Source of the DNA: Nannocystis bainbridge
GTDB lineage: Bacteria; Myxococcota_A; Polyangia; Nannocystales; Nannocystaceae
Direction of reading: 5' to 3'
Assembly (NCBI RefSeq): GCF_028368995.1
Contig: NZ_JAQNDL010000004.1
Coordinates: forward strand, 608,001 to 672,000
Length of the DNA: 64,000 nucleotides
The notes under the pieces were generated by a model. It worked only from the letters and a program-made list of their open reading frames with translations, did not search any database and was not told the DNA's origin. A program made the translations under genes and the position numbers. Below are positions 1 to 64,000 of this stretch, one piece after another; the stretch's first letter is position 1; the number at the start of each line of letters is the position of its first letter.

Positions 1-1574
1 AGCGCGTGGGAGAAGCTGGCGTGTTCGCTGCTGACCGACAGGCTGGGGCTCGACTCGGTGAAGAGGTGGAGGGACAGCGGGATGGGGCCCCGCCCGGGGA
101 AGCTGACGAGGGTGTGGCCGACGGCGCTGAGCCAGACGTGGACGGGGGCCTGCGGGGCGGGGAGCTTGTTCTCGTGGGGACAGGGGACGGTGGCGCGGCG
201 GAGCGCGACGCGGTCGCTTCTCTTGTCGGGCTCGACGCGCACGAGCTCGTGGCCGAGCCGGACGAAGCCCGGCCTGCTGCGAGGGTCGGAGAAGCTGGCG
301 CCGCCGAGAGCGCCGCCGAAGAGCTGCAGCAGCGGAATTTGGGTGGCTTCCTTGCGGTAGGGGCCGCCGCCGTGGGCGGGGATCTCGAGCTGGATGTATT
401 TGAAGGTGATCGGGCCGAGAGCGAGCTCGTGGCCGATGCCGAGGGTTTGCGGGCGCTGCAGCGCGGGGAGCTTGGCGAGGGCGGCGGGGACGGCGGTGCG
501 CACGGGGGCCAGGCCGCAGGGGTCGGTGGCGGGGACGGGCGCGGGCGGGGATGTGGGGACGGCGGGGTCGATGCGCAGGCGGACGTGCAGGCGCGCGTCG
601 CTTTCGGTCTTCCAGGCGGCGCCGTCGTGGCGGGTGCCGGGGCCGGGGACGACGCGGTCGAGATAGATGAAGTGGGCGCCGACGCGGAGGCGCGGGGCGA
701 GGCCGGGGCGCGGCTCGAGCCAGTGGCGGTAGCCGAGGCTGGAGATGTCGAGGCGGGGCTGGTCGCCGCGGGCGTCGAGGCTGAACTGCAGGAACTCGCC
801 CTGGAGGTCGTAGGTGTACGTGCGGATGGCCTCGGTGCTGAGCCACAGCGAGCGTGAGGCGGTCGCGGGCGGCATGACGGCGGCGGCGGGACAGACCTCG
901 CGGGTGACGGTGACTTCGACGCGGGCGGGCGGATCGCCGGGGCCGGTGCGGAGGTCGAAGCGGTAAGGGCCGACGAAGGTGTGATGTTGCTGGTCGGGGT
1001 GCAGGTCCACGTGCGCGCCCCACGGGTCGTGCGGGCCGACCTCGGCGCGATCGATCTCGAGGGTCAGCGCGGGGCCGCGGTGGCCGGCCTTGCGGGTGCC
1101 GATCCAGGCGTCGGGGTCGTAGTGGAGCTTGGCCTTGCCGATGGTGCGCCGGTCGTCGGGGCGCAGGGTGCCCGAGCCGATGGGCACGCGACCGCGGGCG
1201 AGCTGCGGGGGCAGCTCGGTGGGCCGTTCGCCGGCTTCGCCGCAGCGGCGATCGGGCGGGATGACGGGGAGCGTGGGCGGAGCCGCGGGGACGCTCGAAG
1301 GGTGTGCTGGGCTCGACGCGGCGGGGTCGGGGACGCTCGTGGAGGCCGGGAGGTTGGTGGTCTCGGGAGCGGGGTCGACGGTGGGCGGGAGCGAGGAGGT
1401 TGATTCGGGGGTCGCTGTCGGGTCGCTGGCGGGCGTAGGACCGCTATCCGGCGAGGCGCCGGCGGGGACGGAGCCCTGCAGGTCGGAGGCGTGCTCGAGC
1501 GCGGCGGCTTCGCGTCGATCGCAGGCGCCCAGGAGCGCGAGGCCGAGGATGAGGTGACGGGGAGTCATGTTCAT
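1..1574 (-). CDS. Hypothetical lipoprotein with Pro-rich N-terminal linker (3' end runs off the window)
   Basis: The minus-strand frame starts MNMTPRHLILGLALLGAC (lipobox) at 1574 (alternative start 1568) and appears open to the window edge. The + strand ORFs 6..857 and 981..1403 are its antisense shadows. Confidence 0.7.
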   Translation of the reverse strand, partial: MNMTPRHLILGLALLGACDRREAAALEHASDLQGSVPAGASPDSGPTPASDPTATPESTSSLPPTVDPAPETTNLPASTSVPDPAASSPAHPSSVPAAPPTLPVIPPDRRCGEAGERPTELPPQLARGRVPIGSGTLRPDDRRTIGKAKLHYDPDAWIGTRKAGHRGPALTLEIDRAEVGPHDPWGAHVDLHPDQQHHTFVGPYRFDLRTGPGDPPARVEVTVTREVCPAAAVMPPATASRSLWLSTEAIRTYTYDLQGEFLQFSLDARGDQPRLDISSLGYRHWLEPRPGLAPRLRVGAHFIYLDRVVPGPGTRHDGAAWKTESDARLHVRLRIDPAVPTSPPAPVPATDPCGLAPVRTAVPAALAKLPALQRPQTLGIGHELALGPITFKYIQLEIPAHGGGPYRKEATQIPLLQLFGGALGGASFSDPRSRPGFVRLGHELVRVEPDKRSDRVALRRATVPCPHENKLPAPQAPVHVWLSAVGHTLVSFPGRGPIPLSLHLFTESSPSLSVSSEHASFSHA

Positions 1575-1588
1575 GTCGGCAGAGGGGC

Positions 1589-1725
1589 CCGGGAGCGTGG
1601 CGAGGCCGCGAGGACGTGGGGTCGGCGGCGTGTCGAGGTAGCGAGGGCGGGCGCGCGAGAGAGTGAAAGGGCGAGTTCCGGGAGCGTGACGGTCCGGGAG
1701 CGTGACGAGGCCACGAGGACGTGGG
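1589..1725. repeat. 32-bp direct repeat (2 copies plus a partial copy)
   Basis: CCGGGAGCGTGRCGAGGCCRCGAGGACGTGGG at 1589-1620 and 1694-1725 (2 mismatches); partial copy near 1678. Confidence 0.75.
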
Positions 1726-1726
1726 A

Positions 1727-1824
1727 TGGCCTCAGGGACATGCGCTTTCGAACATGTCTTCATGGACATGCATTTTGGGGCCTGCTCTTTAGAACAGGCG
1801 CTTTGGCGCATGGTCGATCGGCCA
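1727..1824. repeat. Array of seven degenerate 14-bp palindromic units (TGTCC-N4-GGACA family)
   Basis: TGGCCTCAGGGACA/TGCGCTTTCGAACA/TGTCTTCATGGACA/TGCATTTTGGGGCC/TGCTCTTTAGAACA/GGCGCTTTGGCGCA/TGGTCGATCGGCCA at an exact 14-bp period, ending 3 bp from the stop codon at 1828. Confidence 0.8.
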
Positions 1825-1827
1825 GGC

Positions 1828-3105
1828 TCAGGGCGCGGCGGGGTTGAGCAGGATGGTGACGGCGCCGGCGTCGAAGGTGGCGACGGCGAGGTCGAGGGCG
1901 GGGTTCGGGTCGAGCTGGGCGGCGTGGACGCGGACGGCGCCGGAGGGCAGCGGGATGGCCTGGGCGGGCGCGAAGCCGCCGTCGCCGTGGCCGGACCACC
2001 ACAGCAAGATCGGGCTGAGGGCGTCGACGGCGACGATGTCGAGGTGGCCGTCGCCGTCGAGGTCGTCGAGGTCGAGGGCGTGCGGCTTGAAGGGCGGGTC
2101 GATGGCGACCGAGCTGGCGTGGCTGAAGCCGCCGGCGCCGTCACCTGTCGCAAGGGACAGGCGTGCGGGGAATTGCTCGGCGGCGAGGATGTCGAGGTGG
2201 CCGTCCTCGTCGAGGTCGCCGAGGGCGGCGCCCCACGGGCGCAGGTGGGCGACCTGGGCCACGGGCTCGACGAACTGGCCGTCGGGGCGGCCGAGCACGC
2301 GCAGGAAGCCGCGCGGGGCGTCGACCTCGAACAGGAGGGCGTCGGGGACGCCGTCGCCGTCGAGCTGGCCGACGAGGAGACCGCCGGGGGCGAAGTCGGC
2401 GACAGCGCCGAGCACGGTGGTGGTGGTGGTCCAGGCGGCGGCGTCGCTGCCCCGGTGGACAGTGAGGCCGAACTTGTGGGCGCCGCGGCTGAGGGCGACG
2501 ACGTCGTTGCGGCCGTCGGCGTCGAGGTCGGCGACGACGTGGTTGCGCGGCGTGGGCGGGCTGGTCAGCGTCTTGTAGGCGGCGAACGCTGCCACCTGCC
2601 AGCGGAAGATCCGGGCGGCGTCGTCCGGCTGGGCGACCATGACATCGACGCCGGCGTGGCCGTCGAGCTGGCCGATCGCCGGGTAGGCGCTGGCGCCCTG
2701 CAGGGTGGGCGCGATGTCGGTGACGAAGCTGCCGTCGCCGCGGCCGCGCGCGACCCAGCCGGAGATCAGGGCGTCGTCGTCGAGGCCCATGACGAGCAGG
2801 TCGGTGTGGCCGTCGCCGTCGAAGTCGGCGACCTCGAGCGAGTAGGGCTCGATCGCGGGGATGAGGTCGCCGCCGCCGCTCTCGTTCGGGTCGCCGCCGG
2901 TGGACGGATCGGTGGTGGTGGGCTCGGTGGGGGACGGATCGGCGGTGGTGAGGCCGCCGGTGACTTCGCCGCCGGGGCCGCCGCCGCTGACGCCTTCGGT
3001 CGCGCTGCCGTGGCTGTCGCCGTGGCTGTCGCCGTCGGTCTCGCCGAGGGGACGCTCGGTGCAGGCGACGAGCAGCGCCAGCGCGGACGCCAGGTGAGCC
3101 CTCAT
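1828..3105 (-). CDS. FG-GAP/VCBS repeat lipoprotein
   Basis: Lipobox MRAHLASALALLVAC, a T/G/D-rich linker, and repeated DxDGDGxxD motifs (ADFDGDGHTD, DLDADGRND, DLDEDGHLD, DLDGDGHLD). Confidence 0.85.
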   Translation of the reverse strand: MRAHLASALALLVACTERPLGETDGDSHGDSHGSATEGVSGGGPGGEVTGGLTTADPSPTEPTTTDPSTGGDPNESGGGDLIPAIEPYSLEVADFDGDGHTDLLVMGLDDDALISGWVARGRGDGSFVTDIAPTLQGASAYPAIGQLDGHAGVDVMVAQPDDAARIFRWQVAAFAAYKTLTSPPTPRNHVVADLDADGRNDVVALSRGAHKFGLTVHRGSDAAAWTTTTTVLGAVADFAPGGLLVGQLDGDGVPDALLFEVDAPRGFLRVLGRPDGQFVEPVAQVAHLRPWGAALGDLDEDGHLDILAAEQFPARLSLATGDGAGGFSHASSVAIDPPFKPHALDLDDLDGDGHLDIVAVDALSPILLWWSGHGDGGFAPAQAIPLPSGAVRVHAAQLDPNPALDLAVATFDAGAVTILLNPAAP

Positions 3106-3255
3106 GGGCCCACGCTGCCACGGGCACGCGGTCGCGGCAAGCGCTGGGCCCCGGGCCCGGGGGCGTGATCGCGCGGACGCCGCGGGCCGGGCTTGCGCGC
3201 GGCCGGGCGGCGGGTTAGCAGTGGGCGAGGCCGCCCGTCGGCTGCTCGATCGGAC

Positions 3256-4221
3256 ATGAACGAAACGCCAGGTAGAGAGGGCGCGGGGGGCGGCATCCTG
3301 GGGCACGTGGGCGGCACGCCGCTGGTGCCGCTGCGCCGCCTGGGGGCCGGGCTGGCGGCGCCGGTGCTGGTGAAGTGCGAGCACCTGAACCCGGGCGGCA
3401 GCGTGAAGGACCGCATCGCGGTGGCGATCGCGGACGACGCGGAGGCGCGCGGGCGGCTGCGACCGGGGATGACGATCGTCGAGGCGACGGCGGGCAACAC
3501 GGGGGTGGGGCTGGCGTTGGTGGCGGCGGCCCGCGGGTACCGGCTGGTGTGCGTGCTGCCGGAGAAGATGTCGGCCGACAAGCGGGCGGCCCTGGCGACG
3601 CTGGGGGCAGAGGTCATCGTGACGCCGAACGCGGCGCCGTCACACCCGGACAACTTCCGCCGGGTGGCCGAACGGCTGGCGCGCGAGCGCGGGTGGTTCC
3701 TCGCCGATCAGTTCAACAACCCGGCCAACGTCGAGGTCCACGCGCGCACGACGGCGGCGGAGATCCTGGCGCAGACGGGCGGGGTCGTGGGGGCGTTCGT
3801 GGCCGGGGCGGGCACGGGCGGGACGATCACGGGGGTGGGCCGGGTGCTCAAACGGGCATGTCCGAAAGTGCAGGTGGTGCTTGCGGACCCGATCGGCTCG
3901 GGGCTGGCGCAGTGGGTGGAGACGGGCGCGATCGGGCCCGACGGGGCGTACGCGGTCGAGGGCATCGGCGCGAGCGAGCCGCCAGGGAACCTCGATCGGG
4001 CGGTGATCGACGCGGCCGAGCGGGTGAGCGACGCGGAGAGCTTCGCCACGGCGCGGCGGCTGATCGCGGAGGAGGGGCTGCTGGTCGGCGGGTCGGCGGG
4101 CACGAACGTGGCTGCCGCCCTGCGCGTGGCGGCCCGCGGCGGGCTGGCAGGGCCGGTGGTGACGGTGCTGCCCGACGCGTGGGACCGCTACCGCAGCAAG
4201 CCGTGGCTGCAGGGCGGGTGA
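3256..4221 (+). CDS. PLP-dependent cysteine synthase / cystathionine beta-synthase family protein
   Basis: KCEHLNPGGSVKDR (PLP lysine), EATAGNTG, GAGTGGT and EEGLLVGGSAG motifs. Confidence 0.92.
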   Translation: MNETPGREGAGGGILGHVGGTPLVPLRRLGAGLAAPVLVKCEHLNPGGSVKDRIAVAIADDAEARGRLRPGMTIVEATAGNTGVGLALVAAARGYRLVCVLPEKMSADKRAALATLGAEVIVTPNAAPSHPDNFRRVAERLARERGWFLADQFNNPANVEVHARTTAAEILAQTGGVVGAFVAGAGTGGTITGVGRVLKRACPKVQVVLADPIGSGLAQWVETGAIGPDGAYAVEGIGASEPPGNLDRAVIDAAERVSDAESFATARRLIAEEGLLVGGSAGTNVAAALRVAARGGLAGPVVTVLPDAWDRYRSKPWLQGG

Positions 4222-4231
4222 AGCGATAAGA

Positions 4232-4259
4232 TGACCCGGAGGACATGTCCTCGGGGTCA
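4232..4259. repeat. Two 14-bp palindromic units between convergent genes
   Basis: TGACCCGGAGGACA/TGTCCTCGGGGTCA; the final TCA is the stop codon of the minus-strand gene. Confidence 0.75.
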
Positions 4260-4940
4260 GTCGTCGTAGACGAACGGGATGTCGAGCCCGCCGATGCGCT
4301 CGCCGGTGGTGGGGTCGAAGAGCTCGGCGACGAGGTCGACGTGGCGCACGTCGGCGAGCTCCTCGAAGTAGAGGAAGCCGGTGATCCGCCCGCCGGGGCT
4401 GAGCACGCCCTCGGGCAAGGCGCGCTGAAGCAGCTCGCTGTCGGGCAGCGGGGCGTGCTGGCAGGCGGTGTAACAGTCGCCGTAGTAGTCGGGGCGGAAC
4501 GGGAAGCTGCCGCCCCACACGGACAGCGCGGGGTACCACGGCGAGAGGTAGGGGGCGAGGCCGAAGCCCATCGGCGGATAGACGAGGTCGACCGGCGCAT
4601 AGGCGACGCCGGGCACGATGACGGGCGGCAAGGCGGCGAAGCGGACCCCGGCGCGGGTGACGAGGGCGAAGTGCTCGTAGCGCAGCTCGACCGGCCGCCG
4701 ACCGCGGTTGGTGATGGTGACGAGCAGCGGGGTGACGAGCTCGCCGAGCTCGGCCGGGTAGCCGCGCCAGGCGTCGGCGATGGCGATGAGCTCGACGCCG
4801 GCGTCCTCGTCGAAGGCCGAACCGGCGAGGCCGGGGACGCGCCGCGACTCGGGGGCAGGCTCGAGGGTGCCGGCGCAGGCGAGCAGCGCGGCGCCAGCGA
4901 AGGACAGTCGACGGACGATCGCAGCGAGGTGTGGCGGCAT
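4257..4940 (-). CDS. Hypothetical lipoprotein
   Basis: Signal-like AGAALLAC, strong GC3 bias, and a Tyr/Pro-rich segment followed by LPEGVLSPGGRITGFLYF. Confidence 0.7.
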   Translation of the reverse strand: MPPHLAAIVRRLSFAGAALLACAGTLEPAPESRRVPGLAGSAFDEDAGVELIAIADAWRGYPAELGELVTPLLVTITNRGRRPVELRYEHFALVTRAGVRFAALPPVIVPGVAYAPVDLVYPPMGFGLAPYLSPWYPALSVWGGSFPFRPDYYGDCYTACQHAPLPDSELLQRALPEGVLSPGGRITGFLYFEELADVRHVDLVAELFDPTTGERIGGLDIPFVYDD

Positions 4941-5212
4941 GAGAGTCGTGCTCGCCGCAATCGTTGAGCCGATCGTCGCCGCGGCCACGCGGCGCGCGAG
5001 GCCCCGGCGGACGCAGGCGGCACGACTTCGCAAGCAGCGAGGGCAAGGGCCGCGGCGCGAGCGCGAGGGACGAATTCGGCACGGGCCGCGTCCGCGCGGC
5101 GGTGGAGGTGCGGGGCCGGCGATCGATCGCCGCGGGGCGCGGGCGCCCTCCGGACCGCTTGCTCGCCCCCGCGCCGGTGCTATCAGGCCAGGTTGCGAAA
5201 GGTCAGGCTCCG

Positions 5213-5593
5213 ATGACGACGACGACCAAGCAGCTGCCGGTGCACGAGTGGAAGACGTACTTCGACGCGTTCTCGCGCGAGCACCTGAGGCCCGCGGCGG
5301 CCGGGCTCGTGACGATCCAGATGATGTCGCCGCGGATCGGCGATCAGGTGTTCGCCGCGAACGCGCGCCTGCTCGGCATCACCTACGATCCGCACGGGAA
5401 GTTGATCGAGGTGCAGCTCGAGGGGTCCGACCACCTGGTGTTCCGACCCGCGGAGGTCTGGGTGCTCGAGGGCGATCGGGACGATGTGATCGCAACGTTC
5501 GAGCTGGTCCACAGCGACGGGGCCAAGGAGATCTTGCGAGTGCAAGGAGGCGGGCCGATCGCGCAGGTGCGGGCGGCGGGAGGATCGCGGTGA
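5213..5593 (+). CDS. DUF5335-like protein
   Basis: MTTTTKQLPVHEWKTYFDAFSR and LLGITYDP match my recollection of the DUF5335 pattern. Confidence 0.7.
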   Translation: MTTTTKQLPVHEWKTYFDAFSREHLRPAAAGLVTIQMMSPRIGDQVFAANARLLGITYDPHGKLIEVQLEGSDHLVFRPAEVWVLEGDRDDVIATFELVHSDGAKEILRVQGGGPIAQVRAAGGSR

Positions 5594-6354
5594 CGCCGGA
5601 GACGACGCGCCGGATGGCCGGGGGGGCGCTGGCGGTGTCGGCGTTCAGCGTGGCGCTGGCCCTGTTCGCGTACTGGCGCACGGGCGGCTCGCAGGACGCC
5701 GAGCGGGCGCACGCGGTGCTGCGGGCCGACATCGATTCGCTGCGCGAGAAGCAGACGGAGGCGGTGGCGTACACCCGAGCCTCGCTCGACGCGGCGTACC
5801 AGACCAGCCACGACCGCTTGACGCGGCTGCGCGAGCTGCTGCGGACGGAGAAGGATCGCGCAGAGGCGGACGCGCGGGCGCAGCTGGAGCGGGCGGAGGC
5901 CGATGCGCACGCGCTGGTGACGATGGTCGAGGCTGAGGCACGGATGGCCCGCGATGCTTCGATCGGCACGGCGGAGCAGGCGGAGCGGGCGCTGTCGTCC
6001 CGGGTGCGGGCGCTCGAGAGCCGGGTGGCGCTGCTGCGCGCGAAGCAGGAGGTGCGGCGGGCGGCCACGCTGGCGGACAACGGAAAAGTCGAGGCGGCGG
6101 CGGGGATGCTGGTGGCCGTGGCGGACCGGCTCGACGAGGCGCAAGCGCGAATGCCCCGCGAGCACGAGGTGGCGCTGTCGTCGGTGCGGGCGGCGCTGCA
6201 GGCGGCGCTGACTTCGGTGCAGGCGCAGGCGAGCGAGCGCGGCGAGCGGATCGAGGCGCTGCTGAGCCGGACGGACGCGCTGGTGCGCTCGCTCGAGGAG
6301 AGCGAGGACACAGCGGCGGGCCGGGCGGGCACGCCGGGGCGCAAGGCGTCCTGA
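5590..6354 (+). CDS. Membrane-anchored coiled-coil protein
   Basis: GTGA overlap with the upstream stop; N-terminal TM segment (ALAVSAFSVALALFAYW) followed by A/E/R-rich heptads. Confidence 0.7.
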   Translation: MTPETTRRMAGGALAVSAFSVALALFAYWRTGGSQDAERAHAVLRADIDSLREKQTEAVAYTRASLDAAYQTSHDRLTRLRELLRTEKDRAEADARAQLERAEADAHALVTMVEAEARMARDASIGTAEQAERALSSRVRALESRVALLRAKQEVRRAATLADNGKVEAAAGMLVAVADRLDEAQARMPREHEVALSSVRAALQAALTSVQAQASERGERIEALLSRTDALVRSLEESEDTAAGRAGTPGRKAS

Positions 6355-6422
6355 CAGCTGTGGCGGAAGATCGCCCGCCGAGGACGGGCGACCGCTGGCA
6401 CGCCTCGTCGAGGCGCGCGTGA

Positions 6423-6495
6423 TGTCCTCGAGGACAGGTAGTGTCGCGTGCGGGGAGCCTCACCCGCGGGCCAGGCTCGCATGTGCTCGAGGCCA
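6423..6495. repeat. 14-bp palindromic units between convergent genes
   Basis: Perfect palindrome TGTCCTCGAGGACA at 6423-6436; TGTGCTCGAGGCCA at 6482-6495. Confidence 0.7.
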
Positions 6496-6571
6496 GGTCG
6501 CGGGGCGGGCGGTCTGGCGCGTCACGCGTCCCCGAGGGGACGCGTAGGTCCTCGGAGACTGGGCGGGCGCA

Positions 6572-7468
6572 TCACTGGAAGCGCACGAACAGGCCGAAGC
6601 GCCACACGAAGCCGCGCGGGGCGAGGTCGCCGAAGTCGCTGCCGTGGGTGGCGATCGGGTCGTCGTCGGTCTGCACGTCGGGGCGGACGCGGAGCTTGCT
6701 GCGGAAGGTGTAGCCGGCCGACAGCTCGAAGCCGGCGGTGACCCGCGAGGCGCCGCGCCGGGGCAGCCATTGCTTCGGCAGGTAGAGGGCGGCGCCGGCC
6801 TGGGCGTCGGCCATGGCGAGCACGGAGCGCTGGTACGAGCCGGTGTAGGTGCTGCCCCACGAGCTCATGCCGACGGCGGCGAAGCTGGGGCCGCCGCCGA
6901 CGTGGGCGAACACGTCGAAGCCCTCGCGCACGACGAAGGCGAGGCGGAGGAAGGCCAGCGGCTCGCGCACGGTGATGTCGGTGGCGAGCGAGCTGTAGAG
7001 GTCGCTGTAGCTGCCGAAGCGGCGGAAGCTGGCGCCGCCGCCGAGGAACAGGCGGCCGTCGGCGAGGCGAAAGTCGCCGCGGATGGTGGCGCCGGCATGA
7101 AAGGCGCTGCGATCGCCGGAGTCGAAGGCGCGCCAGGCCGGGTCGCGGATGACGGTGGTGCCGATGTCGCCGCCGACGTCGAGGCGCCAGCGGATCGGGC
7201 GATCGGGCCGGGACGGCGGGCGCGTCGGCGGCGGAGGCGGCGGGCTCACGTCGGAGGGCGGCGGCGGCGGGCCGGCGACCGGCGGCGGGGCGGCCTGCGT
7301 GGGCGCGGCGACGGGCACCGGCATGGGCATCGGCGTGGGCGAGGGCGCGGGCGAAGCCGGGGCGGGCGCCCACGCCTCGACGGCGGTGGGCGCGTCGGCC
7401 GGGGCGGCGCTGCGATCGGTGGCGGCAGGGGCGAGGGCGAGGACGAGGAAGAAGCTAAGCGAGGCCAT
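6572..7468 (-). CDS. Putative outer-membrane beta-barrel protein
   Basis: Signal peptide, Pro-rich linker, alternating amphipathic strands and an aromatic C-terminal strand (FVWRFGLFVRFQ). Confidence 0.7.
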   Translation of the reverse strand: MASLSFFLVLALAPAATDRSAAPADAPTAVEAWAPAPASPAPSPTPMPMPVPVAAPTQAAPPPVAGPPPPPSDVSPPPPPPTRPPSRPDRPIRWRLDVGGDIGTTVIRDPAWRAFDSGDRSAFHAGATIRGDFRLADGRLFLGGGASFRRFGSYSDLYSSLATDITVREPLAFLRLAFVVREGFDVFAHVGGGPSFAAVGMSSWGSTYTGSYQRSVLAMADAQAGAALYLPKQWLPRRGASRVTAGFELSAGYTFRSKLRVRPDVQTDDDPIATHGSDFGDLAPRGFVWRFGLFVRFQ

Positions 7469-7471
7469 GAC

Positions 7472-9031
7472 TCACTCCTGATCGAGCACGCCCTGCAGCA
7501 GGAAGCCCCAGTGCACGTGGCTGGTGGATCGCGACGGGTCGGCCGGATCGACGATGGTGAGGTGACCGGCGGGGTCGTCGTGGGTGACGACGATCCGGTC
7601 GGGGCCGGGGAGGTAATGGAAGGCGCCGATGAGGTCGTCGAGCAGCATCGACTCGGGGTTCAAGGTCTGGAGGTCGACGGTGCTGACCCACTCCTGGCCG
7701 GCGGTGCCGAGCAGCAGGCGATCGCCGACGAGGGCGCTGCCGCGAGGGTCGTAGCGGACCTGCGAGGTCAACGGGGTGACCTGTTCTTCGGGGAAGGCGA
7801 CGACGTAGAGCTTGTTGCCGCTGCCGATGAGGACGCGGTCGTTGTCGAGGACGACCAGTTGGTCGATGCCGGTCTCGATCTTGAGGTGCTTGGGCTTGCG
7901 GCCGAGGCTGTCCTCGATGCCGCCGAGATCGAGGGTGCCGATCTGGGTGCCGCCGCGGGCCCACACGACGGCCTGCTTGCGCAGCTCGCCGCCGGACTCG
8001 ATGTCGCGCAGGAACACGTTCTGGGCGGCGCTGCCGAGCGGGACGGCGAAGCCGCCCTGGGTGCGGATGTCGGTGAAGACCAGCGCGGCGGCGGCAGGAT
8101 CGACGGTGATGAGATAGGGGACGCTGGCGCTGTCGTAGAAGAGGAAGTCGCTGCTGGCCTGGCCGACCGGGATGAGGCTGATCTGGGCGGTGAAGCCGGT
8201 GCCGTCGCTCTCGGCGACGAGGGTGAGCATGCCGACCTCGCTGCCGCCGGCGGGCAGCACGAACAGGGCCGGGTCGCCGAACAGGTCGTTGCCGGGCCGC
8301 AGGAGGGTGGTCTTGGGCGAGAAGCCGATGTCGCTGCCGAGCGGGATGGCGACCTGGTCGAGCGCGGGGTCGTCCATGTCCATCAACACGACCTCGCTGT
8401 CGGCGAGGAAGGCGGCGATGTCGTGGGCGACGCCGCCGATGACGATCGGGGTCGGCTCGCCCTCGACGATCTGGCCGGGGAACTCGACGGTCTTGAGGGT
8501 GCCGCCGAAGCCGTTGAGGGTGACGTTCTCGACGGCCTTGCCGCCGAGGTCGACGATGGCGATCTGGTTGGCGTTGTGGAGCTGCTCGGAGCTGCCGTCG
8601 CGGCCGAAGAAGAGGATGGCGCGCCGATGATCGGGGCTGAGCGCGAGCGAGGTGAAGGGGGCGCGCACGTCGTAGACGACGGGCTCGCCGTCGCCGTCGC
8701 CGGCGAAGCGGTAGAGCTGCTCGTCGATGTCCTCCTCCTTGGCGCTGGCGGGGATGGTGAGCGCGAGCACGGACTCTTGATCGCGGGTGGCGGCGCTCCA
8801 GGCGACGACGGTGTGCTCGTCGCCGATGGCGGCCCGCCGGGTGGTGACGGTCTCGCCCTTGGGCATGACGAACACGACCTCGTCGCGCGCGGGGTCGACC
8901 CATACGAGGCTGTCACGGGTGGTGACGGGCGGGAGCAGGTCGAAGCCGCCGGCGTAAGGGTTGGGCGGGGCGCAGGCGCCGGCGAGCAGCGCGAGGCCGA
9001 GGACGGGAAATAAGCGAAGCGGTGGTTGCAT
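7472..9031 (-). CDS. Lipoprotein, probable beta-propeller
   Basis: Lipobox LALLAGAC and beta-rich repeats (LALSPDHRRAILF). The ATG at 9031 lies just after the native stop (9034) of the upstream paralog. Confidence 0.75.
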   Translation of the reverse strand: MQPPLRLFPVLGLALLAGACAPPNPYAGGFDLLPPVTTRDSLVWVDPARDEVVFVMPKGETVTTRRAAIGDEHTVVAWSAATRDQESVLALTIPASAKEEDIDEQLYRFAGDGDGEPVVYDVRAPFTSLALSPDHRRAILFFGRDGSSEQLHNANQIAIVDLGGKAVENVTLNGFGGTLKTVEFPGQIVEGEPTPIVIGGVAHDIAAFLADSEVVLMDMDDPALDQVAIPLGSDIGFSPKTTLLRPGNDLFGDPALFVLPAGGSEVGMLTLVAESDGTGFTAQISLIPVGQASSDFLFYDSASVPYLITVDPAAAALVFTDIRTQGGFAVPLGSAAQNVFLRDIESGGELRKQAVVWARGGTQIGTLDLGGIEDSLGRKPKHLKIETGIDQLVVLDNDRVLIGSGNKLYVVAFPEEQVTPLTSQVRYDPRGSALVGDRLLLGTAGQEWVSTVDLQTLNPESMLLDDLIGAFHYLPGPDRIVVTHDDPAGHLTIVDPADPSRSTSHVHWGFLLQGVLDQE

Positions 9032-9033
9032 GG

Positions 9034-10706
9034 TCAATCCTTCACCGAGTCGTTGAGGACGTAGCCGGTGACGGTCTGGACGCCGCCCTGGGGGTCGACG
9101 AAGGTGATGCGGCCGGTGGGGTGCTGTTGCGAGACGAAGATCTGTCGCGCAGCAGGACGGCCGCGCGCGCGCCGTCAGGGGTGAAGAGGATCGGGCCGGG
9201 GTGGGCCTCGGTGTTCTGCCGCTTGAGCAGGGGGAAGGCGGGGGTGAGGTCGAACAGGCTGTAAGACCAGCGGTCGTCGGTCAGCACCGGGTGGCCGTCG
9301 TGGACGAGGATGGCGTTGCGGCTGTCGGGAGCGATGCCGACGCTGATGATCGGGACCTCGACGAACAGGGTGACGAGGTCCCAGGCGTCGCCGTCGCGCC
9401 GCGCGAGGGTGATGCGCTGGCGCGGGTCGGGCCACGGGCCGTCATCGCCGGTGGTGCCGCTGGTGGTGGTGCCGGTGGTGGTCGAGTCGTCGCCGGTGGT
9501 GCCGCTGGTGGTCGAGTCGTCGCCGGTGGTCGAGGAGGAGGAGGACGACGTGGAAAGGTAGACGGCGTGGTCGTCGAACAGCGGGAGGTCGGCGGTCGGG
9601 GCCTCGGTCAGCGCGAACGGGTTGACGGTGGTGTAGAGCAGCATGGTGTCGCCGTCGGCGGCCAGGCTGGCGAGGCCGACGTACTCGCCGGGGACCTCGT
9701 GCTCGACGAACTCACCGGGGCCGAGCGGGAGCGGGACCTCTAGGAAGCGGCTGCCGCCGGAGCTCGGGAGGGTGAGCACGGCGAACTCACCGGAGGCGGC
9801 GACGTCGAGGTCGGTGGGGACGCCGGGCAGGTCGAGCACGGTGAGCTCGCCGCCGGGCAGCTGCGTGACCGCGAGCCACGGCTCGCCGTCGACGCGCGCG
9901 AGGGCGATGCCGAGGCCGGCGACGATCTGGACCTCGAGCGTGGCGGGGTCGATGCCGGGATCCTTGACGACGGGCAACAGCGGCGGCTTGCCGACGGCGC
10001 CGAGGCTGGCGAAGGCGATGACGTTGACGCCGGCGGCAGTGATGACGTAGGCGGCGCTCTCGTCGGGGGCGAACACGACCTCGCGCGGGTGAGCGCCGAC
10101 GGTCATCTCGTAGGACTTGCCGGCGGCGACGTCGAGCACGGACAGCTCCTGGTCGCTGCCGGCGCCGAGCTGCTCGGGGCCGTCGACGTCGTGGTAGACG
10201 AACACGTAGTTGCCACCCGGCGAGACGGCGAGGTTGTTGGCGCCGGGGGTGACCTTGTGGATGACGACGCTGGTGGCGCCGGCCTCGCTGGTGCGCAGGA
10301 CGGCGACGTCGTTGCTGCCCTGATCGAGGACGACGACGCTGCCGGCGTCGCCGGGCTGGCCGGGGATCGGTTCGACGACGGTGGGGCCCTGGCCGACCTC
10401 GACGACGTCGATGACGAGGTTGGCGGTGTCGATGACGGCGACCGAGTCGGTGGTCTGACTGGCGCTGTAGACGTACTTGCCGCTGGCCCTGGGGACGCGG
10501 AAGTCGCCCTCGTCCTCGGTCTCGGGCGGTGGGTCGCCGGTGGTGGTCGGCGAGTCGCCGGTGCCGCCGCTGTTGCCCTCGGTGCCGCCGGTGCTGCCGT
10601 AGCTGGTGATGCTGTCGTAGTAGCCGGACGCGTTGCCGCCGTCGTCGCCGCAGGCGGCGAGGAGGCTGAGACAGACGGGCCACATCGATACGGGGTGCCG
10701 GGGCAT
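9034..10706 (-). pseudogene. YncE/YVTN-like beta-propeller lipoprotein, paralog 2, with a frameshifting internal deletion near the 3' end
   Basis: Lipobox CLSLLAAC; highly similar to 10842..12467. After ...AVLLRD (9144), about 112 bp present in the paralog are missing. The conserved tail IFVSQQHPTGRITF...GYVLNDSVKD* continues in another frame to the stop at 9034. Confidence 0.75.
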
Positions 10707-10841
10707 CGGAGGATCTCCAGAGGTGCGAGGCGGCGCGGGGGCGCGGCGCTCGTGGACGGAGTAACCGCGGGCCGCAGAAAAATTGCGGGCGACGAAACCC
10801 GCCGCGCGCACGGGCGGGCGGGCGCGCTCGGCCGCGCGGCG

Positions 10842-12467
10842 TCAGTCTTTGACCGAGTCGTTGAGGACGTAGCCGGTGACGGTCTGGACGTCGCCGTCGG
10901 GGCCGATGAAGGTGATCCGGCCGGTCGGGTGGGCCTGCGAGACGAAGACCTTTTGCGTCGAGTCGACGTAGCCGGCGCCCTCGGGCGGTGAGCCGAGCAG
11001 CAGCGGCTTGACGATGAAGTTGTCGAGGTTGACGAGGTCGACCTTGCGCACGGCGGTGGCGTCGTCGCGCAGGAGGACGGCGGCGCGGTCGCCCTCGGGG
11101 GTGAAGAGGATCGGGCCGGGCGGGGCGAGGGTGGTCTGCCGCTTGAGCAGCGGGTAGGCGGGGGTGAGGTCGAACAGGCTGTACGACCAGGCGGCCGGCT
11201 GGGCGGCGGGATCGAGGTCGTGGACGAGGATCGCGCTGCGGCTGTCGGGCGCGAGGCCGGCGCTGACGAGCGGGACCTCGACGAACAGGGTGACGAGGTC
11301 CCAGGCGTCGCCGTCGCGGCGGGCGAGGGTGATGCGCTGGCGCGGGTCGGGCTGCGGGCTGTCGGCGGGGAACGGGTCGACGGTGGCGTAGAGCAGGAGG
11401 GTGTCGCCGCTGCCGGCGACGCTGGCGAGGCCGACGTACTCGCCGGGGACGTCGTGGGCGACGAACTCGCCGGGGCCGAGCGGGAGCGGGACCTCGAGGA
11501 AGCGGCTGCCGCCGGCCTCGGGGAGGGTGAGGACGGCGAAATCACCGGTGGGGGCGACGTCGAGGTCGGTGGGGACGCCGGGCAGGTCGAGCACGGTGAG
11601 CTCGCCGCCGGGCAGCTGCGTGATCGCCAGCCAGGGCTCGCCGTCGACGCGCGCGAGGGCGAGGCGCTCGGCAGCGACGATCTGGACCTCGACGCGGGCC
11701 GGGTCGACGCCGGGATCCTTGACGACGGGCAAGAGCGGCGGCTTGCCGACTTCGCCGAGCGCGGCGAACGAGATGACGTTGACGCCGGCGGCGGTGACGA
11801 TCCAGGCGGTGGTCTCGTCGGGGGCGAACACGACGTCGCGCGGGTGGGCGCCGACGGTCATGCGGTGGGTGAGGCCGGCGGCGACGTCGAGCACGGTGAG
11901 CTCCTGGTCGCTGCCGGGGCCCTGCTGCTCGGGGCCGTCGACGTCGTGGTAGACGAACACGTAGTTGCCGCCGGGCGAGACGGCGAGGTTGTTGGCGCCG
12001 GGGGTGACCTTGTGGATCTCGACGGTGGTGCCGCCGGTCTGGCCGGTGCGGAGGATTGCGATGTCGTTGCTGCCCTGGTCGAGCACGACGACGCTGCCAG
12101 CGTCGCCGGGCTGGCCGGGGATCGGCTCGACGACGGTGGGGCCCTGGCCGACCTCGACGACGTCGATGGCGAGGTTGGCGGTGTCGATGACGGCGACCGA
12201 GTCGGTCGACTCGCTGGCGCTGTAGACGTATTTGCCGCTGGCTTTGGGGACGCGGAAGTCGCCGTCGTCCTCGGTCTCGGGCGGGGGCGGCTCGCCAGCG
12301 CCGGTGCCGGTGCCGTCGGTGCCGTCGGTGCCGAGGCCGTTGCTGTCACCGCTGTCCCAACCACCCTCGGTGTCGCCGCCGCCGTAGCTGCCGCTGTCCA
12401 TGGCACAGCCGGCGAGCGATACGACGAGACACAGGGGCAACGTCCACGCGAATCGCAGAGGCGTCAT
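10842..12467 (-). CDS. YncE/YVTN-like beta-propeller lipoprotein, paralog 1
   Basis: Lipobox VVSLAGC; YVYSASESTDSVAVID...VEVGQGP and VGAHPRDVVFAPD are YVTN-like repeats. Confidence 0.8.
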   Translation of the reverse strand: MTPLRFAWTLPLCLVVSLAGCAMDSGSYGGGDTEGGWDSGDSNGLGTDGTDGTGTGAGEPPPPETEDDGDFRVPKASGKYVYSASESTDSVAVIDTANLAIDVVEVGQGPTVVEPIPGQPGDAGSVVVLDQGSNDIAILRTGQTGGTTVEIHKVTPGANNLAVSPGGNYVFVYHDVDGPEQQGPGSDQELTVLDVAAGLTHRMTVGAHPRDVVFAPDETTAWIVTAAGVNVISFAALGEVGKPPLLPVVKDPGVDPARVEVQIVAAERLALARVDGEPWLAITQLPGGELTVLDLPGVPTDLDVAPTGDFAVLTLPEAGGSRFLEVPLPLGPGEFVAHDVPGEYVGLASVAGSGDTLLLYATVDPFPADSPQPDPRQRITLARRDGDAWDLVTLFVEVPLVSAGLAPDSRSAILVHDLDPAAQPAAWSYSLFDLTPAYPLLKRQTTLAPPGPILFTPEGDRAAVLLRDDATAVRKVDLVNLDNFIVKPLLLGSPPEGAGYVDSTQKVFVSQAHPTGRITFIGPDGDVQTVTGYVLNDSVKD

Positions 12468-12509
12468 CAGAGGCTCCAATGGTTCAAGTCAGTCAAGGCA
12501 AGGAGAAGG

Positions 12510-12578
12510 AGCCTCGATGCTAGCCCGCGGTCCGGGAGGCAGCAAGAGGGGCCGCCAGCGCGGGCTAGCATCGAGGCT
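12510..12578. promoter_or_regulatory. Perfect 20-bp inverted repeat with a 29-bp spacer in the operon leader
   Basis: AGCCTCGATGCTAGCCCGCG (12510-12529) pairs with CGCGGGCTAGCATCGAGGCT (12559-12578). On the minus strand it is followed by a pyrimidine-rich tract before the start at 12467. Confidence 0.6.
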
Positions 12579-12695
12579 GAACGGCGGACGGCGGTAAGGC
12601 GGCCGGGGCTTGCGCCATGAACGGGCGGACGCAACGCTTTCGCGGACGGGGGACGGGCGGGCGAGCGGGGCTCGGCGGCGCGGGACGTGAGCGGA

Positions 12696-12930
12696 TGTCC
12701 CGGAAGACATGTCGCCGCGGACGGGCGTGAGCGAATGTCCCGGAGGCGCGGCGTCGTCGGGTGGGAGCGGCTGGCCGAGAGAGTCTGTCCCGGAGGACAT
12801 GTAGAATCGGGCAGGTCTTATCGTTGTCCTGGAGGACATGTCGCCCGGGGCGACATGGAATGTCCCGGAGGGCATGTCGCGGGGGACATGCCTTGAAGAA
12901 CATGTCCTCGGAGGCATGCTCCGAGGGGCA
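12696..12930. repeat. Large cluster (about 12 units) of the 14-bp palindromic element
   Basis: Units at 12696, 12710, 12736, 12786, 12800 and 12825, a 17-bp variant at 12839, then five in register at 12861, 12875, 12889, 12903 and 12917, ending 3 bp from the stop at 12934. Confidence 0.88.
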
Positions 12931-12933
12931 GGC

Positions 12934-14832
12934 TCAGCGCTCGGCGAGCACGACCACGCGGTCGCCGGCGGCGAGGCGGATCCGGGCCGACTTGCGCGGG
13001 TTGAGGGCGACGCCGTAGGCCTGCTCGGGGTCGTGGGCGCGGGCGGCGAGGCGGTAGCCGAGGGCGATCTCGCCGCGGCGGGCGGCGGCCTCGACGACGG
13101 CGTAGAAGTCGATGTCGGCGCCGGGCTGGACGTAGTCGCGGGCCGGCTTGAGGTAGATCTCGTGGCCCTCGGGCGACAGCAGGTCGTCGAGCACGGCGGC
13201 CATGCGCCGGTTCTCGCTGACCTGCGAGACGACCAGGGAGACGAGGGTGTTGCTGATGATGAAGTCGTCGGCCTCGGTGACGGCCGCGAGGTCGCGGTTC
13301 TGGCCGTCGAGCATCTCGCTGGTGATCGGGACCGTCTTGCCCTGGCGGCGCAGGATGTCGCGCAGGTGCAGGAGGGTGATCATGGTCCGCGAGTCGGTCA
13401 TCTCCTGGGTGCGGCCCTCGGTCTCGGCGAGCACGAGGATGTTGTCGAAGCCGCCGACGTCGAGGCCGTCGAGGACGGCGCGGTCGGTGACGTCGCCGAC
13501 GCGCACGGTGACGGCGGTGTGCTGCAGGGCGTCGCCGCCGAGCCGGCTCTCGAGGTGGCGGGCCTCGCCGACGACGAGCACGGTCGAGCCGGGGGCGACG
13601 TAGGCGTCGAGCTCGCGCAGGACCAGCGGCAAGAGCTGGCTCTCGCCGAGCACGAGGGTCTTCTCGGGGCGCTGGTCGGCGTGCGGGTGCAGCGGGGCGA
13701 GGTCGGCGTCGGCGACCGCGGTCGGCCGGCCGTTGGCGATCACGGTGTCGTCGTCGCGGCTGATGGCGATGACCTGATCGCCGGCCTCGAACCGGCGGTC
13801 GAACGGCGGCGGCATCAGCCGCTCGCCCGCGGCGGTGTAGACGCCGACGAGGGCGCTGTCCTCGTAGGCGAACAGGCCCTCGCGGAAGGTCTTGCCGACC
13901 AGCAGCGGCTGGCTCTGGATGTAGAGCTCGTCGCCGCTGAACGACAGCAGCTCGGTGTAGACGACGGACAGGCCCGACTGGCGGCCGGTCTGCACCAGCA
14001 CGCGGCTGACGAGCGGAGGGGTGAGGATGAGGCCGGCGGCGTCGCCGACGACCATGCGCGCGACCGAGAGGGTCTTGTCGCTCTTGATCTCGGCGACCAC
14101 GTGCGGCGGCTTGCCGGCCTTGTCGCCGGCCTTGGCGACGGCGAGCAAGGTCTTGAGGACGACGGTGTCGGCCTCGGGCCCGTCGGGCGACATGACGATG
14201 ACGGAGCGCGCCTCGCCGAGGTTGACGAGGTCGAGGTCGCGGCGCACGAGCGGGCTGCCGGTGCGGGTGACGACGCGCATCGAGAGGTCGCCGAGCACGC
14301 TCCGGACCTCGTCGTCCATGGCGACCTTGTCGTGGTCGGCGAGGATGACGACGGAGGCGCCGGGGCGGTTGGCGTTGGCCTCGGCGAGCTCGGTGAGGAG
14401 GGCGTGGATCTTGCCGGTCCAGCCGAGGATGACGGTGTGGTCGCGCTCGATGACGACGCTCCGACCCTTGCGCAGGCGGTCGAGGATCTGGGCGAAGCCG
14501 CCGGAGAGGACGCCGATCAGGGCGGAGAACACGAAGATGCCGCCGAACGAGACGGCGAGCATGACGAACAGGAAGCTCCACGAGCCGACGTCGCCGCCGA
14601 CGGCCCCGGGGTCGATGGCGTGCATCAGCCCGAGCCAGACGAGCCGCCCGAACGAGACCGGCTCGCCGTCGTGACCCTGGGGGCTCAAACCGGTGAGGGT
14701 GAGCAGGGTCGAGGTGACGAGGATCAGGACGAGGGTGACGATCGCCAGCATGGCGATCTGCGAGCCGACCCCGCGCGCCATGGCGTTGTCGAAGCGATAG
14801 CGCAGCCTCTGCCTCAAGGTCGCGGATGGCAC
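12934..14832 (-). CDS. CASTOR/POLLUX (DMI1)-like ion channel with RCK/TrkA-type domains
   Basis: RLRYRFDN N-terminus, TM helices around a pore-like segment (LMHAIDPGAVGGD), RKGRSVVIERDHTVILGW, RQSGLSVVYTELLSFSGDELY and EGHEIYLKP. GTG start inferred. Confidence 0.85.
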   Translation of the reverse strand: MPSATLRQRLRYRFDNAMARGVGSQIAMLAIVTLVLILVTSTLLTLTGLSPQGHDGEPVSFGRLVWLGLMHAIDPGAVGGDVGSWSFLFVMLAVSFGGIFVFSALIGVLSGGFAQILDRLRKGRSVVIERDHTVILGWTGKIHALLTELAEANANRPGASVVILADHDKVAMDDEVRSVLGDLSMRVVTRTGSPLVRRDLDLVNLGEARSVIVMSPDGPEADTVVLKTLLAVAKAGDKAGKPPHVVAEIKSDKTLSVARMVVGDAAGLILTPPLVSRVLVQTGRQSGLSVVYTELLSFSGDELYIQSQPLLVGKTFREGLFAYEDSALVGVYTAAGERLMPPPFDRRFEAGDQVIAISRDDDTVIANGRPTAVADADLAPLHPHADQRPEKTLVLGESQLLPLVLRELDAYVAPGSTVLVVGEARHLESRLGGDALQHTAVTVRVGDVTDRAVLDGLDVGGFDNILVLAETEGRTQEMTDSRTMITLLHLRDILRRQGKTVPITSEMLDGQNRDLAAVTEADDFIISNTLVSLVVSQVSENRRMAAVLDDLLSPEGHEIYLKPARDYVQPGADIDFYAVVEAAARRGEIALGYRLAARAHDPEQAYGVALNPRKSARIRLAAGDRVVVLAER

Positions 14833-15237
14833 GTCGCGGCGCGTTCTATCACAACGGCCGGGGCAGGCCGCGGCGATAATTCCCGGGCGGCGCAGGAACG
14901 GTGATTCTGTCCACGACGACAGGCGCTCGCAGGTTGCACGGGCGCAAGACGAACCCGGAGCCAGGCCGAGAGGTTGCAGGTGCACGCCGGGGCAGCGAGG
15001 CGGCGGTCCGCCTGGGCAGAGCCGGGCGGGTCAAGGCGAACGCGGGGCCAGGCGAGGCCGGCCGAGGGGCCGCGCGCGTGAAGCCGGCAGGCCACGGTGA
15101 ACGAGGCGTGGCGGCGGCGCGAGCGAAGGGTCGGGGGCGCGCGGGCGGTCGCGCTGGCAGGAACGGCGTCGGGTCGCAGCAATCGTCTGCGCGGGCGCGC
15201 GCGGGTGGTCAGCGCCGCTTCCGCAGCCGGCGGTGGG

Positions 15238-15265
15238 TGGTCGTGGGGACATGTCCGAACGGTCA
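15238..15265. repeat. Two 14-bp palindromic units in a divergent intergenic region
   Basis: TGGTCGTGGGGACA/TGTCCGAACGGTCA; another unit, TGTCCACGACGACA, lies at 14908-14921. Confidence 0.65.
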
Positions 15266-15357
15266 TGTCGTGGCATTGGTCCGGCGCGGGCGGCGAGCGA
15301 GCGGCGGGGGTGATCGGGGTCGCAATCGCGGCAGGTCCGCCGGCGCACGGTGAGAGG

Positions 15358-16101
15358 ATGCAAACCGACGCAGCTCCAGGGACGATGGCGCGGGCGACCG
15401 CGGGGATCGAGGCGGTCGAGATCAAGCAGACGGTGGCGGCGACGGGCCACGCGCGCGCGCTGGCGGTGCTGGGGCTGCGGCCGCAGGGGGCGCTGTGGCG
15501 GCGCCTGTTCTTCTACGACACGCCCGGGCTCGAGCTGCACGCGGGCGGGGTGGTGCTGCGGGCCCGCGCGACGGTCGGCGAACCGGACGACTCGACGGTG
15601 AAGATCCGCCCGGTCGACCCCGCCCGGGTCGAGCGCTGGCGCGGGACGCCAGGCTTCAAGCTCGAGGCCGACATCGTCGGCGCGGCGGTGATCCGCTCGG
15701 CGTCGCTGACGAGCCGGCAAGGCCGGACGGAGATCGAGGCGGTGGCGCGCGGCGAGCGGGCGGTCGCCAAGCTGTTCTCGCAGGCGCAGGAGGCGTTCCT
15801 GGGCGCGCTGGCGCCGTCGCCGGTGGCGCTGGCGGAGCTGCTGTCGCTCGGGCCGGTGCATGTGCGCCGCTGGCAGGTGCGCCACCCGGGGCTGCCGCAG
15901 CGGATCTGCGCAGAGGCGTGGCGCATGCCCGACGGCGGCTCGCTGCTCGAGCTGTCGATCAAGGCCGATCCGGCGGCGGCGGCCTCGGCGGCGGCGGGGT
16001 TCTCGGGGTTCCTGGCGGAGTTGGGCATCGCGGTCCGTGAGGCGCCGGAGCCGAAGACGCGCACGGCGCTGACGTCGCTGGTGGCGGCGTCGCAGCGGTG
16101 A
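15358..16101 (+). CDS. CYTH-like (triphosphate tunnel) superfamily protein
   Basis: VEIK N-terminal motif, FFYDTPGLEL...GVVLRAR, DSTVKIRP and LELSIK; GAGG RBS before the ATG. Confidence 0.65.
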   Translation: MQTDAAPGTMARATAGIEAVEIKQTVAATGHARALAVLGLRPQGALWRRLFFYDTPGLELHAGGVVLRARATVGEPDDSTVKIRPVDPARVERWRGTPGFKLEADIVGAAVIRSASLTSRQGRTEIEAVARGERAVAKLFSQAQEAFLGALAPSPVALAELLSLGPVHVRRWQVRHPGLPQRICAEAWRMPDGGSLLELSIKADPAAAASAAAGFSGFLAELGIAVREAPEPKTRTALTSLVAASQR

Positions 16102-16277
16102 GGTCGAGCCGGGGGCTTCCCGAGAGCGATTGGGACGGGCGCGGTGCGAAGGGGATGGCGGTCGATGGGGCCGCGCGTGAGGCCCGGGCGCCCGAGCGCG
16201 ATTGAAAAGATATGTCCCGGGAGGCGGGTGCGCTGCGAAGGGCGACGGTTTGCGCTCCCGGAGGGCGCTCGTAAACT

Positions 16278-16347
16278 TGTTCAATGGGGCATGTTACATT
16301 GGACATGTCCATTGGAGCATGTTCGATAGAACATGTCCTTTGGGGAA
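16278..16347. repeat. AT-rich array of five 14-bp units between convergent genes
   Basis: TGTTCAATGGGGCA/TGTTACATTGGACA/TGTCCATTGGAGCA/TGTTCGATAGAACA/TGTCCTTTGGGGAA at an exact 14-bp period. Confidence 0.85.
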
Positions 16348-16396
16348 TATCCGATGGAGCTCATGACAAGGGGGCGGGTCCGAAGCCTCGCGGCGC

Positions 16397-17821
16397 TCAT
16401 GCGCCCGCGGTGAGGGGCGGGCCGAGGCCGTAGGTGGCGGGGTCGAGGGCGTAGCAGCCGGCGAGGATCGGGCCGCCGCGGGCCAGGCTGTCGCGGCTGG
16501 CGCGGGCGTGGGCGGCGAAGCGGCCGAGGGCCTCGAGGTCGTCGGTGGCGGCGAGGTCGGTGTGCTCGGCGACGAGCTGGAGGAGGAGCGGGAGGCAGTG
16601 CGCGCGGCCCCACCAGGCGGCGTTGAGCTCGGTGTGATCGCGGTCGAGGCTGAGGTCGACGAGGTTGGCGGAGCCGAGAGTGGCCCACGCGCCGTCGACG
16701 ATGCACAGCTTGGCGTGGGTGTAGATCTCGCGGTGGCCGTCGGCGTCGCTGCGGGCGAGCGCGGCGAGGGTGAAGCCGGGGCGCTGCGCGAGGGCGTTGA
16801 GCTGGGCGAAGGTCGGGCCGTAGCGGTGCTCGTGGGTGCGACCGTCGCGGGCGAGCGCGGCGACCTCGGCGGCGGCGCGGCCGATGGCGGCCATGGGCTC
16901 GCCCGGGACGACCATGACGACGCGGACGCCGCGACGCAGCGCGGCGTCGAGGGCGAGGAGGACGGCGTGCTGGCCGGGGTGCTGGTTCTCGATGTAGATG
17001 GTGCGCCGCGCGGCGGCGATGGCGGCGAGGTAGTGGGCGAGGATGGTGGCCTCGCCGGCGTCGCTTGCGAAATCGGGGGCGCCGACGATCGGGGTCGGGC
17101 CGCGGTAACCGTCAGGGGCGAGGGTGCGCGCGAGCTGGACCCGTACGTCGCCGCAGGCGGGCGGGAGGCGCCCGGGGTAGGCGAGCGGGCCGGCGCGCAG
17201 GTCGTCCGGCCACGGCGGGGCGTCCGGGTCCTGGCGAGCGAGGTTCCACCGCTGGACGAAGTTGTGCTCGGCGTCGGCGACGACGGGGCCCTGCAGCTCG
17301 AGGAAGGCGTCGTGCTTGTGGAGGCCGTGGTGATGGCCAGGGCGGGCGAGGGTGGAGTCGCTGAGGATCATGCCGCCGACGAAGGCGAGGGCGTCAGGCT
17401 GGCCGGCGTCGACGAGGAAGGCCTTCTGGTGGTGGCAGTGGGCGGGCTCGGCGGAGCTGTCCCAACGGGCAGCCCAGCCGGCGCGGCGGGCAGCGAGGAG
17501 CTGGCGCTCGGCGGGGCCGCCGAGGAAGACGTGACGGGTGCTCGAGAACCGCGGGTTGCGCCAGAACAGGACCCGCACGTCGAGGCCGCGGGCGTGGCAG
17601 CGATCGAGCAGGTCCCACCAGGCGAGGCCGTCAGGCAAGCGGAAATCGGGCTGGATGAAGGAGACGATGACCCACAGGCGGGTGCGGGCGGCGGCGACGG
17701 CGGCGGCGAGGCGCTCGAAGAACGGGAGGCCGTCGATCCACGGGACGACGCGGTTGCCGTCCCGCACGGGGTACGGGCCGTGATCGTCGGCGATGGCGAG
17801 CAGGCCGTCGTCCTCGTGCAC
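16397..17821 (-). CDS. Phospholipase D / cardiolipin synthase-like protein
   Basis: Two HKD motifs (HHQKAFLVD and HAKLCIVD...GSANL) and IYIENQ. GTG start inferred; the ORF extension upstream is translated repeat sequence. Confidence 0.88.
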   Translation of the reverse strand: MHEDDGLLAIADDHGPYPVRDGNRVVPWIDGLPFFERLAAAVAAARTRLWVIVSFIQPDFRLPDGLAWWDLLDRCHARGLDVRVLFWRNPRFSSTRHVFLGGPAERQLLAARRAGWAARWDSSAEPAHCHHQKAFLVDAGQPDALAFVGGMILSDSTLARPGHHHGLHKHDAFLELQGPVVADAEHNFVQRWNLARQDPDAPPWPDDLRAGPLAYPGRLPPACGDVRVQLARTLAPDGYRGPTPIVGAPDFASDAGEATILAHYLAAIAAARRTIYIENQHPGQHAVLLALDAALRRGVRVVMVVPGEPMAAIGRAAAEVAALARDGRTHEHRYGPTFAQLNALAQRPGFTLAALARSDADGHREIYTHAKLCIVDGAWATLGSANLVDLSLDRDHTELNAAWWGRAHCLPLLLQLVAEHTDLAATDDLEALGRFAAHARASRDSLARGGPILAGCYALDPATYGLGPPLTAGA

Positions 17822-17875
17822 GCGCCCCAGGATGCCCGGGCGCGCGGGCGCTGTCGAGTCGAGGGGGCGGCGCGA

Positions 17876-18012
17876 GGGCGCGCCGGAGATCGTAACATGT
17901 CGCGAGGGACATGTCCTCGGGGACATGCGATCAGGGGCGCGCCGGAGATCGGTACATGTCGCGAGGGACATGTCGCGAGGGACATGTCCTCGGGGTCATG
18001 CGCGCAGGGGCG
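17876..18012. repeat. Duplicated block containing arrays of the 14-bp element
   Basis: GGGCGCGCCGGAGATCG..ACATGTCGCGAGGGACATGTC occurs twice, 59 bp apart. Units at 17898, 17912, 17926 and at 17957, 17971, 17985, 17999. Confidence 0.85.
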
Positions 18013-18018
18013 GTCGGC

Positions 18019-18804
18019 TCAGGGGGTGCTGACCTCGACGTCGAGGCAGAAGTGGGCCGAGCGCGAGTCGTACCAGTCGCGCAGGTTGGTCAGCGGGGTG
18101 TCGCAGTGGTCGCCGGGATCGTCGATGGCGACCAGGCCGTCGCCGGGGGCGTCGCCCATGTGATCGGCGTGGAGGACGAGGGTCGAGGTCGAGCCGCCGC
18201 CGGTGATCCGCAGGCAGAAGTGCTGGGTGTCCAAAAGGACAGGTGGGTCGAGCTCGAAGTCGCGGTAGTCCATGCCGCCGTCGATGGTGCCGAGCTCGCG
18301 GGTGTCGAGCACGGCGAGCACGGGGGCGTGGTTGCCGGGGTCGTAGGGGAGGACGTCGAGGACGGCCGACGGCTCGCCGACGGCGAAGCGGACCTCGAAG
18401 CCTAACCGGGTGAGCTGCAGCGGCGGCGGGGCGGGGGCGGTGAAGCACTCGACGGCCTCGATCTTGGCCGAGACGGGGTCGCCGCCGCTCATGCAGAAGG
18501 GGCCGTCGATGCAGCGCGCGGGATCGTAGGGGCGCAGGGTGGTGGGCTCGAGCGGACCGGTGGTGGGCTCGGCGGTGGTGCTCGAGCTGGTGGTCGTCGA
18601 GGTGGTGGAAGAGACGGCGGCGGTGGTGGTGGAGTCGTCGCTGGTCGCCGCGGGGCCGGTGGTCGGCAGGCCGGTGGTGGTGGTGCCGCCGGTGGTGGTG
18701 GTCGTCGCGGCGCCGCCCTCGGTGGTCGCGCCGTCGTAGCTCGGGTTCGGGCGCAGGCACCCGCCGAGGACGAGGACGAACAGGTGGGCGAACCGAGGCC
18801 TCAC
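18019..18804 (-). CDS. Hypothetical lipoprotein with Thr-rich linker
   Basis: Lipobox LFVLVLGGC followed by LRPNPSYD, a Thr/Ser tract and a Cys-containing globular domain. Confidence 0.75.
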   Translation of the reverse strand: MRPRFAHLFVLVLGGCLRPNPSYDGATTEGGAATTTTTGGTTTTGLPTTGPAATSDDSTTTAAVSSTTSTTTSSSTTAEPTTGPLEPTTLRPYDPARCIDGPFCMSGGDPVSAKIEAVECFTAPAPPPLQLTRLGFEVRFAVGEPSAVLDVLPYDPGNHAPVLAVLDTRELGTIDGGMDYRDFELDPPVLLDTQHFCLRITGGGSTSTLVLHADHMGDAPGDGLVAIDDPGDHCDTPLTNLRDWYDSRSAHFCLDVEVSTP

Positions 18805-18847
18805 GCGCAGACTGTATCGCCTCGGGCGAGCGAACGCCATCCGGCGC

Positions 18848-20431
18848 TCACGGGCCCGCGCGGTGCAACCGGACCTCTTCCATGTCGAGCTGATCCTCGG
18901 CAGCGCGCAGGACCTCTGGGTCGACGGTGTCCTCGCGGCGGACGTACAGGAGGGCCTGGCGCTGGGCGTGGACGAGGTCGATCAGGAGCTCGTGGTGGCG
19001 GACGCGGAGGTCGTGGTCGGCGCCGAGGTCGGACTGCGAGGCGTCGAGGGCCGCGGTGTGGTGGGCCCGCACGCGCGCGAGGAGGTCGGGGTGCGGGTGC
19101 GCGGCGGGGTCCGTGCGATCGAGGTGGGCGAGGGCGGCGGCGGCGAGGCGGGCCTGCAGCAGCCGGGTGTCGCGGGCCCGCCGGGCGTCGTCGCCGGCGT
19201 CGAAGCGCAGCAAGCGGATGACGAGCGGGAGGCTCAGGCCCTGGAGGACGAGGGTGACGAGGATGACGGCGAAGGTGATGAAGAGGATCAGGTGGCGGTG
19301 GGGGAAGGCGGTGACACCGTCGGCGAGGGTCAAGGGGACGGCGAGGGCCGAGGCGAGCGAGACGACGCCGCGCATGCCGGCCCAGGCGATGACGACGAGG
19401 GCCTTCCAGTCGGGGGCGCCGGCGGGCCGCGAGCGCCGCCACCTCAGCGCGCCGGCGGCGGCGAACACCCAGACGAAGCGCACGACGACGGTGAGCAGGC
19501 TGATGGCGAGCGCGTAGGCGGTGGCGTAGGCGAACTGCTCGGGGCCGAGGCCCTCGGTGATGCGCGGCAGCTGCAGGCCGATGAGGATGAAGACGAAGCC
19601 GTTGAGGAGGAACACGAGGGTGCTCCACACGAAGCTGGCCTGGACCTTGGAGGGGGCGCTCAGGAAATCGTCGGCGCGCGCCGAGAGGAACAGGCCGCCG
19701 GCGACCACGGCGAGCACGCCCGAACATCCCAGGCCCTCGGCCGCGAGGTACATGATGTACGGGGTCATGATGGTGAGGCTGGCGTCGACGCTGGCGACGC
19801 TCGGCAGCAGGCGGTGCACGCGGTAGACGAGCAGGGCGACGGCGAGGCCGAGGGCGACGCCGCCGAGAGCGACGCGGAAGAACTCGAGGGCGAAATCGAC
19901 GGCGACGAAGCTGCCGGCGGCGACGGCGGCGAGGGCGAAGCGAAACACGATCAGCGAGGCGGCGTCGTTGACGAGGCTCTCGCCCTCGAGGATGGCGACG
20001 GCGACCCGCGGGACCCGCAGGCCGTGCAGCACGCTGGTGGCGGCGACGGCGTCGGGCGGGGAGATGATGCCGCCGAGCATGAAGCCGAGCGCGAGCGAGC
20101 AGTCGGGGACGAGGGCGTGGGCGACCAGCGCGACGGCGGTGGCGGTGAACAGGACCAGACCGAACGCCTGCAGGGCGATGGGCCCGCGCAGGCGCACGAA
20201 CTCTCGCCAGGGGGTGAACCACGCGGCCTGGTAGAGCAGCGGCGGCAGGAACACCAGGAACACCAGCTCGGGATCGAGGCTGACGTGCGGGGCGCCGGGG
20301 ACGAGGCTGATGCCGAGGCCGCCGAGCACGAGGAGGATCGGGTAGCTGATGCCGAGCCGCCCGCTGAGCACGTGCAGGACGCCGATGGCGAACAGCAGCG
20401 AGAGGACGAGCAGGAGTTCGTGGTGCAGCAT
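18848..20431 (-). CDS. Na+/H+ antiporter, CPA1 (NhaP/YjcE-like) family
   Basis: About 12 TM segments; FLPPLLY, ISPPDAVAA, ILEGESLVNDA and WAGMRGVVSLA motifs. Confidence 0.92.
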   Translation of the reverse strand: MLHHELLLVLSLLFAIGVLHVLSGRLGISYPILLVLGGLGISLVPGAPHVSLDPELVFLVFLPPLLYQAAWFTPWREFVRLRGPIALQAFGLVLFTATAVALVAHALVPDCSLALGFMLGGIISPPDAVAATSVLHGLRVPRVAVAILEGESLVNDAASLIVFRFALAAVAAGSFVAVDFALEFFRVALGGVALGLAVALLVYRVHRLLPSVASVDASLTIMTPYIMYLAAEGLGCSGVLAVVAGGLFLSARADDFLSAPSKVQASFVWSTLVFLLNGFVFILIGLQLPRITEGLGPEQFAYATAYALAISLLTVVVRFVWVFAAAGALRWRRSRPAGAPDWKALVVIAWAGMRGVVSLASALAVPLTLADGVTAFPHRHLILFITFAVILVTLVLQGLSLPLVIRLLRFDAGDDARRARDTRLLQARLAAAALAHLDRTDPAAHPHPDLLARVRAHHTAALDASQSDLGADHDLRVRHHELLIDLVHAQRQALLYVRREDTVDPEVLRAAEDQLDMEEVRLHRAGP

Positions 20432-20473
20432 CGACGCGCTCGAGGCTAACGCGGGGTCGCGGGGCGGGCCACG

Positions 20474-21262
20474 TCAGCCGGGCGGGCCGTTGTCGGGATC
20501 TGGCCCCGGGGACAGGTCGACGATGGTGGCGCCCCATCCGCCGCCGCGGTGGCCGCCGAGGCGGTAGGCGACGACGCGCGGGTGACGATCGAGGATCGCG
20601 TGCACGGTCCGTCGCAGGGCGCCGATGCCCTTGCCGTGGACGATGCGGACCTCGGTGATGCCGCGCGCGCGGCAGACTTCGAGGTACTCGAGCACGAGGC
20701 GCTTGACGTCCTTGGGGCTGAAGTTGTGGAGGTCGAGCTCGCCGTCAACGGGCAGCTCGGCGGCGCGGTCGGAGCCGGCGAGGGCGCCGAAGAAGCCGGC
20801 GCGCCCGGCCCACGGAGCCCACGGGAGCGCGGTGACGGGAGCGGGCTGATAGGCGGCGGGCCGCGGGAGGGCGCAGCGATGGACGGTGCGGGCGGCCCGG
20901 GCGAACGGGTTCCACGGGCGCTGGCCCTGGGCGGGGCCGGGCTGCCAGCGCTCGCCGACGCGGAGCTCGAGGGTGAAGCGGCCGGGGCGGCCGGGCCAGC
21001 GTTCGGCGACGATCCGCAGGTCGCCGAACAGGGCGGCGCCGATCAGGTCGAGGGCGAGGGCGGCCTGATCGTCGCTGTCGTCGTCGTCGGCGAGCGCGAA
21101 CGAAGCTGTCCATCCGGACAGGTCGACGCGCAGGCGATCGCCGTCGCGGTGGACGCCGAGCTCGAGGTCGCCGAGGCGGACGACGCCGGGGGGCGAGGGC
21201 GCGAGGCCGCAGGCGGCGAGCATGGCGTCGAGTGCGTGCGCGAAGGCCTCGCCGGGGGTCAT
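20474..21262 (-). CDS. Smr domain protein with an uncharacterised N-terminal domain
   Basis: The C-terminal ELDLH...VRIVHGKGIGALR...GGWGATIVDL is an Smr signature. The start MTPGEAF is inferred because the longer ORF overlaps real genes. Confidence 0.85.
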   Translation of the reverse strand: MTPGEAFAHALDAMLAACGLAPSPPGVVRLGDLELGVHRDGDRLRVDLSGWTASFALADDDDSDDQAALALDLIGAALFGDLRIVAERWPGRPGRFTLELRVGERWQPGPAQGQRPWNPFARAARTVHRCALPRPAAYQPAPVTALPWAPWAGRAGFFGALAGSDRAAELPVDGELDLHNFSPKDVKRLVLEYLEVCRARGITEVRIVHGKGIGALRRTVHAILDRHPRVVAYRLGGHRGGGWGATIVDLSPGPDPDNGPPG

Positions 21263-21334
21263 GGCCACGAGAGTGTAGGCGCGGTCGGCTGCGCGAGGCC
21301 AGGCGCGGCGGCGCGAGCGTGCTAGGAACGCGAC

Positions 21335-21796
21335 ATGAAGATCGATCTCGACGAGGCGCCGACGCTGGTCGGCACGCGCTATCCGGCCCCGTTCGACGCG
21401 CCGTGCCAGGACCGCGTGCGGGTCCGTCTGGGGGCGGCGGCGGGGCTGTCGCAGTTCGGCGTGAACTTGCTGCGGCTGGCGCCCGGGACGTGGTCGAGCC
21501 AGCGCCACTGGCACGCGCGCGAGGACGAGTTCGTGTACGTGCTGACGGGCGAGGTGGTGCTGGTGACGGAGGCGGGCGAGACGACGCTGCGCGCGGGTGA
21601 GTGCGCGGGGTTCCCCCACGGGGTGGCGAGCGGGCATCACCTGCAGAACCGCGGGTCGGTGGAGGCGACGGTGCTCGAGGTCGGGACCGACGATCCGCGC
21701 GACGAGGTGGAGTACCCGGACATCGACATGCGGTGGACGCCGGACGGGTACGCGCGCCGCGACGGGACGCCGTATCCGCGACGCAAGGACGGGTGA
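21335..21796 (+). CDS. Cupin domain protein
   Basis: LSQFGVNL...SSQRHWHAREDEFVYVLTGE...AGFPHG...HHLQN cupin metal-binding motifs. Confidence 0.9.
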   Translation: MKIDLDEAPTLVGTRYPAPFDAPCQDRVRVRLGAAAGLSQFGVNLLRLAPGTWSSQRHWHAREDEFVYVLTGEVVLVTEAGETTLRAGECAGFPHGVASGHHLQNRGSVEATVLEVGTDDPRDEVEYPDIDMRWTPDGYARRDGTPYPRRKDG

Positions 21797-21849
21797 CGAA
21801 GCGAAGGCCGTGAAGTCGTCGGTGTGGGCGCGGCGAGCGGAGGGAGGCC

Positions 21850-22755
21850 TCAAGCGGTCGCCAGCGGGGCGGCGCGGAAGGCCTCGATCACGAACTCGCG
21901 GAAGGCGGTGACCTTGCGCGGGAGGTGCTTGCCGCCGGCGCACACCAGCCACAGGCCGCCGGAGTGGATGGCCCAGCGCGGCAGGACGCGGACCAGCAGG
22001 CCGGCGGCGACGTCGGGCTCGGCGTAGAAGTCGGGCAGGATGCCGAGGCCGGCGCCGGCGCGCAGGGCCTGGCGGGCGAACGACATGTCGTCGCAGACGA
22101 TCCGGCCGACCGGCTTGAGGACGGCCGGGTCGCCGGGGCCGTCGAGGCGCAGCCTGGGGCCGCCGCGGTAGGCGACCCAGGTGTGGCCGGCGAGCTCGCG
22201 CGGGCTGCGAGGCGTCCCGCGGCGGGCGAGGTAGGCCGGCGAGGCGTGGAGCTGGACGGCGATGGTGCCGAGCTTGCGCGCGGTGAACGAGGCGTCGCCG
22301 AGCGGGCGGCGGGCGATCCGGAACGCGACGTCGATGCCCTCGGCGACCATGTCGACGAGGTTGTTGGCGAGCCGCATGTCGACCTCGACGTTCGGGTAGC
22401 GGGCGACGAAGCGGGTGACGATGTCGGCGAGCACGGCGGCGCCGAAGTCGACGGTGGCGGTGATCCGCAGGCGGCCCGAGGGCTGCTCCTCGCGCTCGGG
22501 CAGCTCGGCGAGCGAGCGCTGGAGGGCGGCGATGAGCGGTGCGGTGCGCTCGTAGAGGGCGGCGCCGGCGGTGGTGACGGCGACGCGGCGGGTGGTGCGG
22601 TGCAGGAGCTGGACGCCCATGGCCTGCTCGAGGCCGAGGACGCCGCGGCTGACCGAGGACTTGGGCAGGCCGAGGCGGCGGGCGGCGGCGGAGAAGCTGG
22701 CAGTGTCGACGACGGCGACGAAGCGGGCGAGGCGGTCGAGATCGACTGTTGTCAT
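21850..22755 (-). CDS. LysR family transcriptional regulator
   Basis: SFSAAARRLGLPKSSVSR...LLHRTTRRV HTH plus a CrgA-like substrate-binding domain; divergent from an oxidoreductase gene. Confidence 0.95.
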   Translation of the reverse strand: MTTVDLDRLARFVAVVDTASFSAAARRLGLPKSSVSRGVLGLEQAMGVQLLHRTTRRVAVTTAGAALYERTAPLIAALQRSLAELPEREEQPSGRLRITATVDFGAAVLADIVTRFVARYPNVEVDMRLANNLVDMVAEGIDVAFRIARRPLGDASFTARKLGTIAVQLHASPAYLARRGTPRSPRELAGHTWVAYRGGPRLRLDGPGDPAVLKPVGRIVCDDMSFARQALRAGAGLGILPDFYAEPDVAAGLLVRVLPRWAIHSGGLWLVCAGGKHLPRKVTAFREFVIEAFRAAPLATA

Positions 22756-22820
22756 TGCGGAACAGTATCGCGACGAATGGGCAGCTTGTCGCCAATTCGC
22801 AACGGCCTAGACTGGCCGGT

Positions 22821-23717
22821 ATGCCGGATCGAAACGAGAAGACGCTGCTCGTCACGGGCGCTGCGGGCCACCTGGGCCGGCGCGTGGTCGAGCTGTTGCT
22901 GGCGGCCGGTGAGCGCCGCGTGATCGCCGGCAGCCGCACGCCGGAGGCGCTGCACGAGCTGACGGGGCGCGGGGCCGAGGCGCGAAAGGTGGACTTCGAC
23001 GACGCGGCCGGGCTCGACGCGGCGCTGGTCGGGGTCGACCGGCTGCTGATCGTCAGCACCGACGCGGTGCTCGAGCCGGGGCGCCGGATCGCCCAGCACG
23101 CGCGCGCGGTCGCGGCGGCGGTGCGCGCCGGGGTGCGCCACGTGGTCTACACGTCGTTGACGAACCCGGGGCCGGAGTCGCCGATCGGGCTGGCGGTCGA
23201 TCACCGCGAGACGGAGGCGGCGCTGGCGAGGAGCGGGCTCGGGTTCACGATCCTGCGCAACAACATCTACGCGGAGCTGCTGCTGCAGGCGGGCGCGGGG
23301 GCGGTGGCGAGCGGGCGGCTGGTGCACGCGGCCGGCGACGGGGCTGCGGGTTACGTGACGCGGGAGGACTGCGCGCGGGCGGCCGCGGCGGCGCTGGCGA
23401 GCGCGGACACGGGCTCGCAGGTGCTCGACGTGACGGGGCCGGAGGCGGTGACGCAGGCGCAGCTGGCGGGCCTGCTGGCGGAGGTGACGGGGCGGCCGGT
23501 GCAGGCGGTGAACGTGTCGCCGGCGCAGCTGCGCGAGGGGATGATCGGGCACGGGCTGCCGCCGGCGCTGGCGGAGGTGCTGGTGTCGTTCGACCGCGCG
23601 ATCGCCCAGGGGACGCTGGCGGTCGTCAGCGGGGCGGTGGAAGGGCTGACGGGGCGCCGGCCGACGAGCGTGCGCGAGTTCCTGGCGGCGCACCGGAGCG
23701 CGCTCGTCGGGGCGTGA
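22821..23717 (+). CDS. NAD(P)H-dependent atypical SDR oxidoreductase (QorB/YtfG, NmrA-like)
   Basis: LVTGAAGHLG Rossmann motif, HVVYTS, ILRNNIYAE and VTREDCARAAA. Confidence 0.88.
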   Translation: MPDRNEKTLLVTGAAGHLGRRVVELLLAAGERRVIAGSRTPEALHELTGRGAEARKVDFDDAAGLDAALVGVDRLLIVSTDAVLEPGRRIAQHARAVAAAVRAGVRHVVYTSLTNPGPESPIGLAVDHRETEAALARSGLGFTILRNNIYAELLLQAGAGAVASGRLVHAAGDGAAGYVTREDCARAAAAALASADTGSQVLDVTGPEAVTQAQLAGLLAEVTGRPVQAVNVSPAQLREGMIGHGLPPALAEVLVSFDRAIAQGTLAVVSGAVEGLTGRRPTSVREFLAAHRSALVGA

Positions 23718-23819
23718 GGTCCTGCGGCGCGAGGCGGCGCCTGCAGTCGGGCGGGCTCGGGCGTAGCGCGCCGACGTCCGCGCGGCGGGAGCCGGGCGCC
23801 GCCGCGGTGAGGCGATAGG

Positions 23820-23889
23820 TGTCCGTGAGGACATGTGCGAAGGGACCTGTGCGTCGGGACAGGGCCGATCGCGCATGTCCTCGCGGACA
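23820..23889. repeat. Array of five 14-bp units between convergent genes
   Basis: TGTCCGTGAGGACA/TGTGCGAAGGGACC/TGTGCGTCGGGACA/GGGCCGATCGCGCA/TGTCCTCGCGGACA. Confidence 0.85.
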
Positions 23890-23897
23890 TGCGCCGT

Positions 23898-26360
23898 TCA
23901 ACCCGGCGAGGGGCAGGCGGCGGCGGTGGTGAGGTCGGTGTTGTTGGCCTCGTTGCACTCGGAGATCGCGCCGTTGCCCTTGCTCGGCTCGTCGACCTCG
24001 ACGAAGTAGTCGGCGGTCATGTTCCCGGGCGGGGCCTGGACCAGCAGCTTGACCTTCTCCGAGCCGCCGGGCAGGAGCGCGGTGGTGGTGACGGTGCTCT
24101 GCAGCAGGGTGCCGGTGGCGTCCTGGCCCTGGTAGAAGTCGACGATGACGCCGGCGGGCACGCCGAGGGCGCCCTCGTTGCGCACGGTGGCGATGAGCTC
24201 GAGCTGCTCGGCGCAGAAGCCGAGGCCGATCGAGAGCTGGACGGTGAGGTCGGGGGCGTTGAAGACGCCCTCGCCCTGGACGTTCTGGCGGTAGTTGTTG
24301 AGGCCCGGCGTGGTCCAGTTGTCGGACTCCTTGGCCGGGACGTTGCCCGCGGAGGTGGTGCCGGTGACGTGATAGGTGTGCTGCGTCCACACGCGCCGGG
24401 TCGGGACCCAGCCGTCGCCGGCGTCGCCGTAGAGGAACACGCCCTTGCGCTGCTTGTAGCCCGGCGCGTTGCAGCCGCCGACGTTGGTGGCGACCATGAG
24501 GAGCTCCGAGTTGCCGTCGGCGTCGGCGTCGACGACCAGCGGGTACTCGTGGATCGTGGCGCTCGAGTTCTCGATCTGCAGCAGGACGGTGCCGTCCTTG
24601 CCGGAGTAGACGCGGGCGTAACACTCGTCGTTGTAGGTGACCTCGGCGGCGCCGTCGCCCTGGAAATCGAACACCGACGAGCCGGTGGCGTTGGACGACT
24701 GATCCTGGGTCGTGGCCGACCAGACGCGGAAGATGGCGCCGGCGGCCGGGTTCGGATCGCCGTTGGGCTTGACGATGTCTTCGCCGTCGCGGTTGAGGTC
24801 GAACACGGTGTAGCGCGAGGCGCCGGCGACCGCGAGCTCGGGCCGGCCGTCGCCGTCGAAGTCGGCGACCGTCGGCGGGCCGCCGAGACCGCCGCCGGGG
24901 ATGGCCCGCGGCTGGGTGCGCATGCCGTCGTTGCCGTCGCACAGGACGCCGGTCGGATCGATGCCGCACCACAGCTTGCCGGTCAGGCCGTCGAGCACGC
25001 GCACGTTGCCGGTGGCGGCGAGGATGACCTCGGGGGTGCCGTTCTGATCGAGGTCGGCGATCGCCGGCCAGCCGTCGGTGCCGTCGGTGTTGTTCCACAG
25101 CTCGGTGACGGCGACGGTCGGCGGATCGCCGGGGGTCCAGGCGACCGACCAGGCCTGCTTGCCGCTGATGATCTCGGGGTAGCCGTCACCCGTGAGGTCG
25201 GCGACGGCCGAGAGACCGCCGGCGTACGAGGCCGGCGAACCGACGATGCCGCCGTTGTTGTTCAGGTTCCACACGACGAGGCCGTCGTGGTCGAACAGGG
25301 TGGCGCCGATGACGATCTCGGCCTGGTCGTCGTCGTCGAAGTTGGCGAGGGTGATGCCGCCGTTGTCGACGCGGGTGGTCGCCGAGACGTTGTTGGCGGT
25401 GTGCGAGGTCCACAGGAGGTTGCCCATGCCGTCGATGGCGTGGATCGGGCTCTTGCCGCCGCTGACGCGCCCGGTGTAGACGATGTCGGGCAGGCCGTCG
25501 CCGCTGACGTCGCCGACGGCGACGGTGGTGCGGCCGTGCGAGCCGAACTTGTTGTTGGCGGGCTCGTGGTCGATGCGGAACTTCTCGAGGCCAGTGGCGC
25601 CGTCGAGCACGATGATGACGCCGACGGTGTAGTCGTCGGAGTCCTTGTAGCGGGTGGTGTTGACGACGACCTCGGGCACGCCGTCGCCGTCGAGGTCGGC
25701 GACCGCGGGGCTCGAGAACACCTCTTCTTCGATCCACGACCACTCGGGGACGGCGTTGAGGGTGTCGAACTCGGGCACGATCTCGCAGGTCAGCGGGTCG
25801 GGCTGCGGCAGGCACTGGCCCAGGGTCTGCTCGCAGTATTCGCCGGGCTGGCAGTCGTAGGAGTCCTGGCACGGGGCGCCCGGCATGACGCACTCGGCGC
25901 CCGAGCAGACGTTGCCGATCGCGCAGCACTCGAGGTCCGGACCGCAGTGGACGCCGCTGTCACATTGGGGCAGGCAGTTGTCGTCGAGGCACTCGTTGCC
26001 GGCGGGACAGCAGGTGGCCGGTTCGCCGCACAGGGTGCCGCCCTCGCACAGGTCGTCGCCGCCGGTGGTGCTGCTGCTGTCGCTGGTGATGCCGTCGGTG
26101 GTGGTGGCGGTGCCGTCGGTGGTGACAGCGGTGGCGCCGGTCATGGTCTCGTCGCCGGACATGCCGGTGGTGGGACCGGTGGTCGGCACGACGGTGGTGG
26201 TGACCCCGGCGGTGGAGGCCGTGCCGTCCGTGCCGCTGTCGGTGGTCGAACCAGTGTTGCCGCCGCTGGCGGTGACCGTGCCGCCGTTGTCGCCGCATCC
26301 GACCGCGCCGACGAGTGCCAACAACCAACCCGAGCTCAAACCCCACAATGTTCGCTGCAC
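23898..26360 (-). CDS. FG-GAP repeat lipoprotein with Cys-rich region and C-terminal CARDB-like domain
   Basis: Lipobox LVGAVGC, Thr-rich linker, Cys-rich segment, many DxDGDG repeats, SSVFDFQGDG and ISECNEANN. Confidence 0.88.
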   Translation of the reverse strand: MQRTLWGLSSGWLLALVGAVGCGDNGGTVTASGGNTGSTTDSGTDGTASTAGVTTTVVPTTGPTTGMSGDETMTGATAVTTDGTATTTDGITSDSSSTTGGDDLCEGGTLCGEPATCCPAGNECLDDNCLPQCDSGVHCGPDLECCAIGNVCSGAECVMPGAPCQDSYDCQPGEYCEQTLGQCLPQPDPLTCEIVPEFDTLNAVPEWSWIEEEVFSSPAVADLDGDGVPEVVVNTTRYKDSDDYTVGVIIVLDGATGLEKFRIDHEPANNKFGSHGRTTVAVGDVSGDGLPDIVYTGRVSGGKSPIHAIDGMGNLLWTSHTANNVSATTRVDNGGITLANFDDDDQAEIVIGATLFDHDGLVVWNLNNNGGIVGSPASYAGGLSAVADLTGDGYPEIISGKQAWSVAWTPGDPPTVAVTELWNNTDGTDGWPAIADLDQNGTPEVILAATGNVRVLDGLTGKLWCGIDPTGVLCDGNDGMRTQPRAIPGGGLGGPPTVADFDGDGRPELAVAGASRYTVFDLNRDGEDIVKPNGDPNPAAGAIFRVWSATTQDQSSNATGSSVFDFQGDGAAEVTYNDECYARVYSGKDGTVLLQIENSSATIHEYPLVVDADADGNSELLMVATNVGGCNAPGYKQRKGVFLYGDAGDGWVPTRRVWTQHTYHVTGTTSAGNVPAKESDNWTTPGLNNYRQNVQGEGVFNAPDLTVQLSIGLGFCAEQLELIATVRNEGALGVPAGVIVDFYQGQDATGTLLQSTVTTTALLPGGSEKVKLLVQAPPGNMTADYFVEVDEPSKGNGAISECNEANNTDLTTAAACPSPG

Positions 26361-26615
26361 CGGCGAAGCTCATCACAGGCGCCTGGGCCGATCAACCGGC
26401 GGGGCCCTGGGCTGTTTCTGCGCTTGTCCGCGTGCGACGACGGTCCTCGGGCCGAGCACGAGGCGCGACGAACGCGGCCGGCGAACGTGAACGAACGGCG
26501 CGTCGACGTTTACCGCCGGTTGATGCGCGGGCGAGAAGTCGTGGCGGTCCGTCACCGTCGAGGCGTCACTCGACGAACCGCGCACGGAGCCGGTCGTCAC
26601 CACCCGAAGGTACCG

Positions 26616-27110
26616 ATGTCACACCCGATCTTTCGTACACTCATGGGCACGCTGATGTGCGGCTCGCTGATGACCGGCGCGCTGGGCTGCGCGTCGCCGG
26701 AGCGCCTCCGCGGGCTCGACCGCCGCTTCTACCAGAACCTGGACAGTGAGAAGGACCGCGCGGCGTACTTGAAGACGCCCAAGGCGCAGCGGCAGAGCTT
26801 TTTGCAGAGCCAGGGAATTTGGGACAGGTGGCAGGCGCTGCCCGAGGCCGAGCGCACGGCGGCGAAGCGCGGGCAGCTGGCGCCGGGCTCGCAGGAGTTC
26901 GCGGGGTTCATGGCCTGGGGGCCGCCGGCCGACACGCAGCGGCGCACGGCCGGCGAGCGCGAGGTGGCGTTCCACACCTTCATCCGCTGCACGAGCGGGC
27001 CCAAGACCGGCCGCTACGTGCAGGCGAGCAGCACGTGCGACGGGACGTTCAACGAAATCGAAGTCGCGGTCGAGGGCGGGATCGTGACGGAGATCAAAGT
27101 TCTCAACTGA
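26616..27110 (+). CDS. Hypothetical lipoprotein
   Basis: Lipobox MSHPIFRTLMGTLMCGSLMTGALGC, GAAGG RBS, and an AWGPP motif reminiscent of SmpA/BamE-like small lipoproteins. Confidence 0.7.
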   Translation: MSHPIFRTLMGTLMCGSLMTGALGCASPERLRGLDRRFYQNLDSEKDRAAYLKTPKAQRQSFLQSQGIWDRWQALPEAERTAAKRGQLAPGSQEFAGFMAWGPPADTQRRTAGEREVAFHTFIRCTSGPKTGRYVQASSTCDGTFNEIEVAVEGGIVTEIKVLN

Positions 27111-27295
27111 GCGCGGCCCGGCGAACGTCGTGCGCCCGCCGCGATCCGCTCGATCGCGGCAGGGCGCGGCGAATGCGAGGCGGCGAGGCGCGATCGCGCG
27201 GCTGCATCATTCGGTGAGATCGAGCCGGCGAGACCGCGGCGGGCTCGACGATTTGCGCAAGTGACAGCGGCGCAACAGGACGACAGGTTGGCGGC

Positions 27296-27601
27296 ATGTC
27301 CACTGCCAACGATCACGTCCACGTCGTCGCCACCCTGCAAGCCCTGCCGGATCAAATCGCCTCGCTGGCGGCGCTGCTCGGCGAGCTGGCCCGGACTTCG
27401 CGCCAGGAGGCCGGCAACCTGCGCTTCGATGTCCACCAGCAAGCGTCGAACCCGAGCCAGCTGATCACGATCGAACACTGGGACGGGTCGGCCTCGGTCG
27501 ACGCGCACATGACGAGCGCGCACGTCGGGACGGTGCTGGCCAGGCTGGCGCCGCTGCTGGCCGCGCCGCCGCAGATCGTGCGCTACAGCCAGATCGCGTG
27601 A
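27296..27601 (+). CDS. Antibiotic biosynthesis monooxygenase (ABM) family protein
   Basis: SRQEAGNLRFDVH...EHW...VDAHMTSAH pattern, 101 aa. Confidence 0.88.
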   Translation: MSTANDHVHVVATLQALPDQIASLAALLGELARTSRQEAGNLRFDVHQQASNPSQLITIEHWDGSASVDAHMTSAHVGTVLARLAPLLAAPPQIVRYSQIA

Positions 27602-27613
27602 GGCCGGACGCGG

Positions 27614-29209
27614 TCAGCCGTCGGTCTTGCGGAAGCGATAGGCGAGCTGCGGCCGCGTGAGCCCGAGCAGGCGCGCGGCGGCGGCGAGGTTGCCTCCGGC
27701 GCGGTCGACGGCGCCGCGGATGAGCGCCTGCTCGAGCGCGTCGATGCCGGCGCGGCGATCGAGCAGGGCGCCGATGAGCTCGTCGACGCCCGGGAGGTCG
27801 GCCCCGGCGGCGGCTCCGATCGGCTGGAGGACGCCCGCGGGCGCCAGCTCGAGGCGCGCGGGCGGGGCCTCGTCGCCGCTGAACAGGTGGCCGCGATCGA
27901 TCGGCGCGCCGTCGTCGACGAGCACCGCGGCGCGAGCGATCCGTCCCCACAGCTCGCGCACGTTGCCGGGGTAGTCGTGATCGAGGAGGGCGTTGTTGGC
28001 GGCCTCGGTGACGCCGACGAGCCGCCGCCCGAGGCCGCGCGCGTGCTGGTCGAGGAAGCGGCCGAGCAGCAGCGGGATGTCCTCCCGCCGCTCGCGCAGC
28101 GGCGGGACCCACACCGGGAAGGCGCCGAGGCGCTGGACCAATTCGTCGCGCACGAGGCCGCCGCGCCGCAGGTCGACGCGGGTGCTGGCGAGCCAGCGCA
28201 GGTCGTGATCGCCGGCGTCGAAGGCGTGGAGTAACCTGTCCTGAAGTTCAGGTGAGAGGCGATCGAGGTCGGCGAGCAGGAGGCTGCCGCCGCGGGCCCG
28301 CGCGAGCGCATCGGCGAGACCGGCGGGGTCGAGGGCGCCGGCGCGCACGACCACGAAGGGGCCGGCGGCGCGGCGGCTGCGGTCGTGCACGGCGCGGGCG
28401 AGGTGGCGCTTGCCGACGCCGGGCTCGCCCTCGAGCAGGACGGGCAGCTCGGAGCCGGCGACGCGCGCGAGCAGGGCGAAGGCGCCGCGCAGGCCGGTGG
28501 CGTGACCGATGACGGGTCCGTCGTCGCGCGCGAGAGCGGCGGGCGGATCGCCGGGGCCCGGGCGCGCGATCGGGTGGGTGGCGAGGAACTCGAACTCGGG
28601 CGGTGGGGTGTCGTCGCCGAGCGGTCGGCCGACGATCCGGCAATGACGCGCGCCGCAGGCCCGACAGGCGACCTCGCGGTAGACGATCGGCCGACCCATG
28701 AAGACGGTGGTGAAACCGCTGGCGTAGCCGAGCATGGTCCAGCACACGGGCTCGGCGGCCCGACCCTCGCTTTCGAGGTGAGCCTCGACCTCGGCGGAGC
28801 TGCGCCAGGCGAACTCGCCGCGGTAGTGGCCGCGCTCGATGTCGAACTGGACCTCGAGCGGGCGCACGGCGACCATGCCCTCGAGCGCGTGCAATTGCGG
28901 GCCGGCGGCGAACAGCTCGTAGTAGCTGGCGGTGCCGCGGATCCGGCGGGCGTATTCGCCGTCGCGCTGGCCGGAGACGTAGCCCATGCGGGTCAGGATG
29001 GCCCGCGCCCGGGCGACGCCGACGGCGGCGATGAGCTCGCGCCGCAGGGTCGCCATGGCGCCGAGATGGACGAGCACCATGCGCTCGTCACCGAGGGTGA
29101 TCCGGCCGTCGCGCGGCCAGAAGCGCAGGTGCTTGAGCAGGTCGGCGCTGTCCGGCAGCCGCAGCGCGTCGTCGTCGCCAGCGGCGACGAAGGGCCCTTC
29201 TTCGCTCAC
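27614..29209 (-). CDS. XylR/DmpR-type regulator (XylR_N + V4R + degenerate AAA+ + Fis HTH)
   Basis: GRITLGDERMVL, AGPQLHALEG, PVCW...GYASG...EVACRACGARHC, Walker A GEPGVGK, YPGNVREL and NLAAAARLLGLTRPQLAYR. GAFTGA is absent. Confidence 0.88.
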   Translation of the reverse strand: MSEEGPFVAAGDDDALRLPDSADLLKHLRFWPRDGRITLGDERMVLVHLGAMATLRRELIAAVGVARARAILTRMGYVSGQRDGEYARRIRGTASYYELFAAGPQLHALEGMVAVRPLEVQFDIERGHYRGEFAWRSSAEVEAHLESEGRAAEPVCWTMLGYASGFTTVFMGRPIVYREVACRACGARHCRIVGRPLGDDTPPPEFEFLATHPIARPGPGDPPAALARDDGPVIGHATGLRGAFALLARVAGSELPVLLEGEPGVGKRHLARAVHDRSRRAAGPFVVVRAGALDPAGLADALARARGGSLLLADLDRLSPELQDRLLHAFDAGDHDLRWLASTRVDLRRGGLVRDELVQRLGAFPVWVPPLRERREDIPLLLGRFLDQHARGLGRRLVGVTEAANNALLDHDYPGNVRELWGRIARAAVLVDDGAPIDRGHLFSGDEAPPARLELAPAGVLQPIGAAAGADLPGVDELIGALLDRRAGIDALEQALIRGAVDRAGGNLAAAARLLGLTRPQLAYRFRKTDG

Positions 29210-29344
29210 GCGCGAGCACAGTAGGCCGGGGCCGCCGCGGCGATCAAGCCCGGCGATCGCGGGAGTCAGCGGGGTGCGGATCCGCCCGAGGGCCGCCGGC
29301 GAGCCGGCGACGGCGCCGGGGCTGGGGTAGACTGCGCGCCCCGC

Positions 29345-29815
29345 ATGCACGCCAACGCCGAGACTATCCAGCGCTTCTACACCGCCTTCGCCGCCCGGGA
29401 CGCGGCCACGATGGCGGCCTGCTACGCCGACGACGTGGCGTTCAGCGACCACGCGTTCCCGGGCCTGCGCGGGCGCGAGGCCGGCGAGATGTGGCGGATG
29501 CTGTGCGAGCGCGGCAAGGACCTGAAGATCGAGTTCCGCGACGTCAAGGCCGACGATCACCAGGGCTCGGCGCACTGGGAGGCCTGGTACACGTTCGGCC
29601 GCACGGGGCGGAAGGTGCACAACGTGGTCGAGGCGCGCTTCGAATTCCGCGACGGCAAGATCGTGCGCCACGACGACGATTTCCCGCTGTGGGCGTGGGC
29701 GCGGCAGGCGATGGGCGCGCCAGGGCTGCTGCTCGGGTGGTCGGGGTTCTTCGAGCGCTCGCTGCAGCGCCAGGCGCGGCGCCAGCTCGAGGCGTTCATG
29801 GCCGGCCGCTCGTGA
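29345..29815 (+). CDS. SnoaL-like / NTF2 family protein
   Basis: IQRFYTAF...MAACYADDVAFSD...FRDGKIVRHDDDF. Confidence 0.88.
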   Translation: MHANAETIQRFYTAFAARDAATMAACYADDVAFSDHAFPGLRGREAGEMWRMLCERGKDLKIEFRDVKADDHQGSAHWEAWYTFGRTGRKVHNVVEARFEFRDGKIVRHDDDFPLWAWARQAMGAPGLLLGWSGFFERSLQRQARRQLEAFMAGRS

Positions 29816-29822
29816 GCGGCGA

Positions 29823-29900
29823 CGGTCGCTCGCTCGCGGTGTGGTGATTGGCAGGGTGCTGCCGATCGCCGGTCGCTCGCTCGCGCCGGGTGTGGTGATT
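29823..29900. repeat. Direct repeat of about 27-31 bp (2 copies)
   Basis: CGGTCGCTCGCTCGCG(CCG)GTGTGGTGATT at 29823 and 29870. Confidence 0.65.
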
Positions 29901-30023
29901 CATCGGTGCGCGCGGCAAATGACTTGAGTCTGCTTGCGGGCCGGTGAACCTCGAACACGGTCAAGCCGTGCCGTCACGCCCGGAACTCTCCGGATGCGGG
30001 TCCGCGGCGCAGAGGGCCGATGT

Positions 30024-31799
30024 ATGATGATTCGCGCGGGTCGTGGGGTGGGCCGTCTCGTCGATGTCACGGCGCTGGCGCTGGTCGCCGGCTGCGGCGA
30101 ACCGGAGGCCGTCGGCACCGCGACGGCGTCGTTCGGCAGCGGCACGGGTGCGATCGACGACGGGCTCGAGACGATGGTCGGCTGGTCCGGATCGAGCGGC
30201 TGGGTGACGACGGGGCCGGACGATCCAGTCGGGCAGTGCGGCGACGATCCGCTGTGCCTGCCGCCGAGCGAGATGGTGCCGACCGACAAGCCCGATGGGC
30301 TGCCGAGCCCGCTCCCGGGGGTCTACGACGATCTGGGGCCGGCGGCGCCCGACGCGGGCTTTCGCGCGCTGATCGGGTTCCCGACCCGCCAGCGCGCGCT
30401 GCTCGAGGACCGGGTGGCGCTGATGTACGCGCCCGGCAGCCCGCTGTTCCGCGGCTACATGACGGTGGAGGCGTGGATGGCCGAGCACGCGCCGGACCCG
30501 GGCGACGTCGGGCTGGTCGAGAACTGGCTGCGCGCGCAGGGGTTCACGATCGACTTCGAGGCCAAGAACCGCTTGCTGGTCCAGTTCTCGGGCACGGTCG
30601 CCGGCTTCAATGCGACGTTCAAGACCACGCTGCACGTGTGCCTGCGCAAAAACCCGCTGTGGGACGACCCGCCGTTCCCGGTCTATTGCACGCTGGATCG
30701 GTTCACGCTGCCGAAGTTCGTCGCCGAGCGCACCAACGGGCTGGCGACCGCCGACCTGCCGGCGGAGAAGGGCGAGCTGACGGCGGAGGTCGGCGAGATC
30801 GTGGCCGACCCGCCGGGGCCGGAGGCGTACGGGCCGCGGGCGTTCTACGGCGCTTACGACATGCAGCCGCTGTTCGAGGCCGGGTTCAACGGGCGCGGGT
30901 CGTCGCTCGGGGTGGTCGCGGCCGGGACGTATCACGCGATCGACCTGCAGATCTTCTGGAAATCGTTCGGGGTGGTGCGCGCGCTGCCGAAACGGATCGC
31001 GGTGATGGAGCCGGTGTTCGAGCGCGTGACCGAGACGGCGCTCGATGTCCAGTGGGCCTCGGCGATGGCGCCCGGCGCCGACGTGGTGGTCTACGAGGGG
31101 CCCGACGCGCGCAACACCTCGCTGCTGTTCACCTGGAACCACGCGATCGCCAGCAATGCGGTCGAGGTGCTGACGTTCTCGTTCGCCCACCGCGAGGACT
31201 CGGAGCCGAAGCCGCTGCGCCATCAATACGACGAGTCGGCGCTGATGGGCGCGGCGCTCGGGATGACGCTGGTGTCGGCCAGCGGCGACTCGGGCAAGCC
31301 CGACACGCCGTGCTCGTCGCCGTACGTGACGTGCGTCGGCGGGACCCACCTGGTGGCCAGCCAGGAGGGGGTGATCGAGAAGGAGTGGGCGTGGCAGATG
31401 TCGGGCTCGGGCCCGGCCAAGACGTTCGCGCGCCCGTACTGGCAGGACGCCGACGTCAAGCTCGACCGGCGCGCGATGGCCGACCTGGCGCTGAGCTCGT
31501 CGACCGAGGCGCCGATGTGGATGCGTCGCTGGGCCAAGTGGGAGTACTTCGGCGGCACGTCGTTCGCGGCGCCGGCGTTCGCCGGGATGGTCGCGGTGAT
31601 CAACGGCCACCGCCGCGCGCGCGGGCTGCCGCGCGTCGGGTTCCTCAACCCGATCCTGTACGGCCACGCGCCGACGCGCGCGACCTTCCGCGACATCGTG
31701 TACGGCTTCACCGAGCACTATCACGCCGGGCCCGGCTGGGACTATCCGACCGGGCTCGGCGCCCCCGACGTGGCCCTGCTGGCGCTGGCATTGCCTTAG
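30024..31799 (+). CDS. Sedolisin/kumamolisin-like S53 peptidase with prodomain, probable lipoprotein
   Basis: ETALDVQW (Glu/Asp), SASGDSG (oxyanion Asp), GGTSFAAP (Ser), GWDYPTGLG and an LALVAGC lipobox. Start uncertain. Confidence 0.88.
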   Translation: MMIRAGRGVGRLVDVTALALVAGCGEPEAVGTATASFGSGTGAIDDGLETMVGWSGSSGWVTTGPDDPVGQCGDDPLCLPPSEMVPTDKPDGLPSPLPGVYDDLGPAAPDAGFRALIGFPTRQRALLEDRVALMYAPGSPLFRGYMTVEAWMAEHAPDPGDVGLVENWLRAQGFTIDFEAKNRLLVQFSGTVAGFNATFKTTLHVCLRKNPLWDDPPFPVYCTLDRFTLPKFVAERTNGLATADLPAEKGELTAEVGEIVADPPGPEAYGPRAFYGAYDMQPLFEAGFNGRGSSLGVVAAGTYHAIDLQIFWKSFGVVRALPKRIAVMEPVFERVTETALDVQWASAMAPGADVVVYEGPDARNTSLLFTWNHAIASNAVEVLTFSFAHREDSEPKPLRHQYDESALMGAALGMTLVSASGDSGKPDTPCSSPYVTCVGGTHLVASQEGVIEKEWAWQMSGSGPAKTFARPYWQDADVKLDRRAMADLALSSSTEAPMWMRRWAKWEYFGGTSFAAPAFAGMVAVINGHRRARGLPRVGFLNPILYGHAPTRATFRDIVYGFTEHYHAGPGWDYPTGLGAPDVALLALALP

Positions 31800-31861
31800 G
31801 GACATGTCCTCGAGGGGCATGCTCGAAGGGGCATGTCCTCGCGGGCATGTCCTCGCGGGCA
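31791..31861. repeat. Array of five 14/15-bp units filling a convergent intergenic gap
   Basis: TTGCCTTAGGGACA (includes the stop)/TGTCCTCGAGGGGCA/TGCTCGAAGGGGCA/TGTCCTCGCGGGCA/TGTCCTCGCGGGCA. Confidence 0.85.
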
Positions 31862-31866
31862 GAGGA

Positions 31867-32388
31867 TCACTGACGATTGTCTTCGAGGCGGCGGCGGGCG
31901 TCGGCCCAGGTCGGCAGCGCGTCGGAGCCGCTCCAGTTGGTGGTCTCCCAGCCCATGGTGAACTTGAGGCCGTTCTTGATGGCCTTGCCGTGCACGGCGC
32001 CGAACACGAACTTCATGCGCGCGGCTTCGTCGCGCCACAGCGAGAGGGTGCGGGCGCTGCCGCAGCGGGCCGAGGTGGCGAAGGTGGCGCCGAGGAAGCC
32101 GTCGTGGGTGAAGAGGTCCATCATCGGCGGCAAGGTCTCGGCCTCGAGCGCTTCGGCGTGCTCCGGGGTGTGCCAGCCGACGGTGGTGGCGACGACGTGC
32201 GGTTGCGGTAGCGGGGCGACGAGGGCGCCCTTGTCGTCGAACGCCGGGCCCATGAAGGGCAGCACGTCGAGGTCGGATTCGTCGCAGGCCGACAGCTCGG
32301 CGATGGTCGGCTCCTCGCGCGGCGGGTCGCCGTCGTCGCAGGCGGGCAGGAGCAGGGTGAGCGCATAAAGGGCGGTGCGGGGCTGCAT
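31867..32388 (-). CDS. Lipoprotein with DUF3291-like dimeric alpha/beta barrel domain
   Basis: Lipobox LLLPAC; TLSLWRDEAARMKFVFGAVHGKAI and PTWADARRRL resemble the DUF3291 / monooxygenase-like fold. Confidence 0.6.
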   Translation of the reverse strand: MQPRTALYALTLLLPACDDGDPPREEPTIAELSACDESDLDVLPFMGPAFDDKGALVAPLPQPHVVATTVGWHTPEHAEALEAETLPPMMDLFTHDGFLGATFATSARCGSARTLSLWRDEAARMKFVFGAVHGKAIKNGLKFTMGWETTNWSGSDALPTWADARRRLEDNRQ

Positions 32389-32637
32389 GCCAGGCTGCAA
32401 CACCGCGCGCGCCCGCGAGTGTCACCACGTCGTGCGCAGAAGGTCTGCGTCGCGTTCGCGCGCACGCGCGAGGAAGTCTCGGGGGGGGTCGTTCGCCGCG
32501 GCTCGCGCGGGGTGCTTCGGGTTTCACCGGCGGCTGCGTGAGGGCGTGAGCTTGTCGCCGGCAAGGCGCAGCGGAACGGTGATCCGCGGGCCGGGGCGGG
32601 CCGCTACAAGGCCCGTACTTTTTAGAAGGAGCACGAC

Positions 32638-34050
32638 TTGAAGAATTCGACTTCGACGACCTCGGCAGCGCTGGCCCTCTTCATCCTCAGCGGGTGCCCA
32701 CCGGAAGAGGCGACCACCGATGCGCCCGACACCGACACCAGCACCGGGGCGCCGGCCACGGCGACCGATGCGCCGACGACCGACGGGACCGAAGCCTGTC
32801 CGGCGCCGACGGCGGGCCCGACGATGCACGAGGGGCAGCTGGGGATGAACGAGGTGTGGACGGCCGACGGGAGCCCGCACATCGTGACCCGCTTCGTATC
32901 GATCCCGGACGGGTCGACGCTCACGATCGAGCCGTGCGCGGAGGTGCGGATGCAGGCCGATGCGGCGCTGGTGTTCGGCGGCACGAGCTCGACCGAGGTG
33001 ACGACGCTCAAGGCGGAAGGCGAGGCCGAGCGGCCGATCCGGTTCGTGCGCGACGGCGAAGCGCCGTGGAGCGCGCTGGTGGCCTACACGCCGTCGCAGC
33101 TGTCCCTGGCGCACGTGACGCTCGAGGGCGGCGGCGCGGACCGGTTCCTCTATCACGCGTCGCTGGTGATGCGCGGCAACAGCGAGACGCCGACGAAGAA
33201 GCTGGTCCACGTCGACCACGTGACGATCAAGGACTCGGTCGGCGCGGGTGTGCTGGCGGAGTGGAGCTCGGGCTTCTTGCCGGGGTCGACGCAGCTGGTG
33301 GTGACCGGCAGCGGCACCGAGGACAGCCCGTACCCGGTGCGCCTCGGCGAGCACACGCTCGACTCGCTGCCCGACGGCGACTACACGGGCAACCTGATCG
33401 ACAAGATCCACATCGATGCCGAGGGCGCGAACAGCAGCGGCGGCCTGCAAGAAGACGGGACGATGCGCGACCGCGGGGTGCCGTACCACTTCGGCGAGTT
33501 CGGCGGTTCGCGCTTCAGCATCGGCGGGCCGGCGCAGCCGCTGACGACGCTGACGATCGAGCCGGGGGTGACGATCGAGTTCCTCGAGGGGACGGGGATG
33601 GAGATCGAGCACTGGACGAGCGAGGACGAGCCGGCGACAGGGGCGCTGGTGGCGGTCGGCACGGCGGACAAGCCGATCGTGTTCACGTCGGCCGCGGCGG
33701 CGCCGGCGGCCGGTGACTGGATCGGCTTGTGGTTCGGCAGCGTGCCGGCGGCGCACAACCGCCTCGAGCACGCGCGCATCGAGTACGCGGGCGGCGAGTG
33801 CGGCTGCGTCGGCTTCACCTGCACCGACGCCGACGAGGCGAGCGTGCTGTTCATCGAGGGCGTGCCGGCGAGCGCGTTCATCCAGAACACGACGATCGCC
33901 CACAGCGCGGGCCACGGGATCGCCCGCGGCTGGCTCGGCGGCGGACCTGACTTTTCGGTCAGCAACACCTTCGAGGACGTGCTCGGCTGCGATCAGACGC
34001 TGCCGCGCGACGAGAACAACGCCTGCTCCGAGGGCGACGGCTGCGGCTGA
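32638..34050 (+). CDS. Lipoprotein with probable parallel beta-helix repeats
   Basis: AAGGAG RBS with TTG start, lipobox FILSGC, duplicated TLTIEPG...L.A.G...PI.F...W module and ARIEYAG. Confidence 0.75.
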   Translation: MKNSTSTTSAALALFILSGCPPEEATTDAPDTDTSTGAPATATDAPTTDGTEACPAPTAGPTMHEGQLGMNEVWTADGSPHIVTRFVSIPDGSTLTIEPCAEVRMQADAALVFGGTSSTEVTTLKAEGEAERPIRFVRDGEAPWSALVAYTPSQLSLAHVTLEGGGADRFLYHASLVMRGNSETPTKKLVHVDHVTIKDSVGAGVLAEWSSGFLPGSTQLVVTGSGTEDSPYPVRLGEHTLDSLPDGDYTGNLIDKIHIDAEGANSSGGLQEDGTMRDRGVPYHFGEFGGSRFSIGGPAQPLTTLTIEPGVTIEFLEGTGMEIEHWTSEDEPATGALVAVGTADKPIVFTSAAAAPAAGDWIGLWFGSVPAAHNRLEHARIEYAGGECGCVGFTCTDADEASVLFIEGVPASAFIQNTTIAHSAGHGIARGWLGGGPDFSVSNTFEDVLGCDQTLPRDENNACSEGDGCG

Positions 34051-34160
34051 GAGGCCCGCAGAGGCTCGGCGGGGCGCTTCCGCCCGGACGGTGAGCGGCC
34101 GCGCGAGGCGGCGGTCGCTTGCCGGGCGGTCGGAGCCGGAGGTACGGTGCTCACCTGCCG

Positions 34161-35762
34161 ATGGCCCGGGCCCCCGAGATCACGAACGTCGGCGACGCGC
34201 TCGAGGGCCTCGTCCACCAGTTCGCCGATCCGTGGGCGTTCCTCCGCGAGCTGGTGCAGAACTCGATCGACGCCGGCAGCCCGCAGCTCGAGGTGCGCAT
34301 CGAGCATGACGCGCAGCGCGGGGCGATGATCGTCGAGGTCGCCGACGCGGGCGAGGGGATGACGCGCGAGATCATCGACACGCGCCTCACTCGCCTGTTC
34401 TCGTCGGCCAAGGAGGGCGACTACACCAAGATCGGCCGGTTCGGCATCGGCTTCGTGTCGGTGTTTGCGATCGATCCGGAGGTGGTCTGCGTCGACACCG
34501 GCCGCGCCGGCGAGTGGTGGCGGGTGGTGTTCCGCCGCGACCGCTCGTTCGAGCGCATCCGCCTGCACGATCCGGTCGAGGGCACGACGGTGCGGCTCTA
34601 CAAGGCGGCGTCGGCGACCGAGGTCGAGACGGCGCGCGCGCGGGCCCGCGAGACGCTGGCGTATTGGTGCAAGCACGTGAAGATCGAGCTGCTCCTCGAC
34701 GGCGAGCGCGTCAGCGGGCCGCTCGAGCTCGCGGGGCTCTGTCAGGTGCGGCACGAGGAGGAGGGCACGGCGCTGGTGATGGCGATCGTGCCGGAGGCCG
34801 AGGCGCTGCGCGGCTACTACCACGGGGGGCTGACGCTGCACGAGGAGCGCGACGCGTCGCTGCCGTACGTGGCGTTCAAGATCGATTCGCGGTTCCTCGA
34901 GCACACGCTGACGCGCGACAACGTGATCCGCGACGAGAACTACGCCAAGGCGATGACGATCGTGCAGGCGGTGGCGCGAGGACAGCTGATGGACCAGGTG
35001 TTCGCGGCGCTCGAGCGGATCGCGGCCGGCGAGGTCGTGCCCGACGAGGAACGGGCGCTGCTGCTCCGTTGCGCGGAGGCGGCGCTCAAGGAGCGCCAGG
35101 CGCAGCGGGGCTGGTGGGCGGCGAAGGTGCTGCCGACGGTGGGCGGGCCGCCGCTGTCGATGCAGGCGCTGCGCGAGCAGGCGGTCCTGCGCGCGGTGAT
35201 GTGCGCGACGGCGATGTCGCCGGTGGTGGCGGCGCTGCAGGCCGACAGGCACGTGGTGATCGCGTGCACGCCGAGGGACGCGATCGCCACGCTGGTCCGC
35301 ACGGCGACGGGGGCGTGGGCGGCGCCGGTGACGCAATTGTGCACGGCGCTGCCGCTGGCGCCCGCGGAGGCGGAGGCGTGGGAGCCGCTGTGCGCGGGCC
35401 TGGCGGCGCTGCTCAAGGCGAGCGGGCGGAAGATCCGCGTGGTGACGGTGGGGCGCTTCGACTACGCCGAATCGGCGATCGCGGAGCGAGTGGCGATCAC
35501 ACAGGCGCGCTTCGGCGAGCTGACGAAGGTGGAGGACGTCGGGCTGATGGCGAGCGGCTGGCTGGCGAGCGGACGGGTAGTGGTGCTGTCGGCGCTGCAC
35601 CCGACGCTGCTGCACCTGCGCGCGGTGGCGACGCGAGAGCCGGAGCTGGCGGCGTACCTGGCGATCAAGTCGTTCTTCTTGCACGGCGAGCTGAGCGCGG
35701 CGGTCGACGCCGAGCTGGCGAGCAAGGCCGCGGAGGCGCGATGGCGAAGGATGGACGGCTGA
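34161..35762 (+). CDS. Hsp90-like GHKL ATPase (not canonical HtpG)
   Basis: FLRELVQNSIDA (N box), DAGEGM (G1), IGRFGIGFVSVFA (G2) and GTTV. Confidence 0.85.
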   Translation: MARAPEITNVGDALEGLVHQFADPWAFLRELVQNSIDAGSPQLEVRIEHDAQRGAMIVEVADAGEGMTREIIDTRLTRLFSSAKEGDYTKIGRFGIGFVSVFAIDPEVVCVDTGRAGEWWRVVFRRDRSFERIRLHDPVEGTTVRLYKAASATEVETARARARETLAYWCKHVKIELLLDGERVSGPLELAGLCQVRHEEEGTALVMAIVPEAEALRGYYHGGLTLHEERDASLPYVAFKIDSRFLEHTLTRDNVIRDENYAKAMTIVQAVARGQLMDQVFAALERIAAGEVVPDEERALLLRCAEAALKERQAQRGWWAAKVLPTVGGPPLSMQALREQAVLRAVMCATAMSPVVAALQADRHVVIACTPRDAIATLVRTATGAWAAPVTQLCTALPLAPAEAEAWEPLCAGLAALLKASGRKIRVVTVGRFDYAESAIAERVAITQARFGELTKVEDVGLMASGWLASGRVVVLSALHPTLLHLRAVATREPELAAYLAIKSFFLHGELSAAVDAELASKAAEARWRRMDG

Positions 35763-38700
35763 GCGACCTGGCCGACGAGCTGCGGGCCGGCGGGGAGGTC
35801 GACTCGCAGGGGCGCTTCACGCTCGACCGGGCGCAGGCGCGGGCGAAGATGCAGAAGTTTCAGCTCGACGACGCGCGCCGCTATGTGCTCGAGCTGGTGC
35901 AGGCGGCGGTGATCCGCGGGGCGACGAGGATCGGGTTCGACATCGACGCCGACGACATGCGGATGCGCTTCGACGGGCGGCCGTTCTCGCGGGCGGAGCT
36001 CGAGGAGCTGTGGGGCTCGATCTTCGCCGACGGCGACGAGGCCGACCTGCGCGGGCTCCGGCAGCTGGCGCTCGGCCTCAACGCGGCGCTGGGGCTGGTC
36101 CCGAAGCAGATCGTGGTGCGCAGCGGGACGACGCGGCTGCGGCTGGCGCCGGGCAAGGAGGACGCGCTGACGGAGGCCGAACCGGCGATCGCGGAGACGA
36201 CGATCCACGTCGAGAAGCGGCTGCGCCTCGGGCTGATGGTGGCGTTCTTCCACGACCTGCGCGGGAGCCTGGGCGAGGAGGTGTACCTGCGCGAGCGCTG
36301 CGTCTACGCGCGGGTGTCGATCACGCTCGACGGCCAGCCGATCGCGTCCGGGCCGCGGGTCCCGCACGCGATGCTGCGGCTCGAGCTGGCGGAGCCGGGG
36401 CTGACGGGGATGCTGGCGCTGCTGCCGGGCGAGGCGCCGGCGGAGGTGCGGCTGGTGAAGGACGGGGTGTGGATCGATACGCACCCGCTCGAGGGCGTGG
36501 GGCCGGGGATCCTGGCGATCGTCGAGGCGGAGGCGCTGCGCAAGGATGTGTCGATGGCGAAGATCGTCGCCGACGCGGGGTTCGAGCAGGTGGTGGGGCT
36601 GGTGCGCGCGGTTCGCTGGACGCTGCTGGCGCGCGCGGCCGCGGCGGTCCTGGCGGGGGAGATCCGGCCGGAGTCGGTGATGCCGCGGATCCGCGAGGAG
36701 GCGCTGCAGTTCATGAAGCTCCGCGACCTCCGCAAGCGGGCGGAGGTGGAGCCGCTGGCCCGGGCGATCACGTGGATGGACGCGAGGACATGTTCTACGG
36801 GACATGTCGAAACGGTCACGTTGGCGGGGCTGACCGAGGCGGTGACGGCCCACCCGGAGAGCGAGGGCCGCGTGCTGCGCTTCGCGACGAGGACGTACGC
36901 GGCGCTCAAGGCGGAGGGGCGGCCGATCCCGCGGCTGTCCCGCAAGGACGCGGACCGGCTGGCGCGGCTGCTGGGGTGCGAGGTGATCGCGGTCGACGAG
37001 GCGCTGGCGGCGGCGCAGCTGCGCGAGCAGGCGCGCGAGGCGTGGCTGCAACGGCGGTCGCCGGCGCGGCTGCGAGAGGGCGGTTATGTGGCCCGCGCGA
37101 CGCTGACGCCAGGGTCAGCGAGCCGCGGCGAGGTGGGGATCGCGGCGGAGGCGGTGACGGGCGGGGCGACGGGGGGGCGGCTGTCGCTGATCACCGAGGG
37201 CTGTCTGCTGCGCCGGGTCGAGGTCGAGTGGGGTGTGGCAGGGCTCGATCTGGTGATCGAGGCTCCGTTCACGCCGAGCGAGCTGTTCGACGACGCGGTC
37301 CGCGATGCGACGCTGGTCGAGGCGGTGCTGGCGGGGCTGGGGGCGTTGGCGGAGCCGCTGGCGGAGCTGGCCGAAAGGACAGGCGAGGCGAGGGGCGCGG
37401 GCGAGGTGCGCGGGCTGGTGAAGGGGTGGCTGCTGCTGGCGCTCGACGCGGAGACGCGAGCGGCGCTGTGGCAGCGGCTCGGGGTGCCGGAGGCGCTGTG
37501 GCCGGAGGCAGAGGCGGTGGCGAGGTGGTTGCCGTCGGCGGATCCGCTGCGCGCGAGCGAGGGGCGGCTGGCGTCGCTGATGCAGGTGCCGCTGTTCGAG
37601 GACTTCGACGGGGCGCGGCGATCGATCGAGGAGCTGGCGCGCCGCTTGGAGCGAGTGGGGCGGATCGAGGCGATCGAGCGCTCGGAGGCGCCGGAGCCGT
37701 CACTCGGCCGCGAGATCGCGTGGCTGGGCCGCGGCGACCGCAAGATCCTGGCAGGGCTGCTCGGCGGGGAGGCGATGCTGCAGTCGTGGGCGCCGACGCT
37801 GGCGGTGCGCCGACGCGAGCGCCAATTCTGGGCCCAGGAGGCGCGCTCGCAGGCGGAGTCGATGCGCGCGGCGGAGGAGGCGGCGCGGGTGGTGGGGCTC
37901 GATCCGGGCTTGTGGTGCCTGGCGTGGCGCGAGGAGGAATTGGAATTGGTGCTGACGCTGCACCCGCCGGCGACGCCGTTCCGGCTGGCGAGGGAGGTCG
38001 AGCCGGCGACGGTGGAGCTGCGGTTCGAGGGCCGCCCGTTGACGACGCGCACGCTGGCGGCGGGCTTCGGACCGATCACGGCGGTGGCGACGACGAGGTC
38101 GTTGCGCCCGAACGCGAGCTGGGACGAGGTGGCGGACGAGGCGGTGGTGGCGACGGTGACGGAGGGGCTGCGTCGGGCCGCGTGGGCGCTGGTGGCGGGG
38201 GTGATCGAGCGCTGGATGAGCGGCGCGGGGGTCGGCGATTCGACGTGGACATGGCTGCGTGAGCAGCTGCTGGCCCGCCTGACCGCTTCGACGCGAGCGG
38301 AGGTGATGGCAGCGGCGCCGCGGGTGCTGGAGGTGCCGCTGTTCGCGACGCTGGGCCCGCGGGTGCTGAGCCTGGCGGAGGTGGAGGCGGTGGTGGCGGC
38401 GGAGGGACAGATCGGCTGGGTGCCGCGGACGATGCCGGGGGCGTCGCTGCCGGAGCCGCCGATCGTGCGCGAGGATCCGCCGACGATCGCGGCGCTGCGG
38501 CGATGGTTGGGCGAGGCGCGCGTGGTCGACGGCGGGGAGCGGGTGCGGTCGCAACGACTGGCGCGACGCCTGGTGGATCTGCCGGCGATGACTTCGCTGA
38601 AGCTGGATCCGTCGCGGGTGTGGGCGACGACGTCGCTGGCGAACGAGAAGGGCGAGGTCGAGGGCGAGGTGGGGCTGCGCCGCGAGGACGGGGCACCGAC

Positions 38701-40315
38701 GCTGCAGATCGAGCTGGGGCTGGACGGGCGGAAGATCGGGGAGTTCGTGCACGAGGACGCACCGGCGCCGCTGCTGGCGATCGCGTGCGATCGATCGCTG
38801 CCGCTGACGACGGAGGGCGAGGTCGAGGTCGGCAGCAAGCGCTACCAACAATTGCTGCGGCGCTGCCGACGGGCGGCGACAGGGATGATCGTGGGGCTGT
38901 GCGATCGCTATGCGTCGCTGCCGAACGACGAGCGGTCGTCGGCGCGGGCGCTGCTGCTGGAATACGCAGGGCGACGGCTCCGGCGGGCGCGGCAGGACGG
39001 GTCGGAGCCGGGCCGCGGGGTGGAGGCGGTGAAGGGGCTGCCGCTGCTGATCGATGTGTGGGGGACGCCGTGCTCGCTGGCAGAGATCGAGGGGGCGGGG
39101 AATGGGGTGTTCGAGGCGGTGACGCGCGGGGTCGAGGCGCCGCCGCAGGAGGCCAGGGCGACGCGCAGGGTCGTGGTGGTCGACGCGGCGGCGCGTGGGT
39201 GCCTCGAGGCGATCGGGGAGGTGAAGCTGCTCGATGCGCGCTGGGAGGAGGTGCTGGCGGGGCTCCGGGCGCTGGTGGCAGCGCCGCAGTGCACGCTGCC
39301 GGATCTGCGCGAGGTGGCGTGGGTGGCTCGCAAGGCGATGATCGCAGGCGGGCTGGAGGCGTACCTGTGGATCCCTCGGGCGCCGCGGCGGGAAGACTCG
39401 GTGGCGCTGGCGGTCGGTGGACGCGAGGTGGGCCGCTTCACGCCGGTGCTGCCGTGCGCGGGGATCGTGAGCGGGGCGAGCCTGGCGGGAGAGCCGGGCG
39501 CGAGCCGGCTGGAGGCGCGGCAAGTCAGTAGCCTGGCGAAGCAGGTGTGCCGGCTGTACGAGGCGCTGGCGAAGCAGGTGAAGACGGGCGGACGCCTGAA
39601 GGCGAGCGAGCGCGATGCGGCCGCGCAGTGGCTGGCGCAGGTGGATGCGATGCTGGGGAGCGTGGAGGAGCCAGCGGAGGTGGGGAAGGCGCTGACGGAG
39701 CTGAAGGCGGCGCTTGCAGAGTGCGTGCCGCCGGGGCTGCGAGAGGCGCGGGCGCAGGCGGAGGCGTCGCGGCGACGCGAGGCGGAGGAGCGGAGAGAGA
39801 GCGAGGCGAGGGAGGCGGGGCTCGGCGAGGAGCGGGTGAGGGAGGCGGGGCTTCGGGAGCAGCAGGGGCGCGAGCAAGAGTTGCGCGAGGAGGCAGCGGC
39901 ACGGCAGGGTGGTGATGCGGCGAGGCCGGACAGCGGGATGAAGTCGAGGGGGGCGCCGAAGCCGACGCCGGAGCAACAACTGCTGGCGCTGGTCCGCGCG
40001 GAGCTGGAGTGGGCTCGCGCGCGCCACGGGTCGGCGCTCGAGCAGCTGCGGCTGGACCGCCTGGCCATCGGGACAGGTCGAGAGGCAGGCATCGCCCGCT
40101 TCGATGGCGGGATCGTGCTACAGCAGCGTCACTCGCTGATCGCCCGCGCGCTGACGCGACTGGCCATCGAGGAGGCGCCCGATCCGGTCGACATGGTGTT
40201 CGTGATGGCGCACGTGTATACGCTGATGAACGAGGTGGCGGAGGGGATCGAGGCGCACGACGAGCAAGCGTTCGTGGCGCGGCTGGCAGAAGGGCTGGCG
40301 GCAGGGCTGGGGTGA
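35741..40315 (+). CDS. Large (1524 aa) protein with degenerate N-terminal GHKL/Hsp90-like domain
   Basis: Overlaps the upstream ATPase by 22 bp. Begins DSQGRFTLDRAQARAKMQKFQL...YVLELVQAAV (N-box Asn missing) and has repeated internal modules and a coiled-coil linker. Confidence 0.75.
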   Translation: MAKDGRLSDLADELRAGGEVDSQGRFTLDRAQARAKMQKFQLDDARRYVLELVQAAVIRGATRIGFDIDADDMRMRFDGRPFSRAELEELWGSIFADGDEADLRGLRQLALGLNAALGLVPKQIVVRSGTTRLRLAPGKEDALTEAEPAIAETTIHVEKRLRLGLMVAFFHDLRGSLGEEVYLRERCVYARVSITLDGQPIASGPRVPHAMLRLELAEPGLTGMLALLPGEAPAEVRLVKDGVWIDTHPLEGVGPGILAIVEAEALRKDVSMAKIVADAGFEQVVGLVRAVRWTLLARAAAAVLAGEIRPESVMPRIREEALQFMKLRDLRKRAEVEPLARAITWMDARTCSTGHVETVTLAGLTEAVTAHPESEGRVLRFATRTYAALKAEGRPIPRLSRKDADRLARLLGCEVIAVDEALAAAQLREQAREAWLQRRSPARLREGGYVARATLTPGSASRGEVGIAAEAVTGGATGGRLSLITEGCLLRRVEVEWGVAGLDLVIEAPFTPSELFDDAVRDATLVEAVLAGLGALAEPLAELAERTGEARGAGEVRGLVKGWLLLALDAETRAALWQRLGVPEALWPEAEAVARWLPSADPLRASEGRLASLMQVPLFEDFDGARRSIEELARRLERVGRIEAIERSEAPEPSLGREIAWLGRGDRKILAGLLGGEAMLQSWAPTLAVRRRERQFWAQEARSQAESMRAAEEAARVVGLDPGLWCLAWREEELELVLTLHPPATPFRLAREVEPATVELRFEGRPLTTRTLAAGFGPITAVATTRSLRPNASWDEVADEAVVATVTEGLRRAAWALVAGVIERWMSGAGVGDSTWTWLREQLLARLTASTRAEVMAAAPRVLEVPLFATLGPRVLSLAEVEAVVAAEGQIGWVPRTMPGASLPEPPIVREDPPTIAALRRWLGEARVVDGGERVRSQRLARRLVDLPAMTSLKLDPSRVWATTSLANEKGEVEGEVGLRREDGAPTLQIELGLDGRKIGEFVHEDAPAPLLAIACDRSLPLTTEGEVEVGSKRYQQLLRRCRRAATGMIVGLCDRYASLPNDERSSARALLLEYAGRRLRRARQDGSEPGRGVEAVKGLPLLIDVWGTPCSLAEIEGAGNGVFEAVTRGVEAPPQEARATRRVVVVDAAARGCLEAIGEVKLLDARWEEVLAGLRALVAAPQCTLPDLREVAWVARKAMIAGGLEAYLWIPRAPRREDSVALAVGGREVGRFTPVLPCAGIVSGASLAGEPGASRLEARQVSSLAKQVCRLYEALAKQVKTGGRLKASERDAAAQWLAQVDAMLGSVEEPAEVGKALTELKAALAECVPPGLREARAQAEASRRREAEERRESEAREAGLGEERVREAGLREQQGREQELREEAAARQGGDAARPDSGMKSRGAPKPTPEQQLLALVRAELEWARARHGSALEQLRLDRLAIGTGREAGIARFDGGIVLQQRHSLIARALTRLAIEEAPDPVDMVFVMAHVYTLMNEVAEGIEAHDEQAFVARLAEGLAAGLG

Positions 40316-40453
40316 GCGGGGTGAGAGAGGTGCGGGGTGCGGCGGGAGGTCTGGTCTCGTCGGGGTCGTGGATGAAGTTGGGTTGCACTGTCCGGGGCGG
40401 GAGCTCGGGCTCGTTTGGGCGGTGGACAGCACGAACGAGATAGTTGCAGTGCT

Positions 40454-42028
40454 TCACGGGTCCTCGATGCAGTAGAGGGAAGAAGCGCTGGAGCAGGGGA
40501 CTACACCTCCCGAGTTTGTCCAGGTCCCGTCTGTCGCGTTCGTCTTGCCGAAGGCCCCTGAGAAATCCAGTGTCAGGTTGTTCCAGCCGTCGCAGTGGTC
40601 ATCGCCAGCGCTGGTACCATCGGCCTTAGTGTTCGTCCAAGGGGCGCTGGAAGCCTGCATGTTCAGCTCGGTCAGATCGACGGGGTGCAGCAGCTCGCCG
40701 TCAGTTAGGTCGGCCCAACCATTCTCCGCCACCGGAGTGCCGTCGATCAACACGTACGCTCCCTGATACTGAGTGTCGAGCCGATTCGCGGGCGAGGTGC
40801 CCAGGGTCGACAGCCAGGCCTTAAAGCTGGCCGCATTCGGGAGCCCGGCAGAGGTCGCCGCTGCCACGCACTTCATGTCCGCACCGCCAATGGCGCCGAG
40901 GTTGCCTTTGAATCCGGCGCTGGTGACGAAGAGGATGCGGCGGGGTTTGAGGCAGGTATTGGAGCAGGCGTCGGTGTCGATGTCGTTGCCGTCGTCGCAC
41001 TCTTCTTCGTCGGTCCAGACGATGTTGTCGCCGCAGGTGGCGGGCTGGCAGGCGTTGGTGCAGGCGTCGGTGTCGACGTCGTTGCCGTCGTCGCACTGTT
41101 CTTCGCCGGTCCAGAGGATGTCGTCGCCGCAGGTGGCGGGTTGGCAGGCGTTGGTGCAGGCGTCGGTGTCGATGTCGTTGCCGTCGTCGCAGGTCTCGCC
41201 GGGGCCGAGCTGGCCGTCGCCGCAGGCGCTGGCTTCGCAGAGCTCGTTGCAGGGCTTGTCGGGGCCGTTGTCGGGGCCGTCGTCGCACTCCTCTTCGCCG
41301 GCCCAGAGGAGGCCGTCGCCGCAGGTGGCGAGGGCGCAGGTGTCGAGGCAGGCGTCGGTGTTGTCGTCGTTGCCGTCGTCGCAGACTTCGCCATCCTCCT
41401 GGACGCCGTTGCCGCAGGTGGGCTCGGAGCAGTCGTCGGGGCAGGTGAGCATGGACTCGCCGGGGCCGCAGAGCCCGTCGCCGCAGACGCAGGCGGCGCC
41501 TTCGCAGGGCTCGCAGTCGCGGGGGCAGGTGGTGTCCTCGCCGGCCTGGCAGAGGCCGTCGCCGCAGAGGTCGGTGCAGTCGTCGGGGCAGACGGCGGCG
41601 TTTTCGTGGCGGTCGCAGACGCTGTCGCCGCAGGTGCCGGGGTGGCAGTCGACGGGGCAGCGGGCGGGGTCCTCGGCGGGGGCGCAGAGGCCGTCGCCGC
41701 AGCCGAAGCCGGGGAAGTCGCGGGGGCAGGTGGCCTGGGTCTCGCCGGGGTCCTCCTGGCCGTTGCCGCAGGTCTGGAGGCAGGCGGCGACGAAGGTCCA
41801 GTTCTCCTGGGCGTCGCAAACGGCGGCAGCCGGGCCGGTGCCGGTGGCGTCGGTCCAGAGGCAGTCGTCAGGGCAGGAGGTCTGGTTCTCGTCGGAATCG
41901 CAGACGAAGTCGTGGTTGCATGCCCAGGGCGGGTGCTCGGGCTCGCTTGCGCAGGTGATGAGTGCGAGGGCGAAGGGCACGGCCGCGAGGCCGCCGAGCA
42001 TCGATGCGAGAGCGTGGTGCTGCGTCAC
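40454..42028 (-). CDS. Cys-rich repeat (DUF4215 / Myxococcus Cys-rich) surface protein with DUF1554-like C-terminal domain, copy 2
   Basis: GTGA overlap with the upstream stop; CGDG...EECDDGN repeats; C-terminal ILFVTS...GNLG...ADMKC...FKAWLS...LYCIEDP. Confidence 0.85.
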   Translation of the reverse strand: MTQHHALASMLGGLAAVPFALALITCASEPEHPPWACNHDFVCDSDENQTSCPDDCLWTDATGTGPAAAVCDAQENWTFVAACLQTCGNGQEDPGETQATCPRDFPGFGCGDGLCAPAEDPARCPVDCHPGTCGDSVCDRHENAAVCPDDCTDLCGDGLCQAGEDTTCPRDCEPCEGAACVCGDGLCGPGESMLTCPDDCSEPTCGNGVQEDGEVCDDGNDDNTDACLDTCALATCGDGLLWAGEEECDDGPDNGPDKPCNELCEASACGDGQLGPGETCDDGNDIDTDACTNACQPATCGDDILWTGEEQCDDGNDVDTDACTNACQPATCGDNIVWTDEEECDDGNDIDTDACSNTCLKPRRILFVTSAGFKGNLGAIGGADMKCVAAATSAGLPNAASFKAWLSTLGTSPANRLDTQYQGAYVLIDGTPVAENGWADLTDGELLHPVDLTELNMQASSAPWTNTKADGTSAGDDHCDGWNNLTLDFSGAFGKTNATDGTWTNSGGVVPCSSASSLYCIEDP

Positions 42029-43590
42029 GGGTCCTCGATGCAGTAGAGGGGGAAGGCGCCCGAACACGAGTTCGTGTCCGTCGAGTCGGTCCAGCCGGAG
42101 TCGATGGCGAGGGTAGAGCCGTACAGCCCCTTGTTCTGCCCGGAGTTGCTCGTCCAGAAACTGCAGTGGCTGTTGCCTGCGGGAGTCCCGTCGGCCTTGG
42201 TGTTGGTCCACGGGTTACTGTCCAGGAAAGCTCCGCTTTCCGTTATGTCGATGGGCTGGGAGAGAGTCCCGTCTGTGAGGCCGACCCAGCCGTTTTCGGC
42301 GACGGGAGTGCCGTCGACGAGGACGTACATCCCGACGTAGGTCGTATCCATGCGCATAGCGGGCCAGACTTCGTTCGTGGAGATCCAAGCCTTGAAGGTC
42401 ATGGGGTTCGCCAGGCCGGCGGTCATAGCTGCGGTCTGGCACCTGGCGTCGATGGCGCTCAGGAGGCCGAGGTTGCCCTGGTACGCTGTGCTGGTGACGA
42501 AGAGGACGCGGCGGGGTTTGAGGCAGGTGTTGGAGCAGGCGTCGGTGTCGACTTGGTTGCCGTCGTCGCACTCTTCTTCGTCGGTCCAGACGATGCTGTC
42601 GCCGCAGTCGGCGGGCTCGCAGGCGTTGGTGCAGGCGTCGGTGTCGATGTCGTTGCCGTCGTCGCACTGTTCTTCGTCGGTCCACAGGATGTCGTCGCCG
42701 CAGGTGGCGGGTTGGCAGGCGTTGGTGCAGGCGTCGGTGTCGATGTCGTTGCCGTCGTCGCAGGTCTCGCCGGGGCCGAGCTGGCCGTCGCCGCAGGCGC
42801 TGGCTTCGCATAGCTCGTTGCAGGGCTTGCCGGGGCCGTTGTCGGGGCCGTCGTCGCATTCCTCTTCGCCGGCCCAGACGATATTGTCGCCGCAGGTGGC
42901 GGGCTGGCAGGTGTCGAGGCAGGCGTCGGTGTTGTCGTCGTTGCCGTCGTCGCAGGCTTCGCCGGGCTCCTGGACGCCGTTGCCGCAGGCGGGCCCGGTG
43001 CAGTCGTCGGGGCAGGTGAGCATGGACTCGCCGGGGCCGCAGAGCCCGTCGCCGCAGACGCAGGCGGCGCCCTCGCAAGGCTCGCAGTCGCGGGGGCAGG
43101 TGGTGTCTTCGCCGGCCTGGCAGAGGCCATCGCCGCAGAGGTCGGTGCAGTCGTCGGGGCAGACGGCGGCGTTTTCGTGGCGGTCGCAGACGCTGTCGCC
43201 GCAGGTGCCGGGGTGGCAGTCGACGGGGCAGCGGGCGGGGTCCTCGGCAGGGGCGCAGAGGCCGTCGCGGCAGCCGGGGCCGGGGAAATCGCGGGGGCAG
43301 GTGTCCTGGGTCTCGCCGGGGTCCTGCTGACCGTCGCCGCAGGTGTCGAGGCAGGCGGTGACGAAGGTCCAGTTCTCGCGGGCGTCACAGACGGCGGCGG
43401 CGTCGCCCTCGCCGGTGGCGTCGGTCCAGAGGCAGTCGTCGGGGCAGGAGGTCTGGTTCTCGTCAGGGTCGCAGACGAAGTCGTGGTTGCACTGCCAGGA
43501 CGGATCGGTGGCGGCCAGGAACTCGCCGCGGAGGCAGCTCGTGCCGACGAGAGCGAGCGAGAAGGCGAAAAGGAGGTGCTGGCGCGCCAT
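42025..43590 (-). CDS. Cys-rich repeat surface lipoprotein with DUF1554-like C-terminal domain, copy 1
   Basis: Lipobox-like LALVGTSC; same repeat stalk as copy 2; VLFVTS...FKAWIS...LYCIEDP. Confidence 0.85.
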   Translation of the reverse strand: MARQHLLFAFSLALVGTSCLRGEFLAATDPSWQCNHDFVCDPDENQTSCPDDCLWTDATGEGDAAAVCDARENWTFVTACLDTCGDGQQDPGETQDTCPRDFPGPGCRDGLCAPAEDPARCPVDCHPGTCGDSVCDRHENAAVCPDDCTDLCGDGLCQAGEDTTCPRDCEPCEGAACVCGDGLCGPGESMLTCPDDCTGPACGNGVQEPGEACDDGNDDNTDACLDTCQPATCGDNIVWAGEEECDDGPDNGPGKPCNELCEASACGDGQLGPGETCDDGNDIDTDACTNACQPATCGDDILWTDEEQCDDGNDIDTDACTNACEPADCGDSIVWTDEEECDDGNQVDTDACSNTCLKPRRVLFVTSTAYQGNLGLLSAIDARCQTAAMTAGLANPMTFKAWISTNEVWPAMRMDTTYVGMYVLVDGTPVAENGWVGLTDGTLSQPIDITESGAFLDSNPWTNTKADGTPAGNSHCSFWTSNSGQNKGLYGSTLAIDSGWTDSTDTNSCSGAFPLYCIEDP

Positions 43591-43727
43591 CGCTGGATCG
43601 TATGCGAGGGATCCGCGAGGAGCAACGGCGCAAGGCGGCTGGGGGGCCACCAACGCCCGTTGGGGAGGGGGCCAACTGCGGTTGGGTGCTCGCGTTCGTC
43701 GGCGGTTTTCCGTAGACTCGCGGGTCC

Positions 43728-44942
43728 ATGGTCTGCGTCCTCGTGGCCGCTCTCCTGCTGCTGGCGCCCGCCGCCCCGACCGTCGGGCCGCCGGCCGCCG
43801 GCTCGAACGCGCCGTCGAGCGGCGAGGAGCGCCGGGGTCGCGCGCAGGCGGCGTTCGAGCACGGCCGCTTCGCCGAGGCGGCCATCGAGTACGAGTCGCT
43901 CTGGCGCGAAGGACATGGCGCTTCGGACCTGTTCAATGCGGCAGCTTCAAGGTTCGCGCTGCGTCACTACGCGCACGCGGTGGCGCACCTCGAGTCGCTG
44001 CTGGCGCTGTCGTCGTTGACGCCGGCGCAGCGCGAGGAGGCGGCCAACCTGGCGCAGATCGCCCGCGGCAAGACGACGGCGGTGGCGCTGGTGCTGCGAT
44101 CGCCGCGTCCGCTGGCGACGCCGGTGACGGTGACGCTGGCGGTGGTGTCGGCGTTCGCTTCGGATCAACGGCCGGACATCACGAGGACGATCGGGCCCGG
44201 CGACCGCGCGACGCTGGCGCTCGACGCGGGGGTGTGGCGCATCAGCGTCGACGATCCGCGCTTCGAGCCGGTGACGCTCGAGGTGCGGGTGGAGCCGACG
44301 CCGTCGACGACGCCGCAGGTGCTCGATCTGCGGGCCCGGCCCGACGCGCGCGGGCTGCGGCGGTTCGCGCTCGGCTGGGGAACCGCGGGCGCGGTCGGGG
44401 TGGTGGCGGGCGCGGGGCTGCTGGGGGCAGGGCAAGGGCGCTGGTCGTCGCGGCTGGACACGCCGATCGAGGAGTGCACGCCAGGCAACCCGGTCTATCC
44501 GATCGCGGCGTGCCGCGACGCGCTGGCGGGCGCCGGCAACCTGCGCACGGCCGGCGGCGGGGTGCTCGGGGTCGGCGTGGGCGCGCTGGTGGGCGGCTTG
44601 GTGGCGCTGGCTCCGACGCCGCGCGGACGAAAGATCGGGTGGACGGCGACGGCGGTGGTGGGCGGGCTCTCGGCCATCGGTGGGGCGGTCGCGCTCGGGC
44701 TCGGGGTGCAGCAATTTTCGGAGCGCAACGATCGCTCGGCGTGGACAGCGGAGGATCACCGGGCGCTCGGCGGGGCTGCGGCGACGCACACGGTCGGGGC
44801 GGTGTTCGTCGGCCTCGGCGGCGGGCTGCTGGCGAGCTCGGCGACGGGGCTGGTGCTCGAGCGCTCGGGTAAGTTCTTGGTGTCGGCGAGCCCGCAGATG
44901 CGCGTGGGCGGGGCGGGGCTGACGATTCAGGGGCGGTTCTAG
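43728..44942 (+). CDS. Exported TPR-like protein with C-terminal hydrophobic Gly-rich helices
   Basis: Signal peptide, AQAAFEHGRFAEAAIEYE...LFNAA TPR-like helices, a beta domain, and C-terminal GLTIQGRF typical of myxobacterial TPR/PEGA proteins. Confidence 0.7.
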   Translation: MVCVLVAALLLLAPAAPTVGPPAAGSNAPSSGEERRGRAQAAFEHGRFAEAAIEYESLWREGHGASDLFNAAASRFALRHYAHAVAHLESLLALSSLTPAQREEAANLAQIARGKTTAVALVLRSPRPLATPVTVTLAVVSAFASDQRPDITRTIGPGDRATLALDAGVWRISVDDPRFEPVTLEVRVEPTPSTTPQVLDLRARPDARGLRRFALGWGTAGAVGVVAGAGLLGAGQGRWSSRLDTPIEECTPGNPVYPIAACRDALAGAGNLRTAGGGVLGVGVGALVGGLVALAPTPRGRKIGWTATAVVGGLSAIGGAVALGLGVQQFSERNDRSAWTAEDHRALGGAAATHTVGAVFVGLGGGLLASSATGLVLERSGKFLVSASPQMRVGGAGLTIQGRF

Positions 44943-45000
44943 GCGTCGCGTCGTTCGCTCGAGTTCCGCGGTCGATCGAGGCAGTCGGCGTCACGCATGG

Positions 45001-45225
45001 CGGCGCAGGGATCGAGGTCGATCGAACACAAGTGGATCGGCGCCGGCGACTCGATGAAGCGGTAGCATGCCTCGCGGCGCGGGGGTCGAGGTCGATCGAA
45101 CACGGGCGGAGCGGCGCCGACAACTCGATGAGGCGGCAGCACGCGTCGCGGCGCGGGGGTCGAGGTCGACGAACACGGGCGGAGCGGCGCCGACAACTCG
45201 GTGAACCGGCAGCACGCGTCGCGGG
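45001..45225. repeat. Tandem repeat of about 74 bp, three copies
   Basis: CGGCGCGGGGGTCGAGGTCGATCGAACACGGGCGGAGCGGCGCCGACAACTCGATGAGGCGGCAGCACGCGTCG-like units start at 45001, 45075 and 45149, between convergent genes. Confidence 0.85.
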
Positions 45226-45290
45226 GAGCGTGGTGCTTCGAACAAGCTCGCGGCTCCGCGGCCAGCTCAGCCAGGATGGGTGGAGATGCG

Positions 45291-46520
45291 TCAGTGCGGC
45301 CAGATCTTCGCGGGCACGCAGACGTCGCGCTCGCCCTCACCGCGACGGCATTGCAGGCCCGGCTCGCAGGCGCAGTCGCGGCAACAGGTCTCGGTGGTTT
45401 CGTCCGGGTCGCAGCGGCCGTCGCCGCAGCGTGGATCCGGCGGAGCGACCGGGGTCTCGGTGCGCTGCCACAGGGTCAAGCAGCGGCCCTCGGCGTCGCA
45501 GCGCGAGCAGGAGGACGGGCACGGCGGAGGGCGTGCGGCCGGAGGTTTGCCTGCGGCCGTGAGGGGCGCGGCGACGTCGCTCGGACTGGCCACGGCGACT
45601 TCGGTGGGTCCGGTGACGGGGCGTTCGCTCGGGGTCGCGGCTTCGGCCGGAGTGCCGCAGTCGTCCTCGCAGCGGCCGACCTCGCCGTTCTCGCAGCGGC
45701 CGTTGCCGCACCACACCTGGCGGCAGCGCGGGTCACCGTCGTGGAGCTCGTCGCGGAAGGTGTCGAGCCACGCCTCGAGCTCCTTGAGCTCCGCGGGGCT
45801 GGGCACGCCGATCCGGGCCCAGCGGACGCGCCGGTTGCAGTCGAGCGCGAGGGTGACGGGCAGGGTGCCCTGGTAGAGGCGGCGCGAGTCGTCACGCAGA
45901 GCGGCGACGAAGCTGTCGGCGAGCGAGCGATCGGCCAGCTGGATGGCGCTGGAGGGCATGAGCGGGCCCCAGGTGCGGATGGCGTCCTCGGGGGCGGTGG
46001 GGTCGAGGACCTGGATCGGGAGGAAACGGACGGCGTCGCCCCAGCTGTCACCACGCTCGGCGAACAGCTGGCGCAGATCGGGGAGGACCTCCTTGCAGGC
46101 GGTGCACCAAGGGGCCCACAGGCTGAGGACGTGCACGGCCCGCGGCGACAGCACGTCGGCGGCGCCGAACCGCACGGTGCCGGCAGGAGCGCCGTGGCGG
46201 ACCCGCTCGAGCCGCAGACGCATCAACGGGGCGACGTCGACGCCGGCGGCCACGTAGGCGCCCGAACCGAGAGCGGCGCTCGGCGGGGGCGGGGCGGGCT
46301 CGATCTCGCGGAGAGGCTCGGAGGAGGTGGTGACGCGAGGCTTGCACGCGGCGGCTCGCTCGCGCAGCTCGGCCAGCGCCTCGGTCTGGGCGGCGAGGCG
46401 CCAGGTCAGCACCAGGGTGAGGCCGGACAGCAGCGCGACGGAGGCCAGGAGCACGAAGGCGGCCCCGATCCACGCGCGCGGGGCCTCCGGGTCGGGGGTC
46501 GGCAGCGGGGTGGTCTTCAC
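45291..46520 (-). CDS. Membrane-anchored TlpA/ResA-like thiol-disulfide oxidoreductase with Cys-rich C-terminal repeats
   Basis: N-terminal TM, LWAPWCTACKEVLP (WCxxC), TLPVT cis-Pro loop, and CGNGRC/CGDGRC repeats. Confidence 0.8.
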   Translation of the reverse strand: MKTTPLPTPDPEAPRAWIGAAFVLLASVALLSGLTLVLTWRLAAQTEALAELRERAAACKPRVTTSSEPLREIEPAPPPPSAALGSGAYVAAGVDVAPLMRLRLERVRHGAPAGTVRFGAADVLSPRAVHVLSLWAPWCTACKEVLPDLRQLFAERGDSWGDAVRFLPIQVLDPTAPEDAIRTWGPLMPSSAIQLADRSLADSFVAALRDDSRRLYQGTLPVTLALDCNRRVRWARIGVPSPAELKELEAWLDTFRDELHDGDPRCRQVWCGNGRCENGEVGRCEDDCGTPAEAATPSERPVTGPTEVAVASPSDVAAPLTAAGKPPAARPPPCPSSCSRCDAEGRCLTLWQRTETPVAPPDPRCGDGRCDPDETTETCCRDCACEPGLQCRRGEGERDVCVPAKIWPH

Positions 46521-46533
46521 GCCGGGCCTCGGT

Positions 46534-46692
46534 TCACTCCGGCGCCTCGCAGCAGGTGCAGGCGTCTAGCGTTTGGGACATGTCTCTTCGCACCTGTACG
46601 AAGCGCCAGATGCCGATCGCGGCCGCGGCGACCGCGACCGTCGCGGCCAGGCTGGCGGCGAGCAGCAGGCGGCGGGCGGTGGCGGGCTTCAT
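46534..46692 (-). CDS. 52-aa single-TM microprotein with C-terminal CxCC
   Basis: ATGA overlap with the upstream stop; MKPATARRLLLAASLAATVAVAAAAIGIWRFVQVRRDMSQTLDACTCCEAPE; the next gene starts 13 bp after its stop. Confidence 0.6.
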   Translation of the reverse strand: MKPATARRLLLAASLAATVAVAAAAIGIWRFVQVRRDMSQTLDACTCCEAPE

Positions 46693-47708
46693 CGGCCGGG
46701 GTCCTTCGCGCCGGTGCACGGGACCGGGATGACCAGGACCACGCGGTTGACGTCGCGCTCGAGCGTGCGGCGGGCGGGCACGGGTTCGCCGGCGCGCACG
46801 GCCGCGAAGGCGGCGGCGAGGCGCTCGCTGTCGGCGCGGGTGGCGGCGATCGGGGGCTGGGCGCCGGCGTAGTTGCGCACGAACGCCTCGAGCGCGACGG
46901 GCCGCTCGCTCGGGGCGCCCCAACCGATGAGCATCGGGCCCTGGCCGCGCTCGCTCGGCTTGTCGCGGCCGAGGGCCTGGTCGATGAGGCGCTCGACGGC
47001 GTTGATCCGCCGCAGCGCCAGCGCGTGGTCGTCGGTCGGGTTGCCGTCGGGGCTCGATCGGCCGATGACGAACAGCATCTTGGCGTCGCGCAGGGCCTTG
47101 GCGTGGCGCGCGAGCTCGCCGACGAGGTGGGCGCGGGCGGCAGGATCGGGCCAGGGCTGGCGCGCGCGCGGCTCGCCCGAGGGGAAGTAGACGGTGAGGC
47201 GATCGGGGAAGGCGGCGAGCAGGGCGTTCATCTCCTCGTCGTCGGCGAGCAGGGCCCGCCACTCGTCGGCGCTGCAGCCCCCGCCGCCCTCGACCTGGTC
47301 CTGCACGCTGGTGCGCCGCTGCAGGCACGCCTGCGTCAGCCGCGAGACGGCCGCCTCGACCGCGGGCGAGCCGCAGGTCGGGGCCGGGGCCTCGGGTTCG
47401 CCGCGCGGGCGGCAGCGCAGGTCGGCGCCGCACTGCAGGCCGACGTCGCACGGGCAGTCGCGGCACTGCTCGCCGCGCTGCGCGACCGGGGGCTCCTCGT
47501 GCGGGGTGCACTCGCCGTGCACGCACCAGTGGCCGTCAGGGCACTGCTCCTCGTCGGGCCGGCGCGGGTCGCAGCGCTGCTCGCTGGCGCCTTCGACGGC
47601 GGTGGACGGGATGGAGACCACCGCCCAGGCCACGAATACGACCATCGCCCAGACGCCGGTCGTCAGGGCGATCAAGGTCACGGTGAGCCGATCGAGCGTC
47701 ATCGCCAT
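46689..47708 (-). CDS. Membrane-anchored Cys-rich protein with OmpA-like peptidoglycan-binding domain
   Basis: N-terminal TM, a Cys-rich segment, then VYFPSG...VIGRSSPDGN...ALALRRINAV...NRVV, resembling OmpA_C. Confidence 0.7.
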   Translation of the reverse strand: MAMTLDRLTVTLIALTTGVWAMVVFVAWAVVSIPSTAVEGASEQRCDPRRPDEEQCPDGHWCVHGECTPHEEPPVAQRGEQCRDCPCDVGLQCGADLRCRPRGEPEAPAPTCGSPAVEAAVSRLTQACLQRRTSVQDQVEGGGGCSADEWRALLADDEEMNALLAAFPDRLTVYFPSGEPRARQPWPDPAARAHLVGELARHAKALRDAKMLFVIGRSSPDGNPTDDHALALRRINAVERLIDQALGRDKPSERGQGPMLIGWGAPSERPVALEAFVRNYAGAQPPIAATRADSERLAAAFAAVRAGEPVPARRTLERDVNRVVLVIPVPCTGAKDPGR

Positions 47709-47798
47709 GAGAGTCTCACTCCGCGCCGCCGGGCTCGCAGACGACGCCGGCCGACCGGGCGATCGAGGTGATAAGGGATCGATGGATCGTCATCGACA

Positions 47799-49064
47799 TC
47801 ACTCGGCGGCCGGGGCTTCGACCAGCTTGAGGATCTTGCCGGCGCTGGTGGCCGGCATGGCCTCGCCCAGGCGCAGCTCGCCGGCCTCGATCGGGACCAC
47901 GAAGGCCTGCGGCACGCCGACCCGGCCGCCGCGCGCCTTGACCCACGCGAGCAAGTAGCGCTGCTGGGCGGCGAGGGTGGCCGCGGCGTCCTCGCCGTCG
48001 ATGCAGGTGCGCAGGCGGCCGCCGGGGCCGAGCACGTCGGCGACGTCGCCGAGCGCCCGCTCGACCTTGTCGGTGGTGAAGCGCGGGGCCTCGGTGTCCT
48101 GCAGGTCGAACAGCGCGGCCAGGCCGTCGAGCCCGCGCCCGGGGGCCAGCCGCTCGACGCACAGGGCCGCCAGGGCGGCGAGGCAGGCGTTGTTGCTGCG
48201 CGCGTCGCCGTGGGTCTGCGGCTTGCCGTCGCCGTCGACGAACTCGTGCGACGGCAGGTAGCGCTCGTCGCAGACGGCGCGCGGGAACATGTAGACCCAC
48301 AGCTCGGCCCCGTGGGCGCGCAGCCGCGGCAGCGACTGCTGCAGGAAGTGGAGCTCGCGCCGGCACAGCGGGCAGGTCGGATCGACGAACAACATCACCG
48401 CGAGGCGCGGGTCGTCGACGGTGGCGGCGAGCGTGACCGGCGGCGGATCGGGCGGCGGCGGCGGGCAGGTCACCGAGCGCGCGGCGAGTTGATAGGCGAG
48501 GGCGAGGCCGCCGGTGGTCAGCGCCCACACCAGCGCGGCCCGCACGGCGCCGACCTTGGCATGTCCCTCGGGACAGGTCGGCGCGGCGCCGCGGACCAGC
48601 AGCGCGCCGACGAGGGCGACGGTGTAGGTGGCGTAGAGGCCGACGCACAGCGGGCACATGTGCGCGAAGCTCGTGAACGCGTGCACGCCGAGCGCCAGCG
48701 ACACCGCGAACCCGAACACGCCGAGGCCGAGCAGCCCGCGCGCGGCGACCTCGGCCAGCGGCCCGCGCCGGCGCAGCACCGCGACCGCTAGCCACATGGT
48801 CGTGAAGACATGTCCGATCGACCAGATGGCGAGCGGCAGCCCGAGCACCTGCGACCAGCCGCTGGCCAGCGCCTCGGCGCAGGCCGGGCCGTCGTCGCCG
48901 CCGGGGCAGCCGCTGGCGTCGCACAGGTGGTCGGCGCCGAACTTGAGCCGCACCAGCCAGGCGCTGACGAACAGGCCGGCGAGCCCGGAGGCGAGCGTCA
49001 ACCACGCGCCGGCGCGGACCCGCGGCGCGAGCTCGGACGGGGTGGCGATCGTCGGCTCCGTCAC
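47799..49064 (-). CDS. VKOR (vitamin K epoxide reductase) family protein fused to a DsbA-like thioredoxin domain
   Basis: GTGA overlap with the kinase stop; loop cysteines and C.EALASGWSQVLGLPLA; TM CPLC; then FVDPTCPLC and GVPQAFV. Confidence 0.85.
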   Translation of the reverse strand: MTEPTIATPSELAPRVRAGAWLTLASGLAGLFVSAWLVRLKFGADHLCDASGCPGGDDGPACAEALASGWSQVLGLPLAIWSIGHVFTTMWLAVAVLRRRGPLAEVAARGLLGLGVFGFAVSLALGVHAFTSFAHMCPLCVGLYATYTVALVGALLVRGAAPTCPEGHAKVGAVRAALVWALTTGGLALAYQLAARSVTCPPPPPDPPPVTLAATVDDPRLAVMLFVDPTCPLCRRELHFLQQSLPRLRAHGAELWVYMFPRAVCDERYLPSHEFVDGDGKPQTHGDARSNNACLAALAALCVERLAPGRGLDGLAALFDLQDTEAPRFTTDKVERALGDVADVLGPGGRLRTCIDGEDAAATLAAQQRYLLAWVKARGGRVGVPQAFVVPIEAGELRLGEAMPATSAGKILKLVEAPAAE

Positions 49065-50737
49065 TTGCCCCCCACGGGCAAGAGGTCGTCGTCCATCGCG
49101 TCCTTGCTCGCCTTCTTCTTGGCCGCCGGCTTGGCGGTCGGTTTGGCCGCGTCCCTGGCCCGGAACGCGTAATCGAGCTCGCCGCCGCCGTCGCTCGCGG
49201 GGAACACCACGCCGTCGAGCTGGGCGGCGATGCACTGGCGAAACGAAGCCGGGGTCGCCTGGACGTCGGCTACCGCACCGTCGGGGGCCACGTGCAGGGT
49301 GAAGCGCAGGCGGTCCGCGCCCGGAGCGGCGCACACGCGCAGGTCGGTCCGCAGGCCGTCGAGCTGGGCCTCGATCTTGCGGGCCGAGAACGGCCGCGGC
49401 GGCGTGGGTGCGGCGATCTCGGCCGGCAGCGGTGTAGCGACGGGCGGCGCCGCCTTCATGGGCGCCGCATCACTCGGTGGCGAATCACTCGGTGGCGGAT
49501 CACGCGGTGCTTCGACGGGGGCAGGCTTGTGCGCGGCCTTCGTCGTCGGCGCCGCGGCGGCAGCGGACCTGGCCTTCGGGTCATGCGACGCGTGGGTCGG
49601 CATCGGTCGCACCGTCACCAGCGGCACCCGGCCCGAGCCGCCGCGCGCGGGCCTGGTGACCGGGGCCAGCGACCACGCGCCGCCGAACAGCGCCGCGGCC
49701 AGGGCCGCCGTGATCGCGGCCTCGCGACGCCAGCTCGGCCCGCTCGTCGGCCCCGGCCGCACCGCCGCCTCGCGCAGCGCCGAGCCGCTCGGCGGGACCG
49801 CGCGCGGCTCCTCGAGCGCCAGCCGCAGCGCCGCGGTGACCTCCTCGACCGAGCGGAACCGCCGCGACGGGTCGCGCTCGAACGCCTGCATGACCGCGGC
49901 CTCGACCGTCACCGGCACCTGGCCGCGCACGTGATCGTGGAGCGGCCGCGGCGTCTCGTGCATCTGCGCGTAGGTGATGTCGCCGGCGCTGCCGGGCTGC
50001 CACGGCAGGCGCCCGGTCATGAGCTTGTAGAGCGTGACGCCGAGGCCGTACACGTCGGTCGTCGGCGACGCCCGCGACTCGCCGGCCAGCAGCTCGGGCG
50101 CGACGTAGCCGGGCGTGCCGAGCACCAGGCCGAGGCCGGTCTGCTCGCCGCTGGCGTCGAGGTCCTTGGCGATGCCGAAATCGATCAGCTTGACGAGATC
50201 GTCGCCGGCGTCGCCGCCCTCGACGAGGAAGCAGTTCGACGGCTTGACGTCGCGGTGGATGATGTTGCGGGCGTGGGCGGCGGCCAGCGCCTCGCACAGC
50301 TGCAGCCCGACCCCGGCCGCGCGGCGCCACGGCAGCGGGCCCTCGCGCGTGAGCAGCTGGTCGAGGTCGCGGCCGCGCAGGAACTCCATCACGAAGTAGA
50401 TCTCGTTCTCCGGCGTCGTGCCGACCAGGAAGGCCCGCGGCACGTGGCGACTCTCGATCTCCGCCATCGTCCGCGCCTCGCGTTGGCAGCGGCGGCCCAT
50501 GTCGGGGTCGGCCGTGAAGCGGCGGTCGAGGAACTTGATCGCGTACTCCATGCCCGACTGGCGATCGACGGCGCGGTAGACCGCCGCCATGCCGCCCTTG
50601 CCGAGGCGCTCCATGATCCGGTAGCGATCGGCGAGGAGGATGCCGACGCGCGTGTCGGCCGGCGGCGCGTGCATCGTCGAGGTCTCGTGCGTCTCGGCCC
50701 GCTCCGCCTCGCCGAGCTCCTCCTCGGTGAACTTCAC
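49061..50737 (-). CDS. Membrane Ser/Thr protein kinase (Hanks type)
   Basis: LGKGGMAAVY, YAIK, HRDVKPSN, DFGIAK and GTPGYVAPE; TM; Pro-rich linker; C-terminal Cys-bridged TonB-C/AgmX-like domain. Confidence 0.95.
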   Translation of the reverse strand: MKFTEEELGEAERAETHETSTMHAPPADTRVGILLADRYRIMERLGKGGMAAVYRAVDRQSGMEYAIKFLDRRFTADPDMGRRCQREARTMAEIESRHVPRAFLVGTTPENEIYFVMEFLRGRDLDQLLTREGPLPWRRAAGVGLQLCEALAAAHARNIIHRDVKPSNCFLVEGGDAGDDLVKLIDFGIAKDLDASGEQTGLGLVLGTPGYVAPELLAGESRASPTTDVYGLGVTLYKLMTGRLPWQPGSAGDITYAQMHETPRPLHDHVRGQVPVTVEAAVMQAFERDPSRRFRSVEEVTAALRLALEEPRAVPPSGSALREAAVRPGPTSGPSWRREAAITAALAAALFGGAWSLAPVTRPARGGSGRVPLVTVRPMPTHASHDPKARSAAAAAPTTKAAHKPAPVEAPRDPPPSDSPPSDAAPMKAAPPVATPLPAEIAAPTPPRPFSARKIEAQLDGLRTDLRVCAAPGADRLRFTLHVAPDGAVADVQATPASFRQCIAAQLDGVVFPASDGGGELDYAFRARDAAKPTAKPAAKKKASKDAMDDDLLPVGGK

Positions 50738-50979
50738 GCCGCGAGGCTAGCCGCGGCGCAGGCCCCGGTAAAGTGGGCCGCGCGGCCGCGAGGGCACCCG
50801 GCGCCGACCGCGGGCACGGGCCCGGCCGGCCGCGCGGCGCCGACGGGGTGAGAGGACCGCGCAGAGCTGCGTGCCTCATCCGAGGCAGCCAGGCCCCGAC
50901 GGTCGCGCGCCTCCGCGCGACTTCCGCGGTGCCCGCGAGACGCGTGGGCGACCGCGGCTTCGGGGGTCGGTCGCGGACG

Positions 50980-51021
50980 TGGTCGATCGGACATGTCCGA
51001 AAGACCATGCGCGTCGAAGCC
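50980..51021. repeat. Two to three 14-bp units in a divergent intergenic region
   Basis: TGGTCGATCGGACA/TGTCCGAAAGACCA/TGCGCGTCGAAGCC. Confidence 0.65.
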
Positions 51022-51091
51022 CCTCGCGCCCCGGCGAATCGCGCCGTCTTCGACGGTGATGCTGCCCGCCGTCGGCTGATACACGCTGACG

Positions 51092-51322
51092 ATGGGCGAG
51101 CAACGAGGCGAGGACGAGGGCAGCGCGGGTCATGACGGCCAACCTACGCCTGCACACGGGTCCGGCCAGTTCGACTTCTTCGCCGCCTGCGGCTACTTCT
51201 GGCCCGAGAACGACAGCGGCTGCGATACGCCGGGGCTGGTGGCCGGGGCCGAGGCGGCGACCGGGCTGAGCCTCACCACGTTCGCGGGCTGCTACGAGGC
51301 CAGCAGCTTCTCGCTCGATTGA
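51092..51322 (+). CDS. Small hypothetical protein or gene remnant
   Basis: The 3' half has strong GC3 codon bias and natural composition (FDFFAACGYFWPENDSGC); no recognisable family. Confidence 0.35.
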   Translation: MGEQRGEDEGSAGHDGQPTPAHGSGQFDFFAACGYFWPENDSGCDTPGLVAGAEAATGLSLTTFAGCYEASSFSLD

Positions 51323-51485
51323 TGAGCCGGCGGTGCTTGCGCGTGATGAATGCGAGCACCGCCGAGATCGATGAATTCGCGGCCTCCACCGCCGCTCGCG
51401 CGACGCGTCGCGGCGGCGCCCGGCACAGCCCGGTTGCGGCGCCGGCGTAATGGCGCATGCCTGGCCGCGAACCGGACGACGCATC

Positions 51486-52082
51486 ATGAACGAGAAGACG
51501 ACCGCGACCCTCACGACCTACATCACGGACATGCACGCGCTGGTGAACCACGGCCTGCGAGCGATCGACCGCCAGGCGCGCATGCTGACCGGATCGAATC
51601 ATTTGCAGGCGCTGGGCGCGGTGCAGGAGTTTCAGCGCACGCTCGAGAATCACCGCAAGCTGCTCGACGCGCGCGCCGAGGCGCTCGGCGGCAAGGTCAC
51701 CCAGCCGTTCAAGGACGCGGTCACCACGGTGACCGGCTTCCTCGCCGGGCTGACCAACCGGGTGCGTCCGCTGTCGGCCTGCAAGGCGATCCGCGACGAC
51801 TACACGTACCTCTCGCACGTGGCCGTCAGCTACCTCATGCTGTTCACCACGGCGAACGGCCTCGGCGACAGCGACACCGCGCTGCTGGCCGAGCAGGGCT
51901 ACCGCGACGCGGCCCGCATGGTGATGCACATCGACCGGATCTTGCCGAGCCTGGTGGCGCAGGAGCTCCGCGAGCACAACCTGCCGATCGCCGACCTCGA
52001 GCACCAGAGCCGGACGATGCTGGCCCGCGCGTGGAAGCGCGAGGAGTCCGAGCTCGGGCTCGAGTCCGGCGCGATCGCCTGA
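51486..52082 (+). CDS. Ferritin-like (DUF892-like) four-helix protein
   Basis: LTTYITDMHAL...AIDRQ, K.IRDDYT and YLMLFTTA.GLGD..TA.LA pattern. Confidence 0.6.
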   Translation: MNEKTTATLTTYITDMHALVNHGLRAIDRQARMLTGSNHLQALGAVQEFQRTLENHRKLLDARAEALGGKVTQPFKDAVTTVTGFLAGLTNRVRPLSACKAIRDDYTYLSHVAVSYLMLFTTANGLGDSDTALLAEQGYRDAARMVMHIDRILPSLVAQELREHNLPIADLEHQSRTMLARAWKREESELGLESGAIA

Positions 52083-52205
52083 GGCGAGGCCCGCGAATCA
52101 TCACACCCCGCATTCGCGCCCCGGCGCGAGCGCGGGCGTTCGCGTTGGGTCGCGGCGGCGATGATTCTTGCGCGCGAGTGCGATTCATGACACCGGGCGT
52201 CGGTT

Positions 52206-53156
52206 GTGAATGAGGGCAGTAGCGAGCAAACTCTCGGGGTGCGCCTCGGCCTCTGCTGTACGTTCCTCGACGAGCCGATCAAGTTCCGCCACACGACCGC
52301 GCGGTTCGTCGGCGGCAAGCCACGCGCGGCCCAGCGGCTGTTCCTCGGCGAGCTCGCGCTCGCCAACGCGGACGCGCTGGCGGCGGCGGTGGGCTGGTGC
52401 GCGGCGCGGGGGATCGGCGCCTTCCGCATCTCTTCGCAGTTGTTCCCGCTGGTGACCCACCCCGATGTCGGTTACGCGCTGGAGGAGTTGCCGACGTGGA
52501 GCGGGCTGGAGCGGCGGCTGACGGCGGTGCGCGAGCTGGCGCGGGCCAAGGACGTGCGCTTGAGCTTTCACCCCGATCAATTCGTGGTGCCCGGCTCGGC
52601 GTCGCCGGCGGTGGTCGAGAGCTCGCTGGCGGAGCTCGAGCACCATGGGCGGATGGCCGAGCTCGTCGGCGCCGAGCAGGTCACGTTGCACGGCGGCGGG
52701 GCCCAGCCGGACAAGGCGACGGCGCTGGCGCGGCTCGAGCGCGGGCTCGATCGCCTGTCGCCGCGGGCCCGCGCGGTCATCGCCCTCGAGAACGATGACC
52801 GCGTGTTCACCGTCGACGACCTGCTGCCGGTGTGCGCCCGCGCCGGGCTGCCGCTCATCCACGATGTCCATCACCACCGCTGCCTGCCCGGGGCGACCAG
52901 CGTGGAGGACGCCATCGAGCTGGCGGCCGCGACCTGGGGCGCGCGCGAGCCGTGGGCCCACGTGTCGAGCCCGAAGGGCGGGTGGGACGGCAACAAGCAG
53001 CCGCAGCACCACGACGACTTCGTGCGCCCGGCCGACGTGCCGCGCGCGTGGCTGGGGCGCCGGATCACCGTCGACGTCGAGGCCAAGGCCAAGGAGCAGG
53101 CGGTCCTGCGGCTGGCGAAGTGGGTGGCGACGCAAGAGCGCGAGCGCGCGGCGTGA
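52206..53156 (+). CDS. uvsE: UV DNA damage repair endonuclease
   Basis: RLGLCC, FRISSQLFP..THP, RLSFHPDQF, LHGGG, LENDD, DVHHH, HVSSPK and VEAKAKEQA. Confidence 0.93.
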   Translation: MNEGSSEQTLGVRLGLCCTFLDEPIKFRHTTARFVGGKPRAAQRLFLGELALANADALAAAVGWCAARGIGAFRISSQLFPLVTHPDVGYALEELPTWSGLERRLTAVRELARAKDVRLSFHPDQFVVPGSASPAVVESSLAELEHHGRMAELVGAEQVTLHGGGAQPDKATALARLERGLDRLSPRARAVIALENDDRVFTVDDLLPVCARAGLPLIHDVHHHRCLPGATSVEDAIELAAATWGAREPWAHVSSPKGGWDGNKQPQHHDDFVRPADVPRAWLGRRITVDVEAKAKEQAVLRLAKWVATQERERAA

Positions 53157-53167
53157 GGCGTCGAGGG

Positions 53168-53209
53168 TGCGCGAAAGGACATGTCCGAACGGGCATGTCG
53201 TGAAGGACA
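53168..53209. repeat. Three 14-bp units between convergent genes
   Basis: TGCGCGAAAGGACA/TGTCCGAACGGGCA/TGTCGTGAAGGACA, 11 bp after the uvsE stop. Confidence 0.85.
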
Positions 53210-53251
53210 TGCGACGTCTCGGACCCGCCGTGACGCAGGATCGGGCGCGCC

Positions 53252-53869
53252 TCAGCCGACCGGCACGACCGGCAGCTTGGCGCCGTCGCGGGTCACGACG
53301 TGCTGGGGGACGATGACGGTGTCGCGTGGATCGAACCCCATCTCGATCCAGCTGCCGGGGGCGAGCGCGGTGGCGACGTGGGGCTCGAACGCGTGAGCCA
53401 CGGAGACGCGGGACTGCGGGCCGGGCTCGCGCGAGGTCCAGACGGTGAGCGCGAGGCTCACGCGGTAGCCGATCAAGGGGTCCGGACCCGAGTCGCTGCG
53501 GCCGAGGAGGCGCTCACCGAGCTCGCTGGCCTCGACTTGCCCCCACGCGGGGACGAGGCGGTCGAGCCGCTCCGCGTGCGCCTGCATGGCGGCTGCGTAC
53601 CGCCTGCGCGCGCGACTGCGGGCGACCGCCGCGGCCACCCCACCGGCCGTGCCGACCGCGACGCAGCCCCATCCGAACGGTCCGTGGTCTTCGAGCTCGC
53701 CGCCGAACTCGCGCATGTCGATCGGCTTCTGGTTGATCTGGAACACGCCGAACAGCACCAGCCCGAGCGCGCAGAAGACGTACGCGATCGTCGAGAGATC
53801 GGGCGGCGGGGTCGGCTCACGCACGATCGCGGGCGGCCACCAGGGCGGGGAAGGATGGGGCGTCGTCAT
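53252..53869 (-). CDS. Hypothetical membrane protein
   Basis: Two hydrophobic segments followed by a small beta-rich domain; GC3 bias. Confidence 0.6.
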   Translation of the reverse strand: MTTPHPSPPWWPPAIVREPTPPPDLSTIAYVFCALGLVLFGVFQINQKPIDMREFGGELEDHGPFGWGCVAVGTAGGVAAAVARSRARRRYAAAMQAHAERLDRLVPAWGQVEASELGERLLGRSDSGPDPLIGYRVSLALTVWTSREPGPQSRVSVAHAFEPHVATALAPGSWIEMGFDPRDTVIVPQHVVTRDGAKLPVVPVG

Positions 53870-54035
53870 GCGTGCGGCCGAGGTCCTCGGCCCCGAAGGT
53901 TACGCCACGGGGCCGAGGAAAGGGGCGCGCAGCAGCGCGAGCGTCCTCGTGGGCGGCGTGCGAGTCCTGCCGTTGGCTCGCGCAGGGACGACGGCGCGCG
54001 GCTGCGTGAACCGTCGGGAGCGAGGACGATCGCTA

Positions 54036-54713
54036 TCACGTCGGCGCTCGCGTGGCGGACGGATTGCCGTGCGTGAGCAGGCAGTGGCGCAGGCCCTCGC
54101 GCAGCGACGGCAGGCAGTGCAGGTCGCGGGCCGTGCGATCGAGGCCGGCGAGGGTCTGCGCGACGGGCGGGCTCACGCCGGTGATGATGGCGCGGCAGCC
54201 GACGAGCTTGACCGCGCGCACGAGCTGCAGGAGGTGATCGGCGGTGCCGGCGTCGACGCCCTCGACGCCGGTGAGGTCGACGAGCGCGGCGCGGGCCCGC
54301 GAGTCGACCACGCGCTGCAGCAGCGCGTCGGCGACCGCCAGGGCCCGCGCGCGATCGAGGGTGCCGACCAGCGGGACCGCGAGCACGCCGTCCCACACGT
54401 CGAGCACCGGCGTCGAGAGCTGGTGGATCTCGAGCCGCTGCGTCTCGATGAGCGCCAGCTTTTGCTCGATCTCCTGGTTGGCCTGCAGCAGCGCCGCGAG
54501 CACCCGGTCGCGCTCCTCGTGCGACGCCTTGAGCTCGGTGATGAACAGCCGCAGGCCCTCCTCGAGCATGCCGAAGGCGTCCTCGCGCGACTGCGAGAAG
54601 TGCTCGAGCGCGCCGTCGAACTCGCCGACCGAGGCCAGGCCGATGACGGCCATGATCCGGTCGAAGCGCTCCGAGTCGGTAGTCAGGGCCTCGTCGAGCT
54701 CACTGGTGGACAT
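54036..54713 (-). CDS. RsbR-like STAS domain protein
   Basis: Coiled coil followed by LSTPVLDVWDGVLAVPLVGTLD..RA, DLTGVEGVD..TA and ITGVSP.VAQTL. Confidence 0.9.
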   Translation of the reverse strand: MSTSELDEALTTDSERFDRIMAVIGLASVGEFDGALEHFSQSREDAFGMLEEGLRLFITELKASHEERDRVLAALLQANQEIEQKLALIETQRLEIHQLSTPVLDVWDGVLAVPLVGTLDRARALAVADALLQRVVDSRARAALVDLTGVEGVDAGTADHLLQLVRAVKLVGCRAIITGVSPPVAQTLAGLDRTARDLHCLPSLREGLRHCLLTHGNPSATRAPT

Positions 54714-55128
54714 GGCGACCTCCTCGGGCGGCGGTTTGCGCGGCGCGCAGGGCCTCGATCCAGCGGCGCGCCTCGGCCTCGTCGCGCACGAACGCCATCT
54801 CCGTGGGCTTGCCGGTGACGAGCCGGATCGCCCGGAACATCAGTGTCGCCAGCGAGCGCATGGCGAAGCTGGCCCCGTAGACCCCGACGCCCGAGACGGA
54901 GTGTTGCTTGTGCCACTCGCCGACGTGCTTGCGCGCGTCGGTGGGGATGCCGTCCATGCGCGTCAAGTCGGCCAGCAAGTAGCAGCGACCCTTCTCGGCC
55001 ATGATGTCGGCCAGCATCCCGTGGACGGTGTGCGCGACCGCCAGGTCGAACGGGCCGCGGACCTTGATATGCGCGAGGTCCTGCTCGCGCATGATCTGCA
55101 GGTGCTCGCTCGCGCTCGTGGTCGCCAC
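54700..55128 (-). CDS. SpoIIAA-like / STAS-SEC14 small domain protein
   Basis: YLLADLTRM..I..DARK, GASFAMR and FVRDEAEARRWI pattern common in myxobacteria; overlaps the downstream STAS gene. Confidence 0.75.
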   Translation of the reverse strand: MATTSASEHLQIMREQDLAHIKVRGPFDLAVAHTVHGMLADIMAEKGRCYLLADLTRMDGIPTDARKHVGEWHKQHSVSGVGVYGASFAMRSLATLMFRAIRLVTGKPTEMAFVRDEAEARRWIEALRAAQTAARGGRHVHQ

Positions 55129-55308
55129 CGCGAATAGCGTATCACGGGCCCGCCTTCGAGGGTCACGGGGCGCGCGGGCGCGCGGGCGCGCAGGGCCGCC
55201 GGGGGCCTCCGTGGGGCCGCGAGGATGGGGTCCGCCATGGTGCGCTCCCGCGGGTGGGCCGGCCCCGAGGCGGCCTCACGGGGAGGCGGTGATTGTGCCA
55301 GTCGAGGC

Positions 55309-56421
55309 TCAGGCCCGCGGGCGCGCGCCGGACTGCAGGCGTTCGAGGGCCTGCAGCAGCCCGGCGTCGCCGGGCGCGGGGAGCTGGACGCGGAACTCGA
55401 GGTACAGGTCGCCGACCTCACCGCGCGGCCCGGGCACGCCCTGGCGACGCAGCCGCAGCTTGTGGTCGGGGGCGCAGGCCGGCGGGATCCGGACGCGCAC
55501 CGTGCCGCGCGGCGTGACGACCTCGACGGCGTCGCCGCGGTAGAGCTCGAGCAGGGTGACGGCGACGGCGAGGTTCAGGTCGAGGCCGCGGCGGGTGAGG
55601 CCGGGCTCGGGGGCGACGCGAATGGTGACGCGCAGGTCGCCGGGCGGGCTGCCGGGTTCACCCTGGCCCGGCAGGCGGACCACCGCGCCGTCGCTCGTGC
55701 CGGCCGGCACCGCCACGTCGACGATCCGGCCGCCGACGCGCACCTGCGCGGTGCAGCCGACGACGGCGCGAGCCAGCGGGACCGTCACCTCGGCGCGGGC
55801 GTCTCGACCCATGCCTTCGTCGTCTTCGAGATCGTCGGACGCGTCGTCGTCGAGGTCGTCGTCGTCGTCATCGAGGTCGTCGTCGAGGTCGTCGTCGTCA
55901 TCATCGTCGAGGTCGTCGTCGTCGAGGTCGTCGTCGCCGGTCTCGTTGATTTTGTCGTCGATGTTCGCGTGTGCGTCGGCGCTGTCGTCGAGGCGGACCT
56001 CGCGGCCGCGCCAGATCCGCGCCAGGATGTCGTCGAAGACCGTGCGCCGGGCGTGCTTGAGGTCGTCGAACTCGAGGTCGCCGCCGCTCGCGGGCGGGGT
56101 GTGCTCGGCCGAGTCCCGGCGGGGGGCGGCCCACGGCGGGCCTGGCGGGCCGTCGTGGGGGCGCGAGCGGGCGGCGCGGGCTCGCTGCGGGTCGAAGCCG
56201 CGGGTCAGCGACAGCTCGCCGAACTCGTCGTAGAGGGCGCGCGTGCGGTCGTCGCCGAGGATCGTGTAGGCGTCGACGATCTCGCGGTAGAGCTCCTCGC
56301 TCCACGACCGGCCGCCGTTCACGTCGGGGTGGAAGCGGCGCGTCCGCTCGCGGTAGGCCCGCTTGATCGCGCGCGCATCGGCGTGGCGATCGATCCCGAG
56401 GACGACGTACAGGTCGCGCAT
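55309..56421 (-). CDS. DnaJ class II / CbpA-like co-chaperone with poly-Asp linker
   Basis: DLYVVLG...IKRAYR...FHPDVN J-domain, RALYDEFG, and DnaJ_C (RLPGQGEPG..PGDL, RLRRQGVP...GDLY); no zinc finger. Confidence 0.88.
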   Translation of the reverse strand: MRDLYVVLGIDRHADARAIKRAYRERTRRFHPDVNGGRSWSEELYREIVDAYTILGDDRTRALYDEFGELSLTRGFDPQRARAARSRPHDGPPGPPWAAPRRDSAEHTPPASGGDLEFDDLKHARRTVFDDILARIWRGREVRLDDSADAHANIDDKINETGDDDLDDDDLDDDDDDDLDDDLDDDDDDLDDDASDDLEDDEGMGRDARAEVTVPLARAVVGCTAQVRVGGRIVDVAVPAGTSDGAVVRLPGQGEPGSPPGDLRVTIRVAPEPGLTRRGLDLNLAVAVTLLELYRGDAVEVVTPRGTVRVRIPPACAPDHKLRLRRQGVPGPRGEVGDLYLEFRVQLPAPGDAGLLQALERLQSGARPRA

Positions 56422-56478
56422 CCGATCATGATAGCGCGGCGGGCGACCCGAGGCGAGCCCCCGCGGGTGGTTTCGACA

Positions 56479-56528
56479 TGTCCCCGGGGACATGTCGACA
56501 TGGCGGGAAGTGCATGTCCCGAGGGACA
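56479..56528. repeat. Cluster of 14-bp units
   Basis: TGTCCCCGGGGACA (perfect)/TGTCGACA (8-bp short unit)/TGGCGGGAAGTGCA/TGTCCCGAGGGACA. Confidence 0.8.
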
Positions 56529-56544
56529 GGCTATTCCCGCGACG

Positions 56545-57459
56545 TCACACCGGCGAGGCCAGGCCGCCGGTCTCCCGCAGGCGCCGCAGGTCGCGCGCCG
56601 GCGGGTCGCCGAACAGCCGGGTGTACTCGCGGCTGAACTGCGAGGCGCTCTCGTAGCCGACCCGGAAGGCCGCGCTGGTGGCGTCGAGCGCCTCGCTGAA
56701 CATCAACCGGCGGGCCTCCTGCAGCCGCAGCTGCTTCTGGTATTGCAGCGGGCTCATGGCGGTGACGGCCTTGAAGTGGTGGTGCAGCGAGGACGCGCTC
56801 ATGTGCAGCTCGCGGGCGAACTCGTCGATGCGCAGCGGCTCGGCGTAGTGCTGCTTGAGCCAGTCGATCGCGCGGGCGATCCGGCGCGCCTGGCCGTCGC
56901 CGGCGGCGATCTGGCGCAGCCGCCAGCCCTCGTCGCTCTTGAGCAGGCGGTAGGTCAGCTCGCGCACGGCCAGCGGCGCGAGCACGGCGATGTCCTCGGG
57001 CACGTCGAGCAGGCGCACCAGCCGGAGCACGGCGTCGAGCATCGCCGGGGTCATGGCGCTGAGGTAGAGGCCGCGACCCGGGCGCGGCTGGGCCGGCGGC
57101 GGCGGGCCGAGCTCGAGCAGCAGCTGCGCGAGCTCGGCGGGGTCGAGGTCGAGGCGCAGGCACAGGTACGGCGCGGCCGGGCTGGCCTCGACGACCTGGC
57201 CGGTGACCGGCAGATCGACCGTCACGACCAGGAAGCGCGAGGCGTCGTAGACGTGGACCTCGTCGGCCAGGTGCACGCGCTTGGTGCCCTGGGCGACCAC
57301 ACACAGCGCGGGCTCGTGCAGGAGGACCAGCGGCTCGCCGGGCCGCGCGGCGCGGATCAGCGACACGCGCGGGAGAGCGGTCGCGTGCACGCCGTCGCCA
57401 GGGGTGTGTCGCTGCAGATGAGCGGCCAGCTCGGCGGCCGCGGGCGCAGTCGTCGCCAT
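56545..57459 (-). CDS. AraC family transcriptional regulator (YqhC-like)
   Basis: PALCVVAQGTK, MSASSLHHHFKAVTAMSPLQYQKQLRLQEAR and VGYESASQFSREY; divergent from an SDR gene. Confidence 0.95.
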   Translation of the reverse strand: MATTAPAAAELAAHLQRHTPGDGVHATALPRVSLIRAARPGEPLVLLHEPALCVVAQGTKRVHLADEVHVYDASRFLVVTVDLPVTGQVVEASPAAPYLCLRLDLDPAELAQLLLELGPPPPAQPRPGRGLYLSAMTPAMLDAVLRLVRLLDVPEDIAVLAPLAVRELTYRLLKSDEGWRLRQIAAGDGQARRIARAIDWLKQHYAEPLRIDEFARELHMSASSLHHHFKAVTAMSPLQYQKQLRLQEARRLMFSEALDATSAAFRVGYESASQFSREYTRLFGDPPARDLRRLRETGGLASPV

Positions 57460-57634
57460 CGACCGAGCGTACTCGTGGGCCTCGTGGGCGGCAAGGAGAG
57501 GCCGCCGTGGCGCCGCGGAGGATCGGGCAAGAGCCGGCGAGGAACTGGCTAACGCGGCCGTGGGCCCGCGTTTACGGTGTCTGCGTACCCGGCTCGCCCG
57601 CGGTGGGCGGCCGACAGAACGCAGGAGAATCATC

Positions 57635-58372
57635 ATGTCCGGAGTCGAGAACAAGGTCGTACTGATCACGGGCGCCAGCAGCGGCATCGGCGAGGCGACG
57701 GCCCGCCTGCTGGCCAGGCAAGGGGCCCGCGTGGTGCTCGGGGCGCGCCGCACCGAGCGGCTGGCGGCGCTCGCCGACGAGATCGCGGGCGACGGCGGAC
57801 AGGTCCGCTACCGCCAGCTCGACGTGACGCGCCGCGAAGACGTGGCGGCGTTCGTGGCGTTCGCGGTGGCGACGTTCGGCGGGATCGACGTGGTCGTCAA
57901 CAACGCGGGGGTGATGCCGCTGTCGAACCTCGAGGCGCTGAAGGTCGACGAGTGGGACCGCATGATCGACGTCAACATCCGCGGGGTGCTGCACGGGATC
58001 GCGGCGGCGCTGCCGGTGATGCAGCAGCAGAAGCGCGGGCAGTTCATCAACATCTCGTCGATCGGCGGCCACTACGTGGTGCCGACGGCGGCGGTGTACT
58101 GCGCGACCAAATTCGCGGTGCGGGCGATCTCGGACGGGCTGCGGCAGGAGGTCGGGGATGGCATCCGCGTCACCGTCATCTCGCCGGGGGTCACCGAGTC
58201 GGAGCTGGCCGACACCATCTCCGACCCGGCCTCGCGCGAGGGGATGAAGCAATTCCGCAAGGTCGCCATCCCGGCGGCCGCCATCGCCCGCGCGATCCAG
58301 TTCGCCATCGAGCAGCCGCCGGAGGTCGACGTCAGCGAGATGATCGTGCGACCCACGGCGAGCCCGCACTGA
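57635..58372 (+). CDS. Short-chain dehydrogenase/reductase
   Basis: ITGASSGIG, NNAG and YCATK; GGAG RBS. Confidence 0.95.
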   Translation: MSGVENKVVLITGASSGIGEATARLLARQGARVVLGARRTERLAALADEIAGDGGQVRYRQLDVTRREDVAAFVAFAVATFGGIDVVVNNAGVMPLSNLEALKVDEWDRMIDVNIRGVLHGIAAALPVMQQQKRGQFINISSIGGHYVVPTAAVYCATKFAVRAISDGLRQEVGDGIRVTVISPGVTESELADTISDPASREGMKQFRKVAIPAAAIARAIQFAIEQPPEVDVSEMIVRPTASPH

Positions 58373-58555
58373 GGGCGGTCGATCGTGGGGCGTGAACGTC
58401 CGCGCGCTCGCGTCGATGCTGCCGCGCGGCTGCGGGCGGGGCGGGGGCCGCGGCGTGGTGGCGTCGCGGGGCTCGCCGCGGCGTGGCGCAGGTCCGGCGC
58501 GGCTCGAAGGGCGGCGCCGGGCGGACGGGCCCCGCGGTGCCATGGAGGCCGCGCC

Positions 58556-58906
58556 ATGCCCTACGTCGTCCGCATGACCCCCCTGCGCCGATCGATCGGC
58601 GCGTTGCTCGAATTCGTGGCGGCGATCCGCGGGCCGCGGCGCGCCGAGACCACCGCGTTCTTCCGCCGCTACGGGGTGCGCCACGAATCGTGGCACCTGC
58701 AGGACACGGGGCGCGGTCTGGAGGTGCTGGTGGTGACGCTGATCGACGCGCCGGCCGCGGCGGCGGACGCCTACGCGGCCAGCACCGGCGACTTCGAGCT
58801 GTGGTTCAAGGCGCAGGTGCTCGATCTGTCGGGCAACGATCCCAACGAATCACCGCTCGGCCCGCCGACGCTCGAGGTGTTCGCCTGGGACGAGGACGAG
58901 GGCTGA
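58556..58906 (+). CDS. Hypothetical protein (probable dimeric alpha/beta barrel)
   Basis: GGAGG RBS, GC3 bias and GVRHESWHLQ...FELWFK. Confidence 0.65.
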   Translation: MPYVVRMTPLRRSIGALLEFVAAIRGPRRAETTAFFRRYGVRHESWHLQDTGRGLEVLVVTLIDAPAAAADAYAASTGDFELWFKAQVLDLSGNDPNESPLGPPTLEVFAWDEDEG

Positions 58907-58935
58907 GCGGCGGCCGATGGGGCAATGATTATAGA

Positions 58936-58980
58936 TGTCTCGATGGACATGTCCCTTCGGACATTGATAGGACATGCCCG
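58936..58980. repeat. Cluster of 14-bp units between convergent genes
   Basis: TGTCTCGATGGACA/TGTCCCTTCGGACA, then TTGATAGGACA/TGCCCG. Confidence 0.8.
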
Positions 58981-58998
58981 GAGCGGGAGGCGCGGGCC

Positions 58999-59607
58999 TC
59001 AGAACGCGAAGCCGAGGCTCGCCCCGTAGCTGCGAAGCTGCGGATCGTGGAGCGGCCCGATCCCTCGCCAGCGCAGGCGAGCCCCGGGTCGCAGGGCCAG
59101 GCCGGCCTGGATCTCGCGGAGGCGGCGCAATTGGGACCCGCGCACGCCCAGCAGCACCGCGCCGGTGACGATGGCCGCGCCACCGATCCCGGCCATCACC
59201 AGCGCCACGTCGCCGCCCTCGCCGAGGGTGAGGCCGATGTAGAGGCCGACGCCGAGCGGGGCGAAGCCGACGCCGAGCAGGGTGCCGCCGAGCTTGAGCC
59301 GGCGGCGATAGCGATCGTCGATGAACCGGGCGAAGCTCTGCACCCGGCTGTCGTCGTCGTCGTCCCCGTCGGCGCGGTCCTCGGCGCGGTCCTTCTCGTC
59401 GCCCTGATAATCGTCCCAGTACCGGCTCATGTCCTGGCCCAGTTCCACGCCGAGGCGGTCGGCGTATTGCCGCTCGGCCTCGAAATAGCGGGCGAGGGCG
59501 ACGCCGTCGTCGACGGGCGCGGGCGCGGGTGCGACGGCCGGCTGCGGCCCCTCGGGCGCGGGCGGGCCCTGGAGCTGCATCACGAGCAACAATAGGCGGT
59601 AATCCAT
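58999..59607 (-). CDS. Hypothetical exported/membrane protein
   Basis: Two Gly-rich hydrophobic helices and C-terminal YGASLGFAF; start uncertain. Confidence 0.6.
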   Translation of the reverse strand: MDYRLLLLVMQLQGPPAPEGPQPAVAPAPAPVDDGVALARYFEAERQYADRLGVELGQDMSRYWDDYQGDEKDRAEDRADGDDDDDSRVQSFARFIDDRYRRRLKLGGTLLGVGFAPLGVGLYIGLTLGEGGDVALVMAGIGGAAIVTGAVLLGVRGSQLRRLREIQAGLALRPGARLRWRGIGPLHDPQLRSYGASLGFAF

Positions 59608-59722
59608 GGCCGAGAGCATGCACGAGGTCGCGCCAGGGCGCGAGTGCGGGCTCGCCGCGACGCTGACCGCGTACCTGCTCGCGTGAGCCGGCGGCCGGCT
59701 CACGTATGCGTAGGCCCGCGCG

Positions 59723-61801
59723 TCAGTCCGGATCGCAGGCGCCGTCGCAGAAGGTCTCGACGATGCCCTCGCGGAAGAACTTGTCCATCGACGCGTTGGC
59801 GGCGGCGAGCTTGCGCGGGCCGCCGTGCGGGTCCTCGCCCTCGCGCATCGGCACGTTGAAGACCGGCTCCGGCGGCAGGCCGAAGTCGAACTCGACCATC
59901 GCCGAGCCGGCGTGGCTGCCCTCGACCTCCTCGAGGCCCCAGATCGAGCGATTGACGGGGCCCATGTTGGCGACGTCGCCGATGGCGCGGGCCATGAGGT
60001 GAGCGCCGAGCGTGGTGACCTGGTGGTCGGCGATGGCGACGTTGAGCAGGACGTCGTGGGCGGGGGTGTTCGGCAGCGGCTGGCGGATGTGGTGGCTGTA
60101 GCCGCTCGGCTCGGAGCGCTCCCACAGCATCTGCACCAGGCCGAGCACGACCTGGATGTCGATCGGGTCGGGGTAGGCGCCCTTGACGACGGCGAAGAAG
60201 TTGTCGAAGTCGACGCTGCGGTTGAGCAGGAGGTTGTACGGCTGGCCGGGCACGCCGAGCATGCCGCGGGTGACGTCGACCTGTACCGCCATCAGCGTGG
60301 CGCCGAAGATGCCGCCCTGGCTGTTGCCGAAGTAATAGGCGGACTCGGTGTCGAACATCGCCGGCTCGCCCTGGAAGGTCAGCGCCGGGTCGGTCGCGAA
60401 ATCGCCGAGCATCATGCGCGTGGCGAGCATGAAGTTGAGGATGCCCTGCTGGCCGCGGTCGGGCACCGCCGCGAATTGATGGAGGTTGCCGCCGAGCGCG
60501 CCGACGATGGTGACGAGGTCGTCCTCGGCCATGCCGACCCAATCGACGGCGAACAGGATGTAGTTGTAGTCCTCGGCGAACTGGCGGAAATGGCTGGCCT
60601 TGACCTGATCGCGGCTGCCGAGCAGGCCGTGGCCGTAGGCGACCGGGGCCGAGGGGGCCGTGAAGGCGCTGTACGGGATGAGGACGGTGAAGGGGTAGGT
60701 GGCGGTGCCGTTTTGCGTCGGCAGGCCGGCGTCGTCGAGGATCATGCGGCCGCCCGACTCGGGCTTGTCGAGGTAGAGCGGGACGGTCATCTCGCCCTCG
60801 ACGCACAGGGCGATGAGATCGTCGCAGTTCTCGACGACCGACGTGATCTCGTAGGCGGGCCCGGCAGCGCCGACCTGCGCCAGGGCGTCGTCGCGGATGT
60901 GCAGCAGGCGCTCGGTGGTGTTCTCGGTGCTGCTGACGGTGTAGTCCCACGCGACCTGCAGCTCGTCGCGGACCACGCCGACGGCCTCGAGGCGCGCGAA
61001 GATGTCGGCGTAGAGCGGGCGGCGGGCGTCGACCGAGGGGTCGTCGGCGAACGGGGTCAGGTCGCGCAGGGCGGCGAAGGCCGGCGAGGCGGGCAGCGGC
61101 TGGCCGCCGGCGTCGACGACGTTGCGCACGGCGTAGATCAGGCGGGCGCCGTCGCGCGGGCGCGTGACCGGGCGGATGAGCAGGGTGCGGCGCGCGTCGT
61201 CGCCGTGCGACATGTCGAGCTCGGTGAAGTGCGGCACGAGCTCGCCGGTGTCGACATCGAGGATGATGGTCGGGCTGTCGGGGGTGACGGAGATCTCGAT
61301 GCTCCACGGATCCGGCAGGCCGGTAATGGTGGCACCCGGCATGTGCACCATCCCGGGCAGGCCGCCCGAGAAGCCGTCGAGCTCGGCGAACACGTCGGTC
61401 TCGGGCCAGATCCCGCCGGTCGACTTGGGCAGCGATTGTTGCGGGAGGGCGACGCGGCGGCCGGTCGGGGTCGAATCATCGGCCTCGGTATAGACATTGC
61501 TCGGGAACGGGAACAGGCAATAATGGGGGTCGAGCGGGTCGCACTCGAGGGTCGGCCAGTCGACGACCGGGTCGGGCTCGGGCAACACGTTACCGGTGGT
61601 GTCGGTGGTGTCGCTGGTGTCGGTGCCCGAGGTGCTGGTGGTCGGGGCGGTGGAGCCGGTCGGCGTCTCGTCGGTGGTGGCGGCCGACCCCGTGGAGGTG
61701 CCGTCGGACGCGGACTCGCTGGCAGAATCGCCGCAGGCGCCGGTGAGGGCTGTGAGGGTCAGAGCGGCGAAGGTGGCTGCGAGCGGGCTTTTCCGGATCA
61801 C
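59723..61801 (-). CDS. Lipoprotein alpha/beta hydrolase (lipase-like)
   Basis: Lipobox ALTGAC, Thr-rich linker, PFPSN and LDGFS N-terminal motifs, YGHGLLG, nucleophile elbow GNSQGG, and candidate Asp (ADHQV) and His (DPHG). Confidence 0.8.
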   Translation of the reverse strand: MIRKSPLAATFAALTLTALTGACGDSASESASDGTSTGSAATTDETPTGSTAPTTSTSGTDTSDTTDTTGNVLPEPDPVVDWPTLECDPLDPHYCLFPFPSNVYTEADDSTPTGRRVALPQQSLPKSTGGIWPETDVFAELDGFSGGLPGMVHMPGATITGLPDPWSIEISVTPDSPTIILDVDTGELVPHFTELDMSHGDDARRTLLIRPVTRPRDGARLIYAVRNVVDAGGQPLPASPAFAALRDLTPFADDPSVDARRPLYADIFARLEAVGVVRDELQVAWDYTVSSTENTTERLLHIRDDALAQVGAAGPAYEITSVVENCDDLIALCVEGEMTVPLYLDKPESGGRMILDDAGLPTQNGTATYPFTVLIPYSAFTAPSAPVAYGHGLLGSRDQVKASHFRQFAEDYNYILFAVDWVGMAEDDLVTIVGALGGNLHQFAAVPDRGQQGILNFMLATRMMLGDFATDPALTFQGEPAMFDTESAYYFGNSQGGIFGATLMAVQVDVTRGMLGVPGQPYNLLLNRSVDFDNFFAVVKGAYPDPIDIQVVLGLVQMLWERSEPSGYSHHIRQPLPNTPAHDVLLNVAIADHQVTTLGAHLMARAIGDVANMGPVNRSIWGLEEVEGSHAGSAMVEFDFGLPPEPVFNVPMREGEDPHGGPRKLAAANASMDKFFREGIVETFCDGACDPD

Positions 61802-61957
61802 GCTTAAAGTCTCCCTCGTTCGGTCTTATCACAGCCCGCCGCAGGCCCCCGGGCGCGCCGGCGTGCGCTGACCCGGAGGCGTGACACCGCTGTGATTGCC
61901 GTGCGCTTCCGCGCGAGCCGGGCCGCGAGCCGCGAGCCGTGAATTGCGAGTCGGCGA

Positions 61958-63034
61958 TCAGGGGGCAGGCCGGCGCTGCCAGGGGGTCGTGACCGCGGCC
62001 AGCTCGGCGAACGAGATCCCCCAGGCTTTTGTGGCGTCGAGGGCGGCCGCGCGGCGCTGCAGGTCCTCGGGGGCCAGGGGCTCGTCCTGCGCCAATGCGA
62101 GGACGATCCATTCGTTGCTGCCGGGGCGGCGGACCACGTGGACCTGGGGGAACACCTCGGCGATGGCGTTCACGTGGACGTCGTAGCCGGTCAAATGGTG
62201 GATGTTGAAGGCCGCGGCGCCGCCGGGGCTGAGGCGCTGCTTGACGCGGCGGAGAAACCCGAGGCCGCGCAATTCCTCGGGCACGCCGGCGTTGTCGGTG
62301 CCAGGGGCGCCGGGGTCGAGGAAGGCGTCGAGCCAGATGATGTCGTAGGTGGGGCCCTCGCCGGCGATGAAGCGCACGGCGTCGTCGGTGAAGATGCCGA
62401 GGCGCGGGCCCGGGACCACGCCGAACCACTCGGCGGCCAGGCGCACGACCTCCGGGTCGATCTCGACGGCGTCGATGTGGGCCGCGGGCAGGCGCGAGTG
62501 GAACCAGCGGACCAGGGTGCCGCCGCCGAGGCCGACGACGAGCAGGCGCCGCGGAGCGTCGACGACCATGAAGGGCGCGGCCATGGCCTCGGCGTAGGCG
62601 TGGGCGGGCACGTCGGGGTCGGTGAGGTCGATGATGGTCTGCACCCACTCGTCGCCGCGCTTGCGCACGAACCCGAGGGTGCGCTTGGTGCCCTGCTGTT
62701 GCACGCGGATCTTCGAGAACGGCGAGGTCGCCTCGGCGAGCAGCTTGCGCCCGCGGACGCGCTCGGGCGCGACCGGGGCCGGCAAGGCGACGGCGGCGGG
62801 GGCGGCCACGGTCGGGGGGCTGGCGACCGGCGCCTCCTCGGCGGCGGGGCGATTGCATGCACCTGTCCCCGGGGACAGGGAGAGGACGGCGAGCAGGGAC
62901 GCGAGCGGGCCGCGGTGGACCGGCCGAGATGGACTTTGGTTGTCTGTCCCTCGGGACAGGTCGTGCCGATCACGAACGACGCGCGCGCCGGGGCGACGCG
63001 CGGGCGGAGAGGAGGGGTCGTCGAGGTCGCGCAC
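61958..63034 (-). CDS. Spermidine synthase-like SAM-dependent methyltransferase, probably exported
   Basis: LVVGLGGG, DAVEIDPEV, DAVRFI and YDIIWLDAF. The true start is uncertain and probably downstream of 63034. Confidence 0.8.
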   Translation of the reverse strand: MRDLDDPSSPPARRPGARVVRDRHDLSRGTDNQSPSRPVHRGPLASLLAVLSLSPGTGACNRPAAEEAPVASPPTVAAPAAVALPAPVAPERVRGRKLLAEATSPFSKIRVQQQGTKRTLGFVRKRGDEWVQTIIDLTDPDVPAHAYAEAMAAPFMVVDAPRRLLVVGLGGGTLVRWFHSRLPAAHIDAVEIDPEVVRLAAEWFGVVPGPRLGIFTDDAVRFIAGEGPTYDIIWLDAFLDPGAPGTDNAGVPEELRGLGFLRRVKQRLSPGGAAAFNIHHLTGYDVHVNAIAEVFPQVHVVRRPGSNEWIVLALAQDEPLAPEDLQRRAAALDATKAWGISFAELAAVTTPWQRRPAP

Positions 63035-63073
63035 GCGCGGATGGTAGCATCCGCGCGGGCCGGAGCGTCCGCT

Positions 63074-64000
63074 TCAGACGCGCAGCTCGGCGCTCGGGCG
63101 CGGCACGGCGAGGTCGTCGAGCAAGGCGCGGGCGCACGGGAGCACGACCGAGCGCATGCACTGGGCGGCCAGGGCGATGCGCTCGGCGGCGGGGAGGCGG
63201 CCGTGGCGGCGCAGGAGGGCCGGTTCGAGGCGGTCGGGCGGAGGCGCGGCGATCTGGACGGTGAGGGCCTCGGCGACGGCGCGGCGCAGGCCGGGGCCGC
63301 CGCGCGACAGGGCCCACTGGACGGTGCGCCAGGCCAGCGCGGCGTGGCGCCCCTCGTCGGCGGCGATCCGGCGCAGGGTGGCGGCGAGGGCCGGATCGTC
63401 ACATGTCCTCGCGGCCAGGTCGAGCTCGGCCGCGGCGAGGGTCTCGCCGACGCAGCCCTCGCGCACGACGGCGGCGACGAGGGCTGCCAGATCGCCGGGA
63501 CCTTCGAGGGCGCCGGCCACGGCCAGCGGCCCGGGGCCGAGCGGGGCGCCGGCGTAAGCACCGGCGATGGCGAAGGCGAGGCGAGCGTGCAGGACCTCGT
63601 CGAGCTGGGCGGCGCAGGCCTCGTGGACCAGGGCGGGCGGGGCGGCGTGGGCGAGCAGCTGCAGGCTGAAGCGCGCGAACGAGGCGACCGAGGCGTGTTC
63701 GGCGAGGGCGTCGGCGGTCCACAGCGCCGCGAGCTCGGCGCGAGCGGCCGCGTCGAGGCCGGCGACGAAGGCGGGGGCGGGGCCGCCGGCGTCGGCGTGC
63801 CAGTCGCGGCGATCGATCGCCGCGGCGGTGCGAGCTGTCCCTTCGACCAGGAAGGGGCGGCCGTCGGTGCAGTTCCAGCTGTACTCGATCACGTGGCAGC
63901 ACTGGCCCTCGATGGTGAACGGGCCGCACGCGAGCTTGAAGCCGAAGTCGGGGCACACTTCGGGGAGCGAGCCGAGGCAGTCGGGCGCGCACGCGTCACA
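63074..64000 (-). CDS. Ferritin-like domain protein with Cys-rich N-terminus (5' end outside the window)
   Basis: GRPF, EHASVASFARF, DEVLHA, EGCVGET and IAADEGRHA diiron-type ExxH motifs; the frame stays open to the window edge. Confidence 0.82.
   Translation of the reverse strand, partial: CDACAPDCLGSLPEVCPDFGFKLACGPFTIEGQCCHVIEYSWNCTDGRPFLVEGTARTAAAIDRRDWHADAGGPAPAFVAGLDAAARAELAALWTADALAEHASVASFARFSLQLLAHAAPPALVHEACAAQLDEVLHARLAFAIAGAYAGAPLGPGPLAVAGALEGPGDLAALVAAVVREGCVGETLAAAELDLAARTCDDPALAATLRRIAADEGRHAALAWRTVQWALSRGGPGLRRAVAEALTVQIAAPPPDRLEPALLRRHGRLPAAERIALAAQCMRSVVLPCARALLDDLAVPRPSAELRV

What the first reader, a model, noticed from the sequence alone, without database searches (positions are those of the whole stretch)
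1727..63417. Window-wide 14-bp palindromic element (TGTCC-N4-GGACA) in phased head-to-tail arrays: candidate undescribed chromosome-wide DNA signal
Seen in sequence: roughly 25-30 loci in 64 kb, counted by eye. Arrays lie at 1727-1824 (7 units), 12696-12930, 16278-16347, 17898-18012, 23820-23889, 31791-31861, 53168-53209, 56479-56528 and 58936-58980. Singles or pairs lie at 3243, 4232, 6423, 14908, 15238, 50980, 62864 and 62945. Unit interiors differ a lot, yet the TG...CA ends and the 14-bp register hold, giving GACATGTC junctions. This does not look like simple slippage of one sequence, and there are no spacers, TIR/TSD structure or transposase. It does not match the parS, matS, SlmA/Noc sites, Chi or REP consensus sequences I know. 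Inference: it is a binding site for an abundant dimeric protein that binds cooperatively. A 14-bp step is about 1.33 helical turns, so three units (42 bp) make about four turns and successive dimers would spiral round the DNA at about 120 degrees. That suggests a nucleoid-organising, roadblock or partition-type filament rather than an ordinary regulon, since neighbouring genes share no function.
Basis: partly seen in the sequence, partly recalled or inferred. Interest (0 to 1): 0.9.

Follow-up and report, generated by a model that had tools for sequence, protein, structure and literature searches.

The report
Genome-wide 14-bp palindrome arrays in Nannocystis
This myxobacterial genome and its close relatives carry thousands of copies of a short two-fold-symmetric DNA word, often stacked head-to-tail just after genes and also written into genes through codon choice, which points to an undescribed DNA signal read by a still unknown paired protein.

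Summary
TGTCC-N4-GGACA occurs 14 times in the window (0.01 expected) and 1987 times in the 11-Mb genome, against 3-13 for five composition-matched dyads. Units abut in strict 14-bp register.

The organism is a Nannocystis. The word is abundant in three of the 17 genera sampled in its family.

Units cluster 5-35 bp after stop codons, above all between convergent genes. They are also 38-fold enriched inside confident coding sequence over synonymous-codon shuffles.

The half-sites vary independently, with no base-pair covariation. The transcribed strand shows no loop preference. G000 has no RAYT transposase.

At orthologous arrays in six species the TG..CA ends and the register are kept, while unit interiors are randomised.

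Best reading (0.45): a lineage-specific iterated interrupted palindrome, read on double-stranded DNA by an unidentified dimeric protein, with arrays marking gene ends. Its closest analogues are cyanobacterial HIP1 and REP/BIME elements, and it is a member of neither. I did not identify the binder or the function.

The parts
1727..1824 (.). 7 phased 14-bp units (mismatches 1,3,1,5,3,5,3). The run ends 4 bp before the stop of the minus-strand gene 1828-3105.
4232..4259 (.). 2 abutting units (1 mismatch each) in the convergent gap between 3307-4221(+) and 4257-4940(-).
6423..6436 (.). Single exact unit in a convergent gap.
12696..12723 (.). 2 abutting units (1 and 2 mismatches).
12786..12838 (.). 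Two exact units (12786-12799 and 12825-12838), not in one register.
12861..12930 (.). 5-unit phased array directly after the stop (12934) of the Castor/Pollux-type channel gene. The orthologous array, with the same register and number of units, is present in five other Nannocystis species.
16278..16347 (.). 5 phased units (2 mismatches each) in the convergent gap after the PLD-like gene. Phased arrays are also present after the orthologous stop in L002 and L003.
17898..17925 (.). 2 abutting units (1 and 0 mismatches).
17957..17998 (.). 3 abutting units, the first two identical (a recent 14-bp duplication).
18228..18241 (.). Exact unit inside the called gene 18019-18804(-), which has no Pfam match.
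21107..21120 (.). Exact unit in the N-terminal part of the called Smr-domain gene 20474-21268(-). It may be 5' UTR if the true start lies further downstream.
23820..23889 (.). 5 phased units (0,2,1,4,0 mismatches) in a convergent gap.
31791..31861 (.). One unit at 31791 plus two identical abutting units at 31834-31861, in the gap between the end of the 30048-31799(+) gene and the end of the 31867-32403(-) gene.
36777..36818 (.). 3 phased units (2,1,2 mismatches) inside the large ORF 35741-40315(+).
48562..48575 (.). Exact unit inside the VKOR-domain gene 47799-49064(-). Three relatives carry a one-mismatch unit at the aligned position with no indel; the fourth aligns poorly.
53168..53209 (.). 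3 abutting units in the convergent gap after the UvdE gene.
56479..56528 (.). Two exact units (56479 and 56515) after the stop of gene 56545-57390(-). A unit sits 14-16 bp after the orthologous stop in 5 of 5 species compared.
58936..58963 (.). 2 abutting units (1 and 0 mismatches) in a convergent gap.
62864..62958 (.). Two exact single units (62864 and 62945) in the gap between two minus-strand genes.
3243..3256 (.). Weak single unit (2 mismatches) in a divergent gap. Chance cannot be excluded at this mismatch level.
14908..15265 (.). Weak units at 14908 (1 mismatch) and 15238-15265 (2 and 1 mismatches) in a divergent gap.
50980..51007 (.). 2 abutting weak units (2 mismatches each) in a divergent gap.

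Best explanation
The element is a lineage-specific, highly iterated interrupted palindrome with full consensus (C/A)TGTCC-N4-GGACA(G/T).

Shown:
- It is a DNA-level signal of the whole chromosome of Nannocystis and two sister genera.
- The unit is the N4-centred dyad.
- Units abut exactly, giving 14-bp phased arrays that sit a few bases after stop codons.
- The ends and the register are kept between species while the 4-5 central bases drift freely.
- The word is also written into coding sequence by codon choice.

Inferred:
- The dyad is read on double-stranded DNA by an abundant dimeric sequence-specific protein, one monomer per (C/A)TGTCC half-site with an AT-richer centre.
- Arrays arise by 14-bp slippage between the TG(T)/(A)CA ends and are then held by selection on the half-sites.
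- Arrays act as multi-dimer landing pads that mark or insulate gene ends, as a roadblock, boundary or nucleoid anchor. Dispersed single sites, including those inside genes, would serve the same protein genome-wide.

The binder and its biochemical role are not identified.
For: Non-randomness. There are 1987 exact units against 3-13 for five matched dyads. Spacing counts are 485/305/232/128/64 at 14/28/42/56/70 bp and 0 at 13 and 15. Runs of CATG in 14-bp phase reach 12.

The dyad is the unit. 493 of 1987 exact units are isolated, against 33 of 956 junction palindromes.

Half-sites are independent:
- In 1986 distinct array units, mutual information for mirrored pairs 3-12, 4-11 and 5-10 is about 0.01 bit. 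Watson-Crick counts observed/expected are 810/790, 1084/1061 and 1048/1075.
- In 493 isolated exact units the flanks are C at -1 (374) and G at +14 (359). C..G is seen 268 times against 272 expected, and A..T 16 against 16.2. There is no pairing constraint.

Not read on RNA. In same-direction gaps, loops oriented by transcription give CGAA 38 against TTCG 32.

Centre. Positions 7 and 8 are 62-63% A+T in a 71.5% G+C genome.

Selection at orthologous loci:
- A 5-unit array after one stop codon in six species has pairwise identity by unit position of 1.0.93.57.83.60.33.32.32.25.41.72.69.87.93.
- Of 19 intergenic exact units aligned gap-free to G010, 8 are exact and 16 are within one mismatch there. 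Their N4 identity is 0.51, against 0.87 for aligned intergenic background.
- A unit follows the same stop codon in 5 of 5 species.

DNA-level force inside genes. There are 546 exact units in the interiors of 5091 confident genes, against 14.5 +/- 4.4 in 8 synonymous-codon shuffles. One-mismatch units number 1200 against 283. The 546 units are spread over 403 genes.

Gene-end placement. Units with <=1 mismatch occur at 4.73 per kb in convergent gaps (52% of 1415 gaps), 1.77 in tandem gaps, 0.61 in divergent gaps and about 0.28 in coding sequence. Their distance from the stop codon peaks at 5-35 bp and is flat relative to the next start. The same ranking holds in a 200-kb stretch of a sister-genus genome, G071: 2.93, 0.61, 0.60 and 0.24 per kb.

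Clade restriction. Exact counts are g1 333-2090, g4 67-696 and g2 87-169, against 0-11 in 13 other genera and 0-10 for controls.

Birth of arrays by slippage. Identical interiors occur in 4.5% of adjacent units against 1.07% of random pairs.
Against: No binder was found:
- PadR, whose published operator ATGT-N8-ACAT fits the array reading, gives no match in G000.
- The 10 GerE/LuxR-type genes show nothing special.

Cooperativity, filament formation and any effect on transcription are untested.

Symmetric double variants are about 2-fold above independence (TGCCC..GGGCA 146 against 60 expected plus 21 background). This leaves room for some pairing constraint.

In same-direction gaps, G:U-compatible variants slightly exceed A:C ones on the sense strand (908 against 770). 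I attribute this to the genome's GC skew of about 0.08, but that is inference.

The stop-proximal peak also fits an RNA 3'-end role.

Coding units are not conserved above background between G000 and G010: 10 of 16 exact, against 0.46-0.56 expected. The sample is small and the species are close.

In a site-selected sample of a g2 genome, 34 of 41 units lie in coding sequence with no gene-end bias. The gene-end function may therefore be secondary.

The three rRNA operons carry no arrays at their ends, and the one whose end I read uses a canonical hairpin plus T-tract.

Gene positions come from my own rough GC3-based caller, which places starts poorly.
Confidence: 0.45

Rival explanations
1. HIP1-like or uptake-type signal. 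A protein of the DNA uptake, recombination, repair or methylation machinery recognises the dyad. The word accumulates wherever it is tolerated (3' gaps, flexible protein segments) by molecular drive or by selection for exchange among kin, not because of anything it does at gene ends.
For: The word is present in coding and non-coding DNA, with 38-fold codon-level enrichment. Coding sites favour S/P/A-rich contexts, enriched 1.2-1.45x, and aromatic residues are depleted. It is clade-specific. It is poor in compositionally atypical regions (Spearman 0.51 with G+C; the poorest 100-kb bins have 68.6-69.7% G+C). In a g2 genome most sampled units are in coding sequence. For HIP1, over-representation and conservation are reported in the abstract of PMC5861425. 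A possible uptake role and two cognate methylases are reported in the abstract of PMC13756078.
Against: Known uptake sequences are oriented single words. Here the half-site alone is not enriched. Strict 14-bp abutting arrays, and an array length kept at 5 units in six species, are not predicted by uptake or repair drive. No methyltransferase or competence link was tested. Viral contigs show only 8 single hits among the collection, which says little either way.
Confidence: 0.2
2. REP-like extragenic palindrome acting as a hairpin in RNA or single-stranded DNA, for example as an mRNA 3'-end stabiliser, terminator helper or translation-coupled regulator. It would be spread by a mobile-element enzyme or by slippage.
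For: Location just after stop codons and in convergent gaps matches what the REP survey PMC3733652 reports for REPs (abstract and passages). Copy number varies between genera and species. Presence at orthologous gene ends turns over. Symmetric double variants show a modest 2-fold excess. One window array scores as a terminator-like hairpin (12926-12906). The same survey mentions Thauera REPs with only 5-bp stems found as tandem repeats.
Against: G000 has no Y1/RAYT transposase. There is no GTAG or CGTC tag. Array units show no stem covariation, and isolated units show none at the flanking sixth pair. The stable UUCG loop is not preferred on the transcribed strand. No T-tract follows the units. 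The 546 units deep inside genes arise by codon choice; the one I aligned to orthologues shows no indel, so it is not an in-frame insertion. No conserved inter-unit RNA helix is seen in the six-species array (by inspection).
Confidence: 0.15
3. Preferred sites of a type IIA topoisomerase (gyrase or topo IV). The two-fold site has a 4-bp centre matching the 4-bp cleavage stagger, and is placed where positive supercoils build up between converging genes, as proposed for E. coli BIME-2.
For: The dyad has a 4-bp centre and shows convergent-gap enrichment. Passages of PMC6379681 report gyrase cleavage sites enriched downstream of highly transcribed operons and in BIME-2.
Against: The published gyrase motif is long (130 bp) and degenerate with a 10.75-bp periodicity, not a sharp 5-N4-5 word. 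The rRNA operons, the most transcribed units, have no arrays at their ends. Clade restriction of the word would require a changed specificity in a universal enzyme.
Confidence: 0.05
4. Operator of an ordinary transcription factor regulon, for example a LuxR-type regulator. The CviR consensus CTGNCC-N4-GGNCAG has the same architecture.
For: The isolated-unit consensus CTGTCC-N4-GGACAG fits that published consensus. I recalled the consensus and confirmed only that the string occurs in 3 papers, from the search listing. In a g2 genome (G011), three perfect 20-mers lie in AT-rich 5' regions of secreted-protein genes.
Against: There are about 6200 near-exact sites. Density is lowest in divergent gaps and flat relative to gene starts. 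Neighbouring genes are functionally unrelated. Hundreds of sites lie inside genes.
Confidence: 0.03
5. Compositional artefact or pure replication slippage with no recognition by any factor.
For: Some adjacent units are identical.
Against: Enrichment is 150- to 600-fold over matched dyads and 38-fold over codon-preserving shuffles. About 95% of neighbouring units differ inside while keeping their ends. The half-sites are conserved across six species.
Confidence: 0.01

Closest known systems
HIP1 (Highly Iterated Palindrome 1, GCGATCGC) of cyanobacteria
   Same: Both are short palindromes hyper-abundant in one clade. Both occur inside and between genes, are over-represented beyond codon-aware expectation, are conserved at orthologous positions, and have unresolved function (nucleoid structure or uptake signal). 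HIP1 facts come from the abstracts of PMC5861425 and PMC13756078. Here.
   Different: HIP1 is an uninterrupted 8-mer with known cognate methylases and no reported abutting arrays. This word is a 14-16-bp interrupted dyad with a free 4-bp centre. It stacks in 14-bp phased arrays, is about 10-fold denser just after stop codons, and has a different sequence and a different phylum.
REP / BIME / REPIN elements with RAYT transposases
   Same: Both are species- or clade-specific palindromic repeats in hundreds to thousands of copies. Both lie mostly downstream of genes and between convergent or same-direction genes, sometimes clustered (passages of PMC3733652; here).
   Different: REPs are 20-40 bp with GTAG or CGTC tags and are usually linked to a Y1 transposase. 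Intragenic copies are insertions. Here the arms are 5-6 bp, there is no tag and no RAYT in G000. There is no stem covariation, units abut without linkers, and intragenic copies are made by codon choice.
DNA uptake sequences (Neisseria DUS, Haemophilus USS)
   Same: Both reach thousands of copies, are clade-specific, occur in genes and terminator regions, and are depleted in atypical DNA. The DUS/USS properties are recalled, not checked in a call. Here.
   Different: DUS and USS are oriented single words that form inverted pairs only secondarily. Here the half-site alone is not enriched and the dyad is the unit. Tandem phased arrays are not a DUS/USS feature.
Tandem abutting operator boxes of ribbon-helix-helix repressors (MetJ met-boxes, omega/ParG iterons)
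   Same: In both, palindromic or short boxes are repeated head-to-tail without spacers in runs of 2-8, with degenerate members. This architecture binds successive dimers cooperatively. The comparator is recalled, not checked in a call.
   Different: Those arrays occur at a handful of promoters or centromeres with 7-8-bp periods. Here the period is 14 bp, there are about 800 arrays with at least 2 full units, and they sit at gene 3' ends across the chromosome.
CdbA, a sequence-specific nucleoid-associated protein of Myxococcus xanthus
   Same: It sets a myxobacterial precedent for an abundant protein with more than 500 GC-rich sites, in both intergenic regions and genes, that is not a classical regulator (passages of PMC7156744).
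   Different: The CdbA motif is a direct repeat separated by 4 bp, not a dyad. It has 569 ChIP peaks rather than thousands of sequence-defined sites, and no phased arrays are reported.

Membership tests
REP/REPIN-RAYT elements | Extragenic location, mainly downstream of genes and between convergent or same-direction genes | tested here: met
   4.73, 1.77 and 0.61 units per kb in convergent, tandem and divergent gaps. Distance from the stop codon peaks at 5-35 bp.
REP/REPIN-RAYT elements | Imperfect palindrome of 20-40 bp whose stem is maintained | tested here: not met
   The unit is 14-16 bp with 5-6-bp arms. Mirrored positions have mutual information of about 0.01 bit. Flank pairs match independence exactly. 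Symmetric doubles show only a 2-fold excess.
REP/REPIN-RAYT elements | Terminal GTAG or CGTC tag | tested here: not met
   Unit ends are (C/A)TG...CA(G/T). The tag definition comes from passages of PMC3733652.
REP/REPIN-RAYT elements | Cognate Y1 (IS200/IS605-like) RAYT transposase in the genome | tested here: not met
   PF01797 gave 0 matches in G000 (90.5% complete), while the control search rang in 6 of 14 reference genomes.
HIP-type highly iterated palindromes | Short palindrome many-fold over-represented in the genomes of one clade | tested here: met
   1987 exact units against 3-13 for control dyads. Three genera of 17 are enriched.
HIP-type highly iterated palindromes | Over-represented inside ORFs beyond codon and protein constraints | tested here: met
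   546 against 14.5 +/- 4.4 in synonymous shuffles, and against 2.5 in codon-order shuffles.
HIP-type highly iterated palindromes | Sites conserved between orthologous positions more than background | tested here: inconclusive
   Intergenic: half-sites are kept while the N4 drifts. Coding: 10 of 16 exact in G010 against 0.46-0.56 background. The sample is too small.
HIP-type highly iterated palindromes | The sequence GCGATCGC with cognate GATC/CGATCG methylases | tested here: not met
   The sequence is different and interrupted. Methylases were not examined.
DNA uptake sequences (DUS/USS) | An oriented single word that is itself over-represented | tested here: not met
   TGTCC occurs 12351 times, of which about 4200 have a partner half within one mismatch. 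The remainder is below the roughly 10250 expected from base composition (the expectation is my arithmetic).
DNA uptake sequences (DUS/USS) | Preferential uptake of DNA bearing the word | not testable with these tools
   This needs transformation or uptake assays.
Intrinsic (Rho-independent) terminators | G+C-rich hairpin followed by a T-tract | tested here: not met
   There is no T enrichment after units. Only 1 of 7 terminator-like hits in window 1-20000 overlaps an array. The rRNA operon end I read has a canonical terminator and no array.
Transcription-factor operator of a LuxR-type (CviR-like) or PadR-type regulon | Dyad architecture matching the family's operator | tested here: met
   CTGTCC-N4-GGACAG in isolated units fits CTGNCC-N4-GGNCAG. 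ATGTCC-N4-GGACAT in arrays fits ATGT-N8-ACAT. Both consensus sequences were recalled. Their presence in print was checked by search listings only.
Transcription-factor operator of a LuxR-type (CviR-like) or PadR-type regulon | Sites concentrated in promoters of a limited gene set, with a cognate regulator present | tested here: not met
   Density is lowest in divergent gaps and flat relative to starts. No PadR domain was found in G000. None of the 10 GerE genes stands out.

The most novel reading that the evidence does not exclude
Nannocystis and its sister genera have evolved a dedicated, abundant dimeric DNA-binding protein. It polymerises in 14-bp steps on arrays placed immediately after stop codons and also decorates thousands of single sites inside genes. 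This would be a previously unknown bacterial system that marks gene ends on the chromosome, acting as protein roadblock terminators, boundary elements or nucleoid anchors. The 'punctuation' is encoded in DNA and kept by selection across species.
Probability: 0.3. Interest if true: 0.85.

Novelty: new variant of a known kind. Interest (0 to 1): 0.7.

Why it matters
Genome-wide iterated words such as HIP1, REP, DUS/USS and Chi are among the few sequence features that reveal machinery acting on the whole chromosome. The function of HIP1 has stayed open for about three decades.

This is an independent case in another phylum with an unusually informative anatomy:
- a sharp 16-bp dyad with a free centre;
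- strict 14-bp stacking;
- a fixed position after stop codons;
- conservation of array length and register across species;
- strong codon-level enrichment.

These features make the binder directly fishable by DNA-affinity capture with defined mutant controls. They also make the competing functions separable by experiment: gene-end roadblock or boundary, nucleoid anchor, uptake or self signal, or methylation target.

The phyletic contrast, three motif-rich genera against at least 13 motif-poor genera in one family, offers a clean set for correlating the motif with protein families.

Practically, the arrays matter for annotating gene ends and for genetic engineering of Nannocystis, a producer of natural products.

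Tried and rejected
Rfam. Nothing in the window reached gathering thresholds.

Earlier scan notes.

RNA evidence. No RNA holder was listed by the look-up of sequencing runs. Only small-share metagenome contigs appeared. Whether arrays are transcribed, or end transcripts, is untested.

RAYT/REP route. PF01797 gave no match in G000.

IS-end route. A self-megablast of the genome found a few 1.3-2.2-kb multicopy elements. None of the 7 ends inspected begins with the motif.

PadR route. I recalled the PadR operator ATGT-N8-ACAT; 4 papers hold the terms (listing only). PF03551 gave no match in G000, so I dropped it.

LuxR/GerE route. I recalled the CviR consensus; 3 papers hold the string (listing only). 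G000 has 11 GerE matches in 10 genes, mostly response regulators. None had a notable motif context. I did not run phyletic profiles for them.

CdbA. The published motif is a direct repeat, not this dyad (passages).

Gyrase. The published motif is long and degenerate (passages), and the rRNA operon ends lack arrays.

ori/ter pattern. There is no density trend across the one GC-skew switch seen (C3 at about 1.5 Mb) or along the contigs.

Dense clusters as a 'centromere' next to a binder gene. The densest 3-kb windows are mostly low-complexity coding repeats (V-P-x-D type) inside large genes.

Viral contigs. There were 8 single hits only.

Coding-site conservation between G000 and G010 was inconclusive, with 16 sites. 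The 'exact sites in span' figures printed by that script are meaningless, because the span was stretched by stray alignments. I do not use them.

Literature. Five searches turned up no description of this element:
- Nannocystis + palindromic + repeat
- TGTCC/GGACA + myxobacteria
- REP + convergent + species-specific + myxobacteria
- a term search inside the REP survey PMC3733652
- Nannocystaceae/Enhygromyxa/Plesiocystis + palindrom/repetitive element
REP or HIP surveys with genome lists in supplements (PMC3733652, PMC4390886, PMC5861425) could mention myxobacteria without my seeing it.

Limits of my gene map. Genes were called with a home-made GC3 frame score (7877 genes, 81-84% coding). Stops are exact but starts are approximate. 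'Divergent gap' and 'coding' counts carry that error. For the coding test I used only genes with score above 40 and trimmed 210 nt from the 5' end and 63 nt from the 3' end.

Full report

Yes. In the window the exact pattern TGTCC-N4-GGACA occurs 14 times against 0.01 expected. At up to 2 mismatches it occurs 74 times against 26 +/- 5.

Four of the 'arrays' (12696-12930, 17898-18012, 31791-31861, 56479-56528) are really several short sub-arrays in different registers. Tandem Repeats Finder independently reports period-14 arrays at six places.

The window lies in an 11.05-Mb, 71.5% G+C genome of five contigs. Genome-wide there are 1987 exact and 4258 one-mismatch units. Five dyads of identical composition give 3-13 and 161-359.

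Units with at most one mismatch are spaced at 14, 28, 42, 56 and 70 bp in 485, 305, 232, 128 and 64 cases, and never at 13 or 15 bp. CATG pairs 14 bp apart number 3736, against 72 at 13 bp and 262 at 15 bp. Phased CATG runs reach 12.

**2. What organism, and how widely is the word spread?**

A channel protein encoded next to one array is 85-93% identical to proteins in records titled Nannocystis (five species), so the genome is a Nannocystis.

- The strict 20-mer ACATGTCC-N4-GGACATGT occurs 142 times in G000 and 6-69 times in 9 of 10 other genomes of the genus. It occurs 3 times in one genome of a second genus and 0 times in the other 29 genomes of the family and class that were searched.
- The 14-mer was counted in 61 genomes of the family. 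Counts are 333-2090 in the genus (8 of 8 genomes), 67-696 in genus g4 (7 of 7) and 87-169 in g2 (5 of 5). They are 5-20 in g32 and 0-11 in 13 other genera, with control counts of 0-10.
- Three CATG in 14-bp phase occur 1005-1670 times in the five large Nannocystis genomes and 20-27 times in three small, incomplete ones. They occur 2-107 times in g4, 0-8 in g2, and 0-3 elsewhere apart from one genome with 17. Controls give 0-2.

Single units are therefore shared by three genera. Large-scale stacking is mainly a Nannocystis trait.

**3. Anatomy of the unit**

The unit is the N4-centred dyad. 493 of 1987 exact units have no recognisable neighbour half on either side, whereas only 33 of 956 GGACATGTCC junction palindromes stand alone.

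The half-site by itself is not enriched. TGTCC occurs 12351 times, about 4200 of them with a partner half, and the rest is below composition expectation (my arithmetic).

Isolated units extend to CTGTCC-N4-GGACAG: C at -1 in 374 of 493 and G at +14 in 359 of 493. Inside arrays the neighbour supplies A and T (164 of 169). The consensus is therefore (C/A)TGTCC-N4-GGACA(G/T).

The centre is free but AT-richer, at 62-63% A+T at positions 7 and 8.

**4. Duplex DNA or hairpin?**

Evidence for duplex DNA:
- In 1986 distinct array units, mirrored positions carry about 0.01 bit of mutual information, and Watson-Crick pairs occur as often as independence predicts.
- In isolated units the flanking pair shows C..G 268 against 272 expected, and A..T 16 against 16.2.
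- Oriented by the upstream gene in same-direction gaps, the stable UUCG loop is not preferred (TTCG 32, CGAA 38).

Evidence that points the other way:
- G:U-compatible variants exceed A:C variants by 908 to 770. That ratio of 1.18 is about what the genome's GC skew of roughly 0.08 would give. This attribution is inference.
- Symmetric double variants are about twice as frequent as independence predicts, so a weak pairing or symmetry preference cannot be excluded.

On balance the word behaves like two independently constrained half-sites on duplex DNA.

**5. Where the units sit**

I used a home-made GC3 gene caller (7877 genes; starts are approximate).

Units with at most one mismatch occur at:
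- 4.73 per kb in convergent gaps, where 52% of 1415 gaps have one;
- 1.77 per kb in same-direction gaps (23% of 4271);
- 0.61 per kb in divergent gaps (16% of 1443);
- about 0.28 per kb in coding sequence.

In same-direction gaps the distance from the upstream stop codon peaks at 5-35 bp. The distance to the next start is flat.

No T-tract follows the units. The rRNA operon end I read has a textbook hairpin plus T-tract, and none of the three rRNA operons carries an array at its end.

Density is similar on all contigs, at a mean of 57 per 100 kb, with no trend around the one GC-skew switch. Density is lower in compositionally atypical bins (Spearman 0.51 with G+C).

A 200-kb stretch of a g4 genome shows the same ranking: 2.93, 0.61, 0.60 and 0.24 per kb. 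In a site-selected sample of a g2 genome, 34 of 41 units are in coding sequence.

**6. The word is written into genes**

In the interiors of 5091 confident genes (6.12 Mb) there are 546 exact units. Eight shuffles that permute synonymous codons within each gene give 14.5 +/- 4.4, and codon-order shuffles give 2.5. One-mismatch units number 1200 against 283.

The 546 units lie in 403 genes, 328 of which have a single unit. Their contexts are somewhat enriched in S, P and A and depleted in aromatic residues.

The favoured frame encodes V-(P/L)-x-D and requires a rare T-ending codon before it. Some low-complexity repeat proteins carry 14-21 units.

The coding unit at 48562 has no indel relative to its orthologues, and three relatives carry a one-mismatch version. 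This rules out a purely extragenic, insertion-type element and shows a DNA-level force acting on codon choice.

**7. Conservation**

After the stop of the channel gene, six Nannocystis species each have five units in the same register. Pairwise identity by unit position is 1.0.93.57.83.60.33.32.32.25.41.72.69.87.93. The ends are kept and the interior is at saturation.

Arrays also follow the orthologous PLD-gene stop in three species. A unit sits 14-16 bp after the stop of gene 56545-57390 in 5 of 5 species.

Over 426 kb aligned to G010, 19 intergenic exact units could be aligned without gaps. Of these, 8 are exact and 16 are within one mismatch in G010. Their N4 identity is 0.51, against 0.87 for aligned intergenic background.

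There is also turnover. Some gene ends have units in only one or a few species.

For coding units the test is inconclusive: 10 of 16 are conserved against 0.46-0.56 background.

**8. How arrays arise**

Adjacent units have identical interiors in 4.5% of 1670 pairs, against 1.07% of random pairs, with similar values at lags 2-4. Perfect tandem duplicates exist, for example at 17957-17984 and 31834-31861.

A unit followed by TG(T) is flanked by short direct repeats 14 bp apart, so slippage would add exactly one unit. That is inference. Most units have since diverged inside while keeping their ends.

**9. Explanation and rivals**

Best reading (0.45): an unidentified dimeric protein reads the dyad on duplex DNA. 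Arrays after stop codons act as multi-dimer pads that mark or insulate gene ends, and single sites serve the same protein elsewhere.

Rivals:
- HIP1-like or uptake/repair/methylation signal (0.20).
- REP-like hairpin element (0.15).
- Topoisomerase sites (0.05).
- Ordinary regulon operator (0.03).
- Artefact (0.01).

I could not name the binder:
- No PadR domain was found in G000.
- Nothing is distinctive about the 10 GerE genes.
- G000 has no RAYT.
- No IS has matching ends.
- No RNA data were available.

**10. Comparison with known systems and novelty**

The closest analogue for the genome-wide, in-gene behaviour is cyanobacterial HIP1 (abstracts). For the gene-end placement it is REP/BIME (passages). 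For the abutting-box architecture it is the tandem operators of ribbon-helix-helix repressors (recalled).

It fails defining features of each:
- REP: size, tag, RAYT and covariation.
- DUS/USS: an oriented single word.
- Intrinsic terminators: a T-tract.
- Regulon operators: promoter placement.

Five literature searches found no description of it. The limits are that subscription journals and supplements were not visible.

I rate it a new variant of a known kind (clade-specific iterated palindromes), with a 0.3 chance that it marks a categorically new gene-end or chromosome-organising system.

Noticed in passing
G000 contig ends: C1:4515659-4536530, C2:3021502-3033751, C5:707284-720618: Several contig ends carry long (7-17 kb) near-perfect inverted self-duplications that are also shared between contigs C1, C2 and C5. 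They look like long-read assembly fold-back artefacts or unresolved repeats at contig joins.
   Followed up: no
window 40454-43590 (tandem genes 40454-42028 and 42025-43590, minus strand): Two adjacent paralogous genes share a segment of about 1 kb at 93% identity (window 40895-41932 against 42466-43503). Each contains a 96-bp internal tandem repeat of 4.5 copies.
   Followed up: no
G000 C2:2066054-2070511, C5:658301-661411, C2:1216680-1218890: Large proteins with low-complexity acidic, Pro/Ala/Ser-rich repeats in which nearly every repeat carries V-P-x-D-(S/I/M), encoded exactly by the DNA motif (14-21 units per gene). The DNA word appears to shape disordered protein segments.
   Followed up: partly
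G000 C1:2062805-2062900 (end of an rRNA operon): A canonical intrinsic terminator (GC-rich hairpin followed by a T/A run) ends the rRNA operon. Classical terminators therefore exist in this genome alongside the arrays.
   Followed up: partly
relatives G050, G075, G041, G070, G064, G058, G079 (genus g32) and G022 (g13), one locus each, e.g. G041:C14:236297-236328: An AT-rich 32-bp stretch with three CATG in 14-bp phase (CATGTCAA..TATACATGA......TTCATG) is conserved at a single locus per genome in genera that lack the iterated word. It may be a conserved operator or RNA element, and might be related to the ancestry of the motif.
   Followed up: no
G000 whole genome: The six-frame search found no PadR-family domain (PF03551), and only 11 GerE (LuxR-type HTH) matches in 10 genes. 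This is unusually few for an 11-Mb myxobacterial genome.
   Followed up: no
G000 C1:1.1-1.3 Mb, C5:0.4-0.5 Mb, C2:1.8-1.9 Mb: These 100-kb bins have lower G+C (68.6-69.7%), near-zero GC skew in the two C1 bins, IS-like repeats in and beside the C1 stretch, and 4-6-fold fewer motif units. They are probably recently acquired DNA.
   Followed up: partly
L020:7970, L021:7989, L022:7984 (genome G011, genus g2, about 60% G+C in these loci): In this sister genus the perfect 20-mers are single sites with AT-rich centres. Two of the three sit in AT-rich regions at the 5' ends of secreted or lipoprotein genes; no downstream gene was found for the third. This looks more like ordinary operators and hints at how the word may have started.
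   Followed up: partly

Follow-up and report, generated by a model that had tools for sequence, protein, structure and literature searches.

A spaced palindrome in excess within genes and at gene 3' ends across the genus Nannocystis

The Nannocystis source genome contains a 14-bp spaced palindrome, TGTCC-N4-GGACA (in its wider form M-TGTCY-N4-RGACA-K), in numbers far above chance, and this excess is real. Within the window, the whole stretch of 64,000 nucleotides that was analysed, TGTCCNNNNGGACA was matched exactly 14 times against 0.01 expected, and 41 times at no more than one mismatch against 1.55 expected. The 11-Mb genome (G000) holds 1987 exact copies, or approximately 0.18 per kb, compared with 12.8 predicted from independent 5-mers and 3 for a reversed control pattern. 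Of these copies, 702 (35%) fall in coding sequence and 1271 outside genes according to our own codon-score-based gene calls, which label 80.8% of the genome as coding and will place some copies in the wrong class. It is moderately probable that the element is a double-stranded DNA recognition site of a symmetric factor, held or pushed at the DNA level as a tag of own DNA, with its arrays probably also acting as stops.

The excess is restricted to the genus. All 11 Nannocystis genomes examined are enriched, with 114-2090 copies each; among 14 genomes of the sister genera of the family, 12 are near background, with 7 copies or fewer, and 2 carry 87 and 161 copies. No other enriched spaced palindromes were seen in samples of genomes G011, G013, and G019, and no published description of the element was found.

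Copies within coding sequence

The abundance of the element in genes is not accounted for by the proteins they encode. Against the 702 exact coding copies, 21.4 ± 3.1 were expected when synonymous codons were shuffled with the amino-acid sequence and each gene's own codon usage held fixed, 4.6 ± 1.4 when codon order was shuffled, and approximately 10.5 when genome-wide codon usage was applied to the peptides able to encode the motif. The motif was carried at 60 of 140 compatible positions in frame 0, 241 of 545 in frame 1, and 394 of 1100 in frame 2, where codon usage predicts 0.3, 0.3, and 9.9, respectively; compatible peptides thus encode it in 36-44% of cases, compared with a predicted value below 1%. 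All three frames are occupied (394, 248, and 60 exact copies), 662 of the 702 copies have in-frame coding signal on both flanks, and copies are distributed evenly along gene length. Matches with two mismatches show no excess in coding sequence genome-wide (3882 versus 4478 in the null).

As had been claimed in the first-pass annotation, the motif is accommodated by rare codons ending in A or T. In a genome with a GC3 of 94.6%, 5.4% of codons end in A/T overall compared with 22-59% of those overlapping the motif, and ACA, GGA, and TGT make up only 2.0% of Thr, 2.4% of Gly, and 9.2% of Cys codons. Some traits of the coding copies would fit chance or a side effect of protein or codon composition, through peptides such as V-P-x-D-S and C-P-x-G-Q: the peptides HVPEDS, PVPEDS, and CPEGQ recur at coding copies, nine genes hold 4-8 copies each within low-complexity repeats, and the synonymous shuffle yielded more copies than the codon-order shuffle, so that the amino-acid sequence carries part of the signal. 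This explanation has practically no chance of being correct, being refuted by the codon shuffle with amino acids and per-gene codon use fixed, by the compatible-peptide counts, and by the conservation of rare A/T third positions (95% versus 35%, detailed below); the use of three frames, the copies outside genes, and the reversed control also stand against it.

Twelve loci in the window, comprising 20 units, had been listed in the first-pass annotation as intragenic, an observation that is partly confirmed. Eleven of the loci lie in coding sequence; the twelfth, three units with three mismatches each at 46567-46608, is intergenic because no coding signal was found in any frame when sought at 46500-46649 and the units lie downstream of gene 46689-47708(-). 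Three of the listed units are exact (18228, 21107, and 48562) and four have one mismatch (2146, 20501, 36791, and 63404), whereas the six with two mismatches and the seven with three are, taken singly, not above chance. Degenerate units at 3845-3872, 28237, 43902-43943, and 48797-48824 are nonetheless kept in aligning congeners. Four coding sites with at most one mismatch (2448, 17458, 37368, and 40062) were absent from the list. Scans of 12 and of 35 window genes assigned Pfam families to 8 and 18 of them, respectively.

The exact unit TGTCCAAAAGGACA at 18228-18241 lies in gene 18019-18804(-), which has no Pfam family, and occupies the same position in all five congeners, in exact form in three; it is ungapped in a MAFFT alignment, and one BLAST pairwise alignment places a 1-base gap in its 5' flank. 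The Smr-domain gene 20474-21268(-) contains an exact unit at 21107-21120, read CTG TCC GGA TGG ACA (LSGWT), and a one-mismatch unit at 20501-20514, 27 nt ahead of the stop. In a codon alignment, other genera have LGPWS, LATWS, or IDGWT at the former, with no indel. The VKOR-domain gene 47799-49064(-) carries an exact unit directly after the VKOR domain (48562-48575), present in a one-mismatch form in 4 of 4 aligning congeners, and two degenerate units (three and two mismatches) at 48797-48824, kept in 4 of 4 aligned congeners. One-mismatch units identical in every aligning congener were found at 2146-2159 in the FG-GAP gene 1828-3105(-) (two congeners), which has a second such unit at 2448-2461, at 17458-17471 in the PLD-like gene 16397-17821(-) (four congeners), and at 63404-63417 in gene 63074-64513(-) (two congeners).

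In the cysteine-synthase-like PALP gene 3307-4221(+), two degenerate units (three and two mismatches) at 3845-3872 are read through the codons AAA CGG GCA TGT CCG AAA, of which GCA TGT CCG is retained in 4 of 4 named Nannocystis loci; the outgroups shown in the alignment mostly have other residues or codons, with no indel. The two-mismatch unit at 28237-28250 in the sigma-54 activator gene 27614-29209(-) takes the one-mismatch form TGTCCTGAAGGTCA in 4 of 5 congeners. The large gene 35741-40315(+) contains three in-frame tandem units at 36777-36818 (two, one, and two mismatches) and further one-mismatch units at 37368 and 40062. The same frame carries coding signal to either side of the tandem units, whose stems are retained and whose spacers differ in four congeners, the central unit being exact in G003. 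Three degenerate units (two, three, and three mismatches) at 43902-43943 lie in the weakly scoring gene 43728-44942(+), for which coding status is less certain; two congeners align, one identical and the other with one base different.

Origin by substitution and conservation at synonymous sites

In genes the motif arises by synonymous and non-synonymous substitution, not by insertion. Comparison of coding sites with a congener revealed an indel within the motif at none of 27 exact sites and at 1 of 69 sites with one mismatch, and comparison with a motif-free genus (HSPs of at least 45% identity) a gap in 1 of 12. Intergenic copies contained indels more often (3 of 18 exact copies and 17 of 47 with one mismatch), as might be expected if the palindrome were mobile and carried about by a transposase in the manner of REP/BIME or MITE elements, with coding copies as insertions or trapped former intergenic arrays. 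The element resembles REP/BIME sequences in being a short palindrome that clusters 3' of genes, its arrays differing from species to species. Spacers are also common to adjacent units, and alignment to G019 puts 11 of 49 coding sites in gapped regions, although these alignments are mostly weak. REPs, however, are extragenic by definition and associated with a Y1 transposase, whereas more than a third of exact copies here are coding and no match to the Y1 transposase/RAYT family (PF01797) was found in G000, although control genomes do match. Furthermore, the unit length of 14 bp is not divisible by three, yet indels are nearly absent from coding copies; coding copies align to outgroups via substitution; and the 346, 40, and 7 coding arrays of two, three, and four units show no peak at three, a number without special status among them. 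A mobile palindrome is therefore highly improbable.

Once present, the motif is conserved at synonymous sites. Between G000 and G007, third positions in the stems were 97.1% identical at exact sites (flanks 81.9%, p = 2.8e-5) and 96.1% identical at one-mismatch sites (flanks 81.9%, p = 1e-9), with 67-74% identity in the spacers. A/T third positions were identical in 97 of 102 cases (95.1%) within the motif, compared with 1941 of 5512 (35.2%) elsewhere (p = 5e-37), in line with the earlier proposal that selection or a targeted mutational process maintains the motif regardless of gene boundaries. Amino-acid identity to the motif-free genus was 28% at motif codons and 41% elsewhere.

Such conservation would be mimicked by a functionless mutational or repair drive, in which a sequence-specific repair or conversion bias, such as very-short-patch repair coupled to a methyltransferase, turns near-matches into matches throughout the genome. 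Copies do ignore gene boundaries, and the commonest variant is a C-to-T transition at position 5/10 (407 and 461 copies, approximately 150-fold over expectation), as deamination of methylated C would give. Such a mechanism has been proposed for HIP-type palindromes, and a link between HIP and methyltransferase is discussed in PMC4390886. However, Vsr (PF03852) was matched in just 1 of 11 Nannocystis genomes and not in G000, and of 69 one-mismatch coding sites compared between species, 46 were unchanged, 7 perfected, and 15 worse, where a strong drive towards the consensus predicts otherwise. Ten or more specified positions are all protected, not one repairable base, and the skew towards 3' intergenic DNA described below requires selection on placement regardless. 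A repair drive is considered quite unlikely. We read the element as kept by selection or by an uptake-like drive; conservation alone fits either of these, or a repair bias.

Placement at gene ends and the nature of the signal

The majority of copies are found just beyond gene 3' ends, often in 14-bp tandem arrays. Exact copies occur at 1.72 per kb in convergent gaps, 0.66 in tandem gaps, 0.21 in divergent gaps, and 0.079 in coding sequence, an intergenic excess of 7.6-fold. A copy at no more than one mismatch was present in 56.5% of convergent gaps (n = 1307), 25% of tandem gaps, and 16% of divergent gaps; in tandem gaps, the median distance between the upstream stop and the copy was 76 nt. 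Placement at 3' ends and intergenic excess are also expected of a terminator or an mRNA-end hairpin. No run recorded as RNA contains the window stretch that was searched.

In the window, convergent gaps contain an exact single unit (6423-6436), a more A/T-rich degenerate five-unit array (16278-16347), two-unit arrays at 31834-31861 (beginning at the stop codon of gene 30048-31799) and 58936-58963, and a three-unit array at 53168-53209 (RNA fold -24.2 kcal/mol, z -2.8); a further array lies in the convergent intergenic region at 23820-23889. An intergenic cluster of about eight units (12696-12916) is located downstream of gene 12934-14781(-). Between pairs of (-) genes are two exact units 36 nt apart (56479-56528), two exact single units (62864-62958), and arrays of two and three units with a 14-bp period (17898-17998); the last are not alignable in congeners, which have one degenerate unit there. 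Array neighbours share 1.32 of 4 spacer bases compared with 1.09 in shuffled pairs (4.7 sd), from which it follows that arrays expand by duplication; adjacent spacers show no complementarity (1.17 versus 1.10). Sites are unevenly spaced genome-wide (CV 1.15), and coding sites do not plug the gaps between intergenic sites (median 1763 versus 1768 nt); a spacing-dependent structural role is therefore without support.

This placement, near upstream stop codons and favouring convergent and tandem over divergent gaps, would also suit an element acting at the RNA level only, as a hairpin that terminates transcripts (as an intrinsic terminator lacking a U-tract) or protects the 3' ends of mRNAs, with in-gene copies as internal attenuators or by-products. 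One palindrome could serve both genes of a convergent pair, and the RNA folds of arrays are stable (-17 to -28 kcal/mol, z -2.5 to -3.7). Single units, by contrast, form hairpins of low stability (-6.8 to -10.5 kcal/mol, z +0.09 to -1.8), no T-runs were seen by eye 3' of units in the intergenic regions of the window, and the window had no Rfam match. The TRIT motif of Mycobacterium tuberculosis exemplifies a lineage-specific, sequence-conserved terminator hairpin, a palindrome kept at the ends of genes where the genome is G+C-rich and without classic U-tract terminators. The element is similar in lineage specificity, placement, and genomic setting but differs in the synonymous constraint on its coding copies and in lacking an RNA-strand signal.

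The symmetry of the site bears directly on this question. Positions 2/13 and 4/11 are almost invariant, whereas any base is tolerated at mid-stem position 3/12, with no compensating change. Two TGTCC half-sites occur in 1987 copies, one TGTCT in 868, and two TGTCT (the compensatory TGTCT..AGACA) in 127; single-arm variants thus far outnumber compensated ones, although the latter are somewhat above the approximately 95 expected under independent halves. The flanking bases are M (-1) and K (+1), and their pairing is modestly above expectation in intergenic copies (508 versus 430) and not in coding sequence (272 versus 281); these two departures from independence count against a duplex-DNA site. 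The spacer is symmetric (Y..R). No strand preference was found for G.U-preserving wobble variants (149 in the sense versus 157) or for stable tetraloops (UUCG, 49 versus 56; GNRA, 45 versus 38), neighbouring spacers are not complementary, a hairpin needs no strict stem identity across about 2000 copies and 11 genomes, and the 702 coding copies are conserved at synonymous sites. An RNA-only role is considered unlikely, if still worth weighing. Independent half-sites, a free mid-stem base, and the lack of RNA-strand asymmetry together point to a duplex-DNA site for a symmetric factor. The earlier interpretation of a DNA-level rather than terminator-only role is supported: each of the three tests suggested with it (codon usage, orthologues, and reading frames) had a favourable outcome, and to these are added synonymous conservation and the lack of an RNA-strand signal. 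The arrays may act as transcription stops as well.

Relation to known systems and proposed role

Dimeric helix-turn-helix operators of the FNR/CRP type have the same 5-N4-5 geometry, and the element resembles them in its 14-bp inverted half-sites, free spacer, and independently varying halves. Such operators number in the tens, whereas the element has thousands of sites, which are placed at 3' ends and away from the divergent gaps that bear promoters; its reader protein is putative. The DNA uptake sequences Neisseria DUS and Pasteurellaceae USS are asymmetric words, unlike this spaced palindrome with its 14-bp tandem arrays, but they too are clade-specific short motifs with thousands of copies, made by substitution, with coding copies in all frames that prefer the cheapest frames and poorly conserved residues, and often found at the 3' ends of genes, where copies in inverted orientation can act as terminators. 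PMC2817400 describes the frame, codon, and conservation pattern of uptake sequences, placing them at poorly conserved residues and in favoured frames, and its table headings give 1,471 and 1,892 per genome with 34.5-65% in ORFs, compared with 35% here; their density, from these counts and the genome sizes, is 0.8-0.9 per kb, compared with approximately 0.18. ComEC and DprA homologues are present, yet also in 10 and 11 of 14 control genomes.

HIP1 (GCGATCGC), one of the highly iterated palindromes of cyanobacteria, is likewise hyper-abundant in coding and non-coding DNA. According to PMC5861425, its over-representation is 15- to 300-fold, it is conserved both inside ORFs and between them, and its proposed role is at the level of the DNA or the nucleoid. 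Whereas HIP1 is an 8-mer without a spacer, the element has a 5+4+5 arrangement (16 bp including flanks), a strong 3'-intergenic bias, and tandem arrays. A methyltransferase link is discussed for HIP1; 10 of the 11 Nannocystis genomes gave no Vsr match.

We infer both the protein that would read the site and the purpose of its binding. Two inverted M-TGTCY half-sites flanking a free 4-bp spacer would be read in the duplex by a putative sequence-specific factor, symmetric and probably dimeric, that is peculiar to Nannocystis. Copies would be kept or driven at the DNA level where the damage is smallest: most just beyond the 3' ends of genes, with tandem duplication there making labile 14-bp arrays, and about a third in genes, where point substitutions at poorly conserved residues and in low-complexity linkers would create them in the least costly frame, to be conserved thereafter against codon bias. 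The likeliest use would be as a tag that marks "own DNA" throughout the genome, of the same kind as uptake sequences or HIP1, for uptake, recombination, or nucleoid binding, with gene-end arrays probably doubling as two-way transcription stops. That the palindrome stays intact inside genes despite rare codons points to a role of the DNA itself.

A spaced palindrome and its placement

The units that the first-pass annotation had listed within genes share a core, the spaced palindrome TGTCC-N4-GGACA, a copy of which is called exact when all ten stem letters match. The window held 14 exact copies and 41 copies with at most one mismatch, where dinucleotide-preserving shuffles gave 0.01 and 1.55, respectively. 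Across the source genome (G000; 11.05 Mb and 71.5% G+C in five contigs, with the window at C4:608001-672000), 1987 exact copies were counted, against 12.8 predicted from independent 5-mers and 3 occurrences of a control pattern, the motif letters read backwards. Every complete 200-kb bin on all five contigs contained copies (10-64 per bin, with fewer only in short end-of-contig remainders), and no copy-free regions were found at large scale. Even spacing of copies was not seen (CV 1.15), nor do coding copies occupy the gaps between intergenic ones. Extended outward, the consensus reads M-TGTCY-N4-RGACA-K, in which position -1 is A or C and position +1 is G or T in ~90-95% of single copies. Positions 2/13 and 4/11 are nearly invariant, any base is accepted at 3/12, and the chief tolerated variants are C5 to T and G10 to A. 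The 4-nt spacer is free yet symmetric, its first position being Y and its fourth R. The motif is its own reverse complement and therefore can carry no orientation; words of the Chi or KOPS type, whose orientation is skewed with replication, do not provide a match.

All 11 Nannocystis genomes contained the motif, at 114-2090 exact copies each, with fewer where the assembly is fragmented. Twelve other genera of the family had no more than 7 copies each, 16 genomes of other families had no more than 8, and the control pattern occurred 0-10 times across the genomes surveyed. Two sister genera, G011 and G013, fell in between with 87 and 161 copies, where the background is no more than 10; they could represent the system at its origin or in its decay. 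Sampling 200-400 kb from each of these two and from a further sister genus, G019, gave no other enriched spaced palindrome of the form 5-Nx-5. No IMG/VR viral contig carried two exact tandem units, a result of little weight, since G000 itself has only 16 such pairs.

Genes were called by codon log-odds trained on long open reading frames with high GC3, giving 7846 genes and 80.8% coding sequence in G000; the caller is conservative, so that some copies scored as intergenic may belong to genes it missed, and it places 5' ends only approximately. With these calls, 702 exact copies lie wholly within coding sequences, 1271 between genes, and 14 on edges. Density was highest in convergent gaps (1.72 exact copies per kb), followed by tandem gaps (0.66), divergent gaps (0.21), and coding sequences (0.079). 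Of the 1307 convergent gaps, 56.5% had a copy with at most one mismatch, as did 25% of the tandem and 16% of the divergent gaps; copies in tandem gaps lie near the upstream stop (median 76 nt). Copies between genes are often arranged head to tail with a period of 14 bp; counted by size from one to seven units, such arrays numbered 2206, 667, 211, 58, 34, 11, and 3, respectively. These arrays are not conserved between species, and comparison of G000 with a congener, G007, revealed intergenic indels at 3 of the 18 exact sites and 17 of the 47 one-mismatch sites. Neighboring units share 1.32 of 4 spacer letters, compared with 1.09 in shuffled pairs (4.7 sd), and arrays are therefore taken to grow by tandem duplication; complementary neighboring spacers, which would form long hairpins, were looked for in the arrays and not seen. 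One degenerate, A/T-richer array of five units occupies the convergent gap at 16278-16347 of the window (TGTTC AATG GGGCA, TGTTA CATT GGACA, and so on) and includes TGTTC GATA GAACA, a compensated stem variant. A mobile palindrome of the REP or BIME kind would be extragenic, and the placement of 702 of the 1987 exact copies in coding sequences argues against this identity. The Y1 transposase of REP/RAYT systems (PF01797) likewise had no match in G000, whereas 6 of 14 control genomes matched.

Coding copies compared with protein sequence and codon usage

The 20 intragenic units listed by the first-pass annotation comprised 3 exact, 4 one-mismatch, 6 two-mismatch, and 7 three-mismatch copies. 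Most do lie in coding frames, including the three units at 36777-36818, which have the same coding frame on either side. Those at 43902-43943 sit in a weakly scoring gene, and the stretch at 46567-46608 does not belong on the list, as it lies downstream of a gene and has no coding signal in any frame. Pfam families were matched by 8 of 12 and 18 of 35 called window proteins. Coding sites with at most one mismatch that had been missed were found at 2448, 17458, 37368, and 40062. Genome-wide, two-mismatch matches in coding sequences numbered 3882 compared with 4478 in the null, and units with two or three mismatches are thus meaningless singly; the degenerate units listed are nonetheless kept in place in those congeners that align. 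Motif units also occur in two stretches with no gene call, 1188-1827 (640 bp) and 50738-51485 (748 bp), which may contain missed genes. Two adjacent paralogous genes at 40454-43590 encode DUF4215 cysteine-rich repeats (one also DUF1554) and have several diverged copies in congeners. They are probably the source of the window's commonest raw 12- and 14-mers, such as GCGACGACGGCAAC.

The intragenic frequency of the motif is not explained by protein sequence and codon usage. When synonymous codons were shuffled within each gene, leaving both the protein and that gene's codon usage unchanged, 21.4 ± 3.1 exact coding copies were obtained (10 shuffles, maximum 27), as opposed to the 702 found; for one-mismatch copies the numbers were 391 ± 21 and 1659. 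Shuffling codon order gave 4.6 ± 1.4 exact copies. The reverse count took all proteome positions whose peptide could encode the motif in a given frame. In frame 0 (TGT CCN NNN GGA CAN), 60 of 140 compatible positions carried it, where codon usage predicts 0.3; in frame 1 (nTG TCC NNN NGG ACA) the figures were 241 of 545 and 0.3, and in frame 2 (nnT GTC CNN NNG GAC Ann) 394 of 1100 and 9.9. All three frames are used, with 394, 248, and 60 exact copies ordered by cost, sites are distributed evenly along genes, and the gene's frame scores best on either side of 662 of the 702 coding copies. The earlier claim that the motif is kept at the expense of rare codons holds genome-wide: in a genome with a GC3 of 94.6%, where ACA accounts for 2.0% of threonine codons, GGA for 2.4% of glycine codons, and TGT for 9.2% of cysteine codons, 22-59% of the codons overlapping the motif have A or T in third position, compared with 5.4% overall.

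In nine genes, among them C3:585192-587019 on the minus strand of G000, the motif recurs in coding low-complexity repeats. Repeat periods in genes with 4-8 copies are multiples of three, whereas intergenic arrays have a 14-nt period; in one gene, a 21-nt period encoding the peptide DISHVPA holds 7 exact copies.

Origin by substitution and constraint on the DNA

The origin of coding copies by substitution or by insertion was examined in orthologs, and the alignments favor substitution. In syntenic DNA from five congeners (80-89% nucleotide identity), all 11 window coding sites with at most one mismatch were found at the same position wherever a congener aligned, and no unit-sized indels were seen at these sites. 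Some BLAST pairwise alignments placed small gaps in or beside the motif (sites 18228, 20501, 21107, 36791, and 37368); in the three sites shown in a MAFFT alignment the gaps fall outside it. Stems persist among congeners, while flanks and spacers vary. Over 376 kb aligned between G000 and G007, none of the 27 exact coding sites and 1 of the 69 one-mismatch coding sites had an indel in the motif, and the 27 exact sites corresponded in G007 to 19 exact, 7 one-mismatch, and 1 two-mismatch copies. A more distant comparison was made over 400 kb with G019, which has 4 copies in 9.6 Mb. Here, gaps at motif codons were found in 11 of 49 sites within tblastn HSPs, chiefly in weak alignments, and in 1 of 12 sites at an HSP identity of at least 45%. 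Amino acid identity to G019 was 28% at motif codons and 41% elsewhere in the same HSPs.

Both synonymous and non-synonymous changes built the motif, as in ATG TCC GAA GGG ACA compared with ATG TCC GAG GGC GCG, or, in an Smr gene, CTG TCC GGA TGG ACA compared with CTC GCG ACG TGG TCG. For cysteine synthase, the closest loci are from Nannocystis (93-97% amino acid identity); GCA TGT CCG is present in four named Nannocystis loci, and the outgroups shown mostly differ in residue or codon. In two metagenome-assembled genomes of Nannocystaceae/Nannocystis (L052 and L100), the corresponding site holds motif-like units in another register (TGT CTC AAG AGA CAT GTC CCT GGG GTC and TGT CTC AAG GGA CAG), and this region has therefore gained the motif in more than one way. 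Insertion of three-unit, 42-bp arrays in frame was also considered and rejected, since coding arrays (346 of two units, 40 of three, and 7 of four) have no peak at three.

Third codon positions point to constraint on the DNA itself. At exact sites, their identity between G000 and G007 was 97.1% in stems (n = 102); flanks of 20 nt gave 81.9% (n = 354; p = 2.8e-5 by Fisher's test), and spacers 66.7% (n = 30). One-mismatch sites gave 96.1% in stems and 81.9% in flanks (p = 1e-9). Third positions with A or T, otherwise purged from G000, were identical in 97 of 102 cases within the motif and 1941 of 5512 elsewhere (p = 5e-37), and those with G or C in 98.0% and 86.9%. These values support the earlier proposal that selection or a targeted mutational process, acting at the DNA level, retains the motif across gene boundaries. 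Core genes of G007 contained 26 exact copies in 297 kb and non-core genes 8 in 55 kb, a small sample in which "non-core" is poorly defined. A repair drive of the VSP type, which would maintain the word through mutation, is disfavored, as Vsr was found in only 1 of 11 genomes of the genus and not in G000, and 46 of 69 one-mismatch coding sites are still one-mismatch in G007. More broadly, selection for a function and a drive of the uptake or repair type both stand as explanations for maintenance.

A proposed symmetric duplex site and its relatives

Were the unit constrained as an RNA hairpin, mid-stem mismatches should be punished, compensated double changes favored, and G.U pairs tolerated on the transcribed strand only. 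Position 3/12 is instead the most tolerant in the stem, without compensation. One TGTCT half occurs in 868 copies and two in 127, compared with ~95 for independent halves, and the -1/+1 flanks hardly covary. In co-directional gaps, read on the sense strand, 149 U.G variants and 157 of their C-A mirror images were counted (325 and 281 summed over all four pairs), and neither UUCG loops (49 vs 56) nor GNRA loops (45 vs 38) had a strand preference. Position, flank, strand, and loop data thus do not fit a constraint on pairing. On the sense strand of these gaps genome-wide, the C-at-12 variant was twofold more frequent than its mirror, G at 3 (115 vs 57), an excess not accounted for by wobble. With flanks included, the 5-bp stem of a lone unit folds weakly, at -6.8 to -10.5 kcal/mol (z +0.09 to -1.8), and arrays fold stably as RNA (-17 to -28 kcal/mol). 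The location of the motif downstream of genes is that of an intrinsic terminator; the hairpin and U-tract are not, as single units are weak and no T-runs were seen by eye in the window's intergenic regions, although arrays do fold stably. No Rfam family reached its gathering score in the window, and no sequencing run recorded as RNA contained the part of the window that was searched for. The tolerance at 3/12 and the half-site, flank, G.U, loop, and fold data lead us to read the unit as a predicted symmetric site on duplex DNA; arrays may additionally act as RNA hairpins.

Among known systems, the motif was rated as belonging with the clade-specific, hyper-abundant DNA words of the DUS/USS/HIP1 type. 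Like DUS and USS, it is short, hyper-abundant, and clade-restricted (11 of 11 genomes of the genus, with no more than 7 copies in 12 of 14 sister genera), and within coding sequences it occupies every frame, arises by substitution, and sits at residues of low conservation. This matches the behavior of uptake sequences, for which Findlay and Redfield (PMC2817400) report a frame bias tied to codon preference, a location at weakly conserved residues, and shifted peptide frequencies. Like HIP1, it is a palindrome found in excess both inside and outside coding DNA, with conservation from genome to genome; for HIP1, Xu, Lawrence and Durand (PMC5861425) report an excess of 15- to 300-fold as well as conservation inside ORFs and between them, both of which have counterparts here. 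However, HIP1 is GCGATCGC, with cognate orphan methyltransferases, and differs in sequence, and the 5+4+5 spaced palindrome, the 14-bp arrays, and the strong 3'-end bias set the Nannocystis motif apart from all of these words. Of uptake machinery, G000 had one ComEC (PF03772) and one DprA (PF02481) match; homologs are near-universal, with 10 and 11 of 14 control genomes matching. Searches of the literature outside subscription journals, and term look-ups in PMC5217627 and in a myxobacterial genomics review (PMC8538405), returned no description of the element.

A bolder reading, which we consider improbable, is that a putative dedicated, sequence-specific DNA-binding protein of Nannocystis coats the 14-bp gene-end arrays. 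So bound, the arrays would serve as terminators or insulators of the roadblock type, working in both directions, where U-tract terminators are missing from the genome, and the ~700 conserved coding copies would be purposeful single sites for pausing or marking within disordered linkers. If true, this would be a genome-wide bacterial counterpart of protein-mediated termination of the mTERF/Reb1 type. An alternative, about equally bold, is that the motif serves as a DNA uptake sequence, which would be the first of palindromic form and the first in any myxobacterium.

To our knowledge, few bacterial lineages maintain thousands of copies of a single short word in the face of codon bias, namely Neisseria, Pasteurellaceae, and cyanobacteria, and each has prompted questions on how DNA is taken up or repaired or how the chromosome is structured. 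To these, the myxobacterial genus Nannocystis contributes a word of another build, a spaced palindrome whose 14-bp arrays mark gene ends at over half of convergent gaps. The 16-bp duplex is a concrete probe for a recognizing factor, and the motif can serve as a marker of Nannocystis DNA in metagenomes. In annotation, rare-codon patches and low-complexity repeats shaped by pressure on the DNA rather than by protein function are to be expected, and natural competence or protein-mediated termination is raised as a question for Nannocystis.
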